Below are positions 1-64,000 of a stretch of 64,000 bases of DNA, piece after piece. Origin of the DNA: Bacteroidia bacterium (GTDB taxonomy: Bacteria > Bacteroidota > Bacteroidia > UKL13-3); contig JAIOYZ010000004.1 in NCBI GenBank assembly GCA_021740845.1, positions 54,142 to 118,141 of the forward strand. Reading direction: 5' to 3'. Position 1 is the first letter of the stretch. The number at the start of each line of letters is the position of its first letter. The translations under genes and the position numbers were made by a program. A model generated the notes under the pieces. That model did not search any database and had not been told where the DNA came from. It worked only from the letters and a program-made list of their open reading frames with translations.

Positions 1-1
1 C

Positions 2-298
2 ATTCGATTTACTAGATTTAATGCAAAGAAAATCAGTAAGGTAGCAGTTTGTGGCGGTGCTGGAAGTTTCCTTTTGAAAAAGGCAATTGCCTCTGGAGCA
101 GACGCTTTTGTAACGGCAGATTTTAAGTACCACGAATTTTTTGATGCCGAAAATCGCTTGCTTATAGCTGATATTGGTCATTATGAGAGCGAAAAATTCA
201 CTAAATCTTTAATTTGTGAATTGATTCTCGAAAAATTTCCTACTTTTGCAATCCTTTTATCGAAAACAGATACCAACCCGATAAATTATTATTCATAA
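2..298 (+). CDS. Nif3-like dinuclear metal-center protein, C-terminal fragment (gene begins upstream of the window)
   Basis: The frame is open from base 2. The translation ...VAVCGGAGSFLLKKAIASGADAFVTADFKYHEFFDAENRLLIADIGHYESE... matches the conserved C-terminal half of NIF3/YbgI (COG0327). Track ORF 74..298 simply starts at an internal TTG. Confidence 0.75.
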   Translation: MRFTRFNAKKISKVAVCGGAGSFLLKKAIASGADAFVTADFKYHEFFDAENRLLIADIGHYESEKFTKSLICELILEKFPTFAILLSKTDTNPINYYS

Positions 299-300
299 TT

Positions 301-1065
301 ATGGCAGGAGCTTTAGAAACTAGCATAGAACAAAAATTAAAAGCTTTATATAAGCTTCAATTAATCGATTCGAAAATTGGTAAATTAACCGCTATACGTG
401 GTGAATTGCCAATGGAAGTTACAGATTTAGAAGATGAAATTGCTGGACAAGAAACCCGTTTATCTAATTTGATGGCTGATGTAAAGAAGCTAGAAGAAGT
501 TATAAATGTAAACAAAGGCAAGATTACAGATGCAAAAGCCTTAGTTAAAAAATACGAAAAGCAATTGGATAATGTTAAAAACAACCGTGAATTTGATGCC
601 TTGAATAAGGAAATTGAAATTCAAGGTTTGGAGCAACAAGCATTAGACAAGCGTATCAAAAACACCCAATTTGATATTGAGCAAAAGAAAATTTCTATGG
701 ATGCTTTAAAAGCTGAATTGGAAGGCAGGAAATTGGATTTGACCAACAAAAAAGGGGAATTAGAAAATATTGTTGCTGAAACTCAAAAAGAAGAAGATGA
801 ATTAATGAAGATTAGAGCAGCAGCTGTAAAGGTTGCCGATGATCGTTTGGTTCATTCTTATGATAGAATTCGTAAAAGCGTAAAGAATGGTATTGGTGTT
901 GCAACCATTGACCGTGAAAGTTGCAGCGGATGTTTTGCTGGAATTCCACCACAAAGACAAAGTGATATCAAACAACGTAAGAAAATTATAGTTTGCGAGA
1001 ATTGCGGACGAGTTTTAACCGATTCGGTTTTAGCCGAGGAAATTAGTCAAGAGTTTAACTCTTAA
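301..1065 (+). CDS. Coiled-coil / C4 zinc-ribbon protein (COG1579, DUF164-like)
   Basis: Long coiled-coil sequence ending in CSGC...CENCGR zinc-ribbon cysteines. This family is classically adjacent to Nif3 genes. The start lies 2 nt after the upstream stop. Confidence 0.75.
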   Translation: MAGALETSIEQKLKALYKLQLIDSKIGKLTAIRGELPMEVTDLEDEIAGQETRLSNLMADVKKLEEVINVNKGKITDAKALVKKYEKQLDNVKNNREFDALNKEIEIQGLEQQALDKRIKNTQFDIEQKKISMDALKAELEGRKLDLTNKKGELENIVAETQKEEDELMKIRAAAVKVADDRLVHSYDRIRKSVKNGIGVATIDRESCSGCFAGIPPQRQSDIKQRKKIIVCENCGRVLTDSVLAEEISQEFNS

Positions 1066-1070
1066 AAAAA

Positions 1071-1097
1071 AAGTCGCTTATAGCGACTTTTTTTTTA
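1071..1097. terminator. Bidirectional rho-independent terminator
   Basis: Perfect 8-bp stem aagtcgct / agcgactt (1071-1078 / 1082-1089) with a 3-nt loop, preceded by an A-run and followed by a T-run. Confidence 0.7.
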
Positions 1098-1135
1098 ACC
1101 CAAAATTCAGAGTCATTGCGTACTTTCGAATTTCA

Positions 1136-2659
1136 ATGATGGCTTCAAAAATCTATAGCAAGTTTTTATTCTCCTTTGGCAAATTAATTTGCACTCCTTT
1201 GTTTTTTATTCTCCTTGGTATTCAACCTACGAGAGCCTCATATTTTTCGTATACTACCCCGCTTTTAGAAAGTCAGAACTATTTGGCTCGTTTGCAATTG
1301 AGTTTAGCCAATCCATTGATAGATTCTGAGATTGCCAAACATCCTGGAAATGTTGCTGGTTTTTATTTAAAACACTATTCGATATTTTATAAAGTGATGG
1401 TTTTGCAGGATAAGAAATTTCTTCCTGAATTTGAATCCATTCATTTAAAAACCCTAAAAGCCATTCAAGAACTACCAGACCAAAATCCAGAGAAATTGTT
1501 CCTAAAATCAAGCATACATTTGCAGAGTGCATTGCTAAAAGGAGCCTTCGGTGAATACCTCTCCGCCGCTTGGGATTTTCGTTCAGCCTACCAAGAAGTA
1601 AATTTAAACGAAAAGAATTTCCCTTCTTATTTAGGACACCAAAAAGAAAGAGGTGCTTTAATGGCTTTAATTGGCACCTTTCCAAGCCAATACCAATGGG
1701 TTGTAGATGTGGTTGGTTTAGAAGGCGATTTTAATAAAGGATTATCAATTTTAAAGGAGTATATAAATAAAGGTGAAAAAGAACCCTTAGTAGAAAGGCA
1801 ACAAGCAATTGTTTTTTATACCTTAATTCAATTAAATTTTGGTGTCGATAAAAAGGAGGCTTGGCATTTTTATCAACCGTTTATTACCGAATCTAAAACG
1901 AGTTTAATGCAAACCTATGTTGGTGCTTATGTGGCTGGAAGATGTGGCGAAAATGAGGTGGCTATTAAATTGTTAAAAAATAAACCACAAGAGGATAGCT
2001 ACCTTAAAGTAACTTATCTCGATTTCTTAATGGGAGAATACTTGTTGCAACAACTCGATTTTTCAGCTGCTATTTGGGTCAAAAAGTACATTGCTTTTAG
2101 TCCAACAAAAGGACAACTTAAGGAAGCATACCAAAAATTATCTTGGATTTCTTGGTTGCAAAATGACACTTCAAAATTCTTGACCTATAAAAGTATGATG
2201 GAGAAATACACCAAGGACGCAGGTTCGGAAGGAAAATTGTTGGATCAAGATTTAGCTAAGAATATTTTTCCTTCAAAGGAGCTGTTAAAAGCTCGCTTGC
2301 TTTTTGATGGAGGGTATTTTAAAGAATCCTTTGCTCAATTGAGTAAAGTAAATCCCAACATTCTTTCAAGTACCTTTCAGAAAATTGAATGGTTTTATAG
2401 AAATGGTAGGTTGTTTCAAGAGGAAAATAAGTGGGCTAGTGCCATTGATTTTTATAAGAAGTGTTTGAACCAAACTCCCACTATTAACTCATATATGGTT
2501 CCAAATGCTGCCTTGCAATTAGGTATTATTTATGAGAAACTAAATTATTTGGATTTGGCTAAAGTCTATTATTCAAAAGTTTTAACCTACAGCAATTACG
2601 ATTACGAAAGTAGTTTGAGACAAAAGGCCAAGAGCAATCTAATTAGAGTTCAAAAATAA
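1136..2659 (+). CDS. Hypothetical protein with N-terminal hydrophobic segment, helical-repeat (TPR-like) appearance
   Basis: 507-aa ORF with a hydrophobic N-terminus (LFSFGKLICTPLFFILLGI) and a helical-repeat-like C-terminal part (YYSKVL, ALQLGIIYEKL). I do not recognise a specific family. Confidence 0.55.
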   Translation: MMASKIYSKFLFSFGKLICTPLFFILLGIQPTRASYFSYTTPLLESQNYLARLQLSLANPLIDSEIAKHPGNVAGFYLKHYSIFYKVMVLQDKKFLPEFESIHLKTLKAIQELPDQNPEKLFLKSSIHLQSALLKGAFGEYLSAAWDFRSAYQEVNLNEKNFPSYLGHQKERGALMALIGTFPSQYQWVVDVVGLEGDFNKGLSILKEYINKGEKEPLVERQQAIVFYTLIQLNFGVDKKEAWHFYQPFITESKTSLMQTYVGAYVAGRCGENEVAIKLLKNKPQEDSYLKVTYLDFLMGEYLLQQLDFSAAIWVKKYIAFSPTKGQLKEAYQKLSWISWLQNDTSKFLTYKSMMEKYTKDAGSEGKLLDQDLAKNIFPSKELLKARLLFDGGYFKESFAQLSKVNPNILSSTFQKIEWFYRNGRLFQEENKWASAIDFYKKCLNQTPTINSYMVPNAALQLGIIYEKLNYLDLAKVYYSKVLTYSNYDYESSLRQKAKSNLIRVQK

Positions 2660-2823
2660 ATAGAAAAGTCTCTTAGAAATCATTATATATTTGTATTCCC
2701 ATAAATGGAAAATGATGCTTAGCTGTTGTCGTTTTAGGAAATTAAAACAGTATAAAAACATTCATTTTCAGTTGTATAGGCTTTGGACCCTTATTTGATT
2801 ATTACCTGAAACAAAAATAAACA

Positions 2824-4827
2824 ATGAAAAAATTAGCTGTATTAATTTTGATTTTTATCACCTTGGAATCTTGCAAAAAGTTAAGCAATACCTCGGTAGA
2901 AGAACCTACCCCTTCTGATAATGTTACCGACATGAATCAACTGGTGGTGCCAAAAGGGTTTAATTACAAAACCAGTGATGAAGTAGAATTTTCAATTACT
3001 TTATTAAACAACAACGATGAACCTTTAAAACATGTACGCATTGATATTATGAGTGCGGCACCTGAGGATGGTGGCATAATTTATACTACCGGAGCAACCA
3101 ATAACCAAGGGAAATTAGTTCTTAAAAAGGAGTTGCCATTAACGGTTAAAGAAGTTGTTTTGAATACAGATTATATTGGTTTGCCCAACAATGTTTTGTT
3201 GTCTATTCAAGCCCATTCAGCCGCCATTACTTTAGGAGGAAAATTGCCTCAAAAAATCAGAACAATCAATGAGAATAAATATTCTGGTCAAGCTACTTTG
3301 GGTAAAAGCACTTCACAATATTCTTATCGTTTAGGTTCATACAATTCCTCTGGGGTACCAAATTACTTAATTACTCCAAACGATGTGATAAGTTCCACCT
3401 TTTTGGATGATGTAAATGCATCGCTACCAGAAAGACAACCTGTTCCAACTTATAAGCCTCAATATCTTTCTTCATCTGTTGAGAGAAATTTAATTATTAA
3501 AGAACTATGTGATGTTTGGATTACGTTTGTTCATGAGGGAGCTGGTTACCAAAATTCGTTGTTTTATTTTGTTTATAATGTTAATAATAAACCAACATCC
3601 ATTAGTGAAGTAGATTCATTTATTGCGGTTTTTCCAAATGCATCTTATTCTGGAAGTGGAGGAGGAATGACTACTGGAAATAAAGTGAAAATTGGAAGAT
3701 TTGGTGCAGATACCGCAGTTGGTTTTGCTATTGCTGCCAATGGTTGGAATGGAACATCTGTAGGAAATGGTCTTGGATTCTATACCACAATAAAATCTAT
3801 GAATCCTGAAGTTGATGTAAATAAAAAAGAGCATGTAGTTTTATTATATGATAACCCAACCCAACGATTTTTAATTGGATTTGAAGATTTAAATCGCGGC
3901 AATGGTAGCGACGATGATTTTAACGATGTGGTGGTTTATGCAACTGTTAATCCAGTAAAGGCAATTGAAATTATAAATGTATTACCAACTACTCCTTCAG
4001 TGGATGCTGATGAGGATGGAGTAAATGATGCTTACGACGAATATCCTACCGATCCATTGCGTGCATTTAATGTGTATTATCCATCTTCTACTACTATGGC
4101 GAGTGTAGCCTTTGAAGATTTATGGCCAAGTAAAGGTGATTATGATTTAAATGATGTGGTTGTAGATTTTCAGTACCATGCAGTAACAAATGGAAATAAT
4201 GAAATTAAGGATTTGAATGCGAAATTTAAATTACGCGCCGCAGGAGGAGTATTTAAAAATGCTTTTTCAGTTGAGTTTCCATTTAATAGAACCAATGTTA
4301 CAACCAATTCTGGTAGCACAACTTTAGGTTTAGAAGCCGAAGCAACAACTGCAATTTTAAAAGTGTTCTCCAATTCAAAATCTATTATCTCTACATACAA
4401 TACACTTGAGGGAAAAGGTTATGTAGAAACAGACACTTTGTTCACAAGAATGACCCTTACCACACCTGTCTTAGCAACCATAGGTACGTTTAATCCATTT
4501 ATTTATATCGATGAATCTGGAAAGGGTAGAGGATTTGAGGTTCATTTGCCTGGAAAAACACCAACTTCTTTGGTGAATACAGCTATTTTAGGAACCAATT
4601 CGGATGCTACAAATGCTGGAACTGGAGTTTATTATAAAACCAGTGCAGGTTTGCCTTTTGCTATTTCTACACCAGAGAAATTTGATTACCCTTACGAGAA
4701 AATACAAATTATTGCTGCACATAAGAAATTTGCTGCTTGGGTTCAAAGCGGAGGAGCTAGCTTCGACGATTGGTATAAGAATTTAAGTGAATATCGCGAC
4801 AATACTAAAATTTATTCCAAGCCTTAA
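2824..4827 (+). CDS. LruC-domain (DUF4842-like) lipoprotein
   Basis: Lipoprotein signal MKKLAVLILIFITLESC. Repeated acidic motifs GSDDDFNDVVVY and GDYDLNDVVVDF are typical of DUF4114/LruC-domain proteins, as far as I recall the family. Confidence 0.65.
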   Translation: MKKLAVLILIFITLESCKKLSNTSVEEPTPSDNVTDMNQLVVPKGFNYKTSDEVEFSITLLNNNDEPLKHVRIDIMSAAPEDGGIIYTTGATNNQGKLVLKKELPLTVKEVVLNTDYIGLPNNVLLSIQAHSAAITLGGKLPQKIRTINENKYSGQATLGKSTSQYSYRLGSYNSSGVPNYLITPNDVISSTFLDDVNASLPERQPVPTYKPQYLSSSVERNLIIKELCDVWITFVHEGAGYQNSLFYFVYNVNNKPTSISEVDSFIAVFPNASYSGSGGGMTTGNKVKIGRFGADTAVGFAIAANGWNGTSVGNGLGFYTTIKSMNPEVDVNKKEHVVLLYDNPTQRFLIGFEDLNRGNGSDDDFNDVVVYATVNPVKAIEIINVLPTTPSVDADEDGVNDAYDEYPTDPLRAFNVYYPSSTTMASVAFEDLWPSKGDYDLNDVVVDFQYHAVTNGNNEIKDLNAKFKLRAAGGVFKNAFSVEFPFNRTNVTTNSGSTTLGLEAEATTAILKVFSNSKSIISTYNTLEGKGYVETDTLFTRMTLTTPVLATIGTFNPFIYIDESGKGRGFEVHLPGKTPTSLVNTAILGTNSDATNAGTGVYYKTSAGLPFAISTPEKFDYPYEKIQIIAAHKKFAAWVQSGGASFDDWYKNLSEYRDNTKIYSKP

Positions 4828-4844
4828 TTTTTATTTTTTTTCAG

Positions 4845-4874
4845 AAAGAGAGAAGCTTATTAACTTCTCTCTTT
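4845..4874 (+). terminator. Hairpin terminator downstream of the LruC-like gene
   Basis: 11-bp perfect stem aaagagagaag / cttctctcttt (4845-4855 / 4864-4874) with an 8-nt loop. The T-tract is weak. Confidence 0.55.
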
Positions 4875-4896
4875 CAATAACTAAGTTTAATAATTG

Positions 4897-5265
4897 ATGG
4901 AGATTCAAAAAAAAGTACTGTTAATAGACGACGATCCAATTAACAACTATGTTAACAAGCGCTTAATAACAAGGCTATTTTCTGTGGTAGAAATAGTTGA
5001 ATTTTTGGATGCTGTATCGGCTTTGGAATACTTAAAAGAAAACACCCCTGAAATTATTTTCTTAGATATCAACATGCCTGAAATGGATGGTTGGCAGTTT
5101 TTGGAAAATTATCGTACCTATACCAATAGAACGAAAGTAGTAATTTTAACATCTTCTATAGATCCTAGTGATAGATTAAGATCAGAACAATTTGATTTTG
5201 TTGAAGGTTTTTTTGTTAAGCCTTTGAATATTTCCAATACTAATGAAGCACTTTCTAAAGTTTAA
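4897..5265 (+). CDS. Single-domain response regulator (CheY-like receiver only)
   Basis: KVLLIDDDPINN...IIFLDINMPEMDGWQFLE...VVILTSS...KP is the canonical REC domain, with no output domain. The ATG at 4897 follows the TTG used by the track. Confidence 0.8.
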   Translation: MEIQKKVLLIDDDPINNYVNKRLITRLFSVVEIVEFLDAVSALEYLKENTPEIIFLDINMPEMDGWQFLENYRTYTNRTKVVILTSSIDPSDRLRSEQFDFVEGFFVKPLNISNTNEALSKV

Positions 5266-5288
5266 TTTTTAAGGTTGTTTATTATACA

Positions 5289-5296
5289 TATTTTTG
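5289..5296 (+). promoter_or_regulatory. Candidate Bacteroidota -7 promoter box (TAnnTTTG) for lysS
   Basis: tatttttg matches TAnnTTTG, 10 nt upstream of the lysS ATG. It is followed by gcagcc, as at the typA box. No convincing -33 element was seen. Confidence 0.3.
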
Positions 5297-5306
5297 CAGC
5301 CTTTAT

Positions 5307-6866
5307 ATGGAAAATCAAAATCATTTAAGCGAGCCAGAACGTATTCGCAGACAGAAATTAGAAGAGCTGAACCGCTTAGGCATAGATGCCTACCCGCCAG
5401 AATTATTTGAAATCACAACAAATTCTGTTGAAATAAAACAGGGTTTTGCAGAGAATCCAGAGGATTTGAAGTGGAAGGAAGTTAGCGTTGCTGGTAGAAT
5501 TATGAGTGTTCGCGATATGGGAAAAGCAAATTTTGTAGTAATACAAGATGATTTAGGTCGTGTACAAGCATATGTGCGTAGAGATGATATTTGCACTGGA
5601 GAAGACAAAAGTTTTTACGATGTAGTTTTTAAAAAACTATTAGATATTGGTGATATTATTGGAATAAAAGGGCATGTTTTCACAACCAAAACGGGCGAGA
5701 TTTCTATACATGCCAGTTCTGTAAAATTATTAACTAAAGCTTTGCATCCGCTTCCAATTGTAAAAGAAAAAGAGGGTGAAACTTTTGATGCAGTTACCGA
5801 TCCAGAATTTAGATACCGCCAACGTTATGCAGATTTAATTGTAAATCCTCACGTAAAAGATACTTTCCAAAAACGTTCTCAAATGATTCGTTCTATCCGT
5901 GATTTTTTAAATGATCATGGAGCTCTAGAGGTGGATACTCCTGTTTTGCAAAATATCCCAGGAGGAGCAGCAGCTAAACCATTCATCACACATCACAATG
6001 CTTTGGATGTTCCTTTTTATTTGAGAATTGCAAACGAGCTTTATCTGAAAAGATTAATAGTTGGTGGATTTGATTGGGTTTATGAATTTAGCAGAAACTT
6101 TAGAAATGAAGGAATGGACAAAACTCATAATCCAGAATTTACCGTTTTAGAGTTTTATGTTGCCTACAAAGATTATTTCTGGATGATGGATTTTACCGAG
6201 AAAATGCTTGAAAAAGTAGCCTTGGATATTCATGGTACAACAGAAGTGAAAATGGGTGAAAATATTTTGAATTTTAAAGCTCCCTATAAACGTATTTCCA
6301 TTTTTGAAGCCATTGAACAATACACCGGTTTTGATGTAAGTGAAATGGATGAAAGTGGATTGAGAGAAGTTTGTAAGAAATTACATATTGAGGTTGATCC
6401 AAACTACGGAAAAGGGAAATTAATTGATGAAATTTTTGGTGAAAAATGCGAAGGCAATTTTATTCAACCAACCTATATCATCGATTATCCTGTTGAAATG
6501 AGCCCTCTTACCAAAAAACACAGAACTAAAAAAGGTTTGGTGGAGCGTTTTGAGTTAATGGTAAACGGCAAAGAAATAGCAAATGCATATACAGAGTTAA
6601 ACGACCCATTGGATCAAAGAGAAAGATTTGAAGAGCAAGTGCGTTTAATGGAACGTGGTGATGATGAAGCAATGTTTATCGACCATGATTTTTTACGTGC
6701 TTTGGAATACGGAATGCCTCCTACAGCTGGTATTGGAATTGGAATTGACCGTTTGTGTATGCTTATGACAAACCAAGTTTCAATTCAGGATGTATTGTTC
6801 TTCCCTCAAATGCGTCCAGAAGTTGGAAGTGCCGCAAATACTGGTAATGAAGAGGAAACGGAATAA
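5307..6866 (+). CDS. lysS: Lysine--tRNA ligase, class II
   Basis: Full-length match to the LysS architecture: an N-terminal OB anticodon-binding domain and class II motifs (FRNEG, ELNDP, GIGIDRL). Confidence 0.95.
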   Translation: MENQNHLSEPERIRRQKLEELNRLGIDAYPPELFEITTNSVEIKQGFAENPEDLKWKEVSVAGRIMSVRDMGKANFVVIQDDLGRVQAYVRRDDICTGEDKSFYDVVFKKLLDIGDIIGIKGHVFTTKTGEISIHASSVKLLTKALHPLPIVKEKEGETFDAVTDPEFRYRQRYADLIVNPHVKDTFQKRSQMIRSIRDFLNDHGALEVDTPVLQNIPGGAAAKPFITHHNALDVPFYLRIANELYLKRLIVGGFDWVYEFSRNFRNEGMDKTHNPEFTVLEFYVAYKDYFWMMDFTEKMLEKVALDIHGTTEVKMGENILNFKAPYKRISIFEAIEQYTGFDVSEMDESGLREVCKKLHIEVDPNYGKGKLIDEIFGEKCEGNFIQPTYIIDYPVEMSPLTKKHRTKKGLVERFELMVNGKEIANAYTELNDPLDQRERFEEQVRLMERGDDEAMFIDHDFLRALEYGMPPTAGIGIGIDRLCMLMTNQVSIQDVLFFPQMRPEVGSAANTGNEEETE

Positions 6867-7003
6867 ATTGGATTTACAACAAATAAGGGAAATTTTCAAT
6901 TATTAGTATTTTGATTATCAGTGTTTTGACTTTTTGTGTGGTAGGAGATTAGTTAATTTGCTAGATATGTGTTTTTTTGCAGTAAATAGATAAAAGATTG
7001 AAT

Positions 7004-7804
7004 ATGGACATTGTAAAGACAAAGTCTAAAAAAAGTATAATTTCAAATATGGCTAAGGATACAATAAAATCAGTTGTTGTTGACGATGTTGACATGATGA
7101 GGGCCACACTAAAGAAGGTGTTGGATGGTTTTCCAAATATTGAAATAATTGGAGAAGCTTCTGATTATGAATCAGCACGTGAGGTGATTAACGAAACCAA
7201 ACCTGATTTGGTTTTTTTGGATATCGACTTAAATGGACTTACCTCAATTGATTTGTTAAATGAAATAAACTGTAGTCCCAAAATTATCTTCATCACCTCT
7301 CATCCAGATTTTGCAATTAAGGCATTTGAATTAAACGCGGTTGATTATATTTTGAAACCAATTAGCGGTGATCGCTTGAAAAAAGCAATTGATAGAGTAA
7401 CAGAAATGAATGATGAAGGTGGAAGTATGCCTGCCACCACATTTGATGATTCTGAAGAGCGTTTTAAACCAGATCAAATTATTTTATTAAACTTTGATAG
7501 CAAGTTAACTTTTATCAAAATTCAAGATATCAACTATATTGAGGCTTTTGGTAACTATACTAAAATTTACATGAACGATGGTAAATTGAGTATTACATAT
7601 AATTCTATCAAGAATTGGGATAATCGTTTGCCTAGTGATGTATTTATCCAAATACATCGTTCTACCATAGTTAATTTATTAAACGTTGCTAAGATTGAAA
7701 AATGGACGAATGATACCGGCCGTTTGTTCTTAAAAGGCATCGAAAAACCTTTTGAAATTAGTAGAAGTTACTTCTTCCAAATTAAGAAGAAATACAAAGT
7801 ATAA
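7004..7804 (+). CDS. LytR/AlgR-family response regulator (REC + LytTR DNA-binding domain)
   Basis: REC domain (VVVDDVDMMR...LVFLDIDLNG...KP) followed by a LytTR-like C-terminus (IQIHRSTIVNL...). The start is uncertain: ATG at 7004 or 7049; the track uses TTG at 6998. Confidence 0.85.
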   Translation: MDIVKTKSKKSIISNMAKDTIKSVVVDDVDMMRATLKKVLDGFPNIEIIGEASDYESAREVINETKPDLVFLDIDLNGLTSIDLLNEINCSPKIIFITSHPDFAIKAFELNAVDYILKPISGDRLKKAIDRVTEMNDEGGSMPATTFDDSEERFKPDQIILLNFDSKLTFIKIQDINYIEAFGNYTKIYMNDGKLSITYNSIKNWDNRLPSDVFIQIHRSTIVNLLNVAKIEKWTNDTGRLFLKGIEKPFEISRSYFFQIKKKYKV

Positions 7805-7808
7805 TTTT

Positions 7809-7818
7809 GGTTCAAACC
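7809..7818 (+). repeat. Copy of the over-represented dyad motif (core GGTTCAAACC)
   Basis: ttttGGTTCAAACCaaat. Intergenic, 5 nt after the regulator stop, with fully symmetric 7-bp arms TTTGGTT/AACCAAA. Confidence 0.8.
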
Positions 7819-7828
7819 AAATAAAAAA

Positions 7829-7853
7829 AGCCACTTTATGAGTGGCTTTTTTT
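7829..7853. terminator. Bidirectional rho-independent terminator between convergent genes
   Basis: Stem agccact / agtggct (7829-7835 / 7841-7847), A-run before and T-run after. Confidence 0.7.
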
Positions 7854-7856
7854 ATG

Positions 7857-8729
7857 CTATTTTTTAAAGTGATATCGAGCTAAAATTCCAAGTGGTAGTT
7901 GCACTCCAGATTTTGCTTGCAAATACAATTCGCCATTTTCTAAGTTCACAGTTTGTTTAAAGCTTTGCTGAACCAAGTTTTGAACCAATAAAGCACTTAA
8001 GCCGAGTGAGTATACATTTAATATTAAGAAATGTTCTTCTGTGTCCAATAACAAGGCGATGTCTTTTAATAACTCGTTGATATTGTCTTCCAATTGCCAT
8101 CTTTCTCCATTGGCTCCAATTCCGTATGCTGGAGGATCTAAAATAATTCCGTGATAGGTTTTTCCTCTCTTTACTTCACGTTTTACATATTTCATGGCAT
8201 CTTCTACCACCCAACGAATATTATCTAATTTGGAGGCTTCCATATTCTCTTTACTCCAACTGATAACTTGCTTTACAGAATCTACATGGGTTACATCTGC
8301 TCCTGCCGCTTTTGCTGCAATGCTTGCACCACCGGTATAGGCAAATAAATTTAAAAACTTTGCGTCTTTTATAGGTTTAAGGTTATCATAAATATAATCC
8401 CAATTGGCGGCTTGCTCTGGGAAAATACCAACGTGCTTAAACGAGGTTAGTGATAAATTAAACTTTAAATTGAAACTTGGGTTTTGGTATTGAAGATGCC
8501 ATTTGGTTGGCTTTTTTTTAGGATTTATCCATTCTCCATTATGACTTCCATTTTGTCTGAAGGTAATATCAGTTAATTTTTTCCATTCAATTTCATCCCA
8601 AACTTTATCCCATAAAGCTTGAGGTTCTGGACGTCTTAGAATAACGGAACCAAAGCGTTCAAGTTTTTCAAAATTTCCGCAATCTAATAATTCGTAATCG
8701 TGCCAGTTTTGTGGTGTAAAAGTTTGCAT
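7857..8729 (-). CDS. Class I SAM-dependent methyltransferase (COG1092, RlmI-like catalytic domain)
   Basis: NLFAYTGGASIAAKAAGA.VTHVDS...IILDPPAYG are SAM-binding and catalytic motifs of the RlmI/COG1092 group. The ATG at 8729 is preferred over the TTG at 8753. Confidence 0.8.
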   Translation of the reverse strand: MQTFTPQNWHDYELLDCGNFEKLERFGSVILRRPEPQALWDKVWDEIEWKKLTDITFRQNGSHNGEWINPKKKPTKWHLQYQNPSFNLKFNLSLTSFKHVGIFPEQAANWDYIYDNLKPIKDAKFLNLFAYTGGASIAAKAAGADVTHVDSVKQVISWSKENMEASKLDNIRWVVEDAMKYVKREVKRGKTYHGIILDPPAYGIGANGERWQLEDNINELLKDIALLLDTEEHFLILNVYSLGLSALLVQNLVQQSFKQTVNLENGELYLQAKSGVQLPLGILARYHFKK

Positions 8730-8746
8730 TTGTGCGTGTATTAATA

Positions 8747-8756
8747 GGTTCAAACC
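8747..8756 (+). repeat. Copy of the over-represented dyad motif (core GGTTCAAACC)
   Basis: ataGGTTCAAACCtac, in the short gap between the methyltransferase and rnz genes. Confidence 0.8.
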
Positions 8757-8765
8757 TACTATTGT

Positions 8766-9680
8766 TTATTCAAGAATAAAGGTGCTACCTTCTAATGCCA
8801 ATCTTGTGTTGGGGAATTCACTTTTGGCCTCTTCTAATAGAGGTGTTAAATCTTCGTAGCGAGATGAAAAATGACCAATCAATAATTGATTAACATTGGC
8901 TTTTTTTGCAACCATGCCTGCTTGTTTAGCCGTGGTATGCATGGTTTTAATTGCTCTATCCAATTTATCATGCATAAACGTAGATTCATGGTAAAGGTAA
9001 TCCGCATCTTCTATTGCCTTAATCACGCGTTCATCAAAAATTGTATCCGAACAATAGGCATAAGAAATAGGACGAGTAGATGGGAAAGTTAATTCTTCGT
9101 TTTTTATTTTTTTGCCATCAGCTGTAATATAATCCTTACCCATTTTTATGTCGTTGAAATGGGTAAAAGGAACTTTCAGTTTTTGACAAGCATCAACGTT
9201 TAATTTTTTTAGCATAAATCGTTCCTCAAGAAGGTAGCCAATGGTTGGCACCCTGTGATATAAAGGAAACGACTTAACTCTAAAATATAAATTTTCTAAT
9301 ACAATAGTTTGTTCATTTGGGTCAACAGCATGGTAAATTAATGGAAAGCTAAAATCAGTTTCTGAATGCTTAAAGAATACATCCAAAATTTCAAAAAGTT
9401 CTTTAGGTCCATATACATTAACAGGCTGTTCGTGCTTCATTAAATTCATAGAAAGCAATAAGCCTGGTAAACCTAAAATATGATCGCCATGCACGTGGCT
9501 AATGAATATATGCGATAATTTAGATTTCTTAATTTTATAGCGTTGAAGTTGCATTTGAGTACCCTCACCACAATCAATTAATATATGATTATCGCAAATG
9601 TTTAAGTATTGGCCACTCGGATGCCGGTTTAGGGTTGGAGAGGCGGAACTATTGCCCAATATGGTAACTTCAAATGCCAT
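8766..9680 (-). CDS. rnz: Ribonuclease Z (tRNA 3-prime endonuclease)
   Basis: Metallo-beta-lactamase motif HVHGDHILGLPGLL and the RNase Z N-terminus (ILGNSSASPT..R..S). Confidence 0.9.
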   Translation of the reverse strand: MAFEVTILGNSSASPTLNRHPSGQYLNICDNHILIDCGEGTQMQLQRYKIKKSKLSHIFISHVHGDHILGLPGLLLSMNLMKHEQPVNVYGPKELFEILDVFFKHSETDFSFPLIYHAVDPNEQTIVLENLYFRVKSFPLYHRVPTIGYLLEERFMLKKLNVDACQKLKVPFTHFNDIKMGKDYITADGKKIKNEELTFPSTRPISYAYCSDTIFDERVIKAIEDADYLYHESTFMHDKLDRAIKTMHTTAKQAGMVAKKANVNQLLIGHFSSRYEDLTPLLEEAKSEFPNTRLALEGSTFILE

Positions 9681-9681
9681 C

Positions 9682-10068
9682 TTATTCTTCCTCGCTATCG
9701 TCTAAAAATTGTTTTTCCAATTGGTCCATGAAAATAAACTCTATCGCTTCACTTTCACTAGGTACTAATACTAAACCTTTGTCTTCAAACTTTTCCATCC
9801 ATTGGGTATTAGCATGAACACTAATAGCCAAGCCATTGGTTAATTCTAATATTTCATTGGTTTCTCTTACCAAATCAATTACTTTTTTTCCTAGGTCTGA
9901 ACCTAAATCTATTTCAGTTTTAAAGTCGAATAGAATATAATTCCACAACTCCTCTTCTAGTAAATTTTGGGATGCTATTCGAAGTTCTTTTAGTAGCTCT
10001 TCACTCGCTAAATCTTCTTCAATTTTTATACTTGAATAATGCTCGGTTTTTTCAATAGAAACTTTCAT
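9682..10068 (-). CDS. Small acidic hypothetical protein (possibly STAS-like fold)
   Basis: 128-aa ORF whose stop abuts the rnz start (1-nt gap). The acidic composition only loosely resembles STAS/anti-sigma antagonist proteins. Confidence 0.5.
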   Translation of the reverse strand: MKVSIEKTEHYSSIKIEEDLASEELLKELRIASQNLLEEELWNYILFDFKTEIDLGSDLGKKVIDLVRETNEILELTNGLAISVHANTQWMEKFEDKGLVLVPSESEAIEFIFMDQLEKQFLDDSEEE

Positions 10069-10101
10069 CTTTGTTAACTAGGGTTTTCGAAAATATAAAA
10101 A

Positions 10102-10863
10102 ATGAACAAGAAAATTGCTTTTATTACAGGCGCCAGTTCAGGAATTGGCGAGGCAACTGCCATTTTATTGGCTCAAAACGGATATAATTTGATTTTAAAC
10201 GGCCGCAGAGCAGAACGCATTAAGGTCTTGCAGGATAGGCTAGTTGCTGATTACCAAATAGAAGCACATGCAGCTATTTTTGATGTTCGCAAAAAGGAGG
10301 AAGTAAAAGCTAGCATTGAATCAATTCCAGAAGCTTTTAAAAATATTGATGTTTTAGTAAACAATGCGGGACTTGCAAGTGGCCTTTCTACTCTTGACAA
10401 AGGTTCTTTAGAGGATTGGGAAGACATGATTGATACCAATATTAAAGGTTTGCTCTATGTTTCTCGACAAGTAATACCTGGAATGATAGATAGAAAATCT
10501 GGGCATATTGTTAATATTAGTAGTATTGCAGGTAAAGAAGTTTACGCAAATGGCAATGTATACTGTGCTACCAAGTTTGCTGTGGATGCATTGAATAAAG
10601 GCATGCGTATTGAACTGGCTTCATACCCAATTCGTGTAACTGGAATCTACCCAGGTGCTGTGGAAACGGAATTTTCCATAGTTCGTTTTCATGGCGATGA
10701 AGAAAAGGCAAAAGCCGTTTACCAAGGTTTTGATAACTTATTGGCTAGCGATATTGCAGATGCTATTCATTATGCAATTAGCAGACCCGCGCACGTTAAT
10801 ATCAATGAAATGATAGTGATGCCAACCGCACAACCGGTGCCTGGGATTATACATAGGAAGTAG
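10102..10863 (+). CDS. SDR-family NAD(P)-dependent oxidoreductase (YdfG-like)
   Basis: TGASSGIG cofactor motif, NNAG, catalytic YCATKFAV. Length and order are typical of classical SDRs. Confidence 0.9.
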   Translation: MNKKIAFITGASSGIGEATAILLAQNGYNLILNGRRAERIKVLQDRLVADYQIEAHAAIFDVRKKEEVKASIESIPEAFKNIDVLVNNAGLASGLSTLDKGSLEDWEDMIDTNIKGLLYVSRQVIPGMIDRKSGHIVNISSIAGKEVYANGNVYCATKFAVDALNKGMRIELASYPIRVTGIYPGAVETEFSIVRFHGDEEKAKAVYQGFDNLLASDIADAIHYAISRPAHVNINEMIVMPTAQPVPGIIHRK

Positions 10864-11009
10864 TTACAAGTAAACCCTGACAAGCTTGCAACATTGCGGC
10901 TATCAAGGGAAAGTAAATATAGCCAGGCGCACATTAGTGTAAAATTTTTCAATACGTGTAAGAGCTAAATTTTTCCATACGCACAGCCAGACATTTAGAA
11001 ATTAATTAT

Positions 11010-11017
11010 TACATTTG
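11010..11017 (+). promoter_or_regulatory. Candidate -7 promoter box (TAnnTTTG) for the four-gene island operon
   Basis: tacatttg lies 38 nt upstream of the first ATG (11055). Two 15-nt direct repeats, AAATTTTTC[A/C]ATACG, lie upstream at 10942-10956 and 10967-10981. Confidence 0.3.
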
Positions 11018-11054
11018 ACAATTATAGACAAATCAAATTACAGAAACGAGAGAG

Positions 11055-11300
11055 ATGCAAAATCTGCTACTCAGACAAGTTGCTGCTCCTATTGAAGTTG
11101 ACACTGCATTAATGAGTAAGGCTGAAAGAGGTGAATGGAATTTGAATAGGGACCAAGTTGTAAAGCTTGCCAAATTCTTTAACTCATCAGAGGAAGAGTA
11201 TATTTCTCTATGGCTTTGCGACAAAGTAATTGAAGCGGTTGAGAATGACCCTTTGGCGATTCAAGGAATAAAAAAAGCACTAACAAAAATCAAGAATTAA
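11055..11300 (+). CDS. Short XRE-type helix-turn-helix protein, possibly 5-prime eroded
   Basis: LRQVAAPIEVDTALMSKAERGEWNLNRDQVVKLAKFF resembles helices 2-5 of HTH_3/XRE domains. HTH-like sequence (TNQITETRE) continues upstream of the ATG to an in-frame TAG at 11025-11027. Confidence 0.6.
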   Translation: MQNLLLRQVAAPIEVDTALMSKAERGEWNLNRDQVVKLAKFFNSSEEEYISLWLCDKVIEAVENDPLAIQGIKKALTKIKN

Positions 11301-11305
11301 TTTCG

Positions 11306-13279
11306 ATGCAAATCATTCACAAAATAGACGACTTTTTATTTACCATTTTTCCTGAACTAATAGGGGGGGGTAATGACTTAATTGTCAGTACTTTAGAGGA
11401 TTATTATACCTACGGTCCTTTCAAGCCAAAAGTAAACACGGACAATGGTTGGGTAAAAATAGAAATTGACACCCCGACCATTTTATCGCAGGAAGACGAC
11501 TACAGAAAAACTGTAGCCCTATGTGAAAAAGGAAAATACTCAGAGGCAAAACCAATCCTAAATAAACTTATTGAAAAGAATCCCACAAATTCGGAATATC
11601 ACCGAATTATGGGACAAATACTTTCAGACGAAGGCGACCAAGAACAAGCAATCAATTGCTTAATTGATGCCTTACGTTGGGACTCAAGAAATGGATGGGC
11701 ATTGCTTATGATGGGAAACATTTTTGCTAGGTTCAAAGATGATGTTCCAACTGCTATGAAATATTATGACCAGGCACAAATAGCAAATCCAAATGATAAT
11801 ATCACCATAAACAACATTGGTGCTAACCTTATGCAACAAGGTAAATTGGAAGAAGCTAAAAAATATTTTTATGATGCATTAAAGATTAACGACCAATATG
11901 CAAACACTCATTTTGCATTAGGAATGATTGCTGAAATGGAAGCAGACTTGCAGTCTGCTTTTTTCAGCACCATTCAGGCGATTAAGTTAAGTAAAAGCAA
12001 GGATGTTCTTTATCAAAATTCGGTAAGACAAGCATTTGAAATTGTAAAAAAGTTAATAGCAACCGATACAGGTAAAAAGATTTTCAGAGAATATAGGCAC
12101 AAATTGGAATTCGAAGGTGATAGGAGAATTGATATTGTTCAAGACGAAGAGATACCGACCGCTGCAAAATTTGAGTTCGCTGAAAATTATGAAAGAGATG
12201 TTCATATTGTTAGGTATAAACCAAGCTATCCGGCTGTTGAGCATCTTATTATGCATGAGCTAGTTCATCTTGATTTTATAATCGAAGCAAGAAAGGACGA
12301 TTTAAATCAATTATTCATTTCCAATCAAAGTCACAAGACACAATTTATAAAGGGACTTGAGCCAACAATAAAGAAATTCAATAAAATGGGAATTTCTGAA
12401 AAATCAATTGCTGATTATTGCTCAAACCTATTTGAAGGGATGAATCGGCAAATCTTCAACACTCCAATTGACTTATTCATTGAACAGTTTTTATTTACAG
12501 AATTCCCTGATTTAAGAGCCTATCAGTTTATATCTCTTTACACCTTGTTACAAGAAGGTTTAAAAGCTGTAACTGACAAAAAGATTGTTGAACTATCACC
12601 AAAAGACATCATTTCAAAAAGCAAGGTATATAATCTCGTGAATGCAATTCAATTCAAGGAATTATTCGGACTTGACTTTATAAATGATTTCAATGCAACA
12701 CCAAGTGAATCAAAACATGCAAATGATTTCTATGAAGAATACCTGCAATACAGAGATGACAAAGAACCTGCTGAAGAATATGAATTGGTATTGCATTGGG
12801 CTGAAGACTTAAAACTTGACAAGAACTTCGAACTTGTTAATGAAAAAGAATTTAGAACCAAAAGAACAAACATAGACAATCTTTTATCATCCATTGAAAA
12901 AGACCCATATGACTTGGAATCCAAGGACCCTTACAAGGAATGGGAAATGGAGAAATTTCAAAAATCACAACAGAGCATTGGGACAAACATGGCCGTTGTC
13001 ATGTTCATGGTTGATGCTCTCCAATTTTTTGACGGAATGCCCAATGAAGAAATAAAGAAAATAGCTTTTGAAATAGCAATGCAAGGCACTCAGGGTTATA
13101 GACCTGAGAAAGATGATTACCGAATTAGTTCCATCAAAGGCAAAACGTTTTCAGGTTATCACATTCTTGCGTATTACTATGTTAGTTGGGCTTTGGCAAT
13201 TCCTGAAATGCTTTCTCAATTGCAATTACCATATGATGATGAATACAAACTGGCTTTAACCATGGATAAACCTAATTAG
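11306..13279 (+). CDS. TPR-repeat protein with a central HExxH (HELVH) metallopeptidase-like motif
   Basis: TPR-like repeats span about residues 66-230 (e.g. GKYSEAKPILNKLIEKNP, GKLEEAKKYFYDALKIND). HELVH is at residues 317-321 (nt 12254-12268). The start lies 5 nt after the HTH stop. Confidence 0.7.
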   Translation: MQIIHKIDDFLFTIFPELIGGGNDLIVSTLEDYYTYGPFKPKVNTDNGWVKIEIDTPTILSQEDDYRKTVALCEKGKYSEAKPILNKLIEKNPTNSEYHRIMGQILSDEGDQEQAINCLIDALRWDSRNGWALLMMGNIFARFKDDVPTAMKYYDQAQIANPNDNITINNIGANLMQQGKLEEAKKYFYDALKINDQYANTHFALGMIAEMEADLQSAFFSTIQAIKLSKSKDVLYQNSVRQAFEIVKKLIATDTGKKIFREYRHKLEFEGDRRIDIVQDEEIPTAAKFEFAENYERDVHIVRYKPSYPAVEHLIMHELVHLDFIIEARKDDLNQLFISNQSHKTQFIKGLEPTIKKFNKMGISEKSIADYCSNLFEGMNRQIFNTPIDLFIEQFLFTEFPDLRAYQFISLYTLLQEGLKAVTDKKIVELSPKDIISKSKVYNLVNAIQFKELFGLDFINDFNATPSESKHANDFYEEYLQYRDDKEPAEEYELVLHWAEDLKLDKNFELVNEKEFRTKRTNIDNLLSSIEKDPYDLESKDPYKEWEMEKFQKSQQSIGTNMAVVMFMVDALQFFDGMPNEEIKKIAFEIAMQGTQGYRPEKDDYRISSIKGKTFSGYHILAYYYVSWALAIPEMLSQLQLPYDDEYKLALTMDKPN

Positions 13280-13281
13280 TA

Positions 13282-13611
13282 ATGAAAGAAAACGAAGAAA
13301 TAATAGAAGCACTCTTGAAATTCAGAAATGAAAGAGATTGGGAGCAATTTCACAATCCAAAGGATTTGGCATTAGCAATTAGTATTGAATCTGCTGAACT
13401 TTTGGAATTATTTCTTTGGAAGAAAGCAGATGAAGCAAATACTGAAAAAGTAAAAGAGGAACTTGCCGACATTTTTTCATTTGCATTTTTACTTGCAGAA
13501 AAATATGGTTTTGATGTAAAGGAAATTGTTTTGGACAAAATCAAAACAAATGGAGAAAAATATCCTGTAGATAAAGCAAAAGGTTCAGCAAAAAAGTATG
13601 ATGAACTATAA
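13282..13611 (+). CDS. MazG-like nucleotide pyrophosphohydrolase (DCTPP1/YpjD-type, all-alpha NTP-PPase)
   Basis: FRNERDWEQFHNPKDLALAISIESAELLELFLWK...EELADIFSFAFLLAEKYGFD...NGEKYP is the characteristic small MazG-family pattern with EXXE and E..D acidic clusters. Confidence 0.85.
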   Translation: MKENEEIIEALLKFRNERDWEQFHNPKDLALAISIESAELLELFLWKKADEANTEKVKEELADIFSFAFLLAEKYGFDVKEIVLDKIKTNGEKYPVDKAKGSAKKYDEL

Positions 13612-15808
13612 CCAAGATTTTGAAATAAACAAAATTGCGTTCAATAATAATGGATTGAATTCTATTCAATCACAATATTTTGTAAGCGAAAATTGGCCTG
13701 TCGTATATATTTTAAATAACAATGGTATAAGTCAAGCCTATGTTGGCGAAACCATTGATACTAATTCTCGAATTTTAACCCATTTGCAAACACCAAGCAA
13801 AAGTCATCTCCTAGAAGCTCATTTAATTTCCAGTAAAAAATTCAATAAATCTGTAACATTAGATATTGAATCCAATTTAATAAAATTTTTACATGCTGAT
13901 GGAAAATACAAATTATTGAATGGTAATTTAGGATTGGTAAATCACTCATATTATCAAAGAGATGAGTTTTATTGGGATATGTTTAGAGATATTTGGAATG
14001 GACTTATAAGTAACGGTATTGCCCAACATAGTTTAGAACATATCTCAAATAGCGACCTGTTTAAGTATTCGCCCTATAAAACTTTATCTGCTGATCAAAG
14101 GAAAAATTTAATGCTAATTATTGACGCACTTCTTTCTGAAAATAAGAAATCAGTTTTGGTAGAAGGCGGTGCAGGCACAGGCAAGACTATTCTAGCCATT
14201 TTTCTTTTTAAGTTAATGCTAACCTCTGATGAGGATTTTAATTATAGAGAATTCGGAGAAGACGAAAAAGAATTTATTGATAAAGTAAAACAATTAAAAA
14301 TAAAATTTCCGAATCCTAAAATGGGTTTGGTGATAGCAATGGGTTCTTTTAGAAAAACTATTAAAAAGGTTTTTCGAAACATTAGCGGTCTAAATTCTAA
14401 TTTTGTTATTGGTCCTTCAGATCTTGAATATGAATCATATGATATTCTTTTTGTGGACGAATCACATCGTTTGAGAAAAAGAGTAAATCTTGGCCCATAC
14501 TTCAAAATTTATGACAGGGTTTGTAATGCCCTAAAACTAGACAAACTAAAAACTTCGGAGTTAACATGGACTCAATTAAGGGCAAATAAAGTATTATATT
14601 TTTACGATGCTAAACAATCTATAAAACCTTCTGATGTTGATGCTGTTGATTTTGAAAAAATAAAAAATGCTCCTAACTCAATAAATGTCAAATTGCATTC
14701 ACAGTTCCGAGTAAAGGGTGGCAATGGATTTGTTGATTTTGCAAATAATTTATTGGATAATACTTTTAAGAATAAAGAGTTCAAGTACAACGATACCAAT
14801 TATGACTTGCTACTTTTCGATAATTTTTCTGATTTCGTGAATGAACTTAGAGAAAAGAACAAAAAACATCAGCTTTCTAGATTCATAGCTGGCTATGCAT
14901 GGCCTTGGGTTAGTCAGAATGACCCTAATGCATATGATATTGAAATAGAAAATATTAAACTAAAATGGAACTCAACTTCAATTGATTACATCAATTCTGA
15001 TATTGATGCACAAGAGGTAGGTTGTATTCATACCACTCAAGGTTACGATCTCAATTATGCAGCAATAATTTTTGGACCTGAAATAATATACAATCCAATA
15101 TCAAAAGAAATAGAGATAGTAAAGGAAAATTATAAAGACAGAAATGGAAGTGCAACAATAAGAGATAACGCAATACTGAAAGACTATGTAGTAAATATTT
15201 ACAAAACTATTATGCTCAGAGGCATACTTGGCTGTTACATTTATGTGTGTAACGAAAATTTACGAAATTATTTTAGAAAGCACATTTATTTATTTAATGA
15301 AAGTAAAAAACCAATAATTGATATAGGTGAGTCAAAAGAAATAAAATTGATTCCTTTTGAAAATAGTGTACCTTTATATTCATTGAATGTTGCAGCAGGC
15401 GCTTTAAGATTGAATGAAGAATTTCCAAATGAACAATTTATTTTAGTTCCGGAAGGGGTTAGAATTACAAAAGACCATTTTGCATGTAAAATAATAGGTA
15501 ACTCTATGAATAAAATAGTGCAAGATGGTGAGATTGGATTGTTTAAATGGTACGAAGGAGGCAGTAGAAATGGTTTAATGGTAATTGCAGAATGTATAAA
15601 TCTGCAAGATTCTGATTATAGTTCTTGTTATACTTTTAAGGAATATTATAGTCAGAAAGTTGTTACTGAAGAAGGGTGGCATCATGAAAAAATCATACTT
15701 AAACCAAAATCATATGACCCATCTTATCAAGATATAATAATAGACCCTGAATCAATATATGATAGACCAATTAAGGTAATAGGTATATTTGATAGAGTAT
15801 TGAATTAA
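13598..15808 (+). CDS. Three-domain fusion: GIY-YIG nuclease + DUF2075 (Schlafen group-3-type ATPase/helicase) + C-terminal LexA-like S24 peptidase domain
   Basis: GIY-YIG: VVYIL..AYVGET..R58..H62..E91. P-loop: GGAGTGKT (res 190-197). Walker B: ILFVDESH (283-290). DUF2075-like motifs: YFYDAKQSI, SRFIAGYAWPW, CIHTTQGYDLNYAAIIFG. S24-like: VPLYSLNVAAG...GNSM (Ser636, nt 15503-15505)...TFKEY (Lys681). The start overlaps the MazG gene by 14 nt. Confidence 0.8.
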   Translation: MMNYNQDFEINKIAFNNNGLNSIQSQYFVSENWPVVYILNNNGISQAYVGETIDTNSRILTHLQTPSKSHLLEAHLISSKKFNKSVTLDIESNLIKFLHADGKYKLLNGNLGLVNHSYYQRDEFYWDMFRDIWNGLISNGIAQHSLEHISNSDLFKYSPYKTLSADQRKNLMLIIDALLSENKKSVLVEGGAGTGKTILAIFLFKLMLTSDEDFNYREFGEDEKEFIDKVKQLKIKFPNPKMGLVIAMGSFRKTIKKVFRNISGLNSNFVIGPSDLEYESYDILFVDESHRLRKRVNLGPYFKIYDRVCNALKLDKLKTSELTWTQLRANKVLYFYDAKQSIKPSDVDAVDFEKIKNAPNSINVKLHSQFRVKGGNGFVDFANNLLDNTFKNKEFKYNDTNYDLLLFDNFSDFVNELREKNKKHQLSRFIAGYAWPWVSQNDPNAYDIEIENIKLKWNSTSIDYINSDIDAQEVGCIHTTQGYDLNYAAIIFGPEIIYNPISKEIEIVKENYKDRNGSATIRDNAILKDYVVNIYKTIMLRGILGCYIYVCNENLRNYFRKHIYLFNESKKPIIDIGESKEIKLIPFENSVPLYSLNVAAGALRLNEEFPNEQFILVPEGVRITKDHFACKIIGNSMNKIVQDGEIGLFKWYEGGSRNGLMVIAECINLQDSDYSSCYTFKEYYSQKVVTEEGWHHEKIILKPKSYDPSYQDIIIDPESIYDRPIKVIGIFDRVLN

Positions 15809-16097
15809 TATAAAATTCTGCTTGTGAAGCAGTCATAAACATTACCAAGCCCCCAAAAACCAAAACACAAGCCAAACCTTGCAAAAAAGTTTAACATTTG
15901 TTGTGGATACTACCGACCCTGAACAATATTTAGGTGATTAAATATAGGAGCATGACGCGAAATAAACAGTCCGCTAACAATGCATATAATTAATTTTGGA
16001 ATTTACTGTTAACTGTAAATTTTCTAATTTCGTTTGTTCGGTTCAGGCTGTCTGATTTGCCGTATTAACTCCAAAACAAATCATAAGCCCGAAACCT

Positions 16098-17184
16098 TTA
16101 ATGTTGGGCGTTTTCCATTAGATAAGCTTTTATAAACTCATCTAGATTGCCATCCATTATGCTTTGAACATCGGAGGTTTCAACTTCTGTTCTTAAGTCT
16201 TTCACCAATTTGTAAGGGTGGAAAACATAATTGCGAATTTGGCTTCCCCACTCGATACGTTTTTTGCCTGCTTCTATTGCTGATTTGGCCTCATTTCTTT
16301 TGCGTAATTCCAATTCGTATAATTGAGAGCGCAACATTTGGTAAGCTCTTTCTTTATTACCACTTTGGGAGCGTTCAACCTGACAAACAATTACAATTCC
16401 CGAAGGCTTGTGAGTTAATTGAACTTTGGTTTCTACCTTGTTTACATTTTGTCCTCCAGCACCACCCGAACGAGAGGTTTGAATTTCGATATCTGCATCT
16501 TTAATTTCAATCTCAATGCTATCATCAATTAAAGGATAAACATATACGGATGCAAAGGAAGTATGTCGTCTGGCTTGGCTATCAAATGGAGAAATTCTCA
16601 CCAAACGGTGAACACCTGATTCCCCTTTTAAGAAACCATAGGCAAAGTTTCCTGAAACTTCTATGGTACATGATTTAATTCCTGCTCCATCACCTGCCTG
16701 CTCATCCACAACAGCGGCTTTCATACCGTGTTTATCTGCATACATGATATACATACGCATCAGCATTTCTGCCCAATCTTGGCTTTCAGTTCCACCTGCG
16801 CCAGAGTTTATTTGAACCATGCAATCCATTTGGTCTTCTTCACCACTGAGCATGTTTTTAAACTCTAATTCTTCTAATAAAGTTGTTGTCTCTTTGTATT
16901 GAGCATCAACTTCTTCTTCGGTTCCTTCTCCTGCTTGGAAAAATTCAAATAAAATAGAAAGATCATCAATCGATTGAGTAACCGATTCGTAGGCATCTGT
17001 CCAAACTTTTTTTAATTTGGTGGCCTTTAAATGTTTTTCAGCTTCCTTGGGATTATCCCAGAAATCAGCCATTTGAGCACGAGCTTCTTCTTCTTTGATA
17101 TCTAATAATTTAGTATCAACGTCAAAGATACCTCCTCAGAGCGTCTGCTCTATACTTCAAATCTTTTAATTGGTCTGCAGTCAT
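16098..17184 (-). CDS. prfB: Peptide chain release factor 2, with programmed +1 frameshift
   Basis: Frame 0 encodes [20 protein letters not shown] then TGA (17184-17122). A +1 shift continues as [25 protein letters not shown]... to 16098. SPF and GGQ ([14 protein letters not shown]) motifs are present. Confidence 0.9.
17121..17136 (-). promoter_or_regulatory. prfB: prfB autoregulatory +1 frameshift site (AGGAGG TAT CTT TGA C)
   Basis: The minus strand reads aggagg tat ctt tga c: an internal SD-like element, a slippery CUU, and an in-frame UGA followed by C. This is nearly identical to the E. coli site. Confidence 0.9.
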
Positions 17185-17250
17185 GTTATTAAATAAAAAA
17201 TTCAGAACTCTGTTGCCAAAGTCCTGAATTTAAAATAGGTTCAAACAATA

Positions 17251-19062
17251 TTATGAAGAAGCTAATGAGTTTTTGAAACGTTTGCGTTCGTTTTCATCCA
17301 AATGGATTTTACGTAAGCGCAAAGAAAGTGGCGTAATTTCTACTAGCTCATCACCTTGAATATATTCCATACACTCTTCTAATGAGAAGTTAATTTTTGG
17401 AGCCATACGTGTTTTATCATCTGTACCAGAAGCACGCATATTGGTCAATTTTTTCTCCTTGGTAATATTCACTACCAAGTCGTCTTGGCGGTTGGTTTCA
17501 CCAATGATTTGACCCATATAAATGTTCTCTCCAGATTCAACAAAAAAGCTTCCACGATCTTGCAATTTATCTATAGAATAAGCAATTGCTTTTCCTTGTT
17601 CACCAGAAATCATAACCCCACTACCACGGTTAGGAATTGCACCTTTCCAAGGTTCGAAAGCTTTGAAACGGTGTGCCATGATAGCCTCACCAGCTGTTGC
17701 TGTTAAAATATTATTACGCAAACCAATGATACCACGAGAAGGAATTTCAAATTCAAGGTGAATTAAATCTCCTTTTGGTTCCATAACAAGCATATCGCCT
17801 TTGCGCTGACTTACATATTCAATTACTTTACCCGAATACTCTTCAGGAACGTTTACTGTTAGGATTTCAATTGGCTCGCATTTAACACCGTCAATTTCTT
17901 TAACAATAACTTGTGGCTGACCAATAGATAATTCATATCCTTCACGACGCATAGTTTCTATTAAGATAGATAAGTGAAGAATACCTCTACCAAATACTAA
18001 ATATGAATCTGCTGCATCTGTTTCTTCAACACGTAAGGCTAAGTTCTTTTCAAGTTCCTTAAACAAACGATCACGTAAGTGACGAGAAGTAACGAATTTA
18101 CCTTCTTTACCAAAGAAAGGAGAGTTGTTAATTGAGAATACCATGTTCATGGTAGGCTCATCTATTTTGATAGGAATTAAACCTTCTGGATTTTCAAAAT
18201 CAGCAATGGTATCGCCAATTTCAAAACCATCAATACCCATAACCGCACAAATATCACCACCAAAAGCTTCTTCAACTTTCATTTTACCCAAACCTTCAAA
18301 CGTATACAATTCTTTGATACGAGATTTTTGGATAGAACCATCACGCTTCACAATACTAACTGGTTGGTTAACTTTGATGTTTCCACGCAAAATTCTTCCA
18401 ATTGCAATACGACCTGTAAATGATGAATAGTCTAAAGAAGTGATTTGCATTTGCAAATTACCTTCTGGAACAACTGGTCCAGGGATTTGGGTAATAATAT
18501 CTTCTAATAATTCTGTAAAATCTGTTGTTGGATTTTTCCAATCTCTACCCATCCAACCCATTTTGGAACTACCATACATGGTATGGAAATCCAATTGTTC
18601 TTCAGTGGCTTCTAGGTTAAAGAATAAATCAAAAACGGCATCATGAACTTCATCAGGACGGCAATTTGGTTTGTCTACCTTATTAATTACAACAATAGGT
18701 TTTTTACCTAAAGCCAAGGCTTTTTGCAATACAAAACGAGTTTGAGGCATTGGACCTTCAAAAGCATCTACCAATAATAATACACCATCAGCCATGTTCA
18801 ATACACGTTCAACCTCACCACCAAAGTCACTGTGACCAGGAGTATCGATGATATTAATTTTAGTTCCTTTGTAATTTACGGAGATGTTTTTAGCCAAAAT
18901 GGTAATACCTCTTTCGCGCTCTAAGTCGTTGTTATCAAGGATTAATTCACCTTTTTCCTGGTTTTCACGGAAAATTTGAGTTTGATGAATGATTTTATCA
19001 ACGAGGGTTGTTTTACCGTGGTCAACGTGGGCAATAATTGCTATATTTCTGATATTCTGCAT
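17251..19062 (-). CDS. typA: Translational GTPase TypA/BipA
   Basis: MQNIRNIAIIAHVDHGKTTLVDK..., DTPGH, NKVD, and full BipA domain order. The ATG at 19062 is preferred over the 17-codon track extension. Confidence 0.95.
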   Translation of the reverse strand: MQNIRNIAIIAHVDHGKTTLVDKIIHQTQIFRENQEKGELILDNNDLERERGITILAKNISVNYKGTKINIIDTPGHSDFGGEVERVLNMADGVLLLVDAFEGPMPQTRFVLQKALALGKKPIVVINKVDKPNCRPDEVHDAVFDLFFNLEATEEQLDFHTMYGSSKMGWMGRDWKNPTTDFTELLEDIITQIPGPVVPEGNLQMQITSLDYSSFTGRIAIGRILRGNIKVNQPVSIVKRDGSIQKSRIKELYTFEGLGKMKVEEAFGGDICAVMGIDGFEIGDTIADFENPEGLIPIKIDEPTMNMVFSINNSPFFGKEGKFVTSRHLRDRLFKELEKNLALRVEETDAADSYLVFGRGILHLSILIETMRREGYELSIGQPQVIVKEIDGVKCEPIEILTVNVPEEYSGKVIEYVSQRKGDMLVMEPKGDLIHLEFEIPSRGIIGLRNNILTATAGEAIMAHRFKAFEPWKGAIPNRGSGVMISGEQGKAIAYSIDKLQDRGSFFVESGENIYMGQIIGETNRQDDLVVNITKEKKLTNMRASGTDDKTRMAPKINFSLEECMEYIQGDELVEITPLSLRLRKIHLDENERKRFKNSLASS

Positions 19063-19081
19063 GTTAATGTTAAGAAGGCTG

Positions 19082-19089
19082 CAAAGATA
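19082..19089 (-). promoter_or_regulatory. Candidate -7 promoter box (TAnnTTTG) for typA
   Basis: The minus strand reads tatctttgcagcc, 19 nt upstream of the typA ATG. Confidence 0.35.
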
Positions 19090-19252
19090 GTTCTTTGTAT
19101 CCATAAAACCCACGAAGTTAGATAGATGTTATAGTAAATTAATAGTAGGCTTGATATACAAATTGCCTTAATTGAAATCTATGCGGGTAATAAAAAGTAA
19201 GTGCTAATGAATCTTGATGCATAAATTAACAAGTTTTTAGTATTTAAACCTT

Positions 19253-19260
19253 TAACTTTG
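19253..19260 (+). promoter_or_regulatory. Candidate -7 promoter box (TAnnTTTG) for the 19266 operon
   Basis: taactttg ends 5 nt before the ATG at 19266. This would imply a leaderless or near-leaderless mRNA. Confidence 0.3.
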
Positions 19261-19265
19261 TCACG

Positions 19266-19658
19266 ATGAAGCGCTTGATTAATTTTTCATTCCTAAGTTT
19301 ATTCTTGTTGACTAGCCTCAACATTGGAGTAAAGGTGCATTTTTGCGGGGATGGCTTCGATCATTTAGTTTGGTTTGGTTCAGAACAAGATGAAGATTCT
19401 TGCGATTGCTTTGATTTTGGCAAAACAGATTGCTGCTCGGATTTGGTAATTCAGGCTCAAGGAAATCCAGAACGAGTTACTCCAAGGTTGGTTTCAGTTC
19501 CTGATGTAAACAGTTTCAAACTTTTTTATTCTTTAAGTTTGGTTCAAACCGAACCTGTATTTACAAAGAATGCTTTTTGCTTAATTATACAAAATAAAGG
19601 TGATTGGCCGCCTACCTCCCAAAAGGAATTGAGCCAATTGCAAGTATTTAGAATTTGA
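19266..19658 (+). CDS. Small secreted Cys-rich protein (tentatively HYC_CC_PP-like)
   Basis: Signal peptide, then VHFCGD, DCCSD and DWPP motifs in that order. These resemble the H-Y-C / C-C / P-P family found next to metal-associated TonB receptors in Bacteroidota. This call is from memory and not verified. Confidence 0.5.
   Translation: MKRLINFSFLSLFLLTSLNIGVKVHFCGDGFDHLVWFGSEQDEDSCDCFDFGKTDCCSDLVIQAQGNPERVTPRLVSVPDVNSFKLFYSLSLVQTEPVFTKNAFCLIIQNKGDWPPTSQKELSQLQVFRI
19541..19550 (+). repeat. Copy of the over-represented dyad motif (core GGTTCAAACC)
   Basis: tttGGTTCAAACCgaa, inside a CDS and read as LVQTE. Confidence 0.8.
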
Positions 19659-19738
19659 TACCCTTGTTGTTTTGGGTGTTTTAATACACCTCTTCTCTAG
19701 CCATTTTTGGCCATTTATTATTTTTAAAAACAACAATT

Positions 19739-20098
19739 ATGAAATCGATTAAAATTCTTTTAGTTTTATTTATAAGCTTATTTTTAAGCAAGGTTACTTT
19801 TGCACAAAAGGCAACTATACAGACTGATACGTTAACAGTTTATGGAAACTGCACTCAGTGCAAAGACAGGATAGAAGAGGCCTGCGACCAAAAGGGAATC
19901 AAAGAAGCCCTTTGGAATGTGGATACAAAAATTTTGACAGTAGTTTACAATCCTGCTAAAATTAGTTTGGAGCAAATACATGAATTTATTGCAGTATCAG
20001 GGCATGATACAAATTTGAAAAAAGCCGATGATTCTGTTTACGATAAACTACCTGGCTGCTGTTTGTATAGAGAACATCCCAATACACATCACGATTAA
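19739..20098 (+). CDS. Secreted heavy-metal-associated (HMA-like) domain protein
   Basis: Signal peptide. CTQC metal-binding CxxC in a ferredoxin-like HMA context (TVYGNCTQCKDRIEEA...). Cys/His-rich tail PGCCLYREHPNTHHD. Confidence 0.7.
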   Translation: MKSIKILLVLFISLFLSKVTFAQKATIQTDTLTVYGNCTQCKDRIEEACDQKGIKEALWNVDTKILTVVYNPAKISLEQIHEFIAVSGHDTNLKKADDSVYDKLPGCCLYREHPNTHHD

Positions 20099-22344
20099 TG
20101 CGCCACTTTTTAGTGATTTTGAGTCTTTGTTTCTGGATAGAAACTTGGGCTCAAACTCCTGCTGTACTTAAAGGTGTAGTGGTAGAGTCTACCATTAAAG
20201 GTAAAATTGAACCCATTATTGGTGCGGTAATTCATTGGCAAGGTTCTAACCATGCTGTAAGTACAAATGCCAGCGGAGTTTTTGAAATTAAGGTTGAACC
20301 GAATTCAAATCATTTAATTGTACAGGCTTTGGGTTTTGAAAATGATACCATTTTGGTAAAGGATATTAATTACTTGAAAGTACTAATGGTTAGTAAGCGC
20401 AACTTAAAAGATGTGGTGATTAGCTACGAGAAAAAGACTACAGAAGTATCTTTTATTGATCCTTGGAAAACCACCATTATGAATGAAAAGGAATTGTTTA
20501 AAGCGGCTTGCTGTAACCTTTCTGAAAGCTTTGAAACCAACCCAAGTGTGGATGTTGCTTATAGCGATGCTTTAACAGGTTCTAAGCAAATTCAAATGCT
20601 TGGTTTGGCAGGCCAATACACACAAATGAGTCAGGAACAAATGCCAGGAATTAGAGGCATTGCCACCAATTTTGGATTGAATTATACTCCTGGAACTTGG
20701 GTGAATTCTATTCAGGTAAGCAAGGGATTGGGTTCTGTTGTAAATGGTTTTGAAAGTGTTTCTGGCCAAATTAATGTGGAATTACACAAGCCTACAAGCA
20801 AAGATAAATTGTATTGGAATGGATATGCAAGTCAGGGTGGAAGGTTTGAAACCAATTTGGTATTGGCGCAACAGCCCAGCAAAATGTTTTCGCATGCTTT
20901 ATTTTTACATGGAAGCAATACGGTTTTGAGAATGGATCAAAACAAGGATGAGTATTTGGATAATCCCTTAGGCACACAAGCCAATATTTTGTATCGCATG
21001 TTTATTGATAATAAAACAGGTTTGGTTTTTCATGCTTCGGTTCAATACGTAAATGATAAAAAAACGGGTGGGCAATTTGCATTTAAGGAGAGCATGCAAG
21101 ATACCTCTAACAACACGGTTTACGGCACACAAATAGCTTCTGAAAGATTGAATGGTTTTATGAAATTGGGTTATGTATTTCCTAAAAACAAATACAAAAG
21201 TATTGGTTTGCAAGTGAGTGGTACCCAGCAAAAGTTTGATAATTTTTTTGGTAATAATTTATACAATGCCAATCAGCAAAGTGCTTATGCCAATTTAATT
21301 TATCAAGATATTATTGGCAATCCAAATCACAGGTTGCGCGCAGGTTTTAGCCAGCAATCGGATTGGGTGGATGAAAAATTGTTTAATAAACAAGCCTATC
21401 ATTTTATAAGGAATGAACAAGTAAGTGGCGCTTTTGCAGAATATACTTATAGCTATAAAGCATTATTTACAATGGTGGCAGGAACTAGAATGGATTACCA
21501 CAATTGGTTTGGGTGGAAATTTGTCCCGAGATTGCATTTACGCTATGCGCCCATTTCTTCCACAGTATTTAGAGCAGTGGCAGGTAAAGGTTGGAGAACC
21601 GCTAACCTAATTAGTGAAAATATGGGAAGCTTAGCGAGCTCAAGAATTTGGAATTTCTCCAATGCAAATACTCCAAAAACGGCATATGGATTTGTGCCAG
21701 AAGAGGCATGGAATTTTGGTTTGAACCTAAACCATGAATTTAAGTTGAATTACAGGCCCGGAAGTTTTGGTGTAGATTATTATTATACCTTGTTTACTAA
21801 ACAAGTGGTGGTAGATAGAGATTTTAATCCGCAACAGGTTTTGTTTTATGCATTGAATGGAAATTCAACTAGTAGAAGTTTACAAGTTCAATTGGATTAC
21901 CAACCCATCAGAAGGTTTGATGTTCGGTTTGCATACCGTTGGTTTGATGTGAAAACACAATACCAAGATGCCTTGCGTGCAGTTCCATTAATTGCTCAAA
22001 ATAGGTGGTTTGTAAACCTTTCTTATACCATAAAAAGCAAATGGAATTTTGATTTCACAACCAATTGGGTTGGTCAAAAGAGGTTGCCAATTACTCAGTC
22101 TAATCCAATTTATTTACAAAGGAAGGATTTTTCAAGTGACTACTGGTTGATGAATGCACAGGTGAGTAAAACGTTTAAGAATAGATTGGATATTTATTTG
22201 GGTATGGAGAATTTACTTAATTTTCAACAACCCAATGCCATTTTAGATGGACAAAATCCATTTGGAAATTACTTTGATGCCAGCATGATTTGGGGGCCTA
22301 TTTTTGGAAGAATGGTCTACGCTGGTTTTAGGTTCAAAATGTAA
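20098..22344 (+). CDS. TonB-dependent receptor (CarboxypepD_reg + plug + beta-barrel)
   Basis: The start overlaps the upstream stop (TAATG). N-terminal LKGVVVES...G..I carboxypeptidase-regulatory-like domain, plug motifs, and a C-terminal aromatic barrel end YAGFRFKM. Confidence 0.85.
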   Translation: MRHFLVILSLCFWIETWAQTPAVLKGVVVESTIKGKIEPIIGAVIHWQGSNHAVSTNASGVFEIKVEPNSNHLIVQALGFENDTILVKDINYLKVLMVSKRNLKDVVISYEKKTTEVSFIDPWKTTIMNEKELFKAACCNLSESFETNPSVDVAYSDALTGSKQIQMLGLAGQYTQMSQEQMPGIRGIATNFGLNYTPGTWVNSIQVSKGLGSVVNGFESVSGQINVELHKPTSKDKLYWNGYASQGGRFETNLVLAQQPSKMFSHALFLHGSNTVLRMDQNKDEYLDNPLGTQANILYRMFIDNKTGLVFHASVQYVNDKKTGGQFAFKESMQDTSNNTVYGTQIASERLNGFMKLGYVFPKNKYKSIGLQVSGTQQKFDNFFGNNLYNANQQSAYANLIYQDIIGNPNHRLRAGFSQQSDWVDEKLFNKQAYHFIRNEQVSGAFAEYTYSYKALFTMVAGTRMDYHNWFGWKFVPRLHLRYAPISSTVFRAVAGKGWRTANLISENMGSLASSRIWNFSNANTPKTAYGFVPEEAWNFGLNLNHEFKLNYRPGSFGVDYYYTLFTKQVVVDRDFNPQQVLFYALNGNSTSRSLQVQLDYQPIRRFDVRFAYRWFDVKTQYQDALRAVPLIAQNRWFVNLSYTIKSKWNFDFTTNWVGQKRLPITQSNPIYLQRKDFSSDYWLMNAQVSKTFKNRLDIYLGMENLLNFQQPNAILDGQNPFGNYFDASMIWGPIFGRMVYAGFRFKM

Positions 22345-22360
22345 TTTAATACATAATAAA

Positions 22361-22394
22361 AGGGAGATTTTTGCTTATTGGCAAAGGTCTCCCT
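22361..22394 (+). terminator. Imperfect hairpin downstream of the TonB receptor gene
   Basis: agggagatttttgc / ggcaaaggtctccct form a bulged stem-loop. There is no clear T-tract. Confidence 0.4.
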
Positions 22395-22414
22395 AAATTC
22401 GAGGATTGAACCCT

Positions 22415-22792
22415 ATGAAAAAGGAATCCTTCTCCATACAAAAACGATTGAAAAGCTTTGTGTTTGCTGGTAAAGGCATCATAACACTTGTCAAGGAAGA
22501 GCACAATGCCCAAATACATTTAGTGATAAGTTTACTTGTTTTGGCTGCTGGTTTTTATTTGGGTTTATCCAATTCTGAATGGATGCTAATTGTTTTTTTA
22601 ATTGGGTTTGTTTTTGCTTTAGAGGCCATTAATTCTTCCATTGAAAATTTAGCCGATTTTGTTTCTCCCAATCAGCATCCATTAATTGGTAAAGTAAAAG
22701 ATTTAGCTGCTGGTGCAGTTTTAATTGGAGCTATTTGCGCGGCTATAATTGGCCTATTAATTTTTATTCCAAAACTTCTCCTTCTAGTATAA
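22415..22792 (+). CDS. dgkA: Diacylglycerol/undecaprenol kinase (DgkA family)
   Basis: EHNAQIHL...EAINSSIENLADFVSP..HPLIGKVKDLAAGAVL, with three TM segments typical of DgkA. The ATG at 22415 follows the track TTG. Confidence 0.85.
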   Translation: MKKESFSIQKRLKSFVFAGKGIITLVKEEHNAQIHLVISLLVLAAGFYLGLSNSEWMLIVFLIGFVFALEAINSSIENLADFVSPNQHPLIGKVKDLAAGAVLIGAICAAIIGLLIFIPKLLLLV

Positions 22793-22804
22793 TTTTTTTA
22801 TTTC

Positions 22805-22814
22805 GGTTTGAACC
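22805..22814 (-). repeat. Copy of the over-represented dyad motif (core GGTTTGAACC on + strand)
   Basis: ttcGGTTTGAACCaaa, intergenic between the dgkA and DUF523 genes. Confidence 0.8.
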
Positions 22815-22824
22815 AAAAAATGCC

Positions 22825-23448
22825 ATGACAAACAGAGAATACTTAAATCAATTACCAAACCCAAGCATTGAGAATCCTATTAAGATTTTGATGAGTTCTT
22901 GCCTAGCTGGAACCTTATGCGGATACGATGGAACTGCCAATGGAACCTATCCAAGTGCTTTGAAATTATTGGGACAAGCCAATGTAAAAATAATCCTGTT
23001 TTGCCCTGAAGAATTTTCTTTTGGTTCTCCCAGAGAGATGTGCGATATACATGGTGGAACAGGTTTGGATGTTTTGGAAGGAAAAGCCAAAGTGCTTTCA
23101 GAAACTGGCATAGATTGGAGCGAAGGAATGATTAAAGCTTCAGAAAGAATGTTGGCTATTGCACAAGAAAATAAGATTGATTTGGCTGTTATGATGGACG
23201 TAAGTGCTGCCTGTGGTAGTCAGGTTATTTATGATGGAAACCGATTTGCCGAAGATAAAAAATACCAAATAGGAGCGGGAGTAAGTGCAGCCCAATTGAT
23301 GCGAAATGGATTTCAGGTTATAAGTCAGAGGGATTTTGCTTCTCTTGAAATTTTATACAAAAAAATAGACCCCACACATGAAGTGAATATTGATGCCAAG
23401 GACCATCATGAAATAGATTGGTATAAAGATTATTTTTCTACCACTTAA
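22825..23448 (+). CDS. DUF523 (YbbK-like) domain protein
   Basis: KILMSSCLAGTLCGYDGT... resembles the conserved DUF523 N-terminus. The ATG at 22825 is used; the track ORF from 22735 overlaps dgkA and is unlikely. Confidence 0.7.
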   Translation: MTNREYLNQLPNPSIENPIKILMSSCLAGTLCGYDGTANGTYPSALKLLGQANVKIILFCPEEFSFGSPREMCDIHGGTGLDVLEGKAKVLSETGIDWSEGMIKASERMLAIAQENKIDLAVMMDVSAACGSQVIYDGNRFAEDKKYQIGAGVSAAQLMRNGFQVISQRDFASLEILYKKIDPTHEVNIDAKDHHEIDWYKDYFSTT

Positions 23449-24524
23449 TGAAAGCAGAAAGTCACTATTTAATTCCCATCCTTGCAGTTATTTTTAGCTG
23501 TTTTTTTGCTTGCAAACCCAAAGAAAAGGTAGATGAAATTTTGGTTCAAACCGAATTTATAAAAGCAATTGATTTGTCTTTTTTGCCTCAAGTGAGGGCT
23601 TCTAATGTGGTGGTAAAAAACAGAGAAGGACTTGCAGAAGACATGTTATTTACCCTCAAGAAAAATGGTGTAAACACGGTTCGTTTAAGGTTATGGGTTG
23701 AACCAAGTGATGTGCATTCTGGGTTTAAAGAAGTAAAGAGTTTGGTTTCTGAGATAAAAAGTCTTGGTTTAAAAATTTGGCTAACGGTTCATTATTCAGA
23801 CACTTGGGCAGATCCGGGAGCCCAAACAAAACCTTCTGCTTGGAAGGATTTGTCGTTTGAAGTTTTAAAGGATAGTGTTTCTGTTTATACCCAAAAAATT
23901 GTAACAGAAATGGATATTGATTATTTCCAAATTGGTAATGAAATCAATAATGGAATGCTTTGGCCCGATGGTAGTTATTTGCAAGAAGCGAATCTTTTAG
24001 CATTGCTTGGTTCAGCCAGTAAAGCCTTAAGAACCCACTCACCTAAAACAAAAATTATGATTCATTATGCGGGGCAAACAGGTGCTTCTTATTTCTTTCA
24101 AAAGCTGGTGAATTTGGATTACGATATAATTGGATTATCGTATTATCCCACGTGGCATGGAAGGAATTTGGATACTTTGGAATTTCAATTGGCTGCAATT
24201 AGCAATGAATTTAAAAAGCCAATTGTTATAGCAGAAACTTCGTATCCATTTACCTTGGGTTGGAACGATTGGACGAACAATGTTTTGGGAGATACTAGTC
24301 AGTTGATTCCAGCCTATCCAGCAACACCGCAAGGGCAAAAGGATTTTCTAATTGCTTTGTTTAATATGGTAAAAATAACGCCAAATGGCTTGGGTTTTTG
24401 TTATTGGGGAGGAGAATGGATTTCTTTTAAAGGTGCCACTTCCAAAGAAGGTTCATCCTATGAAAACCAAGCCTTATGGGATTTTGAGGGCAAGGCTTTA
24501 CCAGCGATAGAAGTGTTTAAATAA
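23448..24524 (+). CDS. Arabinogalactan endo-beta-1,4-galactanase (GH53)
   Basis: VRLRLWV, HYSDTWADPG, the acid/base region GNEINNGMLW, and the nucleophile region VIAETSYP are GH53 hallmarks. Signal or lipoprotein N-terminus. Confidence 0.85.
   Translation: MKAESHYLIPILAVIFSCFFACKPKEKVDEILVQTEFIKAIDLSFLPQVRASNVVVKNREGLAEDMLFTLKKNGVNTVRLRLWVEPSDVHSGFKEVKSLVSEIKSLGLKIWLTVHYSDTWADPGAQTKPSAWKDLSFEVLKDSVSVYTQKIVTEMDIDYFQIGNEINNGMLWPDGSYLQEANLLALLGSASKALRTHSPKTKIMIHYAGQTGASYFFQKLVNLDYDIIGLSYYPTWHGRNLDTLEFQLAAISNEFKKPIVIAETSYPFTLGWNDWTNNVLGDTSQLIPAYPATPQGQKDFLIALFNMVKITPNGLGFCYWGGEWISFKGATSKEGSSYENQALWDFEGKALPAIEVFK
23543..23552 (+). repeat. Copy of the over-represented dyad motif (core GGTTCAAACC)
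   Basis: tttGGTTCAAACCgaa, inside the GH53 CDS and read as LVQTE. Confidence 0.8.
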
Positions 24525-24526
24525 AA

Positions 24527-24560
24527 AAGGTGCAAGAGGGTTTATTTCTTGCACCTTTTT
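24527..24560. terminator. Bidirectional rho-independent terminator between convergent genes
   Basis: 11-bp stem aaggtgcaaga / tcttgcacctt (24527-24537 / 24547-24557), A-run before and T-run after. Confidence 0.75.
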
Positions 24561-24582
24561 AGTGATTTAATTAAGACAAATA

Positions 24583-26022
24583 TTAATGTCCGCCGCTAAT
24601 TTTTTTATCGAAGTTGATGCCTTGGCTTTTTAGGATACCACTTACTTTCCAAGCATAAAAAGCTAGGTATGCAAAACATAATACACCAACAACATAACTG
24701 TATTGGATATTGTTGATTTCATCGGCAACAAAGCCTTGCAACCAGCTAATAATTCCGCCGCCCATAATCATCATAATTAAAAAACTACTACCTTGACTAG
24801 TATGTTTTCCTAAACCACTTATTGCCAAAGTAAAGATACAAGGCCAAAGTGTACTACAGAACAAACCAACGCTGGTATATGCGTAAACGCTGGTCATGCC
24901 AGAAGTTGTCATACCTACAATTAAAGCGACGATTCCTAAACTAGAAAATATTAAAAGCATGCGAGCCGGATTTCCTTTGCTGGCAATATCGGCAGCAATA
25001 AGAACCAAGATAATTAGAGCATACACGTAGAACGGACTTAAATCGTGGTTAGCTACTGCGTTTACAAATAAGAAGACTCCAAAGGCAACATAAGGGGCAA
25101 TAAAGCGCAATATTTTTTGGGTATTCATGTTTTCTGTAAATGCTTCTACCGCGCCGGTCCATCTGCCAATCATTAAACTGGCCCAATAAAGTGAAATATA
25201 AGGAGCAATATCTTTAGTTAAGAATCCTAAGTTTTTTTCCATGTAGGCTGGTAAATTACTTGCAGTAGAAACCTCAACACCAACATAAACGAAAATGGCA
25301 ATCATGCCTAAAATAAGTTGTGGGTATTTTAGAGCAGAGCTTCTGCTTGAGTGAGAGTCTTCTGTTTCTTCTGCGATGGCATTTGGTTTATCTGGAAGAG
25401 AAGAAAACTTTAATAAAATTGCTACTAATAAGAATGCAAATCCTAAAACTAAATAAGGAATTTTAACGCTTTCAATACTCATTGAATTGCTACTAGAACT
25501 TGCTGAACCAAAGATGGCAAAACTAACAATTAGTGGTCCAATGGTGGTTCCTAAATTGTTGATGCCACCTGCAAGAGTTAAACGCTGAGAGCCTGTTTCT
25601 ATTGGTCCAAGAGCAATGGCCAATGGATTGGCAACCGTTTGTTGGAGTGAGAAACCGAGGGCAACCGTAAACAAACCAGAAAGCATAAGAGGGAATGAAC
25701 CCAAGTTAGCTGCTGGGTAAAAAAGCAAAGTGCCAAGAGCAGAAATAACTAAGCCCAAAGCCAATCCGTTTTTGTATCCAATTCTATTTACCAAATCGTG
25801 TTTCATTAGCATGGAAATGCCCATGTAGATTAGTGAACCAACGGTATAGGCAATATAAAATGCCAAGGAAACCAATTGACTTTCGCCTTGAGATAATTGA
25901 AAGGTTTGTTTAAAAACGGGGATTAAGATATCGTTACTTGCAGCAACAAAGCCCCAGAAGAAGAATACAATTACCAGAGGGATAAATTGGCCCCAATTGG
26001 TTTTAACAGTTTCAGAATTCAT
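24583..26022 (-). CDS. MFS sugar:H+ symporter (FucP/GluP family)
   Basis: 12-TM protein. The N-terminus FFFWGFVAASNDILIP.FK is typical of the fucose/glucose-galactose permease subfamily. Confidence 0.85.
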   Translation of the reverse strand: MNSETVKTNWGQFIPLVIVFFFWGFVAASNDILIPVFKQTFQLSQGESQLVSLAFYIAYTVGSLIYMGISMLMKHDLVNRIGYKNGLALGLVISALGTLLFYPAANLGSFPLMLSGLFTVALGFSLQQTVANPLAIALGPIETGSQRLTLAGGINNLGTTIGPLIVSFAIFGSASSSSNSMSIESVKIPYLVLGFAFLLVAILLKFSSLPDKPNAIAEETEDSHSSRSSALKYPQLILGMIAIFVYVGVEVSTASNLPAYMEKNLGFLTKDIAPYISLYWASLMIGRWTGAVEAFTENMNTQKILRFIAPYVAFGVFLFVNAVANHDLSPFYVYALIILVLIAADIASKGNPARMLLIFSSLGIVALIVGMTTSGMTSVYAYTSVGLFCSTLWPCIFTLAISGLGKHTSQGSSFLIMMIMGGGIISWLQGFVADEINNIQYSYVVGVLCFAYLAFYAWKVSGILKSQGINFDKKISGGH

Positions 26023-26174
26023 TTATGAATAGGTTTTTATTTATGACTGCATAATAGCTTTTTATTAGAAATTTTTAAAGTAAAACAAATGAAACAGAAT
26101 CTGAAATGCCAATATTTGTCATTTTATTAGTGGTTCATCTTTATTAAATTCGAATGGTAATTAAGATTTGGCGT

Positions 26175-26184
26175 TGGTTCAAAC
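26175..26184 (+). repeat. Copy of the over-represented dyad motif (core GGTTCAAACC)
   Basis: gttGGTTCAAACCgac, intergenic upstream of the usp gene. Confidence 0.8.
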
Positions 26185-26269
26185 CGACAAATTATTATTA
26201 CTTACATACTTTATAAAAAATTAATAGTAAAGACGTAACTCGCATAAATAACCTAAAAAAATAAAGCAT

Positions 26270-27097
26270 ATGATAAGCAAGATTGTTGTTCCAACCGATT
26301 TTTCTAATCCTGCCAAGCAGGCCTTAAATTATGCAATAGCTTTGGCAAAAAAGTTAAATGCAGAATTAAGTGTATTGCACGTTAACCAAGTTGCTTTAGT
26401 AGATGCTACTATGCCAGCAGAAACCTATCAATTATTTGTTAAAGAAATTGAGGATCAAACCACGCGAAATTTCAATTCCATGGAAATGGATATTCTAAAG
26501 CCAAGTGGAATTAATTATACTATGCATAGCAGGTATGGATTTGTGGCAGAAGAAATTTGTGATTTTGCGCAAGTTCAAGAAACGGATTTGATAGTTTTAG
26601 GAACCACTGGCGCTACAGGTGCAGCCGAAGTTTTATTTGGTAGTAATGCAGCAAGCGTGGTGGCTAAAACTCATATACCTGTTATGGTAATTCCGGCAGA
26701 TTCTCCTTATAAAGATTTAAAGAGAATTGTTTATGCAACAGATTATAATGAACCTGAATTCCCTGCCATGATGCGTTTGGTTTATTTTGCAGAGCAATAC
26801 GATTGTCCGCTAGATGTGGTGCATGTAAAATCTGAATCTGATAGGTATTTTAATTCAGAGAATAATTTCTTTAAAAAGAACAAAGCCAATATTTCTTATC
26901 CAAATATCAATTTTGTGGAATTAGAAAAAGGAGATGTGGAGCAAAGCATTAATCAATATGTAGAAGATACACATACCGATTTGTTGGTAATTGCTAAGCA
27001 CAATCGCAATTTCTTTGATCGTTTATTTCATAGAAGCTTGAGTAAGAAAATGGCGTTTCATACACGCATTCCTTTATTGGTTTTGGTAAAGAATTAG
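26270..27097 (+). CDS. Universal stress protein, tandem UspA domains
   Basis: Two Usp domains (KIVVPTDFS...LVLGTTGATG...GSNAASV and IVYATDY...LLVIAKH). Confidence 0.85.
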   Translation: MISKIVVPTDFSNPAKQALNYAIALAKKLNAELSVLHVNQVALVDATMPAETYQLFVKEIEDQTTRNFNSMEMDILKPSGINYTMHSRYGFVAEEICDFAQVQETDLIVLGTTGATGAAEVLFGSNAASVVAKTHIPVMVIPADSPYKDLKRIVYATDYNEPEFPAMMRLVYFAEQYDCPLDVVHVKSESDRYFNSENNFFKKNKANISYPNINFVELEKGDVEQSINQYVEDTHTDLLVIAKHNRNFFDRLFHRSLSKKMAFHTRIPLLVLVKN

Positions 27098-27136
27098 CAT
27101 TTGGTTCAAACACCAAATACTAATTCTACCTATAAT

Positions 27137-28888
27137 TTATCCGTTCATTGAAGCCAAAAACTCTTCGTTGTTTTTGGTAGAACGCATGTTTTTCAACATT
27201 AAATCCATGGCCTCGTCTGGGTTCATATCTGCCAAGTGATTGCGCAGAACCCAAATACGTTGTAATGCCGATTTTTCTAATAATAAATCATCTCTTCTGG
27301 TACTCGATGAAACAATATCGATAGCAGGGAATACGCGCTTGTTAGCAAGTTTTCTATCCAACTGCAACTCCATATTACCGGTACCTTTAAATTCTTCAAA
27401 AATTACCTCGTCCATTTTTGAACCAGTTTCTGTAAGTGCAGTGGCAATAATGGTTAAAGAACCACCATCTTCAATTTTTCTAGCAGCACCAAAGAAACGT
27501 TTTGGTTTGTGCAATGCGTTTGCATCCACACCACCCGAAAGTATTTTACCCGATGCTGGTTGTGCTGTATTAAATGCACGCGCCATACGTGTAATTGAAT
27601 CTAAAAGAATCACTACATCATGACCACATTCTACCAATCTCTTGGCTTTTTCTAAAACAATATTGGCCAATTTTACATGCTTTTCTGCAGGCTCATCAAA
27701 AGTAGATGCTACTACTTCTGCGCGCACACTTCTTTGCATATCTGTAACCTCTTCTGGGCGTTCATCAATTAATAAAATTAACAAATAAACTTCGGGATGA
27801 TTTTTAGCAATGGCGTTAGCAATGTCTTTTAATAAAATGGTTTTACCTGTTTTAGGTTGAGCCACAATTAAACCACGTTGGCCTTTACCAATTGGAGCTA
27901 ATAAATCTATAATTCTAGTAGAATAGGTAGTTGAATTATCTGCCAGTCTCAACTTTTCATCTGGGAAAAGCGGAGTTAAATGTTCAAATGCAACACGGTC
28001 TCTCACTTCAGAAGGAATTCTTCCGTTGATTGATTCTACTTTAACTAAAGCAAAATATTTTTCACCTTCTTTAGGCGGACGAACTGTTCCTAAAACGGTA
28101 TCTCCAGTTTTTAATCCGAATAATTTTATTTGAGATGGAGAAACATAAATATCATCTGGAGAAGGCATGTAGTTATAATCTGAAGAACGCAAGAATCCGT
28201 AACCATCCGACATCATTTCTAAAACCCCTTCGGAGCTTACCATGCTTTCTAATTCTTGGTAACTAACTCTTTCTTGTCTTGGTTCAACTGGAAAGTTATT
28301 TCCATTTCCACCATTATTTCCATTTCCTTGAGGGGTGTTTAAATTTCCACCATTGTTAGGATTTGGGTTATTACCACCGTTGTTACCATTTTCATTTCTA
28401 GGGTAACGGTTGTTTGGTTGGTTGCGATCATTTCTATCGTTACGTGGCTCATTTCTATCGTTCCTTTCGGGGCGATTATTTTGCCATTTGCGATCTTGAT
28501 TTCTTTGAAAATTTTGAGGAGCAGTAGTTTCTGGAGCACCTTCTAATTTTATTTCAGGAGCTTTAACTTCGGTAACAATAGGAGCAGGTGCAATTGGTGC
28601 AGCCTTTTCCTCTACAACTAAAGGTATTTCGGTTTGAACCAAATTTTCTTTACTAGGTGCAGATGCAACTGTTTTTTCTATCTTTTCTGCTTTGGGAACG
28701 CGTGGTCTTCCACGTTTTTTTGGTGCCGAATCATTGTCCTCGGCTGGTGATGTTTTTTCGGTTTGTTTGTCCATAATGGCACTAATCAGAGATTGTTTGT
28801 CTAGTCCTGAGGCTGGAACGCCTATTTTTTTTGCAATATCTTTAAGCTCAGAAACGAGCATTTCTTTCAAGGAAGTAAAATCGAGCAT
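27137..28888 (-). CDS. rho: Transcription termination factor Rho with a long disordered N-terminal insertion
   Basis: Rho_N ([17 protein letters not shown]), a CSD-like RNA-binding domain, and an ATPase core (PKTGKT, Q/R loops). An Asn/Gly/Arg/Asp/Pro-rich insertion of about 160 aa spans residues ~44-205. Confidence 0.95.
28631..28640 (-). repeat. Copy of the over-represented dyad motif (core GGTTTGAACC on + strand)
   Basis: ttcGGTTTGAACCaaa, inside rho and read as LVQTE on the minus strand. Confidence 0.8.
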
Positions 28889-29004
28889 GTAACTATTTTA
28901 ATGATTCCCAATCAGACAGAAGCTGGCAACGATAGATAACCGATAAAGCTTTGTGGGGAGTTGATTGGAATACAATAGTAAGCATTAAAACCTTATTTAC
29001 AAAT

Positions 29005-29012
29005 CAAATTTA
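29005..29012 (-). promoter_or_regulatory. Candidate -7 promoter box (TAnnTTTG) for rho
   Basis: The minus strand reads taaatttg, about 115 nt upstream of the rho ATG. A long leader fits the known autoregulation of rho, but there is no further support. Confidence 0.25.
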
Positions 29013-29090
29013 AAATATTTTTTTTAGGATAATTGGATGTGTAATCTGTTGACAGAAAATTACTTGGTTCAAACAGAAATAAAATAGGCA

Positions 29091-30464
29091 TTACAATTTT
29101 TGCCAAACTGTTTTAACTTGGCAGAAGGCCTTTAAACCTTCTGGTCCGAGCTCTCTTCCAAAGCCAGAATGTTTGCTTCCACCAAACGGTATTTGCACAT
29201 CACTTTTAACAATTTGGTTTATATAAACCATTCCCGATTCAATATCTGTTGCCATTTTGCTTGCTCGTTCCAAATCGTTTGTGAAGATACTAGCACCCAA
29301 GCCAAATTTAGTGTCGTTAGCAATTTCAATCGCTTCTTCAACACTTGTAAAAGTATATAAACTTAAAACGGGGCCAAATAGCTCCTCTTCATATGCTCTA
29401 CAATCTTTTGGAATATCTGTCAATATAGTGGGAGGAAAGAAGTAGCCTGTTGCTGGAATATCTTTTTGTTGATAGGCTATTTTGGCTCCAGAATTCACAG
29501 AATCCTTTACTTGGTTCAACAAGAGATCTCTTAAATCTTTTCTTGCCAATGGGCCAATATCGGTGCCTTCTTCTATTGGATCGCCCAATTTAAATTGCGA
29601 GATTTTTTGAATTAATAAATCTAAAAATTTGTCAGCAATTTTTTCTTCTACCAAGAAACGCTTGGCGGCCACACAACTTTGTCCGTTGTTTTGAAATCTA
29701 GAAAAAACTATTTGGTCAATAATTTTTTCAAGTGGCGCATCTGCAAATAAAATTAATGGGTCGGAGCCACCCAATTCTAGAACGACGGGTTTAATTTCCT
29801 TAGCAGCTAAGGAGGCCACAATACTTCCAGCTTTTTCGCTTCCGGTTAAGGTTACAGCAGAAATGGCTTTATGAGAAATAAGTTTTGCTATTTGTTCCTC
29901 GTTAAAAAAGGCGGTTACAAAAAGGTTTTTAGGCAATTCGGTTTGAACCAAAATTTGTTGCAATAAGAGACTGCTTTTTGGAACATTAGGTGCAGGTTTC
30001 ACCAACATGGCATTGCCACTAACGATGGTTGGAATTGCAGATCTAAGTATTTGCCAATAGGGGAAATTCCAAGGGAATATTCCTAGCACGATTCCAAGAG
30101 GCTCGTAAAAACTGGTAATTTGAGACCCTTGTTCAATAATCTCAATTTTAGGCTGTAGAATACTTTCGGCAGAAGAATAATAATAATCGCACAAACTTGC
30201 ACTTTTTATTACTTCTGCTTTTGCATGGGGAAATGTTTTTCCCATTTCTAATGCAGCAACTTTACCTAATTCGTCGGCATTTTCGCGAAGGAGTTTAGCT
30301 AATTGAGGTAAAAAGGCAATCCTTTCGCTTATCGAATTTTTCTTCCAAAGGCATTGTGCCTTTTGCATCTCCTTTAATAAATCTTCTTGTTGAGAGGGGT
30401 CAAAAAAAGGAAAACTAGAATCTAGTTTTTCATTAAATGGATTGATGCTTTGAAAGGAGCTCAT
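29091..30464 (-). CDS. NAD(P)-dependent aldehyde dehydrogenase (succinate-semialdehyde dehydrogenase-like)
   Basis: ALDH motifs VLELGGSDP, the catalytic Cys region QNNGQSCVAAKR, and EELFGPV. The ATG at 30464 (MSSFQSINPFN) is preferred over the track start. Confidence 0.85.
   Translation of the reverse strand: MSSFQSINPFNEKLDSSFPFFDPSQQEDLLKEMQKAQCLWKKNSISERIAFLPQLAKLLRENADELGKVAALEMGKTFPHAKAEVIKSASLCDYYYSSAESILQPKIEIIEQGSQITSFYEPLGIVLGIFPWNFPYWQILRSAIPTIVSGNAMLVKPAPNVPKSSLLLQQILVQTELPKNLFVTAFFNEEQIAKLISHKAISAVTLTGSEKAGSIVASLAAKEIKPVVLELGGSDPLILFADAPLEKIIDQIVFSRFQNNGQSCVAAKRFLVEEKIADKFLDLLIQKISQFKLGDPIEEGTDIGPLARKDLRDLLLNQVKDSVNSGAKIAYQQKDIPATGYFFPPTILTDIPKDCRAYEEELFGPVLSLYTFTSVEEAIEIANDTKFGLGASIFTNDLERASKMATDIESGMVYINQIVKSDVQIPFGGSKHSGFGRELGPEGLKAFCQVKTVWQKL
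29940..29949 (-). repeat. Copy of the over-represented dyad motif (core GGTTTGAACC on + strand)
   Basis: ttcGGTTTGAACCaaa, inside the aldehyde dehydrogenase CDS (ILVQTEL). Confidence 0.8.
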
Positions 30465-30512
30465 TAAAAATGGTGCTTTAATTAGGGTGAGCAATTTAGA
30501 ACAATGCAAAAA

Positions 30513-30541
30513 AAAAGAAGCATTAAATGCTTCTTTTTTTT
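30513..30541 (-). terminator. Rho-independent terminator after the enoyl-CoA hydratase gene
   Basis: agaagcatt a aatgcttct palindrome flanked by A-run and T-run. Confidence 0.6.
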
Positions 30542-30546
30542 TAGAT

Positions 30547-31350
30547 TTAGTTTCCTCTAAAATTTGGTTGGCGTTTTTCCAAAAATGCTTTGGTTCCTTC
30601 TATAAAATCTTCTGATCCAAAGAAGTTACCAAATTCATTAATTTCAACGTTATTGCCATCAGCACGTTTTTCATAATATGCATTTACGCAACGAATTACG
30701 CTGGTAATTGCCATTGGTGCTTTGGTTTTAATTTTGTTTAGAATCTCTTCACACTTAGCAATTAATTGATCTGCAGGAACTACATGGTTAACCAAACCTA
30801 ATTGCAATGCAGTGTTGGCATCAATCATATCACCAGTCATTAAAAACTCAAGTGCACGACCTTTACCAATTAATTGAGCTAGACGTTGAGTACCAGCATA
30901 ACCAGGAGTAATTCCTAAGTTAACTTCTGGCTGGCCAAAACGAGCTTTTTCTGAACAGATACGCAAATGGCAGCTCATTGCTAATTCATTTCCTCCACCT
31001 AAAGCAAAACCGTTGATGGCTGCAATAACTGGTTTTGGGCAATGGTCGATGGCACGTAAAACGGCATGACCTTCTTCACTCATTCGGGTACCTTCTTCCA
31101 CGGTAAAATTAGCGAACTCAGCAATATCTGCACCAGCAGCAAATGCCTTAGTTCCTTTACCAGTGATAATTACACCTCTAACATCGTGATTGTCGTAAAT
31201 GCTTAATACTGCATTTTTAATATCTGTAAGGGTTTGAATGTTTAGAGCATTCAATTTATCCTCACGATTAATTGTTACGTAAAAGATTTGCTCTTTTATT
31301 TCGGTTAAAATATTTTGATACATGGTTTCAACTGTAATTGGTTCCATCAT
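30547..31350 (-). CDS. Enoyl-CoA hydratase/isomerase (crotonase family)
   Basis: INREDKLNALN, FAAGADI, INGFALGGGNELAMSCHLR are crotonase oxyanion-hole motifs. Internal ATG start at 31350 or 31347. Confidence 0.85.
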   Translation of the reverse strand: MMEPITVETMYQNILTEIKEQIFYVTINREDKLNALNIQTLTDIKNAVLSIYDNHDVRGVIITGKGTKAFAAGADIAEFANFTVEEGTRMSEEGHAVLRAIDHCPKPVIAAINGFALGGGNELAMSCHLRICSEKARFGQPEVNLGITPGYAGTQRLAQLIGKGRALEFLMTGDMIDANTALQLGLVNHVVPADQLIAKCEEILNKIKTKAPMAITSVIRCVNAYYEKRADGNNVEINEFGNFFGSEDFIEGTKAFLEKRQPNFRGN

Positions 31351-31454
31351 TATTATTTTTATTAAAAAATTTGCGTGCAACTTTAAGACATATTTTTAAT
31401 TATTCAAGTAACATTTAATGCACTCAAAATATTCCTGTTGCAAACGTCTTTTCT

Positions 31455-31862
31455 TCAATAGGTTCTGTTTGTTTTTACCCAGTTTTTTATATAATCGGCA
31501 ATTTCGTGGGTATGAGCGCCAGGAGTGAAAAGTTTTCCAATTCCTATGGCACTCAAAGTGTCCAAGTCTTCTTGAGGAATAATGCCTCCTCCTGTTATTA
31601 GAACATCGTTCATATTATTCTGGCTCATCAATTCTTTTAAGCGGGTGAACACACTTAAATGAGCTCCAGATAAAATGCTAACTCCAATAACATCCACATC
31701 TTCTTGCATGGCTGCTTGAACCACCATTTCTGGTGTTTGACGCAAGCCAGTATAAATAACTTCCATTCCTGCATCTCTTAATGCAGTTGCAATTACTTTG
31801 GCACCTCTATCGTGGCCATCTAAGCCAATTTTAGCAACCAATACACGTATGGGACGGTTCAT
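31455..31862 (-). CDS. Methylmalonyl-CoA mutase-type cobalamin (B12)-binding domain protein, stand-alone
   Basis: [34 protein letters not shown]...[11 protein letters not shown] is the DxHxxG B12-binding Rossmann domain of MCM and isobutyryl-CoA mutases. Confidence 0.85.
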
Positions 31863-32503
31863 TATTTTTTGCTTTTTTTATTTCCTCTTTCTCTTGTAAG
31901 AACAATATAATCTTTGCCCTTCAACTCAGAATCAAAATAGGCTCTAAATTGTTCTTCTGTACCGGTGTAATATTGGGCAACAGATGGTCCTGCATGGGCA
32001 GATGCCAAAGGTGGAGTAGCGCCACCATCCGAATTTCCGTTAGGTTGAATGGGTTCGCTTTGGTAGTTTAAATCTCTTAAGCCCATAAATTTTTGGATAT
32101 TACTTGGGTCGTCCTTTTTAAATTTATTTTCATTAACAAAATAAACTTTCATGCCCTCTTTTGTTGGTTCAAGTACAAGTAAATTCCATAAGGTAGGGAA
32201 TGTCATATCATTAAAACCCAAAATATAAATTTCATGCATTTGGTGCAATTGAAAATCCAAATGAATCATTTTGTTCACGGATTCGCGGCTATTGGTTAAG
32301 GTAATTTGGTTGTTATTTATTTGAACCAAAAGGGAGTCAAATCGATGGTTGTGAATGTCTTTGCTATAAAAGCGAAAATTACCTTGGAGGTCAGATGGAA
32401 TAAGGTCTAAATATTGTCCAGGAATTGTTTCGAAACGGGCATCGCTGCAGCCAAAAAGTGCAAGGCTACTTAATACAATAAAAAGGAGATTTTTAATTTT
32501 CAT
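31862..32503 (-). CDS. Hypothetical lipoprotein
   Basis: Signal plus lipobox (LALFGC). No recognisable domain. Its stop overlaps the start of the downstream B12-domain gene (31862). Confidence 0.55.
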
Positions 32504-32512
32504 GCGGTCAAT

Positions 32513-34045
32513 TTAAGCTAATTTGGTTAATGCGTATTTAATTCTTGAAATAGTTTCTTCTTTACCAATGGTTTCAGCAATTTCAAATAAAGGTGGGCCA
32601 CCGGCAACACCAGTTAAGATAACACGGAATAATTGTAAGAAATCCTTACCCAATATTCCTTGTTTTTCTAAAGCTTGATGGTATGCTTGTTCGATTTCTG
32701 TATGGATAAAGGAATCGATGTTTTGGAAATTTTCTATTAAGTTATCAAGTAATGCTGGAATTTTTTCATTCCAACGCTTTTTCACTACCTGTTCATCATA
32801 AGTTGAAGGAGCGATGAAGAAATAGGAACTGTAATCCCAGATTTCTTTAGTAAAGCTTATCTTTTCTTTCACCAATCCACACACTTTCAAAATAGTAGCT
32901 GGATTAACAGAATTGTCTGGTAAATTTTGGTTCAAACCTGATTGTAAATAAGGTGCTAAAGCCTCATCCGACAATTTTCTAACATATTGTTGGTTGAACC
33001 ATTTAGCTTTATTTTGGTCGAATTTTGCACCTGATTTGCTTACTCTCTCTAAGGAAAATGCTTCAGCCAATTCTTCCAAAGAAAATATTTCCTGACTAGT
33101 TCCTGGATTCCAGCCTAGAAAAGCCAATAAGTTAATTACTGCTTCGGGCAAATATCCCGCCTCACGGTAACCACTCGATAATTCTTTGGTTGTTGGGTCA
33201 ACCCAATTCATTGGAAATACTGGAAAACCTAATCTATCACCATCGCGTTTGCTTAATTTTCCATTTCCCTCAGGCTTAAGTAGCAAAGGTAAATGTGCAA
33301 ATTTTGGCATTTTATCTTCCCAACCAAAAGCTCGGTAAAGCAAAACATGCAAAGGAGCAGAAGGCAACCATTCCTCACCACGGATAACTTGGGTGATTTC
33401 CATTAAATAATCGTCCACCACATTTGCTAAATGATAGGTTGGCATCCCATCACTTTTAAATAATACCTTATCGTCCATTTGGCTGGTATTAAAACTTACC
33501 CAACCTCTAATTTCATCATGGAATTTTACTTCTTCTTTTCTCGGAAGTTTGAAACGAACCACATAAGCGTCGCCATTTTCTAGACGTTTTGTAACTTCAT
33601 CTTCTGATAAAGTAAGTGAGTTTTTCATGGTACCACGAGTAATGGCATCGTATTTTGCGTCTACGTTACTGGCTTTTAAGCGTTCGCGCATTCCCTCCAA
33701 GTCTTCAGCAGTATCAAATGCATAATAGGCCATTCCGTTGGCAATTAATTGCATTACATACTCTCTATACATTGGTTTTCTTTCGCTCTGGCGGTATGGA
33801 GCATGAGGGCCATCTCCAAAACCAATTCCTTCAACGGCTTCAATACCAAGCCATTTAAGCGATTCAATTATATATTCTTCAGCACCGGGTACAAATCGGG
33901 TTTGGTCTGTATCTTCAATTCGTAAAAGGAAATCTCCTCCGTGTTTTTTTGCATACAAATAATTGTACAATGCGGTTCTAACTCCGCCAATATGCAAGGG
34001 TCCTGTAGGACTGGGTGCAAATCTAACTCTAACTCTTCTATCCAT
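32513..34045 (-). CDS. gltX: Glutamate--tRNA ligase
   Basis: VRVRFAPSPTGPLHIGG (HIGH) and KLSKR (KMSKS) motifs. The ATG at 34045 is preferred over the 5-codon track extension. Confidence 0.95.
   Translation of the reverse strand: MDRRVRVRFAPSPTGPLHIGGVRTALYNYLYAKKHGGDFLLRIEDTDQTRFVPGAEEYIIESLKWLGIEAVEGIGFGDGPHAPYRQSERKPMYREYVMQLIANGMAYYAFDTAEDLEGMRERLKASNVDAKYDAITRGTMKNSLTLSEDEVTKRLENGDAYVVRFKLPRKEEVKFHDEIRGWVSFNTSQMDDKVLFKSDGMPTYHLANVVDDYLMEITQVIRGEEWLPSAPLHVLLYRAFGWEDKMPKFAHLPLLLKPEGNGKLSKRDGDRLGFPVFPMNWVDPTTKELSSGYREAGYLPEAVINLLAFLGWNPGTSQEIFSLEELAEAFSLERVSKSGAKFDQNKAKWFNQQYVRKLSDEALAPYLQSGLNQNLPDNSVNPATILKVCGLVKEKISFTKEIWDYSSYFFIAPSTYDEQVVKKRWNEKIPALLDNLIENFQNIDSFIHTEIEQAYHQALEKQGILGKDFLQLFRVILTGVAGGPPLFEIAETIGKEETISRIKYALTKLA
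32929..32938 (+). repeat. Copy of the over-represented dyad motif (core GGTTCAAACC)
   Basis: tttGGTTCAAACCtga, inside gltX and read as GLNQN on the minus strand. Confidence 0.8.
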
Positions 34046-34057
34046 AATCAATAGGGG

Positions 34058-34065
34058 CAAAGATA
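34058..34065 (-). promoter_or_regulatory. Candidate -7 promoter box (TAnnTTTG) for gltX
   Basis: The minus strand reads tatctttgcccc, 12 nt upstream of the ATG at 34045. Confidence 0.35.
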
Positions 34066-34187
34066 AAAAGTTGGAGGTTTTTACCTACTATACCACAGAT
34101 TAATGAACAAAAAATTAAATTAATTGTAAGAAAATTGTTCAAGGGATAGTATTTTGCAGGCCTAGTACTACATAAAAGAGAAAACGT

Positions 34188-34754
34188 ATGAGTGACCCAA
34201 GATTAAAACCATTGTTCGATCAATTAAAGGAATTAATGGACCATGCTGTTGACCATGCAGCAAATGAATTTACAAAAATTCGTGCAGGAAAGGCGCATCC
34301 TTCTATGTTGGATGCAGTGAAAGTTGACTATTATGGATCTCTTGTTCCAGTTAGTCAGGTAGGAAATATTAGCACGCCCGATGCTAGAACCATATCGGTT
34401 CAACCTTGGGAAAAGAATGTATTACAAGCAATTGAAAAGGGGATTATTATTGCCAATTTAGGCTTTAACCCTACCAATGACGGTTCTATTATTCGCATTA
34501 ACTTACCTATGTTAACTGAAGAACGTAGAAAAGAGATTGTTAAAAAAGTGAAGCACGAAGCGGAATTTGCAAAAGTAGCTATTCGTAATATTCGCAAGGA
34601 TATTAACGAAGGCATTAAGAAAGCACAGAAAGATGGAGTGCCAGAAGACGATGCAAAAACTGCTGAAACGCAAGTTCAAAAAACTACCGATGCTTATATC
34701 AAAAAAATCGATGAATTAACTGCTGCTAAAGAAGCAGATTTAATGCACGTTTAA
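34188..34754 (+). CDS. frr: Ribosome recycling factor
   Basis: Full-length RRF pattern (RAGKAHPSMLD.V.VDYYG...PLTEERRKE..K). Confidence 0.95.
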   Translation: MSDPRLKPLFDQLKELMDHAVDHAANEFTKIRAGKAHPSMLDAVKVDYYGSLVPVSQVGNISTPDARTISVQPWEKNVLQAIEKGIIIANLGFNPTNDGSIIRINLPMLTEERRKEIVKKVKHEAEFAKVAIRNIRKDINEGIKKAQKDGVPEDDAKTAETQVQKTTDAYIKKIDELTAAKEADLMHV

Positions 34755-34764
34755 GCATTTTAGA

Positions 34765-36792
34765 ATGAGCATTCTTTCCTCAAAAGTCAAGAAATGGATA
34801 ACACTAACCGCGAAAGTGGTTGGTGTTTTTTTGTTTTTACTTGTACTAGGTTTCTTTTCCTTACGCGGATATTTCCTAAACAAAGCAATTTCAAAAGTTC
34901 AAACAAAATTGCAAGACCAATATCAAACTAAACTTGATATTAAGGAAGCAGGCTTCACAGGTTTAGCTGGGGTGAATTTGGTAGGCATAAGTTTGGTGCC
35001 AGATGGGCAAGATACTCTTCTGCATTTAGATCAATTTTCTTTGAGCATTAAGTTTGGTTATGCTTTAATTGGTGATATTCGGGTGAAGAATATTTCTTTA
35101 AAGGAAGGTTATCTCCAAATATCTAAAAGAAACGGAATAAGGAATTTTGATAATTTTATTAAATCAAATTCTGATACATTAGTAATTGACAATCCTGATA
35201 CTATTGAAGAAGAAACTGCAAAGGAGGAGGTAAATTACGCTGAAGTATTGTATAAGCTAATTACCAAAATTCTTAACAAGGTTCCAAATGATGTTTCAAT
35301 AGAGAATTTCGTTATAAAAGGAATAGATGAACAATTGTTTGTTGATTTTTCAATACAACATTTGTCGTTTAAAGATGGAATGCTAAACTCTAATTTAATG
35401 GTTGGTTCAAACCAAATGAACCAACATTGGCAGTTAAGTGGCATGGCTTACCCTAGCAAGAGGCAAGCAGATTTGCAATTTGTTAGGTTAGATAGTGGAA
35501 GGGTTATGATTCCTTATCTATCCGAAAGATTTAATTTATTAGCAGGCTTTGGTTCAGCCCGAATGCAATTAAAAAATATTGATTTTGAGGGTGGTGAATT
35601 GAGAATTGAAGGTTTAGCTAGCATTCAATCTTTAATGGTTAATCATCCTAAAATTTCTAAAAAAGATGTGGTTATTGATCAAGTAGAATTTAATTATAAT
35701 TATAAAATTGGTCAGAATTATTTATCGCTTGATAGTAGTTCAAAAATTAACTTTAATGGAATAATTATTCATCCGTTTATTAAGTTTCAGAATGCTCCAG
35801 ATACTGTTTATTATTTGATGGTTCAAACCGAAAATACTGAAGCGCAAACTTTTATTAATGCTTTGCCAGAAGGTTTGTTTTCTCATATAAAAGGTATGGA
35901 AGCTAGTGGTAGTTTTGCCTATCGCTTGGATTTTATTTACAATGAGAACAAGCCCGATGAAATGGTTTTTGAAAGCAATTTGCACAAAGAACAATTTAGA
36001 ATTAACAAATACGGTGATGCCAATTTAGCCAAGCTTAATGGTGAATTTGTTTATACTCCCATGGAAAATGGAAGAGCCATGCGCCCAATTTTAGTAGGTG
36101 AGGGCAATCCAAATTTCACCCCAATTAATGAAATATCTCCTTACCTAAGAAAGTGCGTTTTAACCTGTGAAGACCCAAGTTTTTATTGGCATAGAGGTTT
36201 TGTTACCGAAGCTTTTAGACAATCTATTGTAAAGAATATTAGAACAGGAAAGTTTAAAAGAGGTGCTAGCACAATTAGCATGCAATTGATGAAAAATGTT
36301 TTCTTAACTCGCGACAAAACTATGTCGAGGAAATTGGAAGAAATTTTATTGGTTTATATTCTAGAGAATAATTATATAAGTAGTAAGGACCGCATGTTTG
36401 AAGTTTATCTAAATATCATCGAATGGGGCCCTAATATTTATGGAATAGGTGAAGCTTCGCGGTTCTATTTTAGAAAAGCACCTATTGATTTAACTTTAAG
36501 TGAAAGTATGTTTTTGGCAACCATTGTTCCTGGCCCAAAACATTTTATGTGGCGCTTTGGAAAAGATGGCGTTGCTAAGCCATATTTAGAAAGAACTTAC
36601 CGCTATTTAGCAACCAAAATGTTGGTGAGAGAATTGCTTTTGCCAGAAGATACTCTTGGATTAAATTACCAAGTTTTGGTTAGTGGACCAGCTAAAAAAT
36701 ACATTATTAAAAGTGATAGTTTAGTAAACGATACCTTATTAGAAAAAGAATTATTGTTGATCCAAAAGCCTGAAGATAGGGATGAAGAATAA
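34765..36792 (+). CDS. Membrane-anchored protein with C-terminal GT51 peptidoglycan transglycosylase domain
   Basis: N-terminal TM, a region of about 440 aa of unknown function, then transglycosylase motifs EDPSFYWHRGF, GASTISMQLMKN and RKLEE. Confidence 0.8.
   Translation: MSILSSKVKKWITLTAKVVGVFLFLLVLGFFSLRGYFLNKAISKVQTKLQDQYQTKLDIKEAGFTGLAGVNLVGISLVPDGQDTLLHLDQFSLSIKFGYALIGDIRVKNISLKEGYLQISKRNGIRNFDNFIKSNSDTLVIDNPDTIEEETAKEEVNYAEVLYKLITKILNKVPNDVSIENFVIKGIDEQLFVDFSIQHLSFKDGMLNSNLMVGSNQMNQHWQLSGMAYPSKRQADLQFVRLDSGRVMIPYLSERFNLLAGFGSARMQLKNIDFEGGELRIEGLASIQSLMVNHPKISKKDVVIDQVEFNYNYKIGQNYLSLDSSSKINFNGIIIHPFIKFQNAPDTVYYLMVQTENTEAQTFINALPEGLFSHIKGMEASGSFAYRLDFIYNENKPDEMVFESNLHKEQFRINKYGDANLAKLNGEFVYTPMENGRAMRPILVGEGNPNFTPINEISPYLRKCVLTCEDPSFYWHRGFVTEAFRQSIVKNIRTGKFKRGASTISMQLMKNVFLTRDKTMSRKLEEILLVYILENNYISSKDRMFEVYLNIIEWGPNIYGIGEASRFYFRKAPIDLTLSESMFLATIVPGPKHFMWRFGKDGVAKPYLERTYRYLATKMLVRELLLPEDTLGLNYQVLVSGPAKKYIIKSDSLVNDTLLEKELLLIQKPEDRDEE
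35404..35413 (+). repeat. Copy of the over-represented dyad motif (core GGTTCAAACC)
   Basis: gttGGTTCAAACCaaa, inside a CDS and read as VGSNQM. Confidence 0.8.
35820..35829 (+). repeat. Copy of the over-represented dyad motif (core GGTTCAAACC)
   Basis: gatGGTTCAAACCgaa, in the same CDS and read as MVQTEN. Confidence 0.8.
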
Positions 36793-38086
36793 GGTTAATT
36801 ATTTATACATAGCCTTTCTTTTAGAATTGGTTTTTTTGTTTTATCGTAAGAACGAATTGGGTGTGTATTTAAGTCCTCTTTTCTTTACTGGGGCGGGTTT
36901 ATTTTTGGCGATTTTTCCTTATTTCCTTCAAAAAAAAAGCAAACCCGAATTAGCCGAATTGTTTCTTGAAACCAATGGAGAAAGGATTCAAATTACCAGG
37001 GGAAACTTAAGAATAATTGCAGGTGTTTTTGTTTTATTTGTAATCGTTTTTGGGATATGGCTGGGTTACTTTATTCGGCAATTCCCTATTGATGTCAACC
37101 AATCGGATATTATTCCATTTATAGAAGATATTTTTTTAAAAAGGTGGGACCAAGGCATTCCTGTTTATTCCACCTATGAAGGTTTTGGTTATGGTGCTTT
37201 TCATCCCAATTACATGCCTTTACATTGGATGTCGTTTTTGGTAAGTTATTACGGAGGCTTTGACCATAGGTGGATGTTATATATTATTTATAGCTTATCT
37301 GTTTTTATTTATTTGTATGTTCTTTTATTAAATTTTTCTTCTTGGAAACGAATCGTATTTCTGTTGTTTCTGCCCTTCCTTTTGGTGTTTTCTATTTTGG
37401 AAAGTCAAGGAAAAGATGCGGTACATACGGTTGAAATAATAATACTAGGGTTTTATTTGATTTTAGGTTTGAGTATTTTTTCGCGAAATTATTTGGTTCA
37501 AGCATTTGGTTTATTGCTTCCTTTATTGTCTAGATATTCCTTTGTGTTTTGGTTGCCAGTTCATTTTATATCTTGGATCAAAACGGATGGAAAAAGATTT
37601 ATTTGGGTGAGTGTTTTTGGCGCAATTTTATTGGGTGTGTTTTTGGTTCCTTTTATAATTTCTTCGCCGGATATGTTTGAAGGATTTAACTCCAATTATA
37701 TGATTGCTGCCATGCGCGAGTGGGGCGGGCAAAGTTGGCAACAGCCGGGAGATAATCCTTTTCAATTGTTTCATGGAATTGGTTTTGCTGCATGGTTTTA
37801 TAATTTGTATCCTGGCCCATTGGAGGCAAGGATTTCAGCCTTAATGACAACCCTAAAATTCACTTCCTTATTTTCGATGATTGGCTTAATGTTATTGACA
37901 CCTAGAATAAAAAAAGTATTGTCGGCCAATATGTTTTCTTTATTGTCGCTAAAATTTATTTTGACCCTATTTTATGCTTTTGTTACCATTCCTTATCTTT
38001 ACCTAAATTGGGTTTCACTCATTATAAGTATTGTAATTTTATCTCGCATTGCTGAACCAAAACTAGAAAAGGAAACTGCCATATGA
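36782..38086 (+). CDS. Polytopic integral membrane protein (possible GT-C-type glycosyltransferase)
   Basis: 434 aa with at least 10 hydrophobic segments. It overlaps the upstream gene by 11 nt and the downstream GT2 gene by 4 nt (ATGA). The family was not recognised from sequence alone. Confidence 0.6.
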   Translation: MKNKVNYLYIAFLLELVFLFYRKNELGVYLSPLFFTGAGLFLAIFPYFLQKKSKPELAELFLETNGERIQITRGNLRIIAGVFVLFVIVFGIWLGYFIRQFPIDVNQSDIIPFIEDIFLKRWDQGIPVYSTYEGFGYGAFHPNYMPLHWMSFLVSYYGGFDHRWMLYIIYSLSVFIYLYVLLLNFSSWKRIVFLLFLPFLLVFSILESQGKDAVHTVEIIILGFYLILGLSIFSRNYLVQAFGLLLPLLSRYSFVFWLPVHFISWIKTDGKRFIWVSVFGAILLGVFLVPFIISSPDMFEGFNSNYMIAAMREWGGQSWQQPGDNPFQLFHGIGFAAWFYNLYPGPLEARISALMTTLKFTSLFSMIGLMLLTPRIKKVLSANMFSLLSLKFILTLFYAFVTIPYLYLNWVSLIISIVILSRIAEPKLEKETAI

Positions 38087-38997
38087 AAATTTCTATAGTT
38101 AGTCCTGTTTACAAAGCCGAAAATATTGTAGACGAATTGGTTTCTCGAGTAGAGAAAGTAATGAAAGAAATGAAACTTGATTACGAATTAATTTTAGTTG
38201 ATGATTGCGGTCCTGATGATTCTTGGAGTAAAATAGTTAGCAATGCACAAAGAAATTCTTGTGTAAAAGGAATCAAATTAAGTAGAAATTTTGGTCAGCA
38301 CCATGCTATCACAGCTGGTTTAGACGCCTCTGTAGGAGATTGGGTGGTGGTTATGGATTGCGATTTACAAGACCAGCCAGAAGAGATTTTGAATTTATAT
38401 AAAAAGGCTCAGGAAGGTTTTGATATTGTATTTGCAAGAAGAGCCAATAGGCAAGATTCGTTTTTTAAACGATTGAGTTCTGCAGTGTTTTATAAGGCTT
38501 TTGCTTATTTGTCGGGAGTGCCACAGGATGGAACAATTGCAAATTTTGGTATATATAGTCGTAAAGTAATTGATGCTATTAATAGTATGCGAGAACCCAT
38601 GAGAGCGTTTTCTCCAATGGCCAAATGGGTGGGTTTTAAAAATACTGCAATTGATGTGAACCATGCCGAACGATTTGAAGGTTCCACATCCTATAATTGG
38701 AGTAAACTCATAAATTTAGCCTTGGATATTTCTATGGCTTATTCTGAAAAGCCCTTGAGAATGGCTGTTAAGGCGGGTATTACCATTTCGGTTTTGGCTT
38801 TTGTTTTTGCCATTTATAATGTGGTGGCTTATTTTTTAGGTTGGATTCATATTATGGGCTATGCCAGTTTAATCATATCAATTTGGTTTTTCTCTGGATT
38901 AATCATTTTAAGTTTAGGCGTAGTTGGTTTATACATTGGGAAAATATTTGATAGCGTAAAAGACAGGCCATTGTATATTATAGACAAGACTATTTAG
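38083..38997 (+). CDS. Polyprenyl-phosphate glycosyltransferase, GT2 (ArnC/GtrB-like)
   Basis: Colinear with the ArnC/GtrB pattern: SIVSPVYKAE, LVDDCGPDDS, SRNFGQHHAITAG, VMDCDLQDQPE, RQDSFFKR, plus two C-terminal TM helices and GKIFDSVKDRPLY. Confidence 0.85.
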   Translation: MKISIVSPVYKAENIVDELVSRVEKVMKEMKLDYELILVDDCGPDDSWSKIVSNAQRNSCVKGIKLSRNFGQHHAITAGLDASVGDWVVVMDCDLQDQPEEILNLYKKAQEGFDIVFARRANRQDSFFKRLSSAVFYKAFAYLSGVPQDGTIANFGIYSRKVIDAINSMREPMRAFSPMAKWVGFKNTAIDVNHAERFEGSTSYNWSKLINLALDISMAYSEKPLRMAVKAGITISVLAFVFAIYNVVAYFLGWIHIMGYASLIISIWFFSGLIILSLGVVGLYIGKIFDSVKDRPLYIIDKTI

Positions 38998-38998
38998 T

Positions 38999-39679
38999 AT
39001 GGAAATAACGAGGCTAAATTGGGATAGTGATTTCTTTGGATATGAAGTTTCTTCAGCATTAAACTTTACAGGTACAGGTGAAGAAATTCAAGAATTACAA
39101 GGAGATAAATCTCGATTAATTTATGCTTTCTCAAATCAAAAATTAAATGGCCTTCCAAGCAACTTTTTTCTTGCCGACGAGAAGATTATTTTAGGTTCAA
39201 ACCTAACAGAAAATAATACAATATTGCCAGATGCGGCCATTGTTGAATTGAAAGAAAATACACCAGAATTAATGGGTTTGGCGCTTCAAAGCGGAGAATT
39301 TTCTAGGTTTAAGGTTGATCCAAATTTTGTGAATCACGAGTTTGAAAACTTGTATGCAAAATGGATTGAAAATTCCTTCTTGCCCGAGAAGAATACCCGT
39401 GTTTTTGCTTACCAAGAAGGTAATAAAATCTTGGGTTTTATAAGCATTGCTAAAAAGGAAAATAAATCAGAAATTAGTTTGATAGCAGTTAGTTCCCAAG
39501 CTAGAGGATTAGGTATTGGTTCAAAACTAATTGAAAAGGCTTTTTTTGAAGCTGCAAGTAATGGAGAAACTGAAATAACAGTGGTTACGCAAGGCCAGAA
39601 TTTACAAGCGATGTCATTTTATTTGAAAAATAAGTTTAGCGTTTTATCTAAAAATTATATTTACCATATATGGAAGTAA
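38999..39679 (+). CDS. wecD: GNAT acetyltransferase resembling dTDP-fucosamine acetyltransferase
   Basis: L.WDSDFFG N-terminus, SRFKVDP, YAKWIENS, and a GNAT core (RGLGIGSKLIE) ending Y.YHIWK, parallel to E. coli WecD. It overlaps the wecE-like gene by 10 nt. Confidence 0.65.
   Translation: MEITRLNWDSDFFGYEVSSALNFTGTGEEIQELQGDKSRLIYAFSNQKLNGLPSNFFLADEKIILGSNLTENNTILPDAAIVELKENTPELMGLALQSGEFSRFKVDPNFVNHEFENLYAKWIENSFLPEKNTRVFAYQEGNKILGFISIAKKENKSEISLIAVSSQARGLGIGSKLIEKAFFEAASNGETEITVVTQGQNLQAMSFYLKNKFSVLSKNYIYHIWK
39194..39203 (+). repeat. Copy of the over-represented dyad motif (core GGTTCAAACC)
   Basis: ttaGGTTCAAACCtaa, inside a CDS and read as LGSNLT. Confidence 0.8.
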
Positions 39680-40830
39680 GCACAAGCATTCCTTTTAATA
39701 AGCCTTACCTTACCGGAAAGGAAACACATTATGTTTACCAAGCGGTAGCAAGTGGTAAAATTTCTGGCGATGGTTTGTTTACCAAAAAATGCCATCAGTT
39801 TTTTGAAGAAACTTTTGGGTTTTCAAAATGTCTGTTAACTACTAGTTGCACCGATGCTCTAGAAATGGCTGCTATTTTACTAGATATGCAGCAAGGAGAT
39901 GAAGTGATATTGCCCTCGTATACTTTTGTTTCAACAGCAAATGCCTTTGTTCTACGAGGTGCTAAATTGGTTTTTGCAGATAGCGCCAAGGATAATCCTA
40001 ATATGGATATTCATAGTCTTCGTGGCTTAATTACTTCAAAAACTAAAGTAATTGTTCCTGTGCATTATGCTGGTATTGCTTGCGATATGGATGCATTGAT
40101 GGATTTGGCAAATGAGTTTGGAATCTATGTGGTTGAAGATGCTGCACAAGCTGTAGATTCTTGGTATACCAGCAAAGATGGTAGTAAAAAGCCATTGGGA
40201 AGTATTGGTCATATGGCTGCATTTTCTTTTCATGAAACCAAAAATATCATGAGTGGAGAAGGAGGGATGTTAGTTATAAATGATCCAAAATTTGCTGCTC
40301 GTGCTGAAATTATTCGTGAAAAAGGAACCAACCGTTCTGCGTTTTTTAGAGGTGAAATAGATAAATATGGTTGGGTGGATATGGGAAGTTCTTTCTTGCC
40401 ATCCGATATTTTAGCGGCCTTTCTATTTGCTCAATTAGAAAACCTAAATGATATTCAAAATAAGCGGAAAGAGATATGGAATTTTTACCATGCAGGAATG
40501 ACCGAACTTGCAAGTGCAGGGAAAGTTACCTTACCTTTTATTCCTGATTGGGCAAGTAATAATGCCCATATGTATTATATTGTTTGCAAATCACCTACGC
40601 ATCGCCAAGGTGTAATTGAGGCCTTAAAGAAACAAGGTATTATGGCCGTGTTTCATTATTTGTCGTTGCATAAATCTGAGTATTACAAAGACAAACACGA
40701 TGGAAGAGAGCTTGTAAATAGTGACCACTACAGCGATTGTTTGGTGCGTTTGCCTATGTATTATGAATTAACAACCGCCCAACAAGAGCTTATTTTAAAA
40801 ACTATTTATACCTATTTTCTTTCGGTTTGA
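39670..40830 (+). CDS. wecE: dTDP-4-amino-4,6-dideoxygalactose transaminase (DegT/DnrJ/EryC1 family)
   Basis: Long colinear identity blocks with E. coli WecE: IPFNKP, GDEVILPSYTFVSTANAFVLRGAK, VIVPVHYAG, VVEDAAQ, FSFHETKN, AEIIREKGTNRS.FFRG..DKY.W.D.GSS, NAHMYYI, IMAVFHY. Confidence 0.85.
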   Translation: MEVSTSIPFNKPYLTGKETHYVYQAVASGKISGDGLFTKKCHQFFEETFGFSKCLLTTSCTDALEMAAILLDMQQGDEVILPSYTFVSTANAFVLRGAKLVFADSAKDNPNMDIHSLRGLITSKTKVIVPVHYAGIACDMDALMDLANEFGIYVVEDAAQAVDSWYTSKDGSKKPLGSIGHMAAFSFHETKNIMSGEGGMLVINDPKFAARAEIIREKGTNRSAFFRGEIDKYGWVDMGSSFLPSDILAAFLFAQLENLNDIQNKRKEIWNFYHAGMTELASAGKVTLPFIPDWASNNAHMYYIVCKSPTHRQGVIEALKKQGIMAVFHYLSLHKSEYYKDKHDGRELVNSDHYSDCLVRLPMYYELTTAQQELILKTIYTYFLSV

Positions 40831-40833
40831 ACC
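40824..40833 (-). repeat. Copy of the over-represented dyad motif (core GGTTTGAACC on + strand)
   Basis: ttcGGTTTGAACCaaa. Its TGA (40828-40830) is the wecE stop codon, and the motif fills most of the 11-nt gap to the convergent gene. Confidence 0.85.
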
Positions 40834-40841
40834 AAAGAAAA

Positions 40842-42230
40842 TTAGTTGCGAATAAATACACCAAATGTTCTTTTTTCTCCTTGTTCATTGGTGAAATTTA
40901 GAATGGTGTCTTGATGAATTAAGGTGTCGTTTTGTAAGTTGGATAAACTTAAACCGCTTTCGATTTGAAAGTACCAAGGATCGTATAAAATAACCTCACC
41001 ACTTTTGCTTTCTTTGGTATATCCAGCAAACTTCCAATTGCTTTCGTCATATACATTTCTATTGGTAAATAGAGCAAAGCTAGATTCTGCAGAAACATAG
41101 GTTTGTGTTGGGTATTTTTTTATCAGATAAGGCGCTATTGCAGATTTTATGAAAACCTGTTCTTCACTTAGCTGAGTAGATTTTTTGAAATCAATGGAAG
41201 CAGGGTTGTTTAAGAACGGAAAAATGAGAATAGCTACTAGTAAAACTATACCTAATGGTCTTTGAAAAAAGCTTGGTAATGTGTTTAGTAAATCAGAGAA
41301 TCCAATTAAAATGATAATGCCAAGTAAAGGGAATATGGTAACCAAAACTCGGTTCAAACCCATTGAATTAAAAATGCCCAAAGCCCAAAAAATAGTATGA
41401 GCTAAAACAAAGGCAACAGAAATTCCATACACTAGAAATAGTTGTTCTAAATTTATTTTAAGGTTCGGTTTGAACCAAGATTTTATTTCGAAAAAAACGC
41501 CTAGGATCAAACCGAAAAATAGGATAGGAGCAAGGCAAAAATAGAGTTGTTCTATAAAATGAAACCAAGTGCCTTTACCATAAACACTAGATGCCGTGGC
41601 GTATGGAATTTTAGTGAAAACCCATAATAAGTCTTTGTGAAAATACCAACCCGCAAATGAATAAACTACATGACCAAATAATAGCCATGGAATTAATTTG
41701 AATTTCTTTTTAAATAGCAAATAGGTTAGGATTACTAATAAAATTATCAATCCTTCTGAGCGCACAAAGGGAAGTAGCGAGCTTAAACTAATTGATAGAA
41801 TTTCTTTTTCTTCTAACCATAAATACACCCCAATTATAACTACTAGCGCCGAAAATGGTTCTGTTAAACCAGAAAGCATTACAGGGAAATAAAGTGGAGC
41901 GCATAAAACAAAAATTGGAGTAAAATACCAATAGTTTATTTCTAATTTTCTTGCCACTTGGCCTGCAAACCAAGCAGAGCTAATTGCGCATAAAACATTA
42001 AATAGTTTAATGCCTTTAAATCCAAATTGAGCAAAAGGTGATGCTATTAAACTGAAAAAAGGTTTGCCCCAATGGTCGAAAAATAAGATGGGCATTTTCC
42101 ATGAATACTTTGCAATGATGTAATGAGTAATGCTATCGCCAACATTACCCAAACCGTCTGTAAAAAGTGCAGTGAGAAGGCAAGCTATGCTTATTAAGTA
42201 AAAAAGAAATTGGGCTATTTTTTTGTCCAA
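40842..42230 (-). CDS. Polytopic integral membrane protein (possible GT-C / ArnT-PMT-like glycosyltransferase)
   Basis: 462 aa: an N-terminal multi-TM region followed by a soluble C-terminal domain of about 110 aa. Adjacent to a DPM1-like GT2. The family call is by architecture only. Confidence 0.6.
   Translation of the reverse strand: MDKKIAQFLFYLISIACLLTALFTDGLGNVGDSITHYIIAKYSWKMPILFFDHWGKPFFSLIASPFAQFGFKGIKLFNVLCAISSAWFAGQVARKLEINYWYFTPIFVLCAPLYFPVMLSGLTEPFSALVVIIGVYLWLEEKEILSISLSSLLPFVRSEGLIILLVILTYLLFKKKFKLIPWLLFGHVVYSFAGWYFHKDLLWVFTKIPYATASSVYGKGTWFHFIEQLYFCLAPILFFGLILGVFFEIKSWFKPNLKINLEQLFLVYGISVAFVLAHTIFWALGIFNSMGLNRVLVTIFPLLGIIILIGFSDLLNTLPSFFQRPLGIVLLVAILIFPFLNNPASIDFKKSTQLSEEQVFIKSAIAPYLIKKYPTQTYVSAESSFALFTNRNVYDESNWKFAGYTKESKSGEVILYDPWYFQIESGLSLSNLQNDTLIHQDTILNFTNEQGEKRTFGVFIRN
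41351..41360 (+). repeat. Copy of the over-represented dyad motif (core GGTTCAAACC)
   Basis: ctcGGTTCAAACCcat, inside a minus-strand CDS and read as GLNR. Confidence 0.8.
41467..41476 (-). repeat. Copy of the over-represented dyad motif (core GGTTTGAACC on + strand)
   Basis: ttcGGTTTGAACCaag, in the same CDS and read as WFKP. It forms an inverted pair with the copy at 41351. Confidence 0.8.
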
Positions 42231-42242
42231 ACCTTTGCGTAT

Positions 42243-42956
42243 TTAAGCATTAAACAAGCCGTATTTTAAGATGCAAAAAACAGCTCTAAAACCATCTTTC
42301 CAGTTTATTTTTTTTCCTTCGGCATAGGTTCTTCCATAATAAGAAATGCCTACTTCATAAATTCTAATATTGGGAATTCTACTAATTTTTGCAGTTACTT
42401 CGGGTTCAAAACCAAACCTGTTTTCTTTTAATTGAATGCCTTTTATAATGGGTGCTTTAAATAATTTATAGCAGGTTTCCATATCGGTAAGATTAAGGTT
42501 GGTAAACATATTGCTACCAAAAGTGAGAATCTTATTGCCTATAGAATGCCAGAAAAATAATATCCTATGTGGGTTTCCTCCCATAAATCTAGAACCATAA
42601 ACAACATCCGCAAATCCATCCAACATGGGTTTCAATAGGATGTTAAATTCATTTGGGTCGTATTCTAAATCTGCATCTTGTACTATTATAAAATCACCTG
42701 TTGCTTCTTTAATTCCTGTATGAATAGCGGCACCTTTACCTTTGTTTACTGGGTGCTCAACCAGTTTTATTTCTGGTCGGTTTTCCATGTATTTCCTAAT
42801 TACCTCACTGGTTTGATCCGAAGAGCAATCATTTACAATAACAATTTCTTTTTCTAGTCCTTGTATTAATTGAACAGCTTCTACCTTATCCAAAATAAGG
42901 TGAATGGTTTTTGCTTCGTTATAGGCAGGTACAATAATGCTGAGTTTTTGAGCCAT
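42243..42956 (-). CDS. GT2 glycosyltransferase (dolichyl/polyprenyl-phosphate sugar synthase-like, DPM1 type)
   Basis: [28 protein letters not shown], and GSRF motifs. A soluble 237-aa form. Confidence 0.85.
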
Positions 42957-42961
42957 AGGAA

Positions 42962-44260
42962 TTATTTAGTTGGCGAAGTTAAGAAATGAATGAAGATTTC
43001 AAAGTCGCTCTTTTCTATTGAATCTGGCCAACAAGAATCATAGGTATACATGAATTTTAAATTGAAAGCCACCAGAAATATAATGATTAATATGAAAGCG
43101 ATTTGCCCAAATTTACTTGGCAAATTTTGGACATACTTAAAGCTACTTGCCAAGGCAATTGCCAAGATTGGGTAGATGTCTACAAAACCTCTATGGCCAT
43201 AAGAACAGCCCAATTTATAAGCCCACCAACTTGCATATATATAGGTGCATACGATAAAGGAAATCAATGCCAGAAGTGCTAATTTTTTATTGTTTTTGCC
43301 TAAGATAATAATACCGCCAAGGGTAAATAAATGCAGTGGATTGGTGCTAATTAATCCATTTTCAAAACCAACTAAAACCTCCATTATTTTGGGGTGATTC
43401 CAAAAAATAAAACCTTCATTTTTATAGGAATAAAATAGCGGACTACCAGATAAATAAAGGTTGTATAAAATTTGTGGACTAAGCACCAGAATTGCTAATA
43501 CTATTGCTAAAGCCCAATCTACCAAGCTTCTTTGTTTTGCTAATTGAAATGGTTTTGGAATGGAGAAAAGACAAATGAAAATAAAAACAACATTTAATTG
43601 TCGTACCAAAATTACCATGCAAAATAAAGCAATAAGAGTTAGCCAATTTTTTCTCTTAGGGTTTTCAGAAAACCTTTTTAAAAACTCAAGAATTGCCGAA
43701 AACAAGAAGAATGAATATACATGAGAATAGGCTCCTTCAAAAAAGCTATAATAAAACAAATTGCTTCCTAGAAGTAAGGCTGCTAAACTTAAGAAAACGA
43801 GTTTAGGTTCAAAAAAACGTTTTAGAAATTGGCCTAAAAAAAAGAGTCCCGCTAATAGGTAAAATATAGCAGCTAAGTCAATAAAATTCTGGTAGCTTTT
43901 GTTAAAACCATCCTCATTCCCACCTGTTAGAATTTGAAAAGTATGAGCTGCCAAGAAGAAAGGAGCCTCCAAAATAGCTGTTCCTACAGGGTATTTACTT
44001 TCAACCTTATTAGTTATTGGGTTTAAATAAAATCCATTTCCAGTTAAGGAATCTACTTTCTCAGGGAATTGATTGGACTTAAAATCGTAAAGAAAAAGGG
44101 CAGGTAAATACACATAGTAACCTGCCTTATCCGACATGATTAGGCTGCTATAAGTATAAACTTTAGATCTACTATGCTTATTAAATGCTAAGAAAATAAA
44201 AAGTGCCGCTAAGGGAATCCAAAGGAGTTTTCTATAATTCTTACTTAATTCCATTAGCAC
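42962..44260 (-). CDS. Polytopic integral membrane protein (possible GT-C-type glycosyltransferase)
   Basis: 432 aa with at least 10 hydrophobic segments, directly upstream (5-nt gap) of the DPM1-like GT2. Confidence 0.6.
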
Positions 44261-44283
44261 TATTTATTAGGTTAAATGGTTGT

Positions 44284-45654
44284 TTAGTCGGCCTTCTTTT
44301 TAGAATCAAACAATTCTTCTTTGCTTACTTCTTTTACCAAATCATTGTGCTTAAGAGTTTTTGAGATAGCGCTATAGGGTCCAGAAATAATGCTTTCGCC
44401 AGCACTTAAACCTTCTGTAATTTGAATAAACTTATCATCTTGAATTGCAGTTTTTACTTTCCTAATTTTTGCTTTTCCATCTACCAAAACATATACTACT
44501 TCAAACTCTTCTTTGCTCTCGTCTAATAAGTTAGATTTTGGCTTTTCATCATCATCTACTTTCAGAGTGTCTAATGCACTTTCTGGTCTAATACTTACAG
44601 CTTCAATTGGAACTGCAATTACATCTACAACTCTTTCTGTTTGTATTTCTACACTGGCACTCATGCCTGGTCTAAACACAGATTTACGCTTGCCAAATTG
44701 TTTGGTTAGGTCTTCGTAACTAGTTCTCAATATTCTTATTTTAACCACAAAATTGGTTACTTGATCGCTGGTTGTTGCGGCAGAAGTGGTTGCACTATTT
44801 GCAACTTCGGTTACAATGCCTTTAAATTTTCTATTAGGATAAGCATCTACTTCAATATTTGCTGTATCACCTAAACCTACTTTAATAATATCGTTTTCAT
44901 TTACATCAACACTTACCTCCATATCGTTTAGGTTGGCAATGCGCATCATTTCTGTTCCGGCCATTTGGGAAGTTCCTACCACACGTTCACCTTGTTCTAC
45001 ATTTAGTTTAGAAACAATTCCACTAACAGGGGCAAAGATTTCTGTTCTTGTTAAACTCTTTCTAGATTCTTTTAAGGTAGCCTCAAAACTTTTCACATTA
45101 TATTCTGCACTCGAAACGGTTTGTTTTCCAGCTTCTACTTCACCTTTTGCATTTAAATAGGTGCTCTTAGCTGTTTCAAATTCTCCGTCAGAAATAAGTT
45201 TCTGTGCATACATTTTTTTGTTTCTTTCGTAAGCTGCAGAAATTTCTTGAAACCTTGCTTCGGCTTGTGCCAAACGTGCTTTTGAGGCAGACAATGAGGC
45301 TTTGGTATTATTCAATGAAGCTTCGGAGCGGTCTAATGCAGATTGGTATAATTCTGGGTCAATGCGTGCCATTAGTTTGCCTGCAATAACAGAATCTCCT
45401 TCATGAACATATAAAGCTCTAATTTCACCAGAAACATCAGAGCTAATTTTAACTTCTTTTTCTGGTTGCACTCTACCATTGGCTGATACTGTTTCAATAA
45501 TGGTTTTCTTTTCTACTTTTGCCACGGTTACAGGCATTCCTTCTGGCTTGCCAATCCAACCAGCTTTTTTGCCAATTATGGCTATAACAATTAAAATAAG
45601 CACCCCAACTCCTAGGTAAATGAGGGTTTTATTTTTCTTTTTTTCTTGAGTCAT
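44284..45654 (-). CDS. Efflux periplasmic adaptor (HlyD/MacA membrane-fusion family)
   Basis: N-terminal TM, a lipoyl-like domain (SDVSGEIRALYVHEGDSV), a long coiled-coil hairpin, and beta-barrel domains. Confidence 0.85.
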   Translation of the reverse strand: MTQEKKKNKTLIYLGVGVLILIVIAIIGKKAGWIGKPEGMPVTVAKVEKKTIIETVSANGRVQPEKEVKISSDVSGEIRALYVHEGDSVIAGKLMARIDPELYQSALDRSEASLNNTKASLSASKARLAQAEARFQEISAAYERNKKMYAQKLISDGEFETAKSTYLNAKGEVEAGKQTVSSAEYNVKSFEATLKESRKSLTRTEIFAPVSGIVSKLNVEQGERVVGTSQMAGTEMMRIANLNDMEVSVDVNENDIIKVGLGDTANIEVDAYPNRKFKGIVTEVANSATTSAATTSDQVTNFVVKIRILRTSYEDLTKQFGKRKSVFRPGMSASVEIQTERVVDVIAVPIEAVSIRPESALDTLKVDDDEKPKSNLLDESKEEFEVVYVLVDGKAKIRKVKTAIQDDKFIQITEGLSAGESIISGPYSAISKTLKHNDLVKEVSKEELFDSKKKAD

Positions 45655-45663
45655 AATTCTTTA

Positions 45664-47112
45664 TTAATAAAGCGGTTTTCCTAAATAAAAATCAAGTACT
45701 TTTCTTCTGAAAACCAATTCGTATTTAGCTTGTGTAAAATCGGCCTCTGCGCGAATGTAGCCGTTTTTTGTATTTAAATAATCAGCCATGTTCATGCCAC
45801 CTAAATCAAATTGTTTCTCGGCCACATCAAAAGCCTCTTTATTGGCTTCTAAATTTTCTTTGTTGGCATCAAATTTTTTAAAGGATGACTTAAAATCAAC
45901 GTAAGATTGAGAAATACTTCTGTACAAATTATTTTTGGTTTGTTTCTCATTCAGTTTGTTAGATTGAACATTGATTTTAGATTTTTGAATATTGGTGTTC
46001 ACACTCCATCCATTAAATACAGGAATACTTAGGTTCAAACCGATATTTGTACCTAAATTTCTATTGAATTGTGTATTGAAGGGCGTGGTTTGATAATCTG
46101 AATAGCCTGTTGGTACCGTGGTATAAACTGGAATTGGAGTGCCGTTATAATCTCCTGCGCCAATTAAAGATGTGGTATAATTTAAATCTCCAACACCGCT
46201 TTGACTTTGAGTTGTGTAAAAGGAATTAACTCCTCCCGATAAAGTTAACCTAGGTGATCTTGCGCCTCGGGCAACATTGTAGGATAATTCTGAACTTTTG
46301 GAGCGATTTTCGGAAGCCACAACATCTGGACTATTCTTGCTAAATTCCTCAAAAATTGCGTCGATACTCAATGGTTCGTCGGCAATTTTCAAATCTTCAA
46401 CAGGTGGAATTTCTACTTGGTAACCGCCATCAGGTTTAAGTTCTATTAATAACCACAATTCTAAATAGGCTTGCATTACCGTGTTTTGGGCATTAACTGC
46501 CACTAATTCCTCAGACGACATTTGAGCTTTTAATTGAAGGTACCTGCTTTTATTGCTGCTTCCCAAATCGTACATTTTCTTTTGCCTTTCTACTTGCGCT
46601 TTTGTTGAAGCAACTCTTGCATCGGCAGAATTTGCCAATTCAATACTTTGTAAAACACGTAAATAGGCATTGCAAACATTTAAGATTATGGTGTTTTTGG
46701 TTTGCTCCAAATCTTTTTCACTTGCCTTTAATCTGTATTGTTGAACCTTAACATTGTTCATGTTCTGAAAGCCGTTGAACAAAGGAACGCTGCTATTTAA
46801 CCCAAAAGAATTGGTTCTAAACGAAACACCCTCACGAGCAAGATTGGTTGCAGGGTTAATAGCAAAACCAGTTTGCCAATTGTTGCTAACATTACCATTT
46901 AAATTAGGTAATAAATTCATCTTGCTCTGAAAATAATCTGCCTTTGAAGCAAGTGTTGTTAACTCCTGCTGTTGCACAGTTATGTTCTTTTCTAAAGCAC
47001 GGTTAACACAGTCTTTTAGACTCCATATTTTTTGATCTTGAGCATTCACAAATGACATGCTCCAAAAACAAAGCGCTAAAATGGCGCTATTTTTTTTGAA
47101 TATTTGAACCAT
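45664..47112 (-). CDS. TolC-family outer-membrane efflux protein
   Basis: Signal peptide and two tandem OEP repeats (LSLKDCVNRALEKN..., typical of the TolC N-terminus). Confidence 0.85.
   Translation of the reverse strand: MVQIFKKNSAILALCFWSMSFVNAQDQKIWSLKDCVNRALEKNITVQQQELTTLASKADYFQSKMNLLPNLNGNVSNNWQTGFAINPATNLAREGVSFRTNSFGLNSSVPLFNGFQNMNNVKVQQYRLKASEKDLEQTKNTIILNVCNAYLRVLQSIELANSADARVASTKAQVERQKKMYDLGSSNKSRYLQLKAQMSSEELVAVNAQNTVMQAYLELWLLIELKPDGGYQVEIPPVEDLKIADEPLSIDAIFEEFSKNSPDVVASENRSKSSELSYNVARGARSPRLTLSGGVNSFYTTQSQSGVGDLNYTTSLIGAGDYNGTPIPVYTTVPTGYSDYQTTPFNTQFNRNLGTNIGLNLSIPVFNGWSVNTNIQKSKINVQSNKLNEKQTKNNLYRSISQSYVDFKSSFKKFDANKENLEANKEAFDVAEKQFDLGGMNMADYLNTKNGYIRAEADFTQAKYELVFRRKVLDFYLGKPLY
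46032..46041 (+). repeat. Copy of the over-represented dyad motif (core GGTTCAAACC)
   Basis: ttaGGTTCAAACCgat, inside the TolC CDS and read as GLNL on the minus strand. Confidence 0.8.
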
Positions 47113-47147
47113 TGATTAAATTTGGTTTTAGGTTTCAGGCAAAAATA

Positions 47148-47765
47148 ATGTTTAAATACACAATCCCGTCAATTCTTCCAATCCTATTTTCTTCCTATAC
47201 ATGGAAGGTGAAAACTAAGGATAAGGAGCTGTTTTTAACATTTGATGACGGTCCACATCCTTTAATTACACCTTGGGTAATAGAACAATTGCGTTTATTT
47301 AATGCCAAAGCTACCTTTTTTTGCGTAGGAGAAAATGTAAAAAAATTCCCTGAGACCTATTCTCAAATTTTAGATGCTGGGCATGATATTGGTAACCACA
47401 CCTTTCACCATAAAAATGGCTGGCATACAAATAATATCGATTATTTTACGGATGTATATTTGGCCAAGAATTTCATCAAAAGCAAACTTCTTCGGCCGCC
47501 ATATGGAAGAATAAAGGCTAGTCAGGCAAAGGTTTTGGGTAAGGAGTTTGAAATAATTATGTGGAGCAAATTAAGCAGAGATTACGAGCAAAATTTAAAT
47601 GTGAAGGAAAGTTACAAGCAAATGTGTAAAGTGAAAAACGGGGATATACTAGTTTTTCATGATAGCGATAAGGCATTTAAAAATTTGCAATTTCTCTTGC
47701 CTCAATTATTGGCTTATTACCACAATTTAGGTTATAAAATGTTAGCCTTAAGCGATAGAAAATAA
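47148..47765 (+). CDS. Polysaccharide deacetylase (NodB homology domain, CE4)
   Basis: LTFDDGPHP, FFCVGENV, GHDIGNHTFHH are CE4 motifs 1-3. The ATG at 47148 is preferred over the TTG at 47112. Confidence 0.8.
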   Translation: MFKYTIPSILPILFSSYTWKVKTKDKELFLTFDDGPHPLITPWVIEQLRLFNAKATFFCVGENVKKFPETYSQILDAGHDIGNHTFHHKNGWHTNNIDYFTDVYLAKNFIKSKLLRPPYGRIKASQAKVLGKEFEIIMWSKLSRDYEQNLNVKESYKQMCKVKNGDILVFHDSDKAFKNLQFLLPQLLAYYHNLGYKMLALSDRK

Positions 47766-48859
47766 TGTTTGAAATAATTTTGATTCTACTTCTTTGGCTT
47801 TTTATTTGCCTTCAATTGTTTGTATTGGCAGCAGTTTTGGCTGATAGACCGCTAACACAAAGTTTAAAAGAATTTCCCCAAGTGGTGGTTCTTGTGCCAG
47901 CTAGAAACGAAGAAAATAATATTTTAGAATGTCTACAAAGTTTGGTTCAATTAAATTATCCAAAAGAGGCTATCCAAATATGGGTAGGCGATGATAACTC
48001 CACAGATAATACTGCCCAAATCATACAGCATTTTGCATCGAAAAATTCAGGTGTTCATTATTATAAGGTGGATTCAAATTTAGGTTCAGCCAGAGCTAAA
48101 GGAAATGTTTTGGAACACTTGGTTCAAGCTACAGAAGCAAATTATATTTTTGTAACCGATGCCGATATAAAAGTTTCTCCAAATTGGGTAAGGCAGTTAC
48201 TTCCTAAATTAATTAGCCAAGAATGTGGCATAGTTAGCGGAACAACTTTGGTTCAAGGCAATACTCTTTTTAAAACCTGGCAAGGCATTGATTGGACCAT
48301 TGGAAATGGAAATTTAATTGGCTTGGATAGACTTGGAATAAAATCTACAGCAATTGGCAATAACATGGCTTTTACAAGAAATGCGTATTCAAAAACGGGT
48401 GGTTATAGCAAAATGAAATTTTCTGTTACCGAAGATTTTCAATTGTTTAAAGCTATTCGTCAAGCGGGTTTTGGTTCGTATAATTTATTGGATGCAGCTT
48501 CTTTAAATATTTCTAAGGCTCAAGAAACCATTAAAAATTTGCTTCATCAAAGAAAACGTTGGATGATTGGCGCTAGGGATTTGCCTTGGTTTTGGTTGCT
48601 TATTTTTGGTTTACAAGCCAGCTTTTATCCTGTTATTTTTATAGTATTCGGTTTGAACCAAAACCTTGCTATCACAATTTATTTAACGAAAGTGATTTTA
48701 CAAACTAGTTTTGTTTTGCTAATTCATGTTCGTTTAAAAAGAGGAATTCCTTGGCTTGGCCTTGTATCATATGAGTTTTATTCCATTTTCATTCATGTAT
48801 TAATGATTGCTTTTTATTTTATTCCTATTAAGATGAATTGGAAAGAAAGAACCTATTAA
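47765..48859 (+). CDS. Membrane-embedded processive-type GT2 glycosyltransferase (COG1215-like)
   Basis: VVVLVPARNEE, VGDDNSTDNT, VTDADI, VTEDFQL, and the Q(R/Q)xRW-type motif HQRKRW followed by TM helices. The start overlaps the deacetylase stop (ATAATG). Confidence 0.8.
   Translation: MFEIILILLLWLFICLQLFVLAAVLADRPLTQSLKEFPQVVVLVPARNEENNILECLQSLVQLNYPKEAIQIWVGDDNSTDNTAQIIQHFASKNSGVHYYKVDSNLGSARAKGNVLEHLVQATEANYIFVTDADIKVSPNWVRQLLPKLISQECGIVSGTTLVQGNTLFKTWQGIDWTIGNGNLIGLDRLGIKSTAIGNNMAFTRNAYSKTGGYSKMKFSVTEDFQLFKAIRQAGFGSYNLLDAASLNISKAQETIKNLLHQRKRWMIGARDLPWFWLLIFGLQASFYPVIFIVFGLNQNLAITIYLTKVILQTSFVLLIHVRLKRGIPWLGLVSYEFYSIFIHVLMIAFYFIPIKMNWKERTY
48650..48659 (-). repeat. Copy of the over-represented dyad motif (core GGTTTGAACC on + strand)
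   Basis: ttcGGTTTGAACCaaa, inside the GT2 CDS and read as FGLNQN. Confidence 0.8.
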
Positions 48860-48901
48860 TAGCAAAATTTTGTTTTCCATAGCATTTAAAAAGTAAAATT
48901 C

Positions 48902-48911
48902 GGTTTGAACC
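48902..48911 (-). repeat. Copy of the over-represented dyad motif (core GGTTTGAACC on + strand)
   Basis: ttcGGTTTGAACCaaa, intergenic between the GT2 and tatD genes. Confidence 0.8.
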
Positions 48912-48960
48912 AAACCCTGAATCAAACAAATTAGCCTGCAAAAAATCCTATATTTGGCCT

Positions 48961-49728
48961 GTGAATTTTGTAGACACCCACACGCATTTATATTCTGAAG
49001 AATTTAAAGACGATAGAAAAGCAGTTGTAGAAAAGGCAATTTTAAATGGAGTAAACAAGCTTTTTTTACCCAATATTGATTTGCACTCCATTCAGCCCAT
49101 GCTCGATTTGTGTTGGGATTTTCCGGATAATTGTTTTCCAATGATGGGCCTTCATCCTTGTTCTGTTGATCAGCATGTGGAGGCGCATTTATTTCAAATT
49201 CAGAAATGGTTTAAGAAAAGAAAATTTTATGCTGTTGGCGAAATTGGCCTTGATTATTATTGGAGTACCGAATTTAAAGACCAGCAAATACGCGCATTTA
49301 AAATGCAAATTCAATGGGCCATTCAGCAAGATTTACCCATTGTAATCCATTCTAGAAATAGCAATGAGGATGTTATTCAAATTCTTAAAGAAATGAAACA
49401 TCCAAAGTTGCGTGGTATTTTTCATTGCTTTGGTGGCGATAGTGCTCAGGCAAAAGAAGTGGTTGAATTGGGTTTTTATCTAGGAATTGGAGGTGTTCTC
49501 ACCTTTAAAAATGGAGGTTTAGATAAAGCCATTGCAGATATTCCCCTCGAGAGTTTAGTTTTAGAAACAGATTCTCCCTATTTGGCCCCTGTGCCGCACA
49601 GAGGAAAAAGGAATGAGAGTTTTTATGTTTTAGAGGTAGCTAAAAAGTTGGCCGAATTAAAGCAAGTTGGCTTGGCAAAAGTTGCAGAAATTACCAGTCA
49701 AAATTCCCAAAAAGTTTTTGGTATTTAA
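48961..49728 (+). CDS. tatD: TatD-family metal-dependent hydrolase/DNase
   Basis: FVDTHTHL, GEIGLDYYW, IHSR, HCF.G, and ETDSPYL motifs. GTG start. Confidence 0.9.
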   Translation: MNFVDTHTHLYSEEFKDDRKAVVEKAILNGVNKLFLPNIDLHSIQPMLDLCWDFPDNCFPMMGLHPCSVDQHVEAHLFQIQKWFKKRKFYAVGEIGLDYYWSTEFKDQQIRAFKMQIQWAIQQDLPIVIHSRNSNEDVIQILKEMKHPKLRGIFHCFGGDSAQAKEVVELGFYLGIGGVLTFKNGGLDKAIADIPLESLVLETDSPYLAPVPHRGKRNESFYVLEVAKKLAELKQVGLAKVAEITSQNSQKVFGI

Positions 49729-50069
49729 GCTTTCCTTTTGAACCAAAGTTAGCATCTACGCTGATTTATTTCCATTTATAAAGGAATGGCTGAATAGATT
49801 TTTGGTTCAAGCCAATTCTTTTTTTTGGCATTACTTGCAAATTTTCTTTTTGTTTTGGTAAAGATTATTATGTTTGTTTAATACAAGATTTTTAGAAAAA
49901 TGAAGAAAATATTAACTGCTAGCTTACTATTTTTTGTATTCTACATTATAAATGCCCAAGGTTTTTCCTTGGTAGATTATGTAAGAGCCACTAAAGGTTT
50001 CGGTTTAATATTTTGAATTTACCTGCACTCAAATAATAATCACTTTTTACAGTCTTAATACAAATCCAT

Positions 50070-52844
50070 TTGAAGAAACAATTACTTTTATTAAGCCTAT
50101 TTGTGCTTGCATGCTTTACTTTGTTAAAAGCGCAAGAAACACAACAAATTAAAGGGACTATTAGGGATTCTAAAACGGCAGAACCCCTCATTGGTGCTAC
50201 TGTTTCGGTTAAGGGAAGTACCACTGGTGTAACCACAGATTACGAAGGATCATTCCTTCTAAAAACAAAGGAGAAATTGCCCTTAACAATTGTTGTTTCC
50301 TATATTGGTTATGTGAAAGTGGAAATTTTGGTTCAAACCGTTTCTAAATCATTTGAGATTAAGCTTAAAGAGAATACAAAAGAATTACAAGAGGTTTCTA
50401 TTAGAGATAGTAGGATTACACAAAAGCAAAAGCAAGCTCCGTTAACCATTGAAACCATGGATGCAATTGCTATTAAAGAAACTCCAGCGGCAAATTTTTA
50501 TGAAGGATTGGCCCATTTAAAAGGGGTGGATATTACAAGTGCAAGTATTGGGTTTAAGATTATTAATACTCGTGGGTTTAATAGTACTTCACCAGTAAGA
50601 AGTTTGCAATTAATTGATGGAGTGGATAACCAAGCACCGGGCTTAAATTTTTCTTTGGGTAATTTCCTTGGGGCTTCAGAATTGGATGTTCAAAAGGTAG
50701 ATTTAATTGTTGGTGCATCTGGCGCATATTATGGTCCTAATGCGTTTAATGGTGTTATTAATATGCAAACCAAGAGTCCATTTCAGTTTCCTGGATTATC
50801 GGTTCAAATGCGTTTAGGTGAAAGGCGTTTAACAGAAATGGCTATACGTTATGCCGAAGTTTTTAAGAACAAAAAGGGTGAGGAGAAATTTGCCTATAAG
50901 TTCAATGTTTTTGCCATGAGTGCCCAAGATTGGGAGGCAACTAATTACGAAAAAACGGCGCAAAGTCCTGTGGATGAAAAGAACCCTGGTGGTTACGATG
51001 CTGTAAATGTATATGGAGATGAATATTCCACCAATAGGTTCAAACAATCTGGGTTAACTTATTTGGGTTATGGTTATGCCGTAAGAAGTGGTTATAAAGA
51101 AATTGATTTGGTAGATTACCATTCTCGCAATTTGAAGTTAAATGCTGCCTTACATTATAAAGTGAAGAAAGATGTTGAATTAATTGTGAGCTCAAGTTTT
51201 GGAACAGGAACTACCGTTTACCAAGGCGATAATAGGTTTAGCCTAAAAGATATTTTGTTTAACCAAAATAAAATTGAATTAAGAAAGGAAAATAGTTTTT
51301 TCATTAGGGCTTATACCACCAAAGAAAACGCGGGCAATAGTTTTGATGCCTATGCCACAGCTTTGCTTCTGCAGAATTATGCCAAGACGGATAACAATTG
51401 GGCAAAGGATTATGCAGAAAACTGGAATGGAATTGCTTATAATACCATGATTGGCTTGAGGCCAGCCGTTAATTCTGTTCCACCTGGTATTTTATATGAA
51501 AAATATGCCAACCATTTTTTAAACAATTATTACTACGATACTTTAACTCGTTATCATGGGTTGGTAAGAGAAGTAACCGATACCAAGCCAAGCAACCAAA
51601 CAGGCGGTGTGGCTAGGTTTGAACCAGGAACCGCGAGGTTTGATTCTGCCTATAAAGAAATTATTTCTCTATCAAATCGGGAGGGTGGTTCAAGATTTAT
51701 CGATGAATCTGCTTTATACCATTTAATGGCTGAAAAGCAATTTAAGGTTAAGGAATTGGAAATAAGAATGGGAGGCAATTATAGATTATATGCTCCTTTT
51801 AGTATGGGTACTATTTTCTTAGATACCGCTGGTATGGATAGAATTTACAATAGTGAAGTGGGAGCATACCTTGGTTTAGAACATAAATTTGTAGACAATA
51901 GATTGAAAGTAAGTTTCACCAATCGATTGGATAAAAATCAAAATTTCAATCTCCTTTGGTCGCCAGCAGCATCTTTTGTTTATTCATTCTTAGAACATGT
52001 TTTCCGTTTTTCTGCTGCAAGTGCAATCCGCAACCCAACTTTATCCGACCAGTATATAAATTTAAATGTGGGTCGTGCTACTTTATTGGGCAACCTAAAT
52101 GGCTTTGATAGTTTGGTTACCATTGAGAGTATGTTGGATGCCTTTAATAATGGTAAAAGTAGATTGTCATATTTTAACGTTGCACCTATTAAACCTGAAA
52201 GAGTTAAAACACTTGAGTTTGGATATAGAGGCAATATTAATGAGAAGATATTTGTTGATTTGAGTTACTATTATAGTTGGTACAACGACTTTATTGGATA
52301 TAAAATTGGAGCGGATATCAATTGGCCAGCAAATGAAATTTTCCCTAGTAATGCTAAAGTTTATAGAGTTAGTGCTAATGCCATAGATATGGTAACCACT
52401 CAGGGTTTTACTATTGGCGTAAATTACTTTTACCAAAAATACTTAGGGTTTTCTGGAAATTATTCTTGGAATAAATTAGACCGAAATGGTTCATTAGACC
52501 CATTGATACCTGCATTTAATACTCCTGAGCACAAATATAATTTGGGAATAAATGGACGTGATATAAGCTCAAAAATTGGTGGTTTGGAAATTCAATCTTG
52601 GGGTTATGCCATCAATTGGAAATGGCAAAAAGGCTTTATGTTTGAAGGGTCACCCCAATTTACTGGTGAGGTTCCAGCTTATGGAATGCTAGATATTCAA
52701 TGGAATAAATACTTTCCTGGAGAAAAGATGACCATGAAATTGGGAGCAAGTAATGCTTTAAATAATAAGGTTATTCAGGTATACGGCGGACCAAGAGTTG
52801 GAAGGATGGCATATATTTCCTTGCTATTTGATTTTTCTAAATAA
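50070..52844 (+). CDS. TonB-dependent receptor (CarboxypepD_reg + plug + 22-strand barrel)
   Basis: Signal peptide, IKGTIRDSKTAEPLIGATVSVKG, plug motifs (IETMDAIAIKE, GFKIINTRGF), and a C-terminal barrel end. TTG start as in the track. Confidence 0.85.
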   Translation: MKKQLLLLSLFVLACFTLLKAQETQQIKGTIRDSKTAEPLIGATVSVKGSTTGVTTDYEGSFLLKTKEKLPLTIVVSYIGYVKVEILVQTVSKSFEIKLKENTKELQEVSIRDSRITQKQKQAPLTIETMDAIAIKETPAANFYEGLAHLKGVDITSASIGFKIINTRGFNSTSPVRSLQLIDGVDNQAPGLNFSLGNFLGASELDVQKVDLIVGASGAYYGPNAFNGVINMQTKSPFQFPGLSVQMRLGERRLTEMAIRYAEVFKNKKGEEKFAYKFNVFAMSAQDWEATNYEKTAQSPVDEKNPGGYDAVNVYGDEYSTNRFKQSGLTYLGYGYAVRSGYKEIDLVDYHSRNLKLNAALHYKVKKDVELIVSSSFGTGTTVYQGDNRFSLKDILFNQNKIELRKENSFFIRAYTTKENAGNSFDAYATALLLQNYAKTDNNWAKDYAENWNGIAYNTMIGLRPAVNSVPPGILYEKYANHFLNNYYYDTLTRYHGLVREVTDTKPSNQTGGVARFEPGTARFDSAYKEIISLSNREGGSRFIDESALYHLMAEKQFKVKELEIRMGGNYRLYAPFSMGTIFLDTAGMDRIYNSEVGAYLGLEHKFVDNRLKVSFTNRLDKNQNFNLLWSPAASFVYSFLEHVFRFSAASAIRNPTLSDQYINLNVGRATLLGNLNGFDSLVTIESMLDAFNNGKSRLSYFNVAPIKPERVKTLEFGYRGNINEKIFVDLSYYYSWYNDFIGYKIGADINWPANEIFPSNAKVYRVSANAIDMVTTQGFTIGVNYFYQKYLGFSGNYSWNKLDRNGSLDPLIPAFNTPEHKYNLGINGRDISSKIGGLEIQSWGYAINWKWQKGFMFEGSPQFTGEVPAYGMLDIQWNKYFPGEKMTMKLGASNALNNKVIQVYGGPRVGRMAYISLLFDFSK
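50330..50339 (+). repeat. Copy of the over-represented dyad motif (core GGTTCAAACC)
   Basis: tttGGTTCAAACCgtt, inside the TonB receptor CDS and read as LVQTV. Confidence 0.8.
51616..51625 (-). repeat. Copy of the over-represented dyad motif (core GGTTTGAACC on + strand)
   Basis: ctaGGTTTGAACCagg, inside the TonB receptor CDS and read as RFEPG. Confidence 0.8.
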
Positions 52845-52937
52845 TTGCAGAAAATCCCAATTGGTTTGTTTTCTACTCAAATTATCCTTAATTAGCACTT
52901 TGATACTCTTAACACTAAATAAATAAACTATAAAACT

Positions 52938-54869
52938 ATGAAGAAAACCTTACTAAAGGGATTGGCCCTTGTAGCTGGGATGGTGGCATTACAGGCCACT
53001 GCGCAAACACGTTACATCGACCAAGTTTTTGCCAATGTGAGCAAAACTAGCAATGTAATGTATGATTCTAACGCCGCTGTAAATTTACTTTACGGTCAGG
53101 TACCAGGAATTCAACCTATTTTCTCAAATAAATTAATGTGTGATATTTATGAGCCAACTGGTGATACCGAGGCTAAAAGACCATTAATTATTTTGGCTCA
53201 CACCGGAAGTTATTTGCCAGGTTTAGTTAATAAACAAACCACAGGTAACAGAAAAGATAGCACTATTGTTCAAATGGCACAAGAGTTTGCAATGCGTGGT
53301 TATGTTGTTGCTGCTGTTGATTATCGTACAGGTTGGAATCCAACTACTACAGATCAATCTCAAGCTACTGAACAATTATTAAAAGCAACTTACCGCGGTA
53401 TGCAAGATGTTTCTAATGCTGTAAGGTATTTAAGAACAAATGCTTCAATGTATAAAATTGATACTGCAAAAATAATTGTAGGTGGTCAAGGTACTGGTGG
53501 TTATGTTGCATTAGCATTGGCTACAGTTAGCACACGTGCGGATATCGAATCTAATTTGAAGTTCTTGCGTGGAGATGTAACTCCAATGGTTAATATGGAT
53601 ACCTTAGGTACTTGGACTGGTTTAGGTGGATGGCCTTATTTAAACTATGCTGCTGATGCAGGTGTTTCATCTAATATTCACATGGTGTTTAATTTTGGTG
53701 GAGCTATGGGTGATACTGCTTGGATGAAACCAACCAGTTTGCCTATTGTTAGCTTACAGTGCACTAAAGATCCATTTGCTCCATACAAAACAGGTAACGT
53801 TATTGTTCCTACTACAGGTTTAACTGTTATTCCTAATGCATCAGGCGCTGGTCATGTTATTCCTAAGGCAAATGCAATGGGTTTAAATGATAAATTAAAT
53901 AGCGTTGCTTATTTAGATGCAGTTAGCGAAAGAGCTATGATGGTACCTAACGCCGAAAACAATTTATTCGGATTCGAATCAGCATTTCCTTTCGAAAATG
54001 CTCCTTGGGAATGGTGGGATAGAACAATCATGCAAGCAACTACTGCAGTTCCTTATGCTGGTTCTCCATTATCTGCTCCTTTTTATGGTTTCTTGCCTGC
54101 AAATGGTAGAGAAGCAGATTCACTTTCTATGTTAACTAATCCAACTATGTCTGCTCCTAGAGGCAAGGCATATTGCGATACAATTGCAAAATTTGTTTCT
54201 CCTCGTATTGCCATTCAATTAGATTTAGCTGGTGAGGCTGCTTTAAATAATTTTGATCTTGTTAGCCCAGCTAATGCTGCGTCAATTGATGTTTATGATA
54301 GTGCTGAATTATTCTTAAATGTACGTTGGGAAAAAGCTAGTATGGTAGGTTCAAACAATTATACTTTCGAATTAGATATGATGACTGGTGATTTCAGCGA
54401 GCCTTTGGTTTCTGTTCCAGTTGGTGATTCTGATTCAATGATGGTTGATCACCAAACTGTTTATGGTTTATTGGTAGACCTTGGTGCTCCAGATAATACT
54501 CCTTTACCTTTACAGTGGAGAGTGGTTGCAAACAATAATTATTTTGCTAAACCATCTTCTTCTGCTAGAATGATTACTTTAACCAAAAAAGTTCTTGCAA
54601 CTGGAGTAAATGAAACTAACTTAAATTCTTTTGTTACTGTTTATCCTAACCCTGCAAAAGATAATGTTAAAGTAAGCATGGATAATTCTAAAGCACCTAT
54701 CAGTTCATTAGTTATTTATGATATCATGGGTCGTGAGGTTTATACCCAAAATAATATCAATGCATTTACTTCTGGTGTTAATACTTCTGGTTTTAATGCT
54801 GGTATGTATATCATGACAGTTAGAACTTCAACTGGTGCAACTGCTACTAAGCGTTTCACTATTCAATAG
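52938..54869 (+). CDS. Secreted alpha/beta-hydrolase-like protein with T9SS C-terminal sorting domain
   Basis: Signal peptide, an esterase-like core (IILAHTGSY..., GGQGTGGY nucleophile-elbow-like), and a type A Por/T9SS CTD (VTVYPNPAKDNVKVS...GMYIMTVRT...KRFTIQ). Confidence 0.75.
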   Translation: MKKTLLKGLALVAGMVALQATAQTRYIDQVFANVSKTSNVMYDSNAAVNLLYGQVPGIQPIFSNKLMCDIYEPTGDTEAKRPLIILAHTGSYLPGLVNKQTTGNRKDSTIVQMAQEFAMRGYVVAAVDYRTGWNPTTTDQSQATEQLLKATYRGMQDVSNAVRYLRTNASMYKIDTAKIIVGGQGTGGYVALALATVSTRADIESNLKFLRGDVTPMVNMDTLGTWTGLGGWPYLNYAADAGVSSNIHMVFNFGGAMGDTAWMKPTSLPIVSLQCTKDPFAPYKTGNVIVPTTGLTVIPNASGAGHVIPKANAMGLNDKLNSVAYLDAVSERAMMVPNAENNLFGFESAFPFENAPWEWWDRTIMQATTAVPYAGSPLSAPFYGFLPANGREADSLSMLTNPTMSAPRGKAYCDTIAKFVSPRIAIQLDLAGEAALNNFDLVSPANAASIDVYDSAELFLNVRWEKASMVGSNNYTFELDMMTGDFSEPLVSVPVGDSDSMMVDHQTVYGLLVDLGAPDNTPLPLQWRVVANNNYFAKPSSSARMITLTKKVLATGVNETNLNSFVTVYPNPAKDNVKVSMDNSKAPISSLVIYDIMGREVYTQNNINAFTSGVNTSGFNAGMYIMTVRTSTGATATKRFTIQ

Positions 54870-54887
54870 TTAAAACTAATCTTATTT

Positions 54888-54925
54888 GAAAGCCCCCAAA
54901 AGCAATTTTGGGGGCTTTCTTTTTG
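54888..54925 (+). terminator. Rho-independent terminator
   Basis: 13-bp perfect stem gaaagcccccaaa / tttgggggctttc (54888-54900 / 54907-54919) with a 6-nt loop and a T-run. Confidence 0.85.
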
Positions 54926-55024
54926 CATGTTTTCTAAGCTTGCCTTCCTTTAGTGGTTTTATTTCACCTCAAAAATTTCTCCCTAAAAGAGTATATTTGG
55001 TCTCTATAAATAATATTTTACGGT

Positions 55025-55261
55025 ATGAACCAATGGCAAGAAATAGATAAAAAGCTTTGCAAAACATTTGTATTTGCCAATTTTGTGGAGGCTCTGGCTT
55101 GGATGGTTAAAGCTGGTTTTGAAATTGAAAAAATAAACCACCACCCCGAATGGAAGAACACTTATAATAAAATTGAAGTGAAACTTTGTACTCACGATGC
55201 TGGTAATACCATTACAGAAAAAGACCACGAATTGGCTCGTATATTAGATACCATAAAATAA
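55025..55261 (+). CDS. phhB: Pterin-4a-carbinolamine dehydratase
   Basis: 78 aa. W..I...L.K.F.F..F..A..W........HHPEW.N.YN.V...L.THD.G..T..D..LA is the PCD/DCoH signature. Confidence 0.85.
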   Translation: MNQWQEIDKKLCKTFVFANFVEALAWMVKAGFEIEKINHHPEWKNTYNKIEVKLCTHDAGNTITEKDHELARILDTIK

Positions 55262-55334
55262 TTTAATTCTGTTTACACCATATTTATATACCGGTGAGTT
55301 CCCAAATCCAAATGAGGCAGACGAAGATGGTTTA

Positions 55335-55913
55335 TTGGCAATTGGTGGCGATTTAGAACCGGAAACCTTAATTAAGGCATATAGCTTAGGAATCTTTCCT
55401 TGGTATAATGAAGACGAACCCATTTGCTGGTGGAGTCCAAACCCGAGGTTGGTTCTATTTCCAAAGGAAGTTAAAGTTAGCAAAAGCATGAAGCAATTGC
55501 TAAGAAAGGGGAGTTTTCAATTTACACTAAACCAAGAATTTTCAGCAGTAATTCATGCCTGCAGAGAAATTCGTGTTGATAACGGCACTTGGATCAGCCC
55601 AGATATAATGGATGCCTACACGCATTTACACCATTTAGGTTTGGCGCATTCTGTGGAAGTTTGGGATGGAGAAAATTTGGTGGGTGGATTTTATGGAGTG
55701 CAATTGGGAAAAGTGTTTTTTGGCGAAAGTATGTTTAGTTTGGTAAGTAATGCCAGCAAAGCAGCTCTTATATATTTTTGTCTTCACTGCTTAGAGGAAG
55801 GTATTGAAGTTATAGATTGCCAACAATCAACTAGCCATTTAATTAGCATGGGAGCAAGAGAGATTTCTCGGCAGGAATTTCTGCATTTATTAGAGAAATT
55901 TGCGGATTTTTAA
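55335..55913 (+). CDS. aat: Leucyl/phenylalanyl-tRNA--protein transferase (the true start is probably upstream of the track start)
   Basis: GGDLEPETLIKAYSLGIFPWY...CWWSPNPR, and GESMFS motifs. Conserved N-terminal sequence (FPNPNEADEDGLLA) continues in frame upstream to 55257, with no ATG, GTG or TTG available. Confidence 0.85.
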   Translation: MAIGGDLEPETLIKAYSLGIFPWYNEDEPICWWSPNPRLVLFPKEVKVSKSMKQLLRKGSFQFTLNQEFSAVIHACREIRVDNGTWISPDIMDAYTHLHHLGLAHSVEVWDGENLVGGFYGVQLGKVFFGESMFSLVSNASKAALIYFCLHCLEEGIEVIDCQQSTSHLISMGAREISRQEFLHLLEKFADF

Positions 55914-57187
55914 TCTGCTGTTCCTCTTAATTCATTTACCCTATTTGCGTCTAGACGAATAAAGATAAAAAGTAATATGGTAAAGCTTAATAGGGCAGAG
56001 CCACCATAACTGATAAAAGGCAAAGGAATACCAATAACAGGCATTAATCCTAGGGTCATACCAATATTAATTACAAAATGGAAGAACAGAATGCAAACCA
56101 AACTGTACCCATAAATGCGATTGAATTTTTGCCGCTGTCGTTCTGCCATTACCAAAAGCCGGTATAACAATAAAATATATAAACTGATAAATAATAAAGA
56201 TCCTGCAAAGCCATATTCCTCGCCAATTGTGCAGAAAATGAAGTCGGTACTCTGCTCTGGTACAAACCTAAATTTATTTTGAGTTCCTTGTAAAAAACCC
56301 TTGCCCCAAAGGCCACCGCTGCCAATTGCAATTTTAGATTGCTGCACATTATATCCAGCTCCTTTTATATCCACTTCCTTCCCTAACAATACATTTATCC
56401 TTGTTCTTTGGTGAGCTTGCAATACGTTTTGGAATGCATAATCAATGCTACTTACCATTAATCCTGCCACTATTACAGCGCCAAATGTAAGGAGTATTAA
56501 AGCTCTTGTTCTTCTCACCAAAAAAAGAAATAAGATTGCCAAAAGTACCAGAGCAATTATTATAAAAATGGGTTGAACCAAAAGCGCCAAAACAGATAAT
56601 AGGATAAGTATAAACCCTGCAAATAGAATCCAACCTGGCAAACCTTCTCTATACAAAACAAAAATGAAAGAAGTAAAAACCAAGGTGGAGCCTGTTTCAT
56701 TTTGCAAAAGAATAATTACCATTGGTAGCAAAATAATCCCAGCACTCAGAATCTGAATTTTTCTGTCTTTTTCGAAGTTTACATTGTAGCCACTCAGAAA
56801 TTTAGCAAGTGCTAATGCGGTTCCAAATTTAGCGAACTCTGCTGGCTGCATTCTAAATCCTCCAATTTCTATCCATGAAGAAGAACCTTTTACCGTTGTA
56901 CCTGCCACCAAAACAAGAATAAGTAGCAGAATTGTAATCCCATAAATAGGGTAGGAGAATGCAAAAAAGAACTTTTCGTCTATTAACAGTATCATTAGGC
57001 CTAAAAAGGAAGAAACGCCAATCCAAATAAGCTGTTTTCCGTAATTCTGGCTTGCATCCCAAATTAATGGATTAGTTTCTTTGTAAATTGAAGCGTATAT
57101 ACAAAGCAAACCCACCACCACAAAAAAGTAGTAGAGCATAATAGTAATCCAATCTATTCTACTTGGTTTGGGCTGCTGCAGTGTCAT
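55910..57187 (-). CDS. rodA: Peptidoglycan glycosyltransferase RodA (SEDS family)
   Basis: FtsW/RodA/SpoVE pattern (RIDW, QPAEFAK, GIPLPFISYGGSA). Located downstream of mrdA with a 29-nt overlap. Confidence 0.9.
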   Translation of the reverse strand: MTLQQPKPSRIDWITIMLYYFFVVVGLLCIYASIYKETNPLIWDASQNYGKQLIWIGVSSFLGLMILLIDEKFFFAFSYPIYGITILLLILVLVAGTTVKGSSSWIEIGGFRMQPAEFAKFGTALALAKFLSGYNVNFEKDRKIQILSAGIILLPMVIILLQNETGSTLVFTSFIFVLYREGLPGWILFAGFILILLSVLALLVQPIFIIIALVLLAILFLFLVRRTRALILLTFGAVIVAGLMVSSIDYAFQNVLQAHQRTRINVLLGKEVDIKGAGYNVQQSKIAIGSGGLWGKGFLQGTQNKFRFVPEQSTDFIFCTIGEEYGFAGSLLFISLYILLLYRLLVMAERQRQKFNRIYGYSLVCILFFHFVINIGMTLGLMPVIGIPLPFISYGGSALLSFTILLFIFIRLDANRVNELRGTAD

Positions 57188-58997
57188 TTTTATGGGTTAA
57201 ATTTCCTTTCAACATTCTTTCCAAAAGGGCCTTTCTTGTATCTACTTTGCCAGTTATGTATTGTTCCATCATTAAACTGGCAATTGGAGCTGCCCAAGTT
57301 GCACCAAAACCAGAGTTTTCTACAACTACTGCAATTGCAATTTTAGGATTTACCTTGGGTGCAAAGGCAAAGAAAATGGAGTGGTCTTTTCCGTGTGGAT
57401 TTTGTGCTGTTCCAGTTTTTCCACAAACCTCAATTCCAGGTATTCTTGCAATATAAGCAGTACCACGTTCTACCACATCTTGCATGCCTTCAATTACTAC
57501 CGGAAAATAACTGGTATCAATAGTTGTCCAATGTTTTTCGTTGTAATCTTTGTTGGGGTTTTTCTTGTTACTAATAAGTTTTACAATATGAGGTGTAATA
57601 TAATATCCTCTATTGGCAACTGCTGCTGTTGCGTTGGCCATTTGTAAAGGTGTAATTCCTAACTCTCCTTGACCTATGCCCATAGAAATTGTGGTTAATG
57701 CTTGCCATCTATGTCGACCATATAATTTGTCAAAGTACTCAGCTTTTTTAAGAACTCCTTTTCCTTCGCCATATAAGTCGATACCTAAGGCATGGCCCAT
57801 TCCAAAACTATAAGCGTGCTTGTAAAACTGGTTGTAAGCATCCTCCACATATTTATATTTAGGATTGTTAATTACACTTCTATAAACCTGACAAAAATAA
57901 GCGTTGCAACTAACTGCAATAGCACCTCTTAATTGCAAGGGTGAACCATGCGAATGGCAGCCTACAAACAAATATCCATGGTGACAAGCATATGCAGTTG
58001 CGGGGGTGAGTACTTTTTCTTCCTGACCCATTAAACTCATGATAATCTTAAAAATTGAACCGGGAGGATAGGGTGCAGAAATGGGTCTATTAAACAAAGG
58101 TTTGTCTGGATCCCTTAAAAGTTCCATATATCTATTTCCTCTATCTCGTCCTATAAGTAAGTTGGGGTCATATGTTGGCGAACTCACCAAAGCCAATACT
58201 TCGCCCGTACTTGGTTCAATGGCAACAATACTCCCAATCTTATTCAGCATAAGTCGTTCTCCCAAATCTTGTAAAGATTGATCGATACTTAAGTGAATGT
58301 TTTTACCGGCTACCGCAGCTGTATCAAATTCCCCATCTTTGTATCTGCCCTGAGTTCTGTTTTTACTATCAACCAAAACATAGCGAGTTCCTTTGGTTCC
58401 GCCCAAATCATTTTCGTATACTTTTTCTACTCCACTTATACCAACAAAATCTCCCATTCGGTAGTATCCATCACTCTTCTCAATATCTTTTTCAGTTACT
58501 TCCCCAATATATCCCATAACGTGGGCAGCACTTTTATGTTTGTATTTTCTATCAGTTCTTACCTCCACAAAAAAACCTTGAAAATCATAAAGTTTTTCTT
58601 GAAAGGCAGCATAAGTAGGAATTGTAATTTGCCTTTGAAACACAACCGGTTTCCAAGGGCTAAATCCCTTTTGTCGTCTAATTCTTGCAAATGTGCTTAG
58701 AAACTCATCCTTCGAAATTCCCAAAACATTGCAAAAGGAAATGGTATCTAAATTCTTAACCTGATCTGTTATCACAGACAAATCATAGATGGCGTCATTG
58801 TAAACTAGAAGCTCTCCATTTCTGTCGTAAATTAGACCTCGCGCGGGATAAATAGTTTGTTCTTGTAATACATTGTTTTGGGCAAAAAACACATAACTTT
58901 CATCAACTACCTGCAAATAGAAAAGCCTCGTTATGTAAATTATTGCGATGCTTATAAAAATAACCAGTAAGGTTCTTTGTTTACTTAAGTTATCCAT
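57159..58997 (-). CDS. mrdA: Penicillin-binding protein 2 (elongasome transpeptidase)
   Basis: PBP dimer domain plus transpeptidase motifs (PGSIFK for SxxK, SCN for SxN, KTGTA for KTG). Confidence 0.9.
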   Translation of the reverse strand: MDNLSKQRTLLVIFISIAIIYITRLFYLQVVDESYVFFAQNNVLQEQTIYPARGLIYDRNGELLVYNDAIYDLSVITDQVKNLDTISFCNVLGISKDEFLSTFARIRRQKGFSPWKPVVFQRQITIPTYAAFQEKLYDFQGFFVEVRTDRKYKHKSAAHVMGYIGEVTEKDIEKSDGYYRMGDFVGISGVEKVYENDLGGTKGTRYVLVDSKNRTQGRYKDGEFDTAAVAGKNIHLSIDQSLQDLGERLMLNKIGSIVAIEPSTGEVLALVSSPTYDPNLLIGRDRGNRYMELLRDPDKPLFNRPISAPYPPGSIFKIIMSLMGQEEKVLTPATAYACHHGYLFVGCHSHGSPLQLRGAIAVSCNAYFCQVYRSVINNPKYKYVEDAYNQFYKHAYSFGMGHALGIDLYGEGKGVLKKAEYFDKLYGRHRWQALTTISMGIGQGELGITPLQMANATAAVANRGYYITPHIVKLISNKKNPNKDYNEKHWTTIDTSYFPVVIEGMQDVVERGTAYIARIPGIEVCGKTGTAQNPHGKDHSIFFAFAPKVNPKIAIAVVVENSGFGATWAAPIASLMMEQYITGKVDTRKALLERMLKGNLTHKNDTAAAQTK

Positions 58998-59000
58998 TGA

Positions 59001-59519
59001 TTATCTTGCTTTTGAATTGCGATAAAACAACAATTGACCTATGCTAATTATCAAAACCGAAAACAAGGAACTAGATAAAACCCTAAACATGGTTCTAAAA
59101 AAATCTCTAAAGCTGTATATTTCTAAATAGAATAGGAATAGGTGATGCATAAGCGTCATGATAATTGCATAAACCAAAAACCAAACAATTCCTTTTTTTG
59201 AAACAGTTGGCTCAATCCCATTGTCAAAATCTTCTTTGCTACAAGCAAACATTAAATAGAAATTCCTTATGTATCCAATAAAAATAGTAGCAGCCATGTG
59301 TAAGCCAGGTGTGCTGCTAAAGGTATCCATTACCAATCCCGTTAAAAAAGAAAGAATCACCACCAACCATGGTTTGGTTGAAATTGGTAAGGTTAGAATA
59401 AATAAAATATAAATATAGGGATTTACATAGGTACTTAAATCTATGTTGTCAATCACCAACAACTGAATGAGGATAATCAACAAAAACCTAACGATATAAT
59501 TTATTATCTCAATTACCAC
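59001..59519 (-). CDS. mreD: Rod shape-determining protein MreD
   Basis: 172-aa polytopic membrane protein in the canonical mreC-mreD-mrdA position. Confidence 0.75.
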   Translation of the reverse strand: MVIEIINYIVRFLLIILIQLLVIDNIDLSTYVNPYIYILFILTLPISTKPWLVVILSFLTGLVMDTFSSTPGLHMAATIFIGYIRNFYLMFACSKEDFDNGIEPTVSKKGIVWFLVYAIIMTLMHHLFLFYLEIYSFRDFFRTMFRVLSSSLFSVLIISIGQLLFYRNSKAR

Positions 59520-60342
59520 CTTTTAATGTACTTTCTAAATTTTGTTGCTCATTTTTCAATATGTTCTTCACAACATATACGTTTTTCAAGGTTGAAAAGT
59601 CTGTGTTCAATTCAACTTTTATATAATGGAAATTATCTCCTGCATCTAAGGAGTGGCTAAATACTCGTCCAACTGGAATTCCTTGAGGAAATAGTTTCGA
59701 ATAATTACTAGTTACAATTTCGTCGTTAGAGGTAATTTCAACGTGTTTATTTACATATTTAAGACTAGAAAATTTAGGACTATCCCCATTCCATTCTAGC
59801 GAACCAAATGCATTGTTCTTTTTAAGCATGCAGCTGATTTTGGTATTGCTATTTAAAGCAGAACGAATGGTTGCATAATGCTCCGAAACGCTAGTTACAA
59901 TTCCCACAACTCCATTGCTTCCTATTACTCCCATATCTGGTTCTATTCCTGCTTCAGAGCCTTTGTCAATAGTAATGTAATTGTTTAGTTTGGTAACGGA
60001 GTTGTTTACCACGTTGGCAGCAATATACGAATATTGTTGTTTGTAAACTGAGTCATTAATAGAAGTTTGGGTAAAACCCGTCTGGTAATATGCATTTAAC
60101 ATTTGTGCCCTTAACCTTGCATTTTCTGCCATCAAACTATCATTGATATCTCTCAATTCAAAATAGTTTGTGGTGCTATTTACCTTTTCATAAAAAGTGG
60201 AGGCCACACCACTTGTATAGTTTAAAAAACTTGCCCTTTGGTAATTATTATATTGATATAATACAACAAACGAAAATAACTCTAAAATGAAAAACAGGAT
60301 AAAGGTATAGTACTTATAAAAAAAGAAAATTAGGTTTCTCAT
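59509..60342 (-). CDS. mreC: Rod shape-determining protein MreC
   Basis: N-terminal TM, a coiled coil (ENARLRAQ), and beta-barrel domains (GVIGSNGVVGIV, GIPVGRV). Confidence 0.85.
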   Translation of the reverse strand: MRNLIFFFYKYYTFILFFILELFSFVVLYQYNNYQRASFLNYTSGVASTFYEKVNSTTNYFELRDINDSLMAENARLRAQMLNAYYQTGFTQTSINDSVYKQQYSYIAANVVNNSVTKLNNYITIDKGSEAGIEPDMGVIGSNGVVGIVTSVSEHYATIRSALNSNTKISCMLKKNNAFGSLEWNGDSPKFSSLKYVNKHVEITSNDEIVTSNYSKLFPQGIPVGRVFSHSLDAGDNFHYIKVELNTDFSTLKNVYVVKNILKNEQQNLESTLKGGN

Positions 60343-60385
60343 CTTAGCGCATCCTTCCTTTTAATACCATTAGCATCTAGCTAAA

Positions 60386-61408
60386 TTAGGTCATTAAAAA
60401 TTTGTGATTTTTCAAATTCTTAAGCGCCATGCCAGTTCCTCTTACTACTGCTCTCAATGGATCTTCAGCTACATGTACAGGTAGTTTAGTCTTAGTTGCA
60501 ATACGTTTATCTAAGCCTCTAAGTAAAGCACCGCCACCTGTTAAATACAAACCTGTAGAGTAAATATCAGCAGAAAGTTCTGGTGGAGTTAATTCCAATG
60601 CTCTTAAAATAGCTTCTTCAATTTTAGAAATCGATTTGTCCAAAGCTGAAGCAATTTCCGAATAGCTTACCGTAATTTGTTTTGGGATACCAGTCATTAA
60701 ATCTCTACCATTAACGGCAAAATCCAAAGGCGGGTTATCTAATTCTGGTAGGGCTGAACCTACTTCAATTTTAATTCTTTCCGCAGTTCTTTCACCAACC
60801 AAAAGGTTATGTTGTCTGCGCATATAGTCTAAAATGTCTTCTGTAAATTCATCTCCTGCAACTCTGATAGATTGATCACACACAATACCAGCCAAAGCAA
60901 TAACCGCAATTTCTGTGGTACCACCGCCAATATCAATAATCATATTACCCATTGGTTCAAACACATCTATGCCAATTCCAATTGCTGCAGCCATAGGTTC
61001 ATGAATTAAATAAACCTCTTTTGCTCCAGCACGTTCAGCACTATCTTTTACCGCACGTTTTTCTACCTCTGTAATCCCAGAAGGAATACAAATTACCATG
61101 CGTTGTTGTGGTTTAATAAATTTACTGGTTTTAGGAATCATATCAATCATTCCTCTAATCATGTGTTCCGCAGCTTGAAAATCTGCTATCACTCCATCTT
61201 TTAAAGGACGAATGGTTTTAATGTCTTCGTGTACTTTACCATGCATTTGTTGTGCTTGGCTACCTACAGCAATTACATTTCCATTTCTTCTGTTCACAGC
61301 AATAATGGATGGTTCATCCACAACTACCTGATCTTTATGTATAATTAGCGTATTGGCCGTACCTAGGTCAATGGCTAAATCTTGTGTTAAAAAGCTAAAT
61401 GCACTCAT
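60386..61408 (-). CDS. mreB: Rod shape-determining protein MreB (actin homologue)
   Basis: DLAIDLGTANT, IDIGGGTTE, LTGGGALLRGLD. Confidence 0.95.
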   Translation of the reverse strand: MSAFSFLTQDLAIDLGTANTLIIHKDQVVVDEPSIIAVNRRNGNVIAVGSQAQQMHGKVHEDIKTIRPLKDGVIADFQAAEHMIRGMIDMIPKTSKFIKPQQRMVICIPSGITEVEKRAVKDSAERAGAKEVYLIHEPMAAAIGIGIDVFEPMGNMIIDIGGGTTEIAVIALAGIVCDQSIRVAGDEFTEDILDYMRRQHNLLVGERTAERIKIEVGSALPELDNPPLDFAVNGRDLMTGIPKQITVSYSEIASALDKSISKIEEAILRALELTPPELSADIYSTGLYLTGGGALLRGLDKRIATKTKLPVHVAEDPLRAVVRGTGMALKNLKNHKFLMT

Positions 61409-61577
61409 GAATTCTTGTCTTTCCTTTGCGGAGTTTTATTACTCTTGCAAATTAGTAATTATTCAAATAAAAGGTTGAAAAGTTTTACCTTTATTTAAAT
61501 TGGTTTATCAACAGGTAAAAAAAATAAAAATTAGAAAAATCGGTTTGACCCAAATGAAGAATTAAGATATCTATTTT

Positions 61578-63104
61578 TTAGTGTTTAAAATGTCTTACTC
61601 CACTAAAATACATTGCCACTCCATTTTGTTCGCAATAAGTAATTGAAGCATCATCTTTGATTGATCCTCCTGGCTGAATAACGGCATTAATTCCTTCTTT
61701 ATGGGCAATTTCAACACAATCAGGGAAAGGGAAAAATGCATCACTACTCAAGGCCACCTCCTTCAACTCAAATCCAAAGGCATGTGCTTTGCTAATAGCA
61801 TGTTTTAATGCATCTACCCTAGATGTTTGCCCGCATCCAATTCCTAATAATTGCTTGTTTTTTGCCAATACAATGGTATTTGATTTGGTATGCTTCACAA
61901 TTTTATCTGCAAATAATAAATCCTCAATTTGGCTGGCAGTTGCTGCATGACTAGTTACAGATTTTAAATCGCTTGATTTTAAAACTACCAAATCTCTGTC
62001 TTGAACCAAAACACCATTTAATACAGAACGCATGGTTTGGCTAATTGGTAATTTTCCAGTTTGTTTTAAGATAATTCTGTTTTTCTTTCCTTTCAACAAA
62101 GCCAATGCATCCTCATCGTAGGAAGGAGCCACCAAAACCTCTAAAAAGATTTTATCCATTTCAGTTGCAGTCGCTAAATCTACATTTCGGTTCAAAGCGA
62201 TAATACCACCAAATGCCGAAACAGGATCACCTGCCAATGCATCTGTCCATGCTTGTAAAACGGTATCTCTAGAAGCAACTCCACATGGATTATTATGTTT
62301 AATAATGGCAACAGTGGTTTCCTCAAAATCATTCAATAAATTAACCGCTGCATCTACATCCAACAAATTATTATACGATAATTCTTTACCATGCAACTGC
62401 TCTAAAATATCGTTGATTTGCCCAAAATAAAACCCTCTTTGATGTGGATTTTCACCATATCTTAAAGTATTGCCTTGGTTATAACTTACCTTTAATGCAG
62501 ATATATTTTGTCCTTTATTGAACCAATTGAAAATTGCAGTATCGTAATGTGAGGTTACCTGAAAGGCTTTTGCAGCAAAGGATTTGCGTTCAGACAATCT
62601 GCTTTCTCCATTATTATTAACCAAAATTTCTAATAAATCTGAGTATTGATTAGTATGCGAAACTATCAAGGAATGTTTGAAATTTTTAGCTGCTGCTCTA
62701 ATCAATGACACACCACCAATATCTATTTTTTCTATAATTTTTTGCTCTTCGTTGGTTTGAGCCAAAGTTTCTTCAAATGGGTAAAGGTCTACCATTACCA
62801 AATCAAAAAGTGGAATATCAAATTCTTTGATTTCTGCCAAATCTTGAGCTTCTTCTCTACGTGCTAAAATTCCACCAAAAACTTTTGGATGCAAAGTTTT
62901 CACTCTTCCTCCCAAAATACTTGGATAGCCAGTAAGTTGTTCAACAGGAATAACTGGAATTCCCATTTTTTCTATAAACTCTTGAGTTCCTCCCGTAGAG
63001 TATATTTTTACTCCTTGTTGGTGGAGTTCCTTAGCAATTGGTGCAAGGCCATCTTTGTAAAATACTGAAATTAAAGCGTTTGAAATTTTATTGGCTGTAG
63101 ACAT
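61578..63104 (-). CDS. purH: Bifunctional AICAR transformylase / IMP cyclohydrolase
   Basis: ALISVFYKDGL, STGGT, KTLHPK.. (MGS-like domain) plus the AICARFT domain through the C-terminal GVRHFKH. Confidence 0.95.
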   Translation of the reverse strand: MSTANKISNALISVFYKDGLAPIAKELHQQGVKIYSTGGTQEFIEKMGIPVIPVEQLTGYPSILGGRVKTLHPKVFGGILARREEAQDLAEIKEFDIPLFDLVMVDLYPFEETLAQTNEEQKIIEKIDIGGVSLIRAAAKNFKHSLIVSHTNQYSDLLEILVNNNGESRLSERKSFAAKAFQVTSHYDTAIFNWFNKGQNISALKVSYNQGNTLRYGENPHQRGFYFGQINDILEQLHGKELSYNNLLDVDAAVNLLNDFEETTVAIIKHNNPCGVASRDTVLQAWTDALAGDPVSAFGGIIALNRNVDLATATEMDKIFLEVLVAPSYDEDALALLKGKKNRIILKQTGKLPISQTMRSVLNGVLVQDRDLVVLKSSDLKSVTSHAATASQIEDLLFADKIVKHTKSNTIVLAKNKQLLGIGCGQTSRVDALKHAISKAHAFGFELKEVALSSDAFFPFPDCVEIAHKEGINAVIQPGGSIKDDASITYCEQNGVAMYFSGVRHFKH

Positions 63105-63124
63105 AGTAAATGTTTATGGAGGCG

Positions 63125-63132
63125 CAAAGGTA
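63125..63132 (-). promoter_or_regulatory. Candidate -7 promoter box (TAnnTTTG) for purH
   Basis: The minus strand reads tacctttgcgcc, 20 nt upstream of the purH ATG. Confidence 0.35.
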
Positions 63133-63193
63133 GGTAAGCTAACTTATAATATTGCACCCAAACCAAATAAAAATAAAAGAAAAATGCAGTGTT

Positions 63194-63766
63194 TTAGTTT
63201 TGAACCAAAATGCTTTCTACAACCAAAGGAACATGTTTTTGTTCCAACAAATGAATCTTTGCTGCGATGCTTTCTACAGTATCGGTTTCGTTTAATCCGC
63301 AGGTAAATTGAGCAATGGTTTCGCCTTCATCGTAATGGCTATTTACCCAATGAAGTGTAATGCCTGTTTCCTTTTCACCTGCCTCTTTTACGGCTTCATG
63401 CACATGGTGTCCATACATTCCCTTGCCTCCAAATTTTGGCAAAAGCGCTGGGTGAAGATTAATTATTTTATTAGGAAAATGCTCCACCATATAGTTAGGA
63501 ACTTTCCAAAGAAACCCAAGCAATGCTATTAAATCAGGTTTGAATTCATTCAATTTGCTTAAAAATTCGTCCTCATTTTTAAAGGTTTCGCGGTTAAATA
63601 CAATCACAGGTATTTGTCGTGCATTCATTTTTTCAATAACACCTGCTTTTGGGTTATTGCAAAATAAAGCCACCACTTCAACCAATGCATGATTACTGAA
63701 ATACTCGCTTACATTCTCTGCATTGCTACCACTTCCACTCGCAAAAAGGACTAATTTCTTCTTCAT
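63194..63766 (-). CDS. purN: Phosphoribosylglycinamide formyltransferase
   Basis: LVLFASGSGSNAE, NLHPALLP.FGG, and HYDEG motifs. Confidence 0.9.
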   Translation of the reverse strand: MKKKLVLFASGSGSNAENVSEYFSNHALVEVVALFCNNPKAGVIEKMNARQIPVIVFNRETFKNEDEFLSKLNEFKPDLIALLGFLWKVPNYMVEHFPNKIINLHPALLPKFGGKGMYGHHVHEAVKEAGEKETGITLHWVNSHYDEGETIAQFTCGLNETDTVESIAAKIHLLEQKHVPLVVESILVQN

Positions 63767-63999
63767 TAAAACTTCAATTCGTCAATGAAAATATGCTTGA
63801 AAAGTGTGTCAATATTATTGTTTCCATTAAACTTTTCAATTGGCAAACTGCTTATTATAAAGTTAGTTTTATTATCGGAAATAGTAAATCTCTTAGCCAT
63901 CACTGCGGCTTGTCCAGTCCAGTTTTTAGGCGATTGACCTGTTGCACTTTCAATAATTCCACCAAAATAAAGTGAGTCGTAGCCAACACTACTGCTGCT
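63767..63999 (-). CDS. C-terminal fragment of a hypothetical protein (gene begins beyond the window end)
   Basis: The minus-strand frame is open from the window edge to TAA at 63769-63767, which abuts the purN start. Translation ...SSSVGYDSLYFGGIIESATGQSPKNWTGQAAVMAKRF...HIFIDELKF. It is absent from the track because it has no in-window start. Confidence 0.5.
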
Positions 64000-64000
64000 A

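Follow-up and report, generated by a model that had tools for sequence, protein, structure and literature searches.

What does a 16-base word, TTCGGTTTGAACCAAA, do in a genome where it recurs about once per 1.5-3 kb, in both genes and spacers? The window, meaning the whole 64-kb stretch of DNA that was analyzed, holds the 10-mer GGTTCAAACC and its complement GGTTTGAACC 21 times on the two strands, compared with 0.1-0.6 expected. The expectation is 0.14 from dinucleotide shuffles of the window and 0.08-0.6 from window-trained Markov models of order 0-4, and the hyper-abundance first suspected is thus borne out. The preliminary description had 20 of these copies, overlooking the one at 21718, and its start at 26175 should read 26176. 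Its seven additional 9-mers were all found (six copies of GGTTCAAACA and one of GTTTGAACCA), whereas its ten copies of a 14-16-mer become eight of the exact 16-mer and nine of the 14-mer CGGTTTGAACCAAA, and its G+C content of about 37% was measured as 35%. With two mismatches or fewer, the degenerate 16-mer has 27 matches compared with 0.64 expected, and a 24-nt weight matrix at a threshold of at least 12 bits finds 51 sites, compared with 2-11 (about 5) in Markov-3 simulations. The mismatch spectrum around TCGGTTTGAACCAAA is graded. Matches with 0, 1, 2, and 3 mismatches number 8, 6, 12, and 25 (expected 0, 0, 0.6, and 5.9).

The consensus is an oriented 16-mer, TTCGGT[T/C]TGAACC[A/T]AA, in which TGAACC is invariant. 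Across 346 copies from at least 15 genomes, information content is limited to these 16 bp and is zero outside, and conserved flanks were found neither around these copies nor around the 21 perfect copies in the window. The dyad symmetry described earlier holds only for the core. GGTT..AACC forms a dyad, but the centre and the flanks are consistently asymmetric (C at -4 versus A at +7, maintained throughout the 346 copies), and a sister dialect, GG[G/T]CTGAACC, abolishes the dyad entirely. The high copy number and partly palindromic core would suit the eroded remnant of a recently expanded miniature transposable or REP-like element, as had been suggested. That origin is highly improbable and effectively refuted. 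The motif has no conserved flanks and is therefore not a mobile element; 17 of the 25 strong copies lie in frame within intact conserved genes; orthologs show that copies arise by substitution with length unchanged; and the RNA hairpin potential of the copies is weak (-1.6 to -6.3 kcal/mol).

The copies in the window are listed below with strand, score, setting, and, where given, identity out of 16 positions at related loci.

7806-7821, minus strand: 26.5 bits; intergenic between convergent genes, directly 3' of a LytTR regulator gene stop.
8744-8759, minus strand: TAGGTTTGAACCTA, 17.6 bits; boundary between two co-directional genes.
19538-19553, minus strand: 24.3 bits; coding, antisense, SLVQTE.
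21715-21730, plus strand: 23.9 bits; TonB-dependent receptor gene, 15/16 conserved in JAIYAT locus L084.
22802-22817, plus strand: perfect 16-mer, 28.8 bits; intergenic, 10 bp 3' of the diacylglycerol kinase gene stop.
23540-23555, minus strand: perfect 16-mer, 29.6 bits; coding, antisense, ILVQTE.
26173-26188, minus strand: 24.1 bits; divergent intergenic region.
28628-28643, plus strand: perfect 16-mer, 27.5 bits; within rho, antisense, NLVQTE.
29063-29078, minus strand: one-off variant TCTGTTTGAACCAAG, 21.4 bits; 13 bp 3' of the aldehyde dehydrogenase stop.
29937-29952, plus strand: perfect 16-mer, 28.1 bits; aldehyde dehydrogenase gene, antisense, ILVQTE.
32926-32941, minus strand: 24.4 bits; coding, sense, SGLNQN.
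35401-35416, minus strand: 23.5 bits; PBP1a gene, missing in L202 (10/16).
35548-35563, minus strand: C-dialect TCGGGCTGAACCAAAG, 24.0 bits; PBP1a gene, 15/16 in common with L202.
35817-35832, minus strand: 22.0 bits; PBP1a gene, lineage-specific (L202, 11/16).
39191-39206, minus strand: 22.0 bits; GNAT gene, no copy in relatives (7-8/16).
39515-39530, minus strand: 21.2 bits; GNAT gene, common to L202 and L040 (14-15/16).
40821-40836, plus strand: perfect 16-mer, 27.2 bits; its TGA is the stop codon of a DegT-family aminotransferase gene, whose end carries a copy in L040 and a decayed copy in L202.
41348-41363, minus strand: perfect 10-mer core with a weak full match, 17.7 bits; probably an ancestral, protein-constrained match, since 16/16 are kept in motif-poor L198.
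41464-41479, plus strand: near-perfect, 28.2 bits; coding, antisense, SWFKPN, no copy in any relative (7-10/16).
41501-41516, minus strand: one-off variant, 21.5 bits; 37 bp from the 41464 copy and inverted, lineage-specific.
46029-46044, minus strand: 25.3 bits; TolC gene, C dialect TCGGTCTGAACC in the L202/L040 ortholog.
48647-48662, plus strand: perfect 16-mer, 28.9 bits; glycosyltransferase-21 (GT21) gene, FGLNQN, read as a recent gain because identity is merely 5-9/16 in eight relatives.
48899-48914, plus strand: perfect 16-mer, 28.3 bits; intergenic, 40 bp 3' of the GT21 stop.
49801-49816, minus strand: one-off variant, 20.8 bits; intergenic, 3' of TatD.
50327-50342, minus strand: 24.5 bits; TonB-dependent receptor gene, C dialect in the L202 ortholog, absent further out.
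51613-51628, plus strand: perfect 10-mer that codes for the conserved receptor-plug residues RFEPG; rejected as a gained copy and taken as an ancestral chance match because it is conserved in motif-free relatives.
61539-61554, plus strand: one-off variant GGTTTGACCC, 20.2 bits; intergenic, 24 bp 3' of the purH stop.
63194-63209, plus strand: one-off variant, 20.7 bits; overlaps the purN stop codon.

Of the 25 strong copies, eight lie between genes or across a gene boundary, and the earlier estimate of about one third thus holds, in a window that is about 7.2% non-coding rather than the 5.5% first given. As had been noticed, the non-coding copies mostly follow shortly after stop codons. Translated, the strong coding copies give LVQTE (7), GLNxN (5), GS[NAK] (4), and WFKP (1) through at least four frame/strand combinations, which agrees with the multi-frame translations recorded before (LVQT, GLN, GSN, WFKP, and FEP). 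No strong coding copy in the window is read in the frame that contains an in-frame TGA. Based on these several reading frames and the non-coding excess, selection acts on the DNA and not on a peptide. The orientation of the strong copies is mixed (15:10), and 52 adjacent pairs over 493 kb have the same orientation, compared with 87 that are opposite. The excess of opposite neighbors counts against the uptake function considered below. If the motif were a polar chromosome signal like Chi or KOPS, acted on by a recombination nuclease or FtsK-like translocase, it would likewise be over-represented, oriented, and confined to native DNA. However, polar signals form long single-orientation runs, and the known ones measure 5-8 bp. 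With both strands used within one 64-kb stretch and neighbors mostly opposed, such a signal is scarcely credible here, as the preliminary description had argued from mixed orientation.

Uncultured freshwater Bacteroidota, a clade represented by metagenome-assembled genomes (MAGs) alone, share the motif across at least 12-14 species. Not counting the seed, about 14 species-level MAGs have additional copies at a density of 0.06-0.25 cores per kb, TGAACC[AT]A reaches 0.5-0.95 per kb in motif-bearing MAGs, and every block sampled (at least 12 species) has about 0.3-0.9 copies per kb. Other Bacteroidota have 2 cores in 906 kb, and syntenic sister lineages with a TolC identity of 69% or less show no motif enrichment. 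Viral contigs gave just 22 matches, each single and at chance level. In the window, a low-GC island of 5.2 kb (10.9-16.1 kb) that is missing from the JAIYAT ortholog has one 8-mer compared with about 5 expected. The spread of copies is otherwise uneven, with no perfect copies at 1-7.8 kb and 52-64 kb, which counts against an uptake function.

Species within the motif-bearing clade differ by a T/C dialect. For example, L202 and L040 use tCGG[G/T]CTGAACCAAA and L201 uses gCTGAACCAAa, and orthologous copies between dialects differ by exactly the T/C switch. Conservation at orthologous sites, raised earlier as a check, is split: some copies are kept across species, including L202 and L040, and the best ones are lineage-specific. 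The best window copies (48647, 41464, 39191, and 35401) are read as recent multi-substitution gains in variable protein regions because 5-10 of 16 positions are identical at the orthologous codons of relatives.

One possible but doubtful reader of such a word is a very abundant lineage-specific chromosomal protein, such as a nucleoid-organizing protein, a segregation/occlusion factor, or a global repressor, with hundreds to thousands of sites maintained by selection or hitch-hiking. The partial dyad core GGTT-N2-AACC with its T-rich and A-rich arms sets the motif apart from DUS and USS; it may point to a dimeric binder and counts against an uptake function. Several copies kept at orthologous positions also fit this protein, as does an intergenic tandem array of 12.5 motif units in one related genome, with one site per 44 bp, or about four helical turns. 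Arrays of this kind are more typical of protein binding, and this one counts against the uptake reading. Nevertheless, the dimeric nucleoid or segregation protein proposed at first is weakened because the motif is oriented and its dyad is not conserved between dialects. Additionally, two thirds of the strong copies are intragenic in either orientation, the density in every sampled block exceeds that of known site-specific systems 10- to 100-fold, and the fast turnover of the best copies between species is unexpected for functional architectural sites. parS, NBS, SBS, and matS sites occur in tens of copies per genome, clustered by region.

An unlikely alternative is a word driven, like HIP1, by biased repair, nicking, or gene conversion through a methyltransferase-linked or very-short-patch (VSP)-like enzyme, without DNA uptake. 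Presence in coding and non-coding DNA, the palindromic core, clade-wide conservation, and the graded mismatch spectrum are compatible with this process. However, an asymmetric 16-bp specificity of about 20 bits or more far exceeds methyltransferase and VSP-repair sites, and we know of none that approaches this length. New copies differ from their closest sampled relatives at 6-11 of 16 positions, not at single corrected mismatches, and the 64-kb window contains no DNA methyltransferase or nicking enzyme gene.

With moderate confidence, we propose that the motif is a lineage-specific DNA-uptake or self-recognition sequence that has spread through biased uptake and recombination. It would be the counterpart of DUS and USS, the tags by which Neisseria and Haemophilus identify their own DNA during uptake. 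A sequence-specific DNA-binding receptor of the natural transformation apparatus, probably asymmetric, would recognize the 16-mer as double-stranded DNA. Word-bearing fragments would be preferentially taken up and recombine into the chromosome, and mutations that create or improve a copy would therefore be over-transmitted (molecular drive). Copies harmful to proteins would be purged, and the genome would fill over time to the present spacing at tolerated sites, namely variable protein segments, permissive reading frames, and DNA directly 3' of stops. Newly acquired foreign DNA would remain bare, and a change in receptor specificity would yield the T/C dialects of sister species. Abundance, anatomy, placement, phylogenetic restriction, dialects, turnover, and the lack of polarity, flanks, and RNA structure are observed; an uptake machine as reader and uptake drive as the cause of accumulation are what we infer. 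The abundance in coding and non-coding DNA without polarity, the confinement to one lineage with dialects, the turnover, and the bare island and viral contigs appear to favor the uptake reading. The three options of the preliminary description are thus partly supported, with the uptake-like one favored by sequence evidence and the miniature element rejected. Crude signature matching across 522 kb from motif-bearing loci, which amounts to about 17% of a genome equivalent, turned up no genes for comEC, comEA, dprA, a pilus, or a secretin. A literature search found no uptake-sequence-type motif reported in Bacteroidota, as the preliminary description had also stated. Riemerella columbina is transformed preferentially by its own DNA, and no discrete motif was found there (PMC7965970); by analogy, this preference may serve as a precedent within the phylum.

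Among known systems, parS, Noc NBS, SlmA SBS, and MatP matS are likewise 13-16-bp chromosomal sites with dyad character, but the motif is oriented and far denser in all sampled species. REP/BIME and MITE-like elements share its high copy number and imperfect palindrome; unlike the motif, which is mostly intragenic, 16 bp long, weakly folding, and formed by point substitution, they lie outside genes, measure 20-40 bp or more, fold into stable hairpins, and are mobilized as units. Cyanobacterial HIP1 (GCGATCGC) is also highly iterated in genes and spacers, conserved in a large clade, and palindromic. However, HIP1 is a perfect 8-bp palindrome and methyltransferase site, whereas the motif is an oriented 16-bp word whose dyad varies with dialect. 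The function of HIP1 is still debated (bioRxiv 10.64898/2026.06.24.733823). By analogy, the same sequence hallmarks can arise without a proven uptake role, which counts against the uptake reading.

The Pasteurellaceae USS (core AAGTGCGGT or ACAAGCGGT), as described in PMC2817400, PMC1626085, and PMC3458573, resembles the motif in sequence features alone. Both are abundant in coding DNA, in tolerated frames and less conserved protein segments, and both have subclade variants and graded mismatched copies consistent with mutation plus drive. The sequences are unrelated, and the helically phased AT-rich flanks of USS are absent around the motif. The Neisseriaceae DUS is a 10-12-mer, AT-GCCGTCTGAA, whose reader is the minor pilin ComP; some of its properties are described in PMC3630211 and PMC7371117. 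Sequence and phylum are unrelated, and the heptamer GTCTGAA that DUS has in common with the C dialect CGGTCTGAACC is a coincidence. DUS forms inverted-pair terminators, whereas intergenic copies of the motif are single and its core is partly dyad-symmetric. In sequence features, to which the likeness is confined, both are compact, oriented words that lack extended flanks and occur at about 0.3-1 copy per kb on either strand, with no polarity. Both are found in genes, are enriched in intergenic DNA close to gene ends, are shared across a species family that shows single-base dialects, and are depleted in foreign DNA.

The 16-bp word TTCGGT[T/C]TGAACC[A/T]AA is a real, strongly non-random and clade-wide signal at the DNA level. 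Its 10-mer core, GGTTCAAACC, or the complement occurs 21 times in the 64-kb window (35% G+C); dinucleotide shuffles predict 0.14 and Markov models fitted to the window's own sequence (order 0-4) predict 0.08-0.6. The preliminary description had reported 20 copies and was essentially right, although it overlooked the copy at 21718 and placed at 26175 a start that lies at 26176. The seven additional 9-mers that it listed are present, six of them being GGTTCAAACA, and the comparison with Markov-model expectation that it had suggested upholds the excess in the window (order 0-4). With up to two mismatches, the degenerate 16-mer is found 27 times in the window (0.64 expected), and a 24-nt weight matrix returns 51 sites of at least 12 bits compared with 2-11 (about 5) in Markov-3 simulations. 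TCGGTTTGAACCAAA with zero, one, two and three mismatches is observed 8, 6, 12 and 25 times, where 0, 0, 0.6 and 5.9 are expected. From the excesses in the 10-mer, degenerate 16-mer, matrix and mismatch series, the number of real copies in the window is put at roughly 45-60, or one every 1-1.5 kb, and a third of these have a perfect 10-mer core. Their spread is uneven, with no perfect copies in 1-7.8 kb and 52-64 kb, where only one- and two-off copies occur. Across 493 kb from related genomes, there are 0.28 sites per kb beyond the seeding match.

With all copies oriented alike, the consensus reads TTC-GGTTTGAACC-AAA. When 346 non-redundant copies, taken from the window and from related genomes, are aligned solely on the anchor [TC]TGAACC[AT]A with flanks of ±36-42 bp, information is confined to the 16 positions of the word and is zero on either side. 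TTGAACC is the least variable segment by mismatch tally, and the left arm favours C where perfect symmetry demands T. The word was initially taken to be dyad-symmetric. A partial dyad is indeed present but a true one is not, since the C in the left arm orients the word and a sister dialect breaks the GGTT/AACC dyad. The single reading orientation argues against a simple symmetric dimer. A mobile element was also considered, including the decayed miniature repeat first proposed. Conservation ends at 16 bp in the 346 anchored copies and in 21 perfect copies aligned with ±25 bp; with no larger element surrounding the word, both MITE and REP are ruled out.

The gene content of the window is that of an ordinary Bacteroidota chromosome, with lysS, rho, typA, prfB, PBP1a, mreBCD-pbp2-rodA and purHN, as well as TonB-dependent receptors, T9SS-sorted proteins and a polysaccharide gene cluster. 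The prfB gene (16098-17200, minus strand) has a canonical programmed +1 frameshift site at 17100-17140 with an upstream Shine-Dalgarno-like element (AGGAGG TAT CTT TGA C); initiation led by Shine-Dalgarno sequences is mostly lacking in the phylum Bacteroidota. Coding density is 92.8%. Among the 25 motif sites of at least 20 bits, 17 are intragenic. The other eight fall between genes or across a gene boundary, positions that are thus enriched 4.4-fold. The majority of them lie within 40 bp past a stop codon, and in one the TGA of the motif is the stop. The early estimate that about one third of copies fall in non-coding DNA, often at stops, is thus borne out (8 of 25 strong copies in 7.2% of the window). 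Coding copies are translated as LVQTE (7), GLNxN (5), GS[N/A/K] (4) and WFKP (1) in four frame and strand classes, and none uses the sense frame with the in-frame TGA. This diversity of peptides and frames means that the constraint acts on the DNA, as originally argued, and excludes a peptide or codon artefact. A few perfect cores (51616, read as RFEPG, and 41351) are nonetheless ancestral and protein-constrained, being kept in motif-free relatives.

The strong copies in the window are oriented 15:10. In 493 kb of motif-bearing loci (the window, the related locus L202 and a subset of loci L026-L117), adjacent copies are in opposite orientation 87 times and in the same orientation 52 times, at all distances, and no preferred short spacing of inverted pairs was seen. 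Mixed orientation within single contigs and the absence of strand skew exclude a Chi- or KOPS-type polar motif, in agreement with the initial argument. An RNA element was likewise rejected. The window contains no Rfam matches at gathering score, no tRNAs and no RNA genes, the hairpin potential of the copies is weak (-1.6 to -6.3 kcal/mol), and motif orientation relative to the upstream gene is mixed. Weak hairpins and mixed orientation indicate that the motif is neither a terminator nor an mRNA element. Folding in this range, the intragenic position of 17 of the 25 strong copies and the 16-bp limit of conservation also separate it from the REP/BIME and MITE classes. GGTTCAAACC resembles a T-loop, and an origin from a tRNA T-arm or 23S-like sequence was dismissed for base-pairing misfit; the sole literature match containing the 11-mer is a 23S rRNA meganuclease target. 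The Bacteroidota promoter -7 box (TAnnTTTG) is matched by the minority TAGGTTTG variants alone, and the majority of copies are intragenic.

The data on distribution comprise the 64-kb window and about 0.5 Mb of fragments from relatives. Window positions 17137-38888 are identical to contigs of an uncultured Bacteroidota MAG (GCA_021740965.1) and of one sequencing run. When one genome per species was scanned (185,579 species), the matches listed came predominantly from MAGs of freshwater Bacteroidota (lakes and ponds, 35-39% G+C). Only extra copies were counted, because the fragments had been selected for holding one exact copy. At least about 14 species carry further cores, in addition to the seeding match, within the same 8-kb block (0.06-0.25 per kb), and all other genomes among the matches listed have a single match and no extra copy. 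The TGAACC[AT]A-anchored density in motif-bearing genomes is 0.5-0.95 per kb versus about 0.08 from composition. Two cores (0.002 per kb) were found in 906 kb around rho genes of other Bacteroidota, a negative control from a JGI metagenome scan that covers distant members only (at most 59% full-length identity). The exact 16-mer gives only 22 single matches among 2.9 million viral contigs, a result that by itself does not firmly establish depletion in phages.

Syntenic loci of graded relatedness, obtained by way of TolC homologues, set the boundary of the clade. The window is strongly enriched, L202 (77% TolC identity), L040 (76%) and L201 (74%, 'Bacteroidetes bacterium B1(2017)') are enriched as well, and L198 (69%), L203, L204, L205 and L207 are not. 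The carriers differ in dialect. L202 and L040 have tCGG[G/T]CTGAACCAAA and L201 has gCTGAACCAAa, with C replacing T before TGAACC. The closest 120 MreB relatives include no cultured member, and their MAGs are labelled Bacteroidia, Sphingobacteriales or Bacteroidetes bacterium. Separately, the bare 8-mer TGAACCAA is mildly over-represented in three distant relatives, L206 (GCA_046296495.1), L203 and L207, at 10, 5 and 6 copies in 21 kb, respectively; a Markov-3 model predicts about 1.9 for L206. These loci lack the 16-mer and any shared flanks, and the 8-mer there may be either a short core of ancestral age or a weak signal of separate origin.

Codon-by-codon alignment of window genes with ten orthologous loci separates three classes of copies. 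The best copies (48647, 41464, 39191, 35401, 35817 and 41501) are identical at 5-11 of 16 orthologous positions even in the closest relatives sampled, and they are located in fast-evolving genes or segments. These copies are, as the alignments indicate, recent lineage-specific gains that took many substitutions and left length unchanged. A second class is common to the window and L202/L040, either differing exactly at the dialect position (46029 and 50327) or shared outright (35548, 39515 and the stop-codon copy 40821). Conservation at orthologous sites, which the preliminary description had put forward as a check, applies to some shared copies but not to the best ones. The third class consists of weak or partial copies (41348, 46696, 51613 and 53192) that are equally conserved in motif-free outgroups. 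These are ancestral, protein-constrained coincidences rather than gained copies, and the count needs to be lowered accordingly. Among the 21 perfect 10-mers, two belong here, at 51613-51628 (RFEPG, in the plug of a TonB-dependent receptor) and 41348-41363 (within a conserved stretch of a functionally uncharacterised 462-aa protein).

Gains by multiple substitutions bear on the idea of a repair-driven word like the cyanobacterial iterated palindrome HIP1, which shares hallmarks with the present motif. Such gains and a 16-bp asymmetric specificity fit that idea poorly, and we consider it very unlikely. HIP1-type words are perfect short palindromes and sites of a cognate DNA methyltransferase, whereas the present motif, of 16 bp, is asymmetric, and the window contains no gene for a DNA methyltransferase.

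Two loci are of note for their motif content:

Window 10900-16100 (5.2 kb): low-GC insertion, 31% G+C, missing from the syntenic JAIYAT locus L084
L075 3143-3691 (JAWXAZ010000130.1, MAG MP5IB2.37, JAWXAZ01): tandem array of 12.5 x 44 bp, each unit with AATTTCGGTTTGAACCAAAG

The insertion, which resembles a defence or mobile island, has genes for a TPR protein (657 aa), a MazG-like pyrophosphatase and a 736-aa protein in which a Schlafen-group-3-type helicase is joined to an S24 (LexA-like) peptidase domain. It contains one core 8-mer where about 5 are expected, a figure from a single island with little sequence. The array lies in intergenic DNA upstream of a DNA photolyase gene, with a truncated cNMP-binding-domain ORF on its other side. 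It could be a minisatellite with a captured copy, or a clustered binding or uptake hot spot. Together with the partial dyad, this array suggests a site for an abundant chromosomal DNA-binding protein. That explanation is weakened by the orientation of the motif, the dyad-breaking dialect, the intragenic majority, the density and the fast turnover, and it appears unlikely. A motif that did bind such a protein would rank with the densest systems of specific binding sites known to us in bacteria.

The best reading of the 16-mer is a putative self-recognition tag of uncultured freshwater Bacteroidota, similar to the DNA uptake sequence (DUS) of Neisseriaceae and the uptake signal sequence (USS) of Pasteurellaceae; on the sequence evidence, the chances of this are about even. 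An uptake-like signal was among the options first offered, and abundance, lack of polarity, placement and clade restriction with dialects fit it, with uptake itself as a proposal. Copies have accumulated in these genomes, and we infer both a reader and a drive. The 16-mer would be recognised by a sequence-specific receptor of a DNA-uptake pathway. Accumulation would result from biased uptake and subsequent homologous recombination, and the T/C dialects from changes in the specificity of the receptor. ComEC, ComEA, DprA and an outer-membrane uptake machine are not encoded in the window. A regular-expression search for prepilin, GspE/PilB Walker A, DprA and secretin signatures gave no match in 522 kb of related loci, which is about 17% of a genome equivalent and too little to count. 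As a separate observation, L054 7280-7840 and L078 6049-6609, which represent different species (CAMDHZ01 and JAIYAT01), share 97% identity across 561 bp, including a stretch of more than 100 bp at 100%, and both hold three motif copies with matching spacing. Nucleotide identity of the window to JAIYAT and CAILJQ is only 67-79% elsewhere, and for this reason the segment may be a recent inter-species recombination tract.

No prior description of the motif was found in the searchable literature, where sequence matches are primers or unrelated oligonucleotides; this agrees with the initial statement that no such motif had been described in Bacteroidota. The C dialect CGGTCTGAACC (L202 4675-4698 and 14375-14398; L040 3509 and 6819) and the Neisseria DUS GCCGTCTGAA have the heptamer GTCTGAA in common, which is almost certainly a coincidence and explains why literature matches for CTGAACCAAA are papers on Neisseria DUS oligonucleotides. 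Riemerella columbina prefers self-DNA in transformation, and k-mer counting there found only A-rich low-complexity words (PMC7965970). A discrete tag would thus be new for Bacteroidota.

Sequence-specific uptake is central to the debate on whether transformation serves recombination ('bacterial sex') or nutrition, and to that on species boundaries. To our knowledge, it is established in only two proteobacterial families, and we know of no DUS-type pilin receptor in Bacteroidota, hence the suggestion of a new kind of receptor. Tentatively, the motif could represent a third, independently evolved uptake or self-recognition system, the first outside Proteobacteria, with such a receptor and with dialects that either hinder or channel gene flow among co-occurring species. 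A DUS-like tag in lake Bacteroidota, which are abundant and uncultured, would demonstrate the repeated evolution of such tags. It would also provide a ready bioinformatic marker of native versus foreign DNA for binning and host assignment in freshwater metagenomes, and point to a new receptor, which could be traced if the T/C dialects were compared with gene content and protein variation across species. Under either reading, the motif gives a concrete, testable entry point to the biology of this uncultured clade.

Competent cells with DUS or USS preferentially bind and take up DNA that carries the sequence, by way of a specific receptor, which is ComP for DUS. The motif matches the signature described for Neisseriaceae and Pasteurellaceae (PMC2817400, PMC1939737, PMC3630211, PMC7371117, PMC1626085) in being a compact oriented word of at least 20 bits. 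Further matching traits are tolerance-limited genic placement, enrichment just outside genes, restriction to a clade in which dialects differ by single bases, and quick turnover of copies. Foreign DNA may also be bare, judging from one island and the viral contigs, which amount to little sequence. The density of the motif, about one copy per 1.5-3 kb on both strands, likewise fits that of DUS and USS. DUS and USS occur in hundreds to thousands of oriented copies per genome, and the motif is likewise far above expectation (21 vs 0.1-0.6). The motif copies form no inverted-repeat terminators, unlike paired DUS copies. DUS, USS and the motif all lie on both strands without polarity, in several frames and enriched near gene ends. 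Finally, DUS and USS are family-wide, vary in dialect and are absent from outgroups, and the motif is alike, with at least about 14 carrier species and with negative results both for syntenic sisters whose TolC identity is 69% or lower and for 906 kb from other Bacteroidota.

Follow-up and report, generated by a model that had tools for sequence, protein, structure and literature searches.

A mobile MazG and GIY-YIG/DUF2075 gene set: a candidate modular anti-phage system with an optional regulator pair

A block of four genes at 10864-16097 of the window (the whole 64,000-nucleotide stretch of Bacteroidia bacterium DNA analysed here) forms a 5.2 kb insert between an SDR gene and prfB/typA. On balance it is probably a horizontally transferred, modular immune system that targets nucleic acids, whether of phages or of other mobile DNA, although its defence role is something we infer. 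The module is a widespread gene set, which we regard as a candidate modular anti-phage system with an optional regulator pair. Its core is a translationally coupled pair, consisting of a MazG-like enzyme and a single-chain effector in which a GIY-YIG endonuclease is fused to an SF1B helicase (DUF2075, of the Schlafen-group-3 type), the architecture of Nhi. An XRE repressor and a TPR-HExxH metallopeptidase-like protein would add an optional control layer.

The four open reading frames were found exactly where the original prediction had placed them (11055-11300, 11306-13279, 13282-13611 and 13598-15808, all on the + strand), with the same spacings of 5, 2 and -14 nucleotides, the same non-coding flanks of 191 and 289 nucleotides and the same neighbours. 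The SDR gene occupies 10102-10863; the true start of prfB is at 17184, and the gene contains the canonical +1 frameshift site (AGGAGG...CTT TGA C). Comparison of synteny with relatives revealed that SDR and prfB adjoin without the insert in four of them, their stop codons lying only 11-14 nucleotides apart; the block is therefore a real insertion. Its left end, which reaches from the SDR stop codon to the point where homology across loci sets in (10864..10959, no strand assigned), has a homologue in none of the fetched loci and is missing at the four empty sites (L027, L029, L030 and L039). The right end (15891..16097, no strand assigned) is likewise missing at the empty sites and unmatched in other loci. 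DNA homology to loci L004, L007, L017 and L114 begins at 10960, and homology past the effector gene reaches approximately 15890 in L004, L016, L017, L018, L020 and L022. The segment upstream of the four-gene form (10960..11054, + strand) is conserved across loci. Bacteroidota promoters follow the consensus TAnnTTTG, and a -7 box of this type, TACATTTG at 11010-11017, marks the segment as a putative promoter or leader region. The conserved 3' segment (15809..15890, + strand), the arm for recombination on the right of the effector slot, contains a short hairpin (CTGCTT-GTG-AAGCAG, 15818-15832) and folds no better than shuffled sequence.

The block is low in G+C, as had been claimed, but the contrast is much weaker than the hand-counted ~31% against ~38%: 32.4% compared with 35.0% across the window as a whole, which ranks the block second lowest among 588 windows of the same size, with 38-39% in the genes directly flanking it. 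The dip is carried by the MazG (30.3%) and DUF2075 (29.7%) genes only, while the HTH (37%) and TPR (34.5%) genes are at background. As predicted, the insert contains neither integrase nor transposase, and we found no tRNA within the window and no convincing direct or inverted repeat flanking the insert.

Horizontal acquisition, proposed at the outset, is supported by the empty sites, by copies of the block that are 84-93% identical across nominal Bacteroidota orders in unrelated contexts, and by low dS in the module. Flanks of the 21 genome loci are unrelated to one another, and L009 and L012 are two copies from a single metagenome-assembled genome. MazG and the effector have dS values of 0.3-0.6, whereas those of host housekeeping genes, compared with the nearest syntenic relative, range from 1.0 to saturation. 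This insertion and mobility argue for an immune role, as does the presence beside some module copies of genes from defence systems or mobile elements (DpdF-like, DRT RT_UG29, PsyrT, PIN, Fic, Bro-N and PDC candidates). Housekeeping genes make up most of the neighbours, however, so that enrichment in defence islands appears modest, which weakens the case. The case is also weakened by the lack of a close copy on phage records or IMG/VR contigs and of a close or full-length copy on plasmids, where the best match covered 72% of the query at ~34% identity. All genes of the block are under purifying selection, with dN/dS values of 0.04-0.13 (MazG, 0.04-0.09; TPR gene, 0.05-0.07) comparable to those of housekeeping genes; such low values also tell against an immune role, in that some immune sensors are under diversifying selection.

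Profile searches, an AF2 model (pLDDT 85, pTM 0.70) and Foldseek divided the 736-residue effector (13598..15808, + strand) into three domains: a GIY-YIG nuclease (approximately residues 30-115, nt 13685-13942, with Y37, Y48, R58, E91 and N108), a DUF2075/SF1B helicase (residues 183-551, nt 14144-15250, with Walker A at 191-197 and DE at 287-288) and a LexA/UmuD-like S24 autoprotease (residues 592-736, nt 15371-15805, with Ser636 at nt 15503 and Lys681 at nt 15638) whose predicted cleavage site is Ala600-Gly601 (nt 15395-15400). Among the domains originally named, DUF2075 (PF09848, 2e-53), MazG and TPR were strong; in the window itself GIY-YIG (15.1 bits, below the cut-off of 22.6) and HTH were weak and Peptidase_S24 was borderline (23.6 bits against a cut-off of 23.3), these three being firm at the level of the family. 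PF01541 (GIY-YIG) was matched by 19/19 N-terminal domains of the effector family, and the GIY-YIG residues and Walker A/B motifs are invariant in 58 sequences, down to 31% identity. The A-[A/C]-G cleavage site, of LexA/UmuD type, and the Ser/Lys dyad are conserved at the level of the family; the one member that has no A-G site has no Lys either. Conservation of catalytic residues in nuclease, helicase, S24 and MazG, which favours the immune reading, upholds the claim of an effector module together with purifying selection throughout.

RecA-ssDNA filaments, arising from phage replication or DNA damage, would trigger S24 self-cleavage at Ala600-Gly601; loss of a dimerizing or auto-inhibitory tail could then switch the state of the nuclease-helicase. 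Most family members are without S24, so the RecA link would be a clade-specific add-on, and the immune reading loses some of its force. Resemblance to LexA, UmuD and lambda cI (MEROPS S24) extends to the Ser-Lys dyad (G-x-S-M ... T-V-K) and the upstream A-[A/C]-G site. Ala84-Gly85, Ser119 and Lys156 of LexA align in register with the effector, and the A-G and C-G site variants of the effector family mirror LexA and UmuD. Unlike these proteins, the S24 domain of the window forms a C-terminal tail on a 600-residue nuclease-helicase and has neither a DNA-binding repressor domain nor a polymerase-accessory partner; we found no description of such a fusion in the literature.

Each domain also has an analogue in DNA repair (UvrC GIY-YIG, UvrD/RecD, UmuD S24, dNTP-pool sanitation), which weakens the immune reading and raises the alternative of a mobile SOS-type cassette for DNA-damage repair or tolerance, comparable to plasmid- or ICE-borne umuDC/mucAB. 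On this reading MazG would clear damaged dNTPs from the nucleotide pool, lesions or stalled forks would be the substrates of the GIY-YIG-helicase, RecA filaments would activate the S24 tail as they do UmuD, and the HTH/HExxH pair would act like DdrO/IrrE, an XRE and HExxH switch for DNA damage. Consistent with these roles, the S24 profile matches LexA (1e-5) and UmuD' (1e-3) with cleavage site, Ser and Lys in register, the UvrC GIY-YIG domain is among the best PDB matches of the N-terminal profile, and RecD, RecD2 and Dna2 are among the top Foldseek matches (with Upf1, SLFN11 and nsp13); DCTPP1, which among solved structures is closest to the MazG protein, is a house-cleaning enzyme, and the strong purifying selection and many housekeeping neighbours also fit. 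We nevertheless consider a repair cassette unlikely: the block is patchy, recently transferred and missing from the host's close relatives, most GIY-YIG-DUF2075 relatives have MazG but no S24, McrBC-like restriction modules occupy the identical slot of the same chassis, MrcB_N-HNH neighbours suggest modified foreign DNA as the target, and Nhi, the nearest characterized architecture, is anti-phage.

That the block matches no named system was borne out. PADLOC assigned the four proteins to no known system, giving only partial matches to Nhi, AbiO and PDC profiles, and we found no description of the gene combination in the literature. The helicase core matched Nhi (4e-11; ~117/470 profile positions in two matched stretches) and AbiO (2e-9), and the N-terminal GIY-YIG region gave weak PDC-S14 matches. 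Nhi (S. epidermidis SERP2475) and Nhi-like proteins, which are validated anti-phage proteins, likewise fuse an N-terminal nuclease to a DUF2075/SF1B helicase core, and the fold neighbours of the window effector agree with the published ones of Nhi (Upf1, Dna2, Dda-type). The Nhi nuclease is PD-(D/E)XK rather than GIY-YIG, however, and Nhi is a stand-alone gene, whereas the family described here is tied to a MazG-like partner and the window clade adds the LexA-type S24 and often a TPR-HExxH/HTH front end. CMoRE, a GIY-YIG type IV modification-dependent endonuclease, provides a second anti-phage precedent, acting on modified-cytosine DNA (PMC12923530); it consists of one small protein that includes a modification-reader domain and lacks helicase, MazG and S24. 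Human SLFN11 and other group-3 Schlafens share the PF09848 helicase, and SLFN11 acts at stressed replication forks and ssDNA (PMC6765204), but the window protein has GIY-YIG and S24 instead of the Schlafen-core RNase domain. The precedents of Nhi-type proteins, CMoRE and CapH/CapP regulation (see below) all speak for an immune system.

The MazG-like protein (109 residues, 13282..13611, + strand) is an all-alpha NTP pyrophosphohydrolase of the DCTPP1/RS21-C6 type, with matches to PF12643 (9e-20, 71 bits), DCTPP1 in the PDB (6e-18) and the phrog_3301 pyrophosphatase (3e-15). It is ~45% identical to mouse/human DCTPP1 across its whole length and retains the metal-binding motifs of DCTPP1 and MazG-family enzymes (E36-x-x-E39 and E60-x-x-D63); unlike them, it is minimal in size and invariably encoded next to nucleases on mobile DNA. 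DCTPP1 prefers 5-modified dCTP. The MazG protein may hydrolyse non-canonical, probably base-modified dNTPs, and could starve phages that build modified DNA, shield the host chromosome from such nucleotides, or both. An MrcB_N and HNH protein lies directly upstream of the DUF2075 gene in Paenibacillus, and DUF2075 has been noted beside modification-dependent enzymes (PMC6765204); together with the DCTPP1-like MazG, this link to modified DNA favours the immune reading. MazG as a defence domain has been predicted but not validated (PMC13092281).

MazG and DUF2075 are the core pair of the module. Gene-neighbourhood analysis, as had been recommended, found their linkage conserved across phyla, and linkage of such depth supports the immune interpretation. 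Among Bacteroidota loci they adjoin in 23/23. Of the plasmid records among the matches listed in both searches, 31/39 have the two side by side (mostly megaplasmids of the Bacillus cereus group; 33%/49% identity), and so do 11/15 distant loci, in one order or the other and with identities of 22-39%; in Halomonas the order is reversed with the S24 part present. The four-gene operon that had been claimed is correct in gene order but not as a fixed unit, the HTH/TPR-HExxH front end being facultative.

TPR-HExxH, with or without HTH, and MazG form a chassis behind which the effector slot is interchangeable. Homology of the window to L108/L107 begins at 10960, stops where MazG ends (13609/13612) and resumes at 15830-15890, giving conserved DNA arms on both sides of the slot; between them, an AAA_5 McrB-like and a DUF2357/PDDEXK_7 McrC-like protein replace GIY-YIG/DUF2075/S24. 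McrBC-type pairs are classic type IV restriction systems, and exchange of the effector for one (PADLOC candidate PDC-M26) argues for immunity. The McrBC-like proteins, found behind the chassis in L107-L113, L119-L125 and Pedobacter puniceum, are absent from the window and unrelated to its effector.

The constant adjacency and 14-nucleotide overlap of MazG and effector genes might also reflect a selfish, toxin-antitoxin-like addiction module with no dedicated immune role, in which co-translated MazG, the S24 tail or both keep the nuclease-helicase toxin harmless and the carrier DNA is stabilized. The pair is small, mobile, patchy and present on megaplasmids, PemK toxin and PIN genes lie near it at some loci, and copies in L016, L019 and a Marivirga plasmid are frameshifted or fragmented. 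A MazG with true NTP pyrophosphatase motifs and 49% identity between phyla would be unusual as an antitoxin, however, gene order is variable, and the same MazG is also paired with McrBC-like modules. Pure addiction therefore appears rather improbable; it is also only partly a rival to immunity, since toxin-antitoxin behaviour is compatible with abortive-infection defence.

The TPR-HExxH protein (657 residues, 11306..13279, + strand) has TPR repeats at approximately residues 60-235 (nt 11483-12010; TPR_2, 1e-12) and a C-terminal domain (residues 236-657) with an HExxH motif at residues 317-321 (nt 12254-12268). The C-terminal domain had no match in Pfam, PDB or PHROG, and the HExxH domain was tied to no peptidase family (AF2 pLDDT 51), which weakens the immune reading. 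VEHLIMHELVHL is the stretch best conserved in a 37%-identical Marivirga homologue. For the same locus pairs dS is 1.0-1.9 for this gene but 0.3-0.6 for MazG and the effector, indicating a mosaic history. Together with the confined G+C dip and the 14/22 informative loci that have MazG and DUF2075 alone, this could suggest two or more unrelated units lying side by side without joint function. Such an arrangement is very improbable, given that MazG follows TPR-HExxH in every context sampled, including a Marivirga plasmid (TPR-HExxH version 37-43% identical, then MazG, then DUF2075), that 56 codons from the 3' end of the TPR gene survive upstream of MazG in L018 and L020, that the gaps and overlap are consistent with co-transcription, and that DNA arms around the effector slot are conserved.

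As part of an immune system, the front end would resemble CapH/CapP or ImmR/ImmA, with sensor-activated cleavage of the repressor derepressing the operon. In CapH/CapP-type logic an XRE repressor and a signal-activated HExxH metallopeptidase control immune or mobile-element operons (10.1101/2022.04.27.489752; PMC13228613), and the resemblance, which extends to DdrO/IrrE, lies in a small XRE HTH gene directly ahead of the HExxH gene at the head of an effector operon. A full-length HTH homologue matched PADLOC capH (2e-5) and Control_protein (7e-7), as well as HTH_31 (8e-9) and HTH_3 (7e-7). Unlike CapP, the window HExxH protein matches neither M78/COG2856 nor another peptidase family and has an N-terminal TPR array, and HTH is missing from many module loci.

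In the window the XRE-family HTH gene (11055..11300, + strand) is 5'-truncated, encoding 81 residues against 94/105 in homologues, and its match to HTH_31 (14.5 bits) falls below the cut-off of 27. Alignment to homologues places a 32-nucleotide deletion, with its junction near 11034/11035, between two imperfect repeats, AAAATACAGAAACG and AAAATTAGAGAAACG; it removed the original start codon and the first helix. The present ATG arose by an AAG to ATG change, and two substitutions just upstream of the deletion abolished the TTGACAAGTCAA palindrome of the homologues. The self-regulation originally claimed is therefore doubtful for this copy, the operon is probably not normally repressed in the window, and the truncation weakens the immune reading. 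The 90% cluster of the HTH protein has 276 members, mostly of 94 or 105 residues among the 15 listed, and the 81-residue form also occurs on two contigs recorded from Logan read-run assemblies.

The four co-directional ORFs on the forward strand were recovered exactly as first described: an HTH gene (11055-11300), a TPR-HExxH gene (11306-13279), a MazG-like gene (13282-13611) and a gene for a 736-residue effector (13598-15808), with gaps of 5 and 2 nt and an overlap of 14 nt. The non-coding flanks of 191 and 289 nt and the neighbours, with an SDR oxidoreductase gene to the left of the block and prfB and typA to its right, were likewise as described. Scanning metagenomes with the SDR protein yielded four syntenic contigs, all with the gene order methyltransferase-like, rnz, small ORF, SDR, prfB, typA; TypA of one of them (L027) is 97% identical to that of the window. 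The stop codons of SDR and prfB lie 11-14 nt apart in these four relatives, compared with 5,234 nt in the window. The block (10864-16097) is an insertion between SDR and prfB, and it lies outside the conserved synteny. Homology with other loci is confined to 10960-15890; the insert's outermost 96 and 207 nt are without a match in the loci fetched for comparison. The absence of tRNA genes and flanking repeats noted at first was borne out, as the 64-kb window contains no tRNA and in a repeat search the ends of the insert showed neither a target-site duplication nor terminal inverted repeats. Scans for promoter and terminator consensus sequences gave counts not above those of shuffled sequence (32 versus 30.5 and 5 versus 3.7). 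An Rfam scan of the block returned nothing significant; on this ground, and because the conserved 3' segment folds no better than shuffles, an RNA component such as a retron-like ncRNA was rejected. The low G+C content of the block proved real, but the contrast originally estimated (31% against 38%) was overstated: the block has 32.4% G+C compared with 35.0% for the window, the second lowest value among 588 windows of the same size. Genes immediately flanking the block have 38-39% G+C, and the dip is carried wholly by the MazG (30.3%) and effector (29.7%) genes, with the HTH (37%) and TPR (34.5%) genes at background level.

Two features of the flanking DNA were also recorded. The prfB gene (16098-17184, reverse strand, ATG at 17184) carries a canonical programmed +1 frameshift (AGGAGG...CTT TGA C) after a short ATG-led frame, which is why the ORF listing held only the 324-codon downstream frame. 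An exact-sequence look-up of its frameshifted product found no match, and a look-up of the effector showed it to be absent from the collection searched. Downstream of typA (19266-20098) are two small ORFs, one encoding a Cys-rich protein of 130 residues and the other a CxxC-containing protein of 119 residues resembling a heavy-metal-associated domain.

Several observations support the proposal that the block was acquired horizontally. Beyond the empty sites in relatives, effectors 84-93% identical to that of the window occur in metagenome-assembled genomes (MAGs) labelled Daejeonella, Chitinophaga, Cytophagales, Flavobacteriales, Saprospiraceae and others, and the flanks of the window were shared by none of 23 MazG-effector loci. 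dS for MazG and the effector is 0.3-0.6 between the window and copies in other MAGs, whereas host housekeeping genes compared with the nearest syntenic relative (one without the block) range from 1.0 to saturation. One Sphingobacteriales MAG (JADKIQ01) holds two copies of MazG with a DUF2075-S24 effector on different contigs (L009 and L012), whose MazG proteins share 84% and 77% identity with that of the window. The TPR gene gave dS of 1.0-1.9 in the same locus pairs as MazG and the effector; by these divergences the history of the module is mosaic. dN/dS was 0.04-0.13 for all four genes (0.32 in one HTH comparison) and 0.02-0.06 for the housekeeping flanks, indicating purifying selection on all four. 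Some copies are broken. The effector is split by frameshifts in L016 and L019, and so is the TPR gene in L016, where sequencing error is possible because this is a long-read 'tig' assembly. The copy on Marivirga plasmid p1 (L118, NZ_CP129969.1), in which TPR-HExxH contains in-frame stops and the DUF2075 genes are fragmented, looks truly decayed. Neighbours within 3.2 kb at 26 loci are mostly housekeeping genes, so that the module behaves as a small stand-alone islet; a minority of defence or mobile-element genes comprises Bro-N (three), PIN (two), Fic (two), a DpdF-like gene, DRT RT_UG29, PsyrT and several PDC candidates, and enrichment near defence genes is suggestive. We dropped the idea that the exact module is phage-borne, since an IMG/VR scan returned no close relative of the effector or the TPR protein and the phage GenBank set held only four distant matches.

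To the effector the original prediction had assigned a GIY-YIG, a DUF2075 and an S24 domain. The DUF2075 assignment is strong (PF09848, residues 183-551, E = 2e-53). An AlphaFold model built from a 58-sequence alignment (pLDDT 85, pTM 0.70) most closely resembles SF1B helicases, with Upf1, RecD2, RecD, Dna2, SLFN11 and nsp13 as the best PDB matches, and the Walker A (G-x-A-G-T-G-K) and Walker B (D-E) motifs are invariant in the family. The GIY-YIG assignment (residues ~30-115) fell below the PF01541 threshold for the window copy itself (15-18 bits) but held for the family, in which all 19 divergent N-terminal domains matched PF01541 (best 1.2e-9). Y37, Y48, G50, E51, R58, H62, E91 and N108 are invariant among 58 relatives of 31-93% identity, and the catalytic set of GIY-YIG nucleases (Tyr...Tyr-x-Gly, Arg, Glu, Asn) is present. 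UvrC, I-TevI and T4 EndoII were the top PDB matches of the N-terminal profile, at a weak E of ~0.03.

The S24 assignment was borderline in the window, where PF00717 barely exceeded its gathering cut-off (23.6 versus 23.3 bits), and better founded at the level of the family, whose profile matched LexA at 1e-5 and UmuD' at 1e-3. An in-register alignment with LexA placed A-A-G at the V-A-A-G cleavage site, G-x-S-M at Ser119 and T-V-K at Lys156, which gives Ala600-Gly601 as the predicted scissile bond and Ser636 and Lys681 as the corresponding residues of the window protein. The effector shares with the LexA and UmuD autoproteases both the Ser-Lys dyad and an upstream Ala-Gly or Cys-Gly scissile bond. 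Among 14 members of 36-48% identity the scissile site is A-A-G or A-C-G in 13; the serine of G-x-S-M is invariant and the lysine is present in 13 of 14 divergent members, the single member without the cleavage site (P0253) being the same one that lacks the lysine. The S24-coding part (15300-15808) is more divergent from L003, L007 and L023 (dN 0.155, dS ~1.0) than the rest of the gene (dN ~0.03, dS ~0.4), which suggests domain-level recombination inside the effector gene; this excess was not seen in comparison with L001. S24-bearing effectors are, by domain coverage, a sub-clade of their family. Clustering at 90% gave more than 6,900 matches, with hundreds full-length at at least 70% identity; the 2,472 clusters at 50% are mostly proteins of 560-590 residues, and a typical member covers GIY-YIG and DUF2075 only (query residues ~8-563), without S24.

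The MazG assignment was confirmed (PF12643, 71.2 bits versus a cut-off of 27, E = 9e-20), with metal-binding motifs E36-x-x-E39 and E60-x-x-D63 in place. Structures of DCTPP1/RS21-C6 matched the full length of the protein at 6e-18 with ~45% identity; DCTPP1 prefers 5-modified dCTP. MazG has been listed as a predicted, unvalidated defence domain (PMC13092281).

Linkage of this gene to the effector was examined at loci with upstream DNA (21 species-representative genomes and further contigs), and in 23 of 23 the MazG gene overlaps the start of the effector gene. The pair is kept on megaplasmids of the Bacillus cereus group (effector 33% and MazG 49% identical); of the 39 plasmid records that both searches list, 31 have the two genes side by side, and in Halomonas the pair occurs in reversed order with the S24 part present. 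Of 15 distant relatives (22-39% identity) on IMG/VR contigs, 11 have the two genes adjacent, in either order. On this recurrent adjacency, MazG and the effector form the core pair of the evolutionary unit. Chance adjacency of unrelated units would leave such recurrent linkages unexplained, and we consider it highly improbable. The four genes as originally grouped are, on the other hand, not a fixed operon: among 22 informative close loci only four have HTH, TPR, MazG and effector, two have TPR without HTH, two retain a 56-codon 3' remnant of the TPR gene, and 14 have MazG and effector alone. HTH and TPR-HExxH are, by these counts, facultative.

Seen from the TPR-HExxH gene, MazG lies downstream of its homologues in every sampled context. 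The genes that follow are either a DUF2075-S24 effector (P0233) or a pair, absent from the window, made up of an AAA_5 protein of 527-628 residues (PADLOC PDC-M26A, ~4e-40) and a DUF2357/PDDEXK_7 McrC-like protein; this alternative is carried by the isolate Pedobacter puniceum and by MAGs of several lineages. Alignment of the window with these McrBC-type loci shows DNA homology from 10960 as far as the last MazG codons (13609/13612) and again at 15830-15890, just past the effector stop. On this pattern, HTH-TPR/HExxH-MazG and a ~60-nt 3' arm constitute a chassis whose effector slot is exchangeable. On a 25-kb Marivirga plasmid a TPR-HExxH gene in fragments (37-43% identical) precedes MazG and pieces of DUF2075; the three-way link of TPR-HExxH, MazG and DUF2075 is old. 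The possibility that HTH and TPR are unrelated neighbours of a two-gene system was ruled out by the TPR-MazG linkage in every context sampled, together with this plasmid.

A mobile cassette for SOS-type repair or tolerance is another way to read the same genes, and the individual domains fit it. It does not, however, accommodate the swap for an McrBC-like pair, the precedent of Nhi or the link to MazG in relatives that lack S24, and we regard it as rather unlikely. Interchange with McrBC-like modules argues that the two effectors serve one purpose, the destruction of foreign DNA. Nhi and Nhi-like proteins are single-protein nuclease-helicases with experimentally established anti-phage activity, and they share the layout of the effector, in which the nuclease is N-terminal to a DUF2075 SF1B helicase on one chain. 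The nuclease of Nhi is PD-(D/E)XK rather than GIY-YIG, and Nhi stands alone, whereas the effector family has a MazG-like gene adjacent in all 23 close loci and most distant ones. The PADLOC Nhi model matched the effector only in part (residues 274-422 on profile positions 259-375 of 470, 4e-11), as did AbiO. GIY-YIG has been proven as a defence nuclease in CMoRE (PMC12923530). In McrBC type IV restriction the effector is an AAA+ McrB-like and McrC-like pair, which the window lacks and related loci use as the alternative. The expectation that no named system would match was upheld: PADLOC (2023 models) gave partial matches only, NCBIfam nothing specific, and we found no description in the literature of a MazG-DUF2075 system or of the TPR-HExxH family of the block. 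We class the block as a putative immunity module of the Nhi-like nuclease-helicase kind whose partners, both obligate and facultative, are new, and not as categorically new.

The TPR-HExxH and HTH genes were characterized separately. TPR repeats are clear at residues ~60-235, and the HExxH stretch VEHLIMHELVHL is the segment best conserved with a 37%-identical homologue. The predicted TPRs and motif therefore stand, but the HExxH domain matches no peptidase family; the 420-residue C-terminal domain had no match in Pfam, PADLOC (including CapP), PDB or PHROGs. Its AF2 model (residues 236-657) was poor (pLDDT 50.7, pTM 0.29) because the alignment was shallow (at least 84% identity). Full-length homologues of the HTH protein are XRE proteins of 94 or 105 residues (HTH_31 8e-9, PADLOC capH 2e-5, Control_protein 7e-7), which agrees with the predicted HTH, but the window copy has lost helix 1. 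Relative to L007, L017, L022 and L004, a 32-nt deletion around 11020-11060, flanked by two imperfect ~13-nt direct repeats (AAAATACAGAAACG and AAAATTAGAGAAACG), removed helix 1 and the start codon, and an AAG to ATG change supplies a new start. The same 81-residue form is recorded in two Logan read-run assemblies, making an assembly artefact unlikely. Just upstream of the deletion, two substitutions destroy the palindrome TTGACAAGTCAA of the homologues, a likely operator; a putative -7 box, TACATTTG (11010-11017), is retained in the promoter region. Truncation of the HTH suggests that expression in the window is altered, possibly constitutive. An XRE HTH beside an HExxH gene, as the full-length homologues would provide, recalls CapH/CapP; the window HTH lacks helix 1, and many loci lack the HTH. 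The block differs from CapH/CapP in its HExxH domain, which matches none of the M78/COG2856 (ImmA/IrrE) family to which the CapP peptidase belongs. Genes for an Exo_endo_phos (EEP) nuclease/phosphatase lie between TPR-HExxH and MazG in L004 (8971-9681) and just upstream of HTH in L022 (5864-6823), and are possibly an additional accessory component.

On a Paenibacillus amylolyticus plasmid (pY5S7-1, L116), GIY-YIG-DUF2075 is immediately preceded by a gene (3522-4802) for an MrcB_N and HNH protein (PF12102 4e-59) built like a modification-dependent endonuclease, with the MazG homologue at a distance of 10 kb. DUF2075 has also been reported beside modification-dependent enzymes (PMC6765204). Together with the DCTPP1-type hub, these associations suggest that the module is concerned with base-modified DNA or nucleotides. 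MazG would remove non-canonical dNTPs, destroying modified dNTPs made by the phage and so denying them to it, and/or keeping them out of the host chromosome, where they would attract the nuclease. The S24 tail would most likely be a direct sensor of RecA filaments, self-cleavage at Ala600-Gly601 removing a dimerising or inhibitory domain and either activating or inactivating the enzyme. HTH and TPR-HExxH would most likely work, by analogy, like CapH/CapP, ImmR/ImmA or DdrO/IrrE. Taken jointly, and only tentatively, these parts may represent an undescribed modular immune family: an obligate, DCTPP1-like dNTP-sanitising hub would serve interchangeable nucleases (the Nhi-like GIY-YIG-helicase or the McrBC-like pair), LexA-type autoproteolysis would gate the nuclease-helicase directly, and a TPR-HExxH protease of a new family with an XRE repressor would provide a second, transcriptional trigger. 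With such gating the RecA-ssDNA signal of infection would be read by the effector itself and not by a repressor. A purely selfish module of toxin-antitoxin type seems quite unlikely; being partly compatible with defence by abortive infection, it is not a full rival of the reading as a defence module.

The module, if confirmed, would give a function to a common, cross-phylum gene pair now labelled "nucleotide pyrophosphohydrolase" and "DUF2075 domain-containing protein". Our literature search found no account of an immune effector with a fused S24 domain; the block would be the first example found of a LexA/UmuD-type self-cleaving domain on such a protein, wiring RecA filaments to a nuclease. 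The arrangement would recall human SLFN11, a DUF2075-type protein that acts at stressed forks, and DCTPP1. A compact chassis with an exchangeable effector slot and conserved recombination arms would be useful for understanding how defences diversify and for mining further effectors. Native genetics is feasible, since the cultured isolate P. puniceum has the sister McrBC-type version, at about 920-938 kb of WKJI01000001.1 (GCA_009674685.1). Upstream of the HTH gene in L108 and L119, both loci of that type, an unannotated gene of 386-436 codons (no match in Pfam or PADLOC) recurs together with ssb.

Follow-up and report, generated by a model that had tools for sequence, protein, structure and literature searches.

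A GIY-YIG nuclease-helicase with a LexA-type S24 domain, candidate effector of a restriction-like two-gene module

A single gene in the 64,000-nucleotide window analysed here (the whole stretch taken from contig JAIOYZ010000004.1 of a Bacteroidia bacterium) fuses a GIY-YIG nuclease, an SF1 helicase and a C-terminal S24 domain of the LexA, UmuD and lambda cI type (positions 13598..15808, + strand, 736 codons open). Judged from sequence, a self-cleaving, damage-responsive switch is well supported, whichever its direction. We tentatively read the gene and its upstream neighbour as a restriction-like two-gene module in which damage-triggered self-cleavage of the S24 domain shuts the nuclease-helicase off, an explanation that we place somewhat below even chances. 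The three-domain layout within one 736-residue chain had been put forward from the letters alone in the original prediction; the ORF, Pfam, family profiles and fold matches bear it out, and every motif quoted at that time recurs in the translation where it had been placed. The fusion is not a chance find: its homologues run into the thousands, and the database survey suggested earlier returned the three-domain form in 75 GTDB species genomes. Members are frequent among Bacteroidota and marine Proteobacteria, which makes experimental hosts available.

Domain architecture and the predicted cleavage site

The nuclease domain spans about residues 33-112 (13694..13933, +) and carries the motifs VVYIL (35-39) and AYVGET (47-52), followed by R58, H62 and E91. 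The catalytic set Y37, Y48, G50, R58, H62, E91 and N108 is invariant in 63 diverse relatives with identities down to 30%. The fusion protein alone scores 15.1-17.8 bits against PF01541, under the cut-off of 22.6; all 30 diverse family N-termini match this Pfam family at E<=0.01 (best 1.3e-9) and match no other. In a PDB comparison with an N-terminal family profile, the best matches are UvrC, T4 EndoII, I-TevI and SLX1, and Y37, Y48-x-G50 and R58 align with the GIY-YIG core of UvrC. The GIY-YIG assignment made from the motifs thus holds, and the degeneration that had been considered as a mark of an inactive nuclease is not seen in these residues.

The central ATPase (residues 183-551; 14144..15250, +) matches SLFN-g3_helicase/DUF2075 (PF09848) with 182 bits (E 2e-53), covering positions 1-353 of the 354 in the model. 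Walker A, GGAGTGKT, occupies residues 190-197 (nt 14165-14188), Walker B, ILFVDESH, residues 283-290 with D287-E288 inside 14444-14467, and the distal motifs SRFIAGYAWPW and CIHTTQGYDLNYAAIIFG lie at 427-437 and 476-493. In the family alignment G190, G193, G195, K196, D287 and E288 are invariant across relatives, which together with the Pfam score substantiates the earlier DUF2075 call. Both nuclease and helicase domains appear intact at the sequence level. The full-length AlphaFold model (pLDDT 86, pTM 0.71) retrieved only helicases in the fold search (Upf1, RecD2, SLFN11, Dna2, RecD), so that S24 fold matches needed a separate C-terminal model; single-sequence PDB searches with the full-length protein yielded noise only, and profiles were required.

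Behind the helicase, a flexible linker (residues 573-587; 15314..15358, +), predicted to be disordered and with pLDDT <50 in the full-length model, leads to the S24 domain (residues 590-736; 15365..15805, +), which is supported by Pfam, profile and fold matches. Over residues 592-717 the fusion protein scores 23.6 bits with Peptidase_S24, marginally above the cut-off of 23.3, and a single-sequence PDB search with the C-terminus alone gave noise only. A profile built from 20 diverse C-termini finds LexA structures (1e-11), UmuD (1e-9) and lambda cI (7e-3). When residues 575-736 were modelled separately with AlphaFold (pLDDT 86), each of the 35 best fold matches in the PDB was a LexA, lambda cI or UmuD structure, the TM score reaching 0.76 on target length.

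The characteristic S24 motifs are VPLYSLNVAAG (591-601), GNSM (634-637) and TFKEY (679-683). The profile alignment places VAA/G 598-601 of the fusion protein onto VAA/G 82-85 of LexA, which puts the predicted scissile bond Ala600-Gly601 (15395..15400, +), in VPLYSLNVAA/G, at the position of LexA A84-G85. Ser636 in GNSM (15503..15505, +), the predicted nucleophile, aligns with LexA S119, and Lys681 in TFKEY (15638..15640, +), the predicted general base, with LexA K156; relative to LexA, the domain contains two family-specific insertions. The S24 fold and its Ser-Lys dyad, both proposed from the motifs, are thereby corroborated. The letters of the Ala-Gly site had been quoted in the original prediction without being read as the scissile bond. 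Loop 597-611 is of low pLDDT in the full-length model, and the cleavage-site region of LexA is likewise mobile. Cleavage at Ala600-Gly601 would give fragments of ~600 and ~136 amino acids.

An A/C-G site is present in 212 of 213 relatives, with G601 invariant, and site, S636 and K681 are kept together in 209 of them. S636 is invariant; K681 is found in all relatives except P0133, the only full-length exception, where cut site and Lys have gone together. Nucleophile, general base and scissile Ala-Gly remain invariant down to 25-30% identity. Because site and dyad are retained together in 209/213 and lost together in P0133, the pattern argues that self-cleavage is under selection, and it speaks against the fallback view that the S24 fold serves as a dimerisation module only. 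The C-terminal alignment (A1) was too divergent for a genome scan. 'Stand-alone' S24 proteins were considered as a separate free-standing family and rejected, as they proved to be contig fragments, fusion copies split by IS elements or frameshifts, or decayed SauUSI-like genes.

The two-gene module and its distribution

Immediately upstream lies a gene for a MazG-like all-alpha NTP pyrophosphohydrolase of 109 amino acids (13282..13611, +), whose stop is overlapped by the start of the fusion gene by 14 nt. It matches PF12643 with 71 bits (cut-off 27), and the closest relative is dCTP pyrophosphatase 1, DCTPP1/RS21-C6 (DCTPP1 at 6e-18 in the PDB); across 80 sequences the acidic motifs E-x2-E and E-x2-D are conserved. 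In every one of the 79 GTDB loci whose upstream sequence is available, a MazG-like gene (39-95% identity) directly precedes the fusion gene; these loci come from Bacteroidota, Proteobacteria and other phyla. It also adjoins S24-less relatives (L071, L082 and a B. thuringiensis plasmid). This gene and the restriction-like context had been passed over in the original prediction. Literature searches, with subscription journals thinly covered, found neither a paper describing the GIY-YIG/DUF2075/S24 fusion nor one on the MazG-DUF2075 pairing.

Further upstream, a 657-residue TPR protein with an HExxH motif (11306..13279, +; HELVH 317-321, nt 12254-12268) is encoded by a gene that ends 3 nt ahead of the MazG start. 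Pfam matches its TPRs, and over 12 aligned sequences the HExxH region does not vary. Among 80 GTDB loci the gene occurs in 9 full-length copies and as 5 partial copies or remnants. The protein matches neither Peptidase_M78 nor any other protease family, which leaves a role as ImmA/IrrE-type partner of the neighbouring HTH protein without support. The same-strand gene string is headed by a small XRE-like HTH ORF of 81 amino acids (11055..11300, +) with weak HTH_31 and RstR matches; it is conserved in one GTDB locus only (L081) and is only a possible regulator.

Apart from the MazG-like gene and the TPR gene (11 loci), no gene is common to more than four loci. The distribution is patchy across phyla and the flanks differ at every locus. 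Pfam and PADLOC scans, covering 136 of 147 neighbour genes, place SoFic, Type IV REases, PDC-S02/DUF1016 nucleases, SLATT and WYL among the nearest neighbours, and other loci contain Mrr/HNH/GmrSD, Lamassu/nSTAND and Z1/DUF4420 or DUF1998-type helicases. Some fusion copies are IS-disrupted or decayed. The S24-less module resides on Bacillus megaplasmids; in plasmid and phage collections only S24-less relatives were found and no S24-bearing forms. Owing to this patchiness, the varying flanks, the defence neighbours and the disrupted and megaplasmid-borne copies, the module has the hallmarks of an accessory, horizontally moving defence cassette.

In the window itself the genes around the cassette are housekeeping ones (prfB, typA and one for an SDR-family oxidoreductase) and form no defence island, and no flanking repeats mark its insertion. 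No methyltransferase was found as a conserved neighbour across loci. An SOS box upstream of the operon is absent, the Bacteroidetes LexA box CTAA-N5-TTAG being missing near it and no more frequent in the window than chance predicts; this bears on transcription only. A scan for sigma-70 promoters and terminators gave matches at shuffle level, and Rfam returned no RNA family over the whole window.

Direction of the switch

Orthologues that lack the S24 domain are the majority. They keep the MazG partner and are interleaved with S24-bearing forms in the tree, a rough NJ tree that may count some truncated metagenome ORFs among its S24-less representatives. Tree and loci indicate repeated gain or loss of S24, with nuclease-helicase and partner gene retained throughout. 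The same S24 subfamily (44% identity) also caps PLD-helicase-DUF3427 enzymes of the SauUSI type. In these proteins AAG, GESM and TIK are intact in 22/22, with 4 truncated at contig ends and showing some of the motifs only, and an overlapping NUDIX pyrophosphatase gene precedes them in 15/15 loci. The SauUSI prototype, which has no S24 domain, is active on its own and is toxic when the host carries the target modification; its linkage with a MutT/NUDIX gene was noted by Xu et al. in 2011 (PMC3141236).

We propose the following model; inferred in it are that cleavage occurs, that RecA* triggers it, which way it acts, and what nuclease and pyrophosphatase act on. The fusion protein would be the effector of a mobile, restriction-like two-gene module. 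Its DCTPP1-like partner probably destroys non-canonical, perhaps 5-modified, deoxycytidine nucleotides, and the ATP-driven GIY-YIG nuclease/SF1 helicase would attack foreign DNA. Under the stimulus of RecA-ssDNA filaments, or of some similar signal of ssDNA or damage, Ser636 and Lys681 would cut the protein's own Ala600-Gly601 bond. Residues 1-600, the nuclease-helicase, would thereby part from residues 601-736, the S24 core and probable dimerisation module. Cleavage would then act as a shut-off, a hard-wired form of restriction alleviation that spares the chromosome once DNA damage begins, whether made by the enzyme or otherwise. LexA and cI are inactivated by the S24 cut, and in cleaved LexA the exposed C-terminus of the fragment acts as a degron; the exposed ...VAA end of the large fragment may serve in the same way.

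According to the original prediction, the S24 domain is a damage or infection sensor whose autoproteolysis releases or activates the nuclease-ATPase: the core would keep the enzyme inactive until ssDNA/RecA* or another trigger frees an active, possibly toxic form. Conservation of site and dyad would serve activation equally, the defence-type neighbourhood fits, UmuD is activated by the same chemistry, and ssDNA, SSB or DNA damage sets off a number of defence systems, reportedly including AbpAB. Loss of an essential auto-inhibitor of a nuclease should, however, be toxic, and the S24 domain comes and goes while nuclease-helicase and MazG persist. Moreover, UmuD loses a tail of only 24 residues, not a whole effector. 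The same module is attached to enzymes of the SauUSI type, the prototype of which works without activation (PMC3141236). We regard activation as rather unlikely. The sensor claim thus stands insofar as self-cleavage appears to be under selection, whereas S24-less orthologues and the active S24-less SauUSI point away from release or activation. Shut-off is at least as likely as activation, and we favour it, because forms without S24 are frequent and scattered among those that have it; an appendage that can be dispensed with time and again suits a safety or shut-off switch more than an indispensable auto-inhibitor. This direction is drawn by parsimony from the rough NJ tree.

Two further readings were weighed. 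The S24 domain might mainly dimerise the enzyme or dock it in the RecA filament groove, at recombination or replication intermediates, with cleavage as slow, incidental turnover. The S24 cores of LexA, UmuD' and cI do dimerise and bind that groove (the fold matches include structures 8gms and 8trg), and a GIY-YIG domain, having a single active site, must pair to make double-strand breaks. Yet neither binding nor dimerisation needs a nucleophile, a general base and an Ala-Gly bond that are invariant down to 25-30% identity, and the joint loss of site and Lys in P0133 is left unexplained, so that we consider this reading improbable. Still more doubtful to us is a non-immune role in SOS-linked repair or nucleotide-pool housekeeping, in which a MazG sanitiser and a repair nuclease-helicase would have their abundance tuned by RecA*. 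DCTPP1/MazG proteins are house-cleaning enzymes, GIY-YIG is the fold of UvrC/Cho, and the flanks in this window are housekeeping genes; against this stand the patchy occurrence across phyla with different flanks at every locus, the frequent defence neighbours, and the IS-disrupted, decayed and Bacillus megaplasmid copies.

Under the favoured shut-off, as under activation, a broader proposal can be made, which we judge close to evenly balanced: these proteins may form an unrecognised class of restriction-like defence enzymes with their own LexA-type autoprotease, in which the RecA-ssDNA signal disarms or arms the effector directly and not via transcription. The S24 module would have been recruited by at least two unrelated scaffolds, GIY-YIG-DUF2075 and SauUSI-like PLD-SF2-DUF3427, each paired with its own dNTP pyrophosphatase, MazG-like or NUDIX, which would keep phage-type modified nucleotides out of host DNA. 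The SOS response and prophage induction are the textbook cases of a switch thrown by LexA-type self-cleavage, which to our knowledge has so far been found on repressors and UmuD only. If a nuclease-helicase effector also self-cleaves, a DNA-damage signal would be linked post-translationally to an immune or restriction enzyme, and such a link, if true, would explain how ATP-driven nucleases without a methylase spare their host. We know of proteolytic restriction alleviation in trans only, through ClpXP. The strict pairing with DCTPP1-like or NUDIX enzymes also suggests a testable role for the SauUSI-NUDIX linkage, noted in 2011 and left unexplained, namely sanitising the modified-nucleotide pool.

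Comparison with known systems

With LexA, UmuD and lambda cI (MEROPS S24) the fusion protein shares the fold, the Ser-Lys dyad and a scissile Ala(Cys)-Gly bond that lies on a strand-loop immediately ahead of the core, as well as the layout of a functional N-terminal part split from a C-terminal core. It differs in that this N-terminal part is a 590-residue nuclease-helicase, where those proteins have an HTH domain for DNA binding or else a short tail; in agreement, Pfam detects neither PF01726 (LexA_DNA_bind) nor an HTH, and the N-terminus consists of GIY-YIG and helicase. In contrast to LexA, the core contains two insertions and a repressor function is not indicated. Schlafen group 3 proteins (SLFN11 and others) also have their central ATPase in PF09848, and the fold is near the SLFN11 and SLFN14 helicase domains, whereas the fusion protein has no Schlafen (AlbA_2-type) RNase domain and uses GIY-YIG as its nuclease.

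Nhi reportedly has anti-phage function, according to a bioRxiv study. Nhi and Nhi-like proteins likewise combine an N-terminal nuclease with a DUF2075/SF1 helicase in one polypeptide, but Nhi is described as a single-gene system without a MazG partner and without S24. PADLOC gives weak Nhi and AbiO HMM matches, the former with 40 bits (4e-11) and limited to residues 274-422; the likeness is one of architecture, a resemblance that does not demonstrate membership. For Nhi-like proteins an anti-phage function was shown (10.1101/2022.05.11.491447).

ATP-dependent Type IV enzymes of the SauUSI type, whose restriction depends on DNA modification, resemble the module in having nuclease and helicase in one chain with a small nucleotide pyrophosphohydrolase gene ahead, and one sub-branch carries the same S24 subfamily C-terminally. 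The domains are nevertheless non-homologous (PLD versus GIY-YIG, SF2 versus SF1, NUDIX versus MazG), and the DUF3427 reader of the SauUSI-like S24 proteins is absent from the fusion protein. Since Pfam detects no modified-base reader in the 736-residue protein (DUF3427, SRA, PUA/EVE etc.), the analogy to Type IV restriction is an indirect one. Restriction alleviation by proteolysis is well established, and the outcome proposed here would resemble that of ClpXP acting on Type I enzymes, where the helicase-nuclease subunit HsdR is degraded, and so inactivated, when the chromosome is endangered (PMC4231737, PMC11109961). ClpXP works in trans on stalled translocating complexes that it recognises, whereas the protease of the fusion protein would be built in and RecA*/damage-responsive; we draw this parallel as an analogy, not as homology.

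Domains of the effector and its predicted self-cleavage site

The effector gene (13598-15808, + strand) consists of 736 codons without interruption, and every motif quoted in the original prediction was found where it had been placed. Antisense ORFs within the gene are short and unsupported, and Rfam returned zero matches across the whole window. Pfam assigns residues 183-551 to the Schlafen group-3/DUF2075 helicase family PF09848 by a strong, full-length match (182 bits) and residues 592-717 to Peptidase_S24 (23.6 bits versus a cut-off of 23.3), and scores the N-terminal part as GIY-YIG below threshold (15.1 bits). In an alignment of 63 effector-family sequences reaching down to 30% identity, the GIY-YIG residues Y37, Y48, G50, R58, H62, S85, E91 and N108 are invariant, as are G190, G193, G195 and K196 of Walker A and D287 and E288 of Walker B. 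GIY-YIG is the sole Pfam family matched by the N-terminal domains of diverse effector relatives (30/30). The best PDB matches of an N-terminal profile were UvrC, T4 endonuclease II, I-TevI and SLX1, at marginal E values of 0.005 to 0.3. The full-length AlphaFold model (pLDDT 86, pTM 0.71) resembles the SF1 helicases Upf1, RecD2, SLFN11/14, Dna2 and RecD. Judged by these conserved residues, both the nuclease and the helicase domain look catalytically competent.

The C-terminal domain was compared with known S24 proteins at several levels. An exhaustive search of 1.8 billion cluster representatives yielded about 18 full-length or fragmentary representatives (35-50% identity) aligned through the C-terminus, whose tails all carry [VIL]P[LVF][YFV]..(x)..A[AC]G, G-x-S-M and [TS][VIF]K[EKR][YF]. 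Against the PDB, a profile of 20 such C-termini matched LexA crystal and cryo-EM structures (about 1e-11), UmuD (1e-9) and lambda cI (7e-3). In the HMMER alignment to LexA, the family AAG coincides with the scissile A84-G85, GxSM with the nucleophile S119 and the Lys with K156, so that both the predicted Ser-Lys dyad and a candidate cleavage site, A600-G601, are present. The top 35 PDB fold matches of an AlphaFold model of residues 575-736 (pLDDT 86.4) are exclusively LexA, lambda cI (cleavage-site-region constructs included) and UmuD, with the sister family of signal peptidases far lower in the list. The scissile-bond loop has low confidence in this and in the full-length model; the equivalent region of LexA is mobile.

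The A/C-G site, the Ser and the Lys are kept in 209 of the 213 family members that have an S24 domain. Contig ends cut off three of the four exceptions; the other, the 728-aa metagenomic protein P0133, carries PIG instead of AAG (Ala-Gly to Ile-Gly) and Arg instead of the catalytic Lys, and retains GESMN. It is the sole full-length member without the Ala-Gly site, and has lost site and base jointly. By sequence and predicted fold, the C-terminus forms a LexA-type S24 domain that has every part needed for self-cleavage. Because site and dyad are conserved jointly and lost jointly, we infer that what selection maintains here is intramolecular cleavage of the A600-G601 bond.

Variation is seen at the same end of related proteins. 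Four representatives (P0146, P0148, P0236 and P0344) form a sub-branch with a shorter, more LexA-like S24 domain that has a Cys-Gly site (IPLVGSAPCG...) and is devoid of the two family-specific insertions; it may be a second, independent acquisition by the same GIY-YIG-DUF2075 scaffold. Other relatives (P0265, P0259, P0270, P0216, P0262 and P0127) bear different terminal extensions in place of S24, among them an XRE-type HTH at the end of P0265 and about 160 additional residues at the N-terminus of P0127. The C-terminus of the scaffold seems to be a place of domain swapping.

Two nucleotide pyrophosphatases and a recurrent S24 module

The effector gene belongs to a strictly conserved pair of genes. 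When one genome per GTDB species was scanned, 80 loci came up, 75 of which matched through the S24 domain. They lie in many Bacteroidota (Flavobacterium, Pedobacter, Chitinophaga, Chryseobacterium, Haliscomenobacter, Mucilaginibacter), in Gamma- and Betaproteobacteria (Marinobacter, Alcanivorax, Vreelandella, Nitrincola, Comamonas, Allopusillimonas), and in Lentisphaeria, Lentimonas and Balneola. A homologue of the 109-aa ORF 13282-13611 (+) adjoins the 5' side of the effector gene in all 79 loci with upstream sequence, often overlapping it, as it does by 14 nt in the window. When all neighbouring ORFs were clustered, a TPR protein recurred in 11 loci, and every family other than these two in at most 4. 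By its PF12643 match (71 bits), this partner is an all-alpha NTP pyrophosphatase of the MazG-like type; its acidic motifs are conserved, and its nearest solved relative is mammalian dCTP pyrophosphatase 1 (DCTPP1; 6e-18). It also stands beside S24-less effector relatives at L071 (Bordetella), at L082 and on a Bacillus thuringiensis megaplasmid, where the pair is annotated 'nucleotide pyrophosphohydrolase' and 'DUF2075 protein'.

A second fusion came to light through P0289, a match to the C-terminal domain in which the same S24 subfamily is joined to the end of a DUF3427 domain. The full protein of about 1150 aa, with PLD nuclease, SF2 helicase, DUF3427 and S24 domains, occurs in 21 metagenome loci (L088:3841-7675 and L093:3841-7681, also L089-L108; L004 has a decayed copy). 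Every copy keeps AAG, GxSM and the Lys intact, although four that are cut short by contig ends show just some of these motifs. Its architecture is that of the Type IV modification-dependent enzyme SauUSI (PMC3141236; PMC6765204) with S24 added. In 15/15 loci with upstream sequence, the start of the gene is overlapped by a 131-aa NUDIX (MutT/NudG-like) gene; Xu et al. had linked more than 60 SauUSI-like genes to a MutT/NUDIX gene, whose role was unexplained there (PMC3141236). The S24 domains of both sets share insertions absent from LexA. One S24 module has thus been recruited by nuclease-helicases of two unrelated kinds, whose small nucleotide pyrophosphatase partners are not homologous to each other either. 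Since the recruitment happened twice, with insertions common to both sets, a chance fusion or annotation artefact is very unlikely, and the parallel ties the effector functionally to restriction-type enzymes.

The preferred substrates of DCTPP1 and NudG-type enzymes are 5-modified or other non-canonical forms of dCTP/CTP. Beside a modification-dependent nuclease, such a partner could stop salvaged modified nucleotides from entering host DNA and so shield the host from its own nuclease; alternatively, it could deprive phages of their special nucleotides. Applied to the GIY-YIG-DUF2075 effector, such a role would be an analogy only, because no modification reader domain is detectable in this protein. 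At L087 (Paenibacillus plasmid NZ_CP145893.1), an S24-less relative has upstream, instead of MazG, a DUF3578 protein, which we take to be related to the N-terminal reader of modified DNA in McrB; this gene is a further hint toward modified DNA.

Genomic neighbourhood of the cassette

The flanks of the cassette differ in every genome compared. The 136 nearest flanking ORFs include SoFic (4), SauUSI-like Type IV enzymes (3) and DUF1016/YhcG nucleases (PDC-S02, 3), besides WYL regulators, SLATT, AAA_15/21 ATPases and ordinary housekeeping genes. At L005:1403-6636, an IS21-type insertion (IstA/IstB) splits a MazG-paired member of the family between helicase and S24, in an island that also has Mrr, HNH and GmrSD genes. 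Another locus combines the cassette with Lamassu and an nSTAND NTPase, and Z1/DUF4420 and a DUF1998-type helicase accompany it elsewhere. Neighbourhoods of this kind are the mark of a mobile accessory defence cassette. The window's own copy, however, has an SDR-family gene on one side and prfB/typA on the other. PADLOC reported only weak, partial matches to Nhi and AbiO.

The TPR protein (11306-13279, + strand) is 84-100% identical across the best 120 of 2,215 database matches, has an invariant HExxH (HELVH, residues 317-321) and matched none of the protease family models. At L077 and L084 it is 87-90% identical, where the effector is just 43-44% identical; either variable cassettes use this conserved gene as an anchor or hotspot, or it is a third component under strong constraint. 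Further upstream, ORF 11055-11300 encodes an 81-aa XRE-like protein, conserved solely in L081, whose first HTH helix is apparently missing. Upstream of it, at 10942-10981, the direct repeat AAATTTTTC[A/C]ATACG occurs twice with a spacing of 25 nt and could serve the gene string as an operator-like element. On the other side, prfB (release factor 2, - strand) has its classical programmed +1 frameshift at 17184-17121: a leader of 20 codons in frame 0 stops at CTT TGA C (17127-17121) after an SD-like AGGAGG (17136-17131), and the listed ORF 16098-17072 is its downstream frame.

Direction of the proposed cleavage switch

We propose that the S24 domain cuts in cis between A600 and G601, splitting the 600-residue nuclease-helicase from a 136-residue core. 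The trigger would be the RecA-ssDNA filament, the classical trigger of the S24 family, or another ssDNA or damage cue. In LexA, UmuD' and cI the S24 core is a dimerisation element, and LexA and cI are inactivated by the S24-type cut. The filament would report DNA damage in the cell, and the effector would then disable itself, a built-in form of restriction alleviation. We favour this shut-off tentatively; that cleavage instead activates or licenses the effector is a serious rival, which we consider only somewhat less likely. The large fragment would end in ...VAA, a C-terminus that makes cleaved LexA a ClpXP substrate; because V-x-A before the cut and G after it are plain S24 site consensus, this end does not discriminate between shut-off and activation.

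What inclines us toward shut-off, besides the inactivation of LexA and cI by this cut, is the distribution of the domain. S24-less orthologues make up the majority of the effector family, and a rough NJ tree built on the helicase part has S24-bearing representatives at no fewer than four places, each beside S24-less ones. S24-less forms retain the MazG partner. SauUSI likewise works without S24, and is toxic if the host has its target modification (PMC3141236). An accessory domain that can be dropped repeatedly, with no loss of the remaining module, makes more sense as a safeguard than as the only thing restraining a nuclease.

In databases the architecture appears under uninformative names, as 'DUF2075 domain-containing protein', 'DNA/RNA helicase domain-containing protein' or 'predicted GIY-YIG superfamily endonuclease' (JGI). 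GIY-YIG-DUF2075 fusions and their possible defence role have been remarked on in passing (PMC6765204), and a full-text literature search of incomplete coverage found no paper on the S24 fusion or the MazG-DUF2075 pairing. Alleviation has a precedent in HsdR, which is degraded by ClpXP (PMC4231737, PMC11109961); there the protease acts in trans, whereas here it would be built into the effector. The effector resembles Nhi-like nuclease-helicases and Type IV-like restriction, and its C-terminal domain resembles S24 switches. These kinds are familiar; the new element is the link between them.
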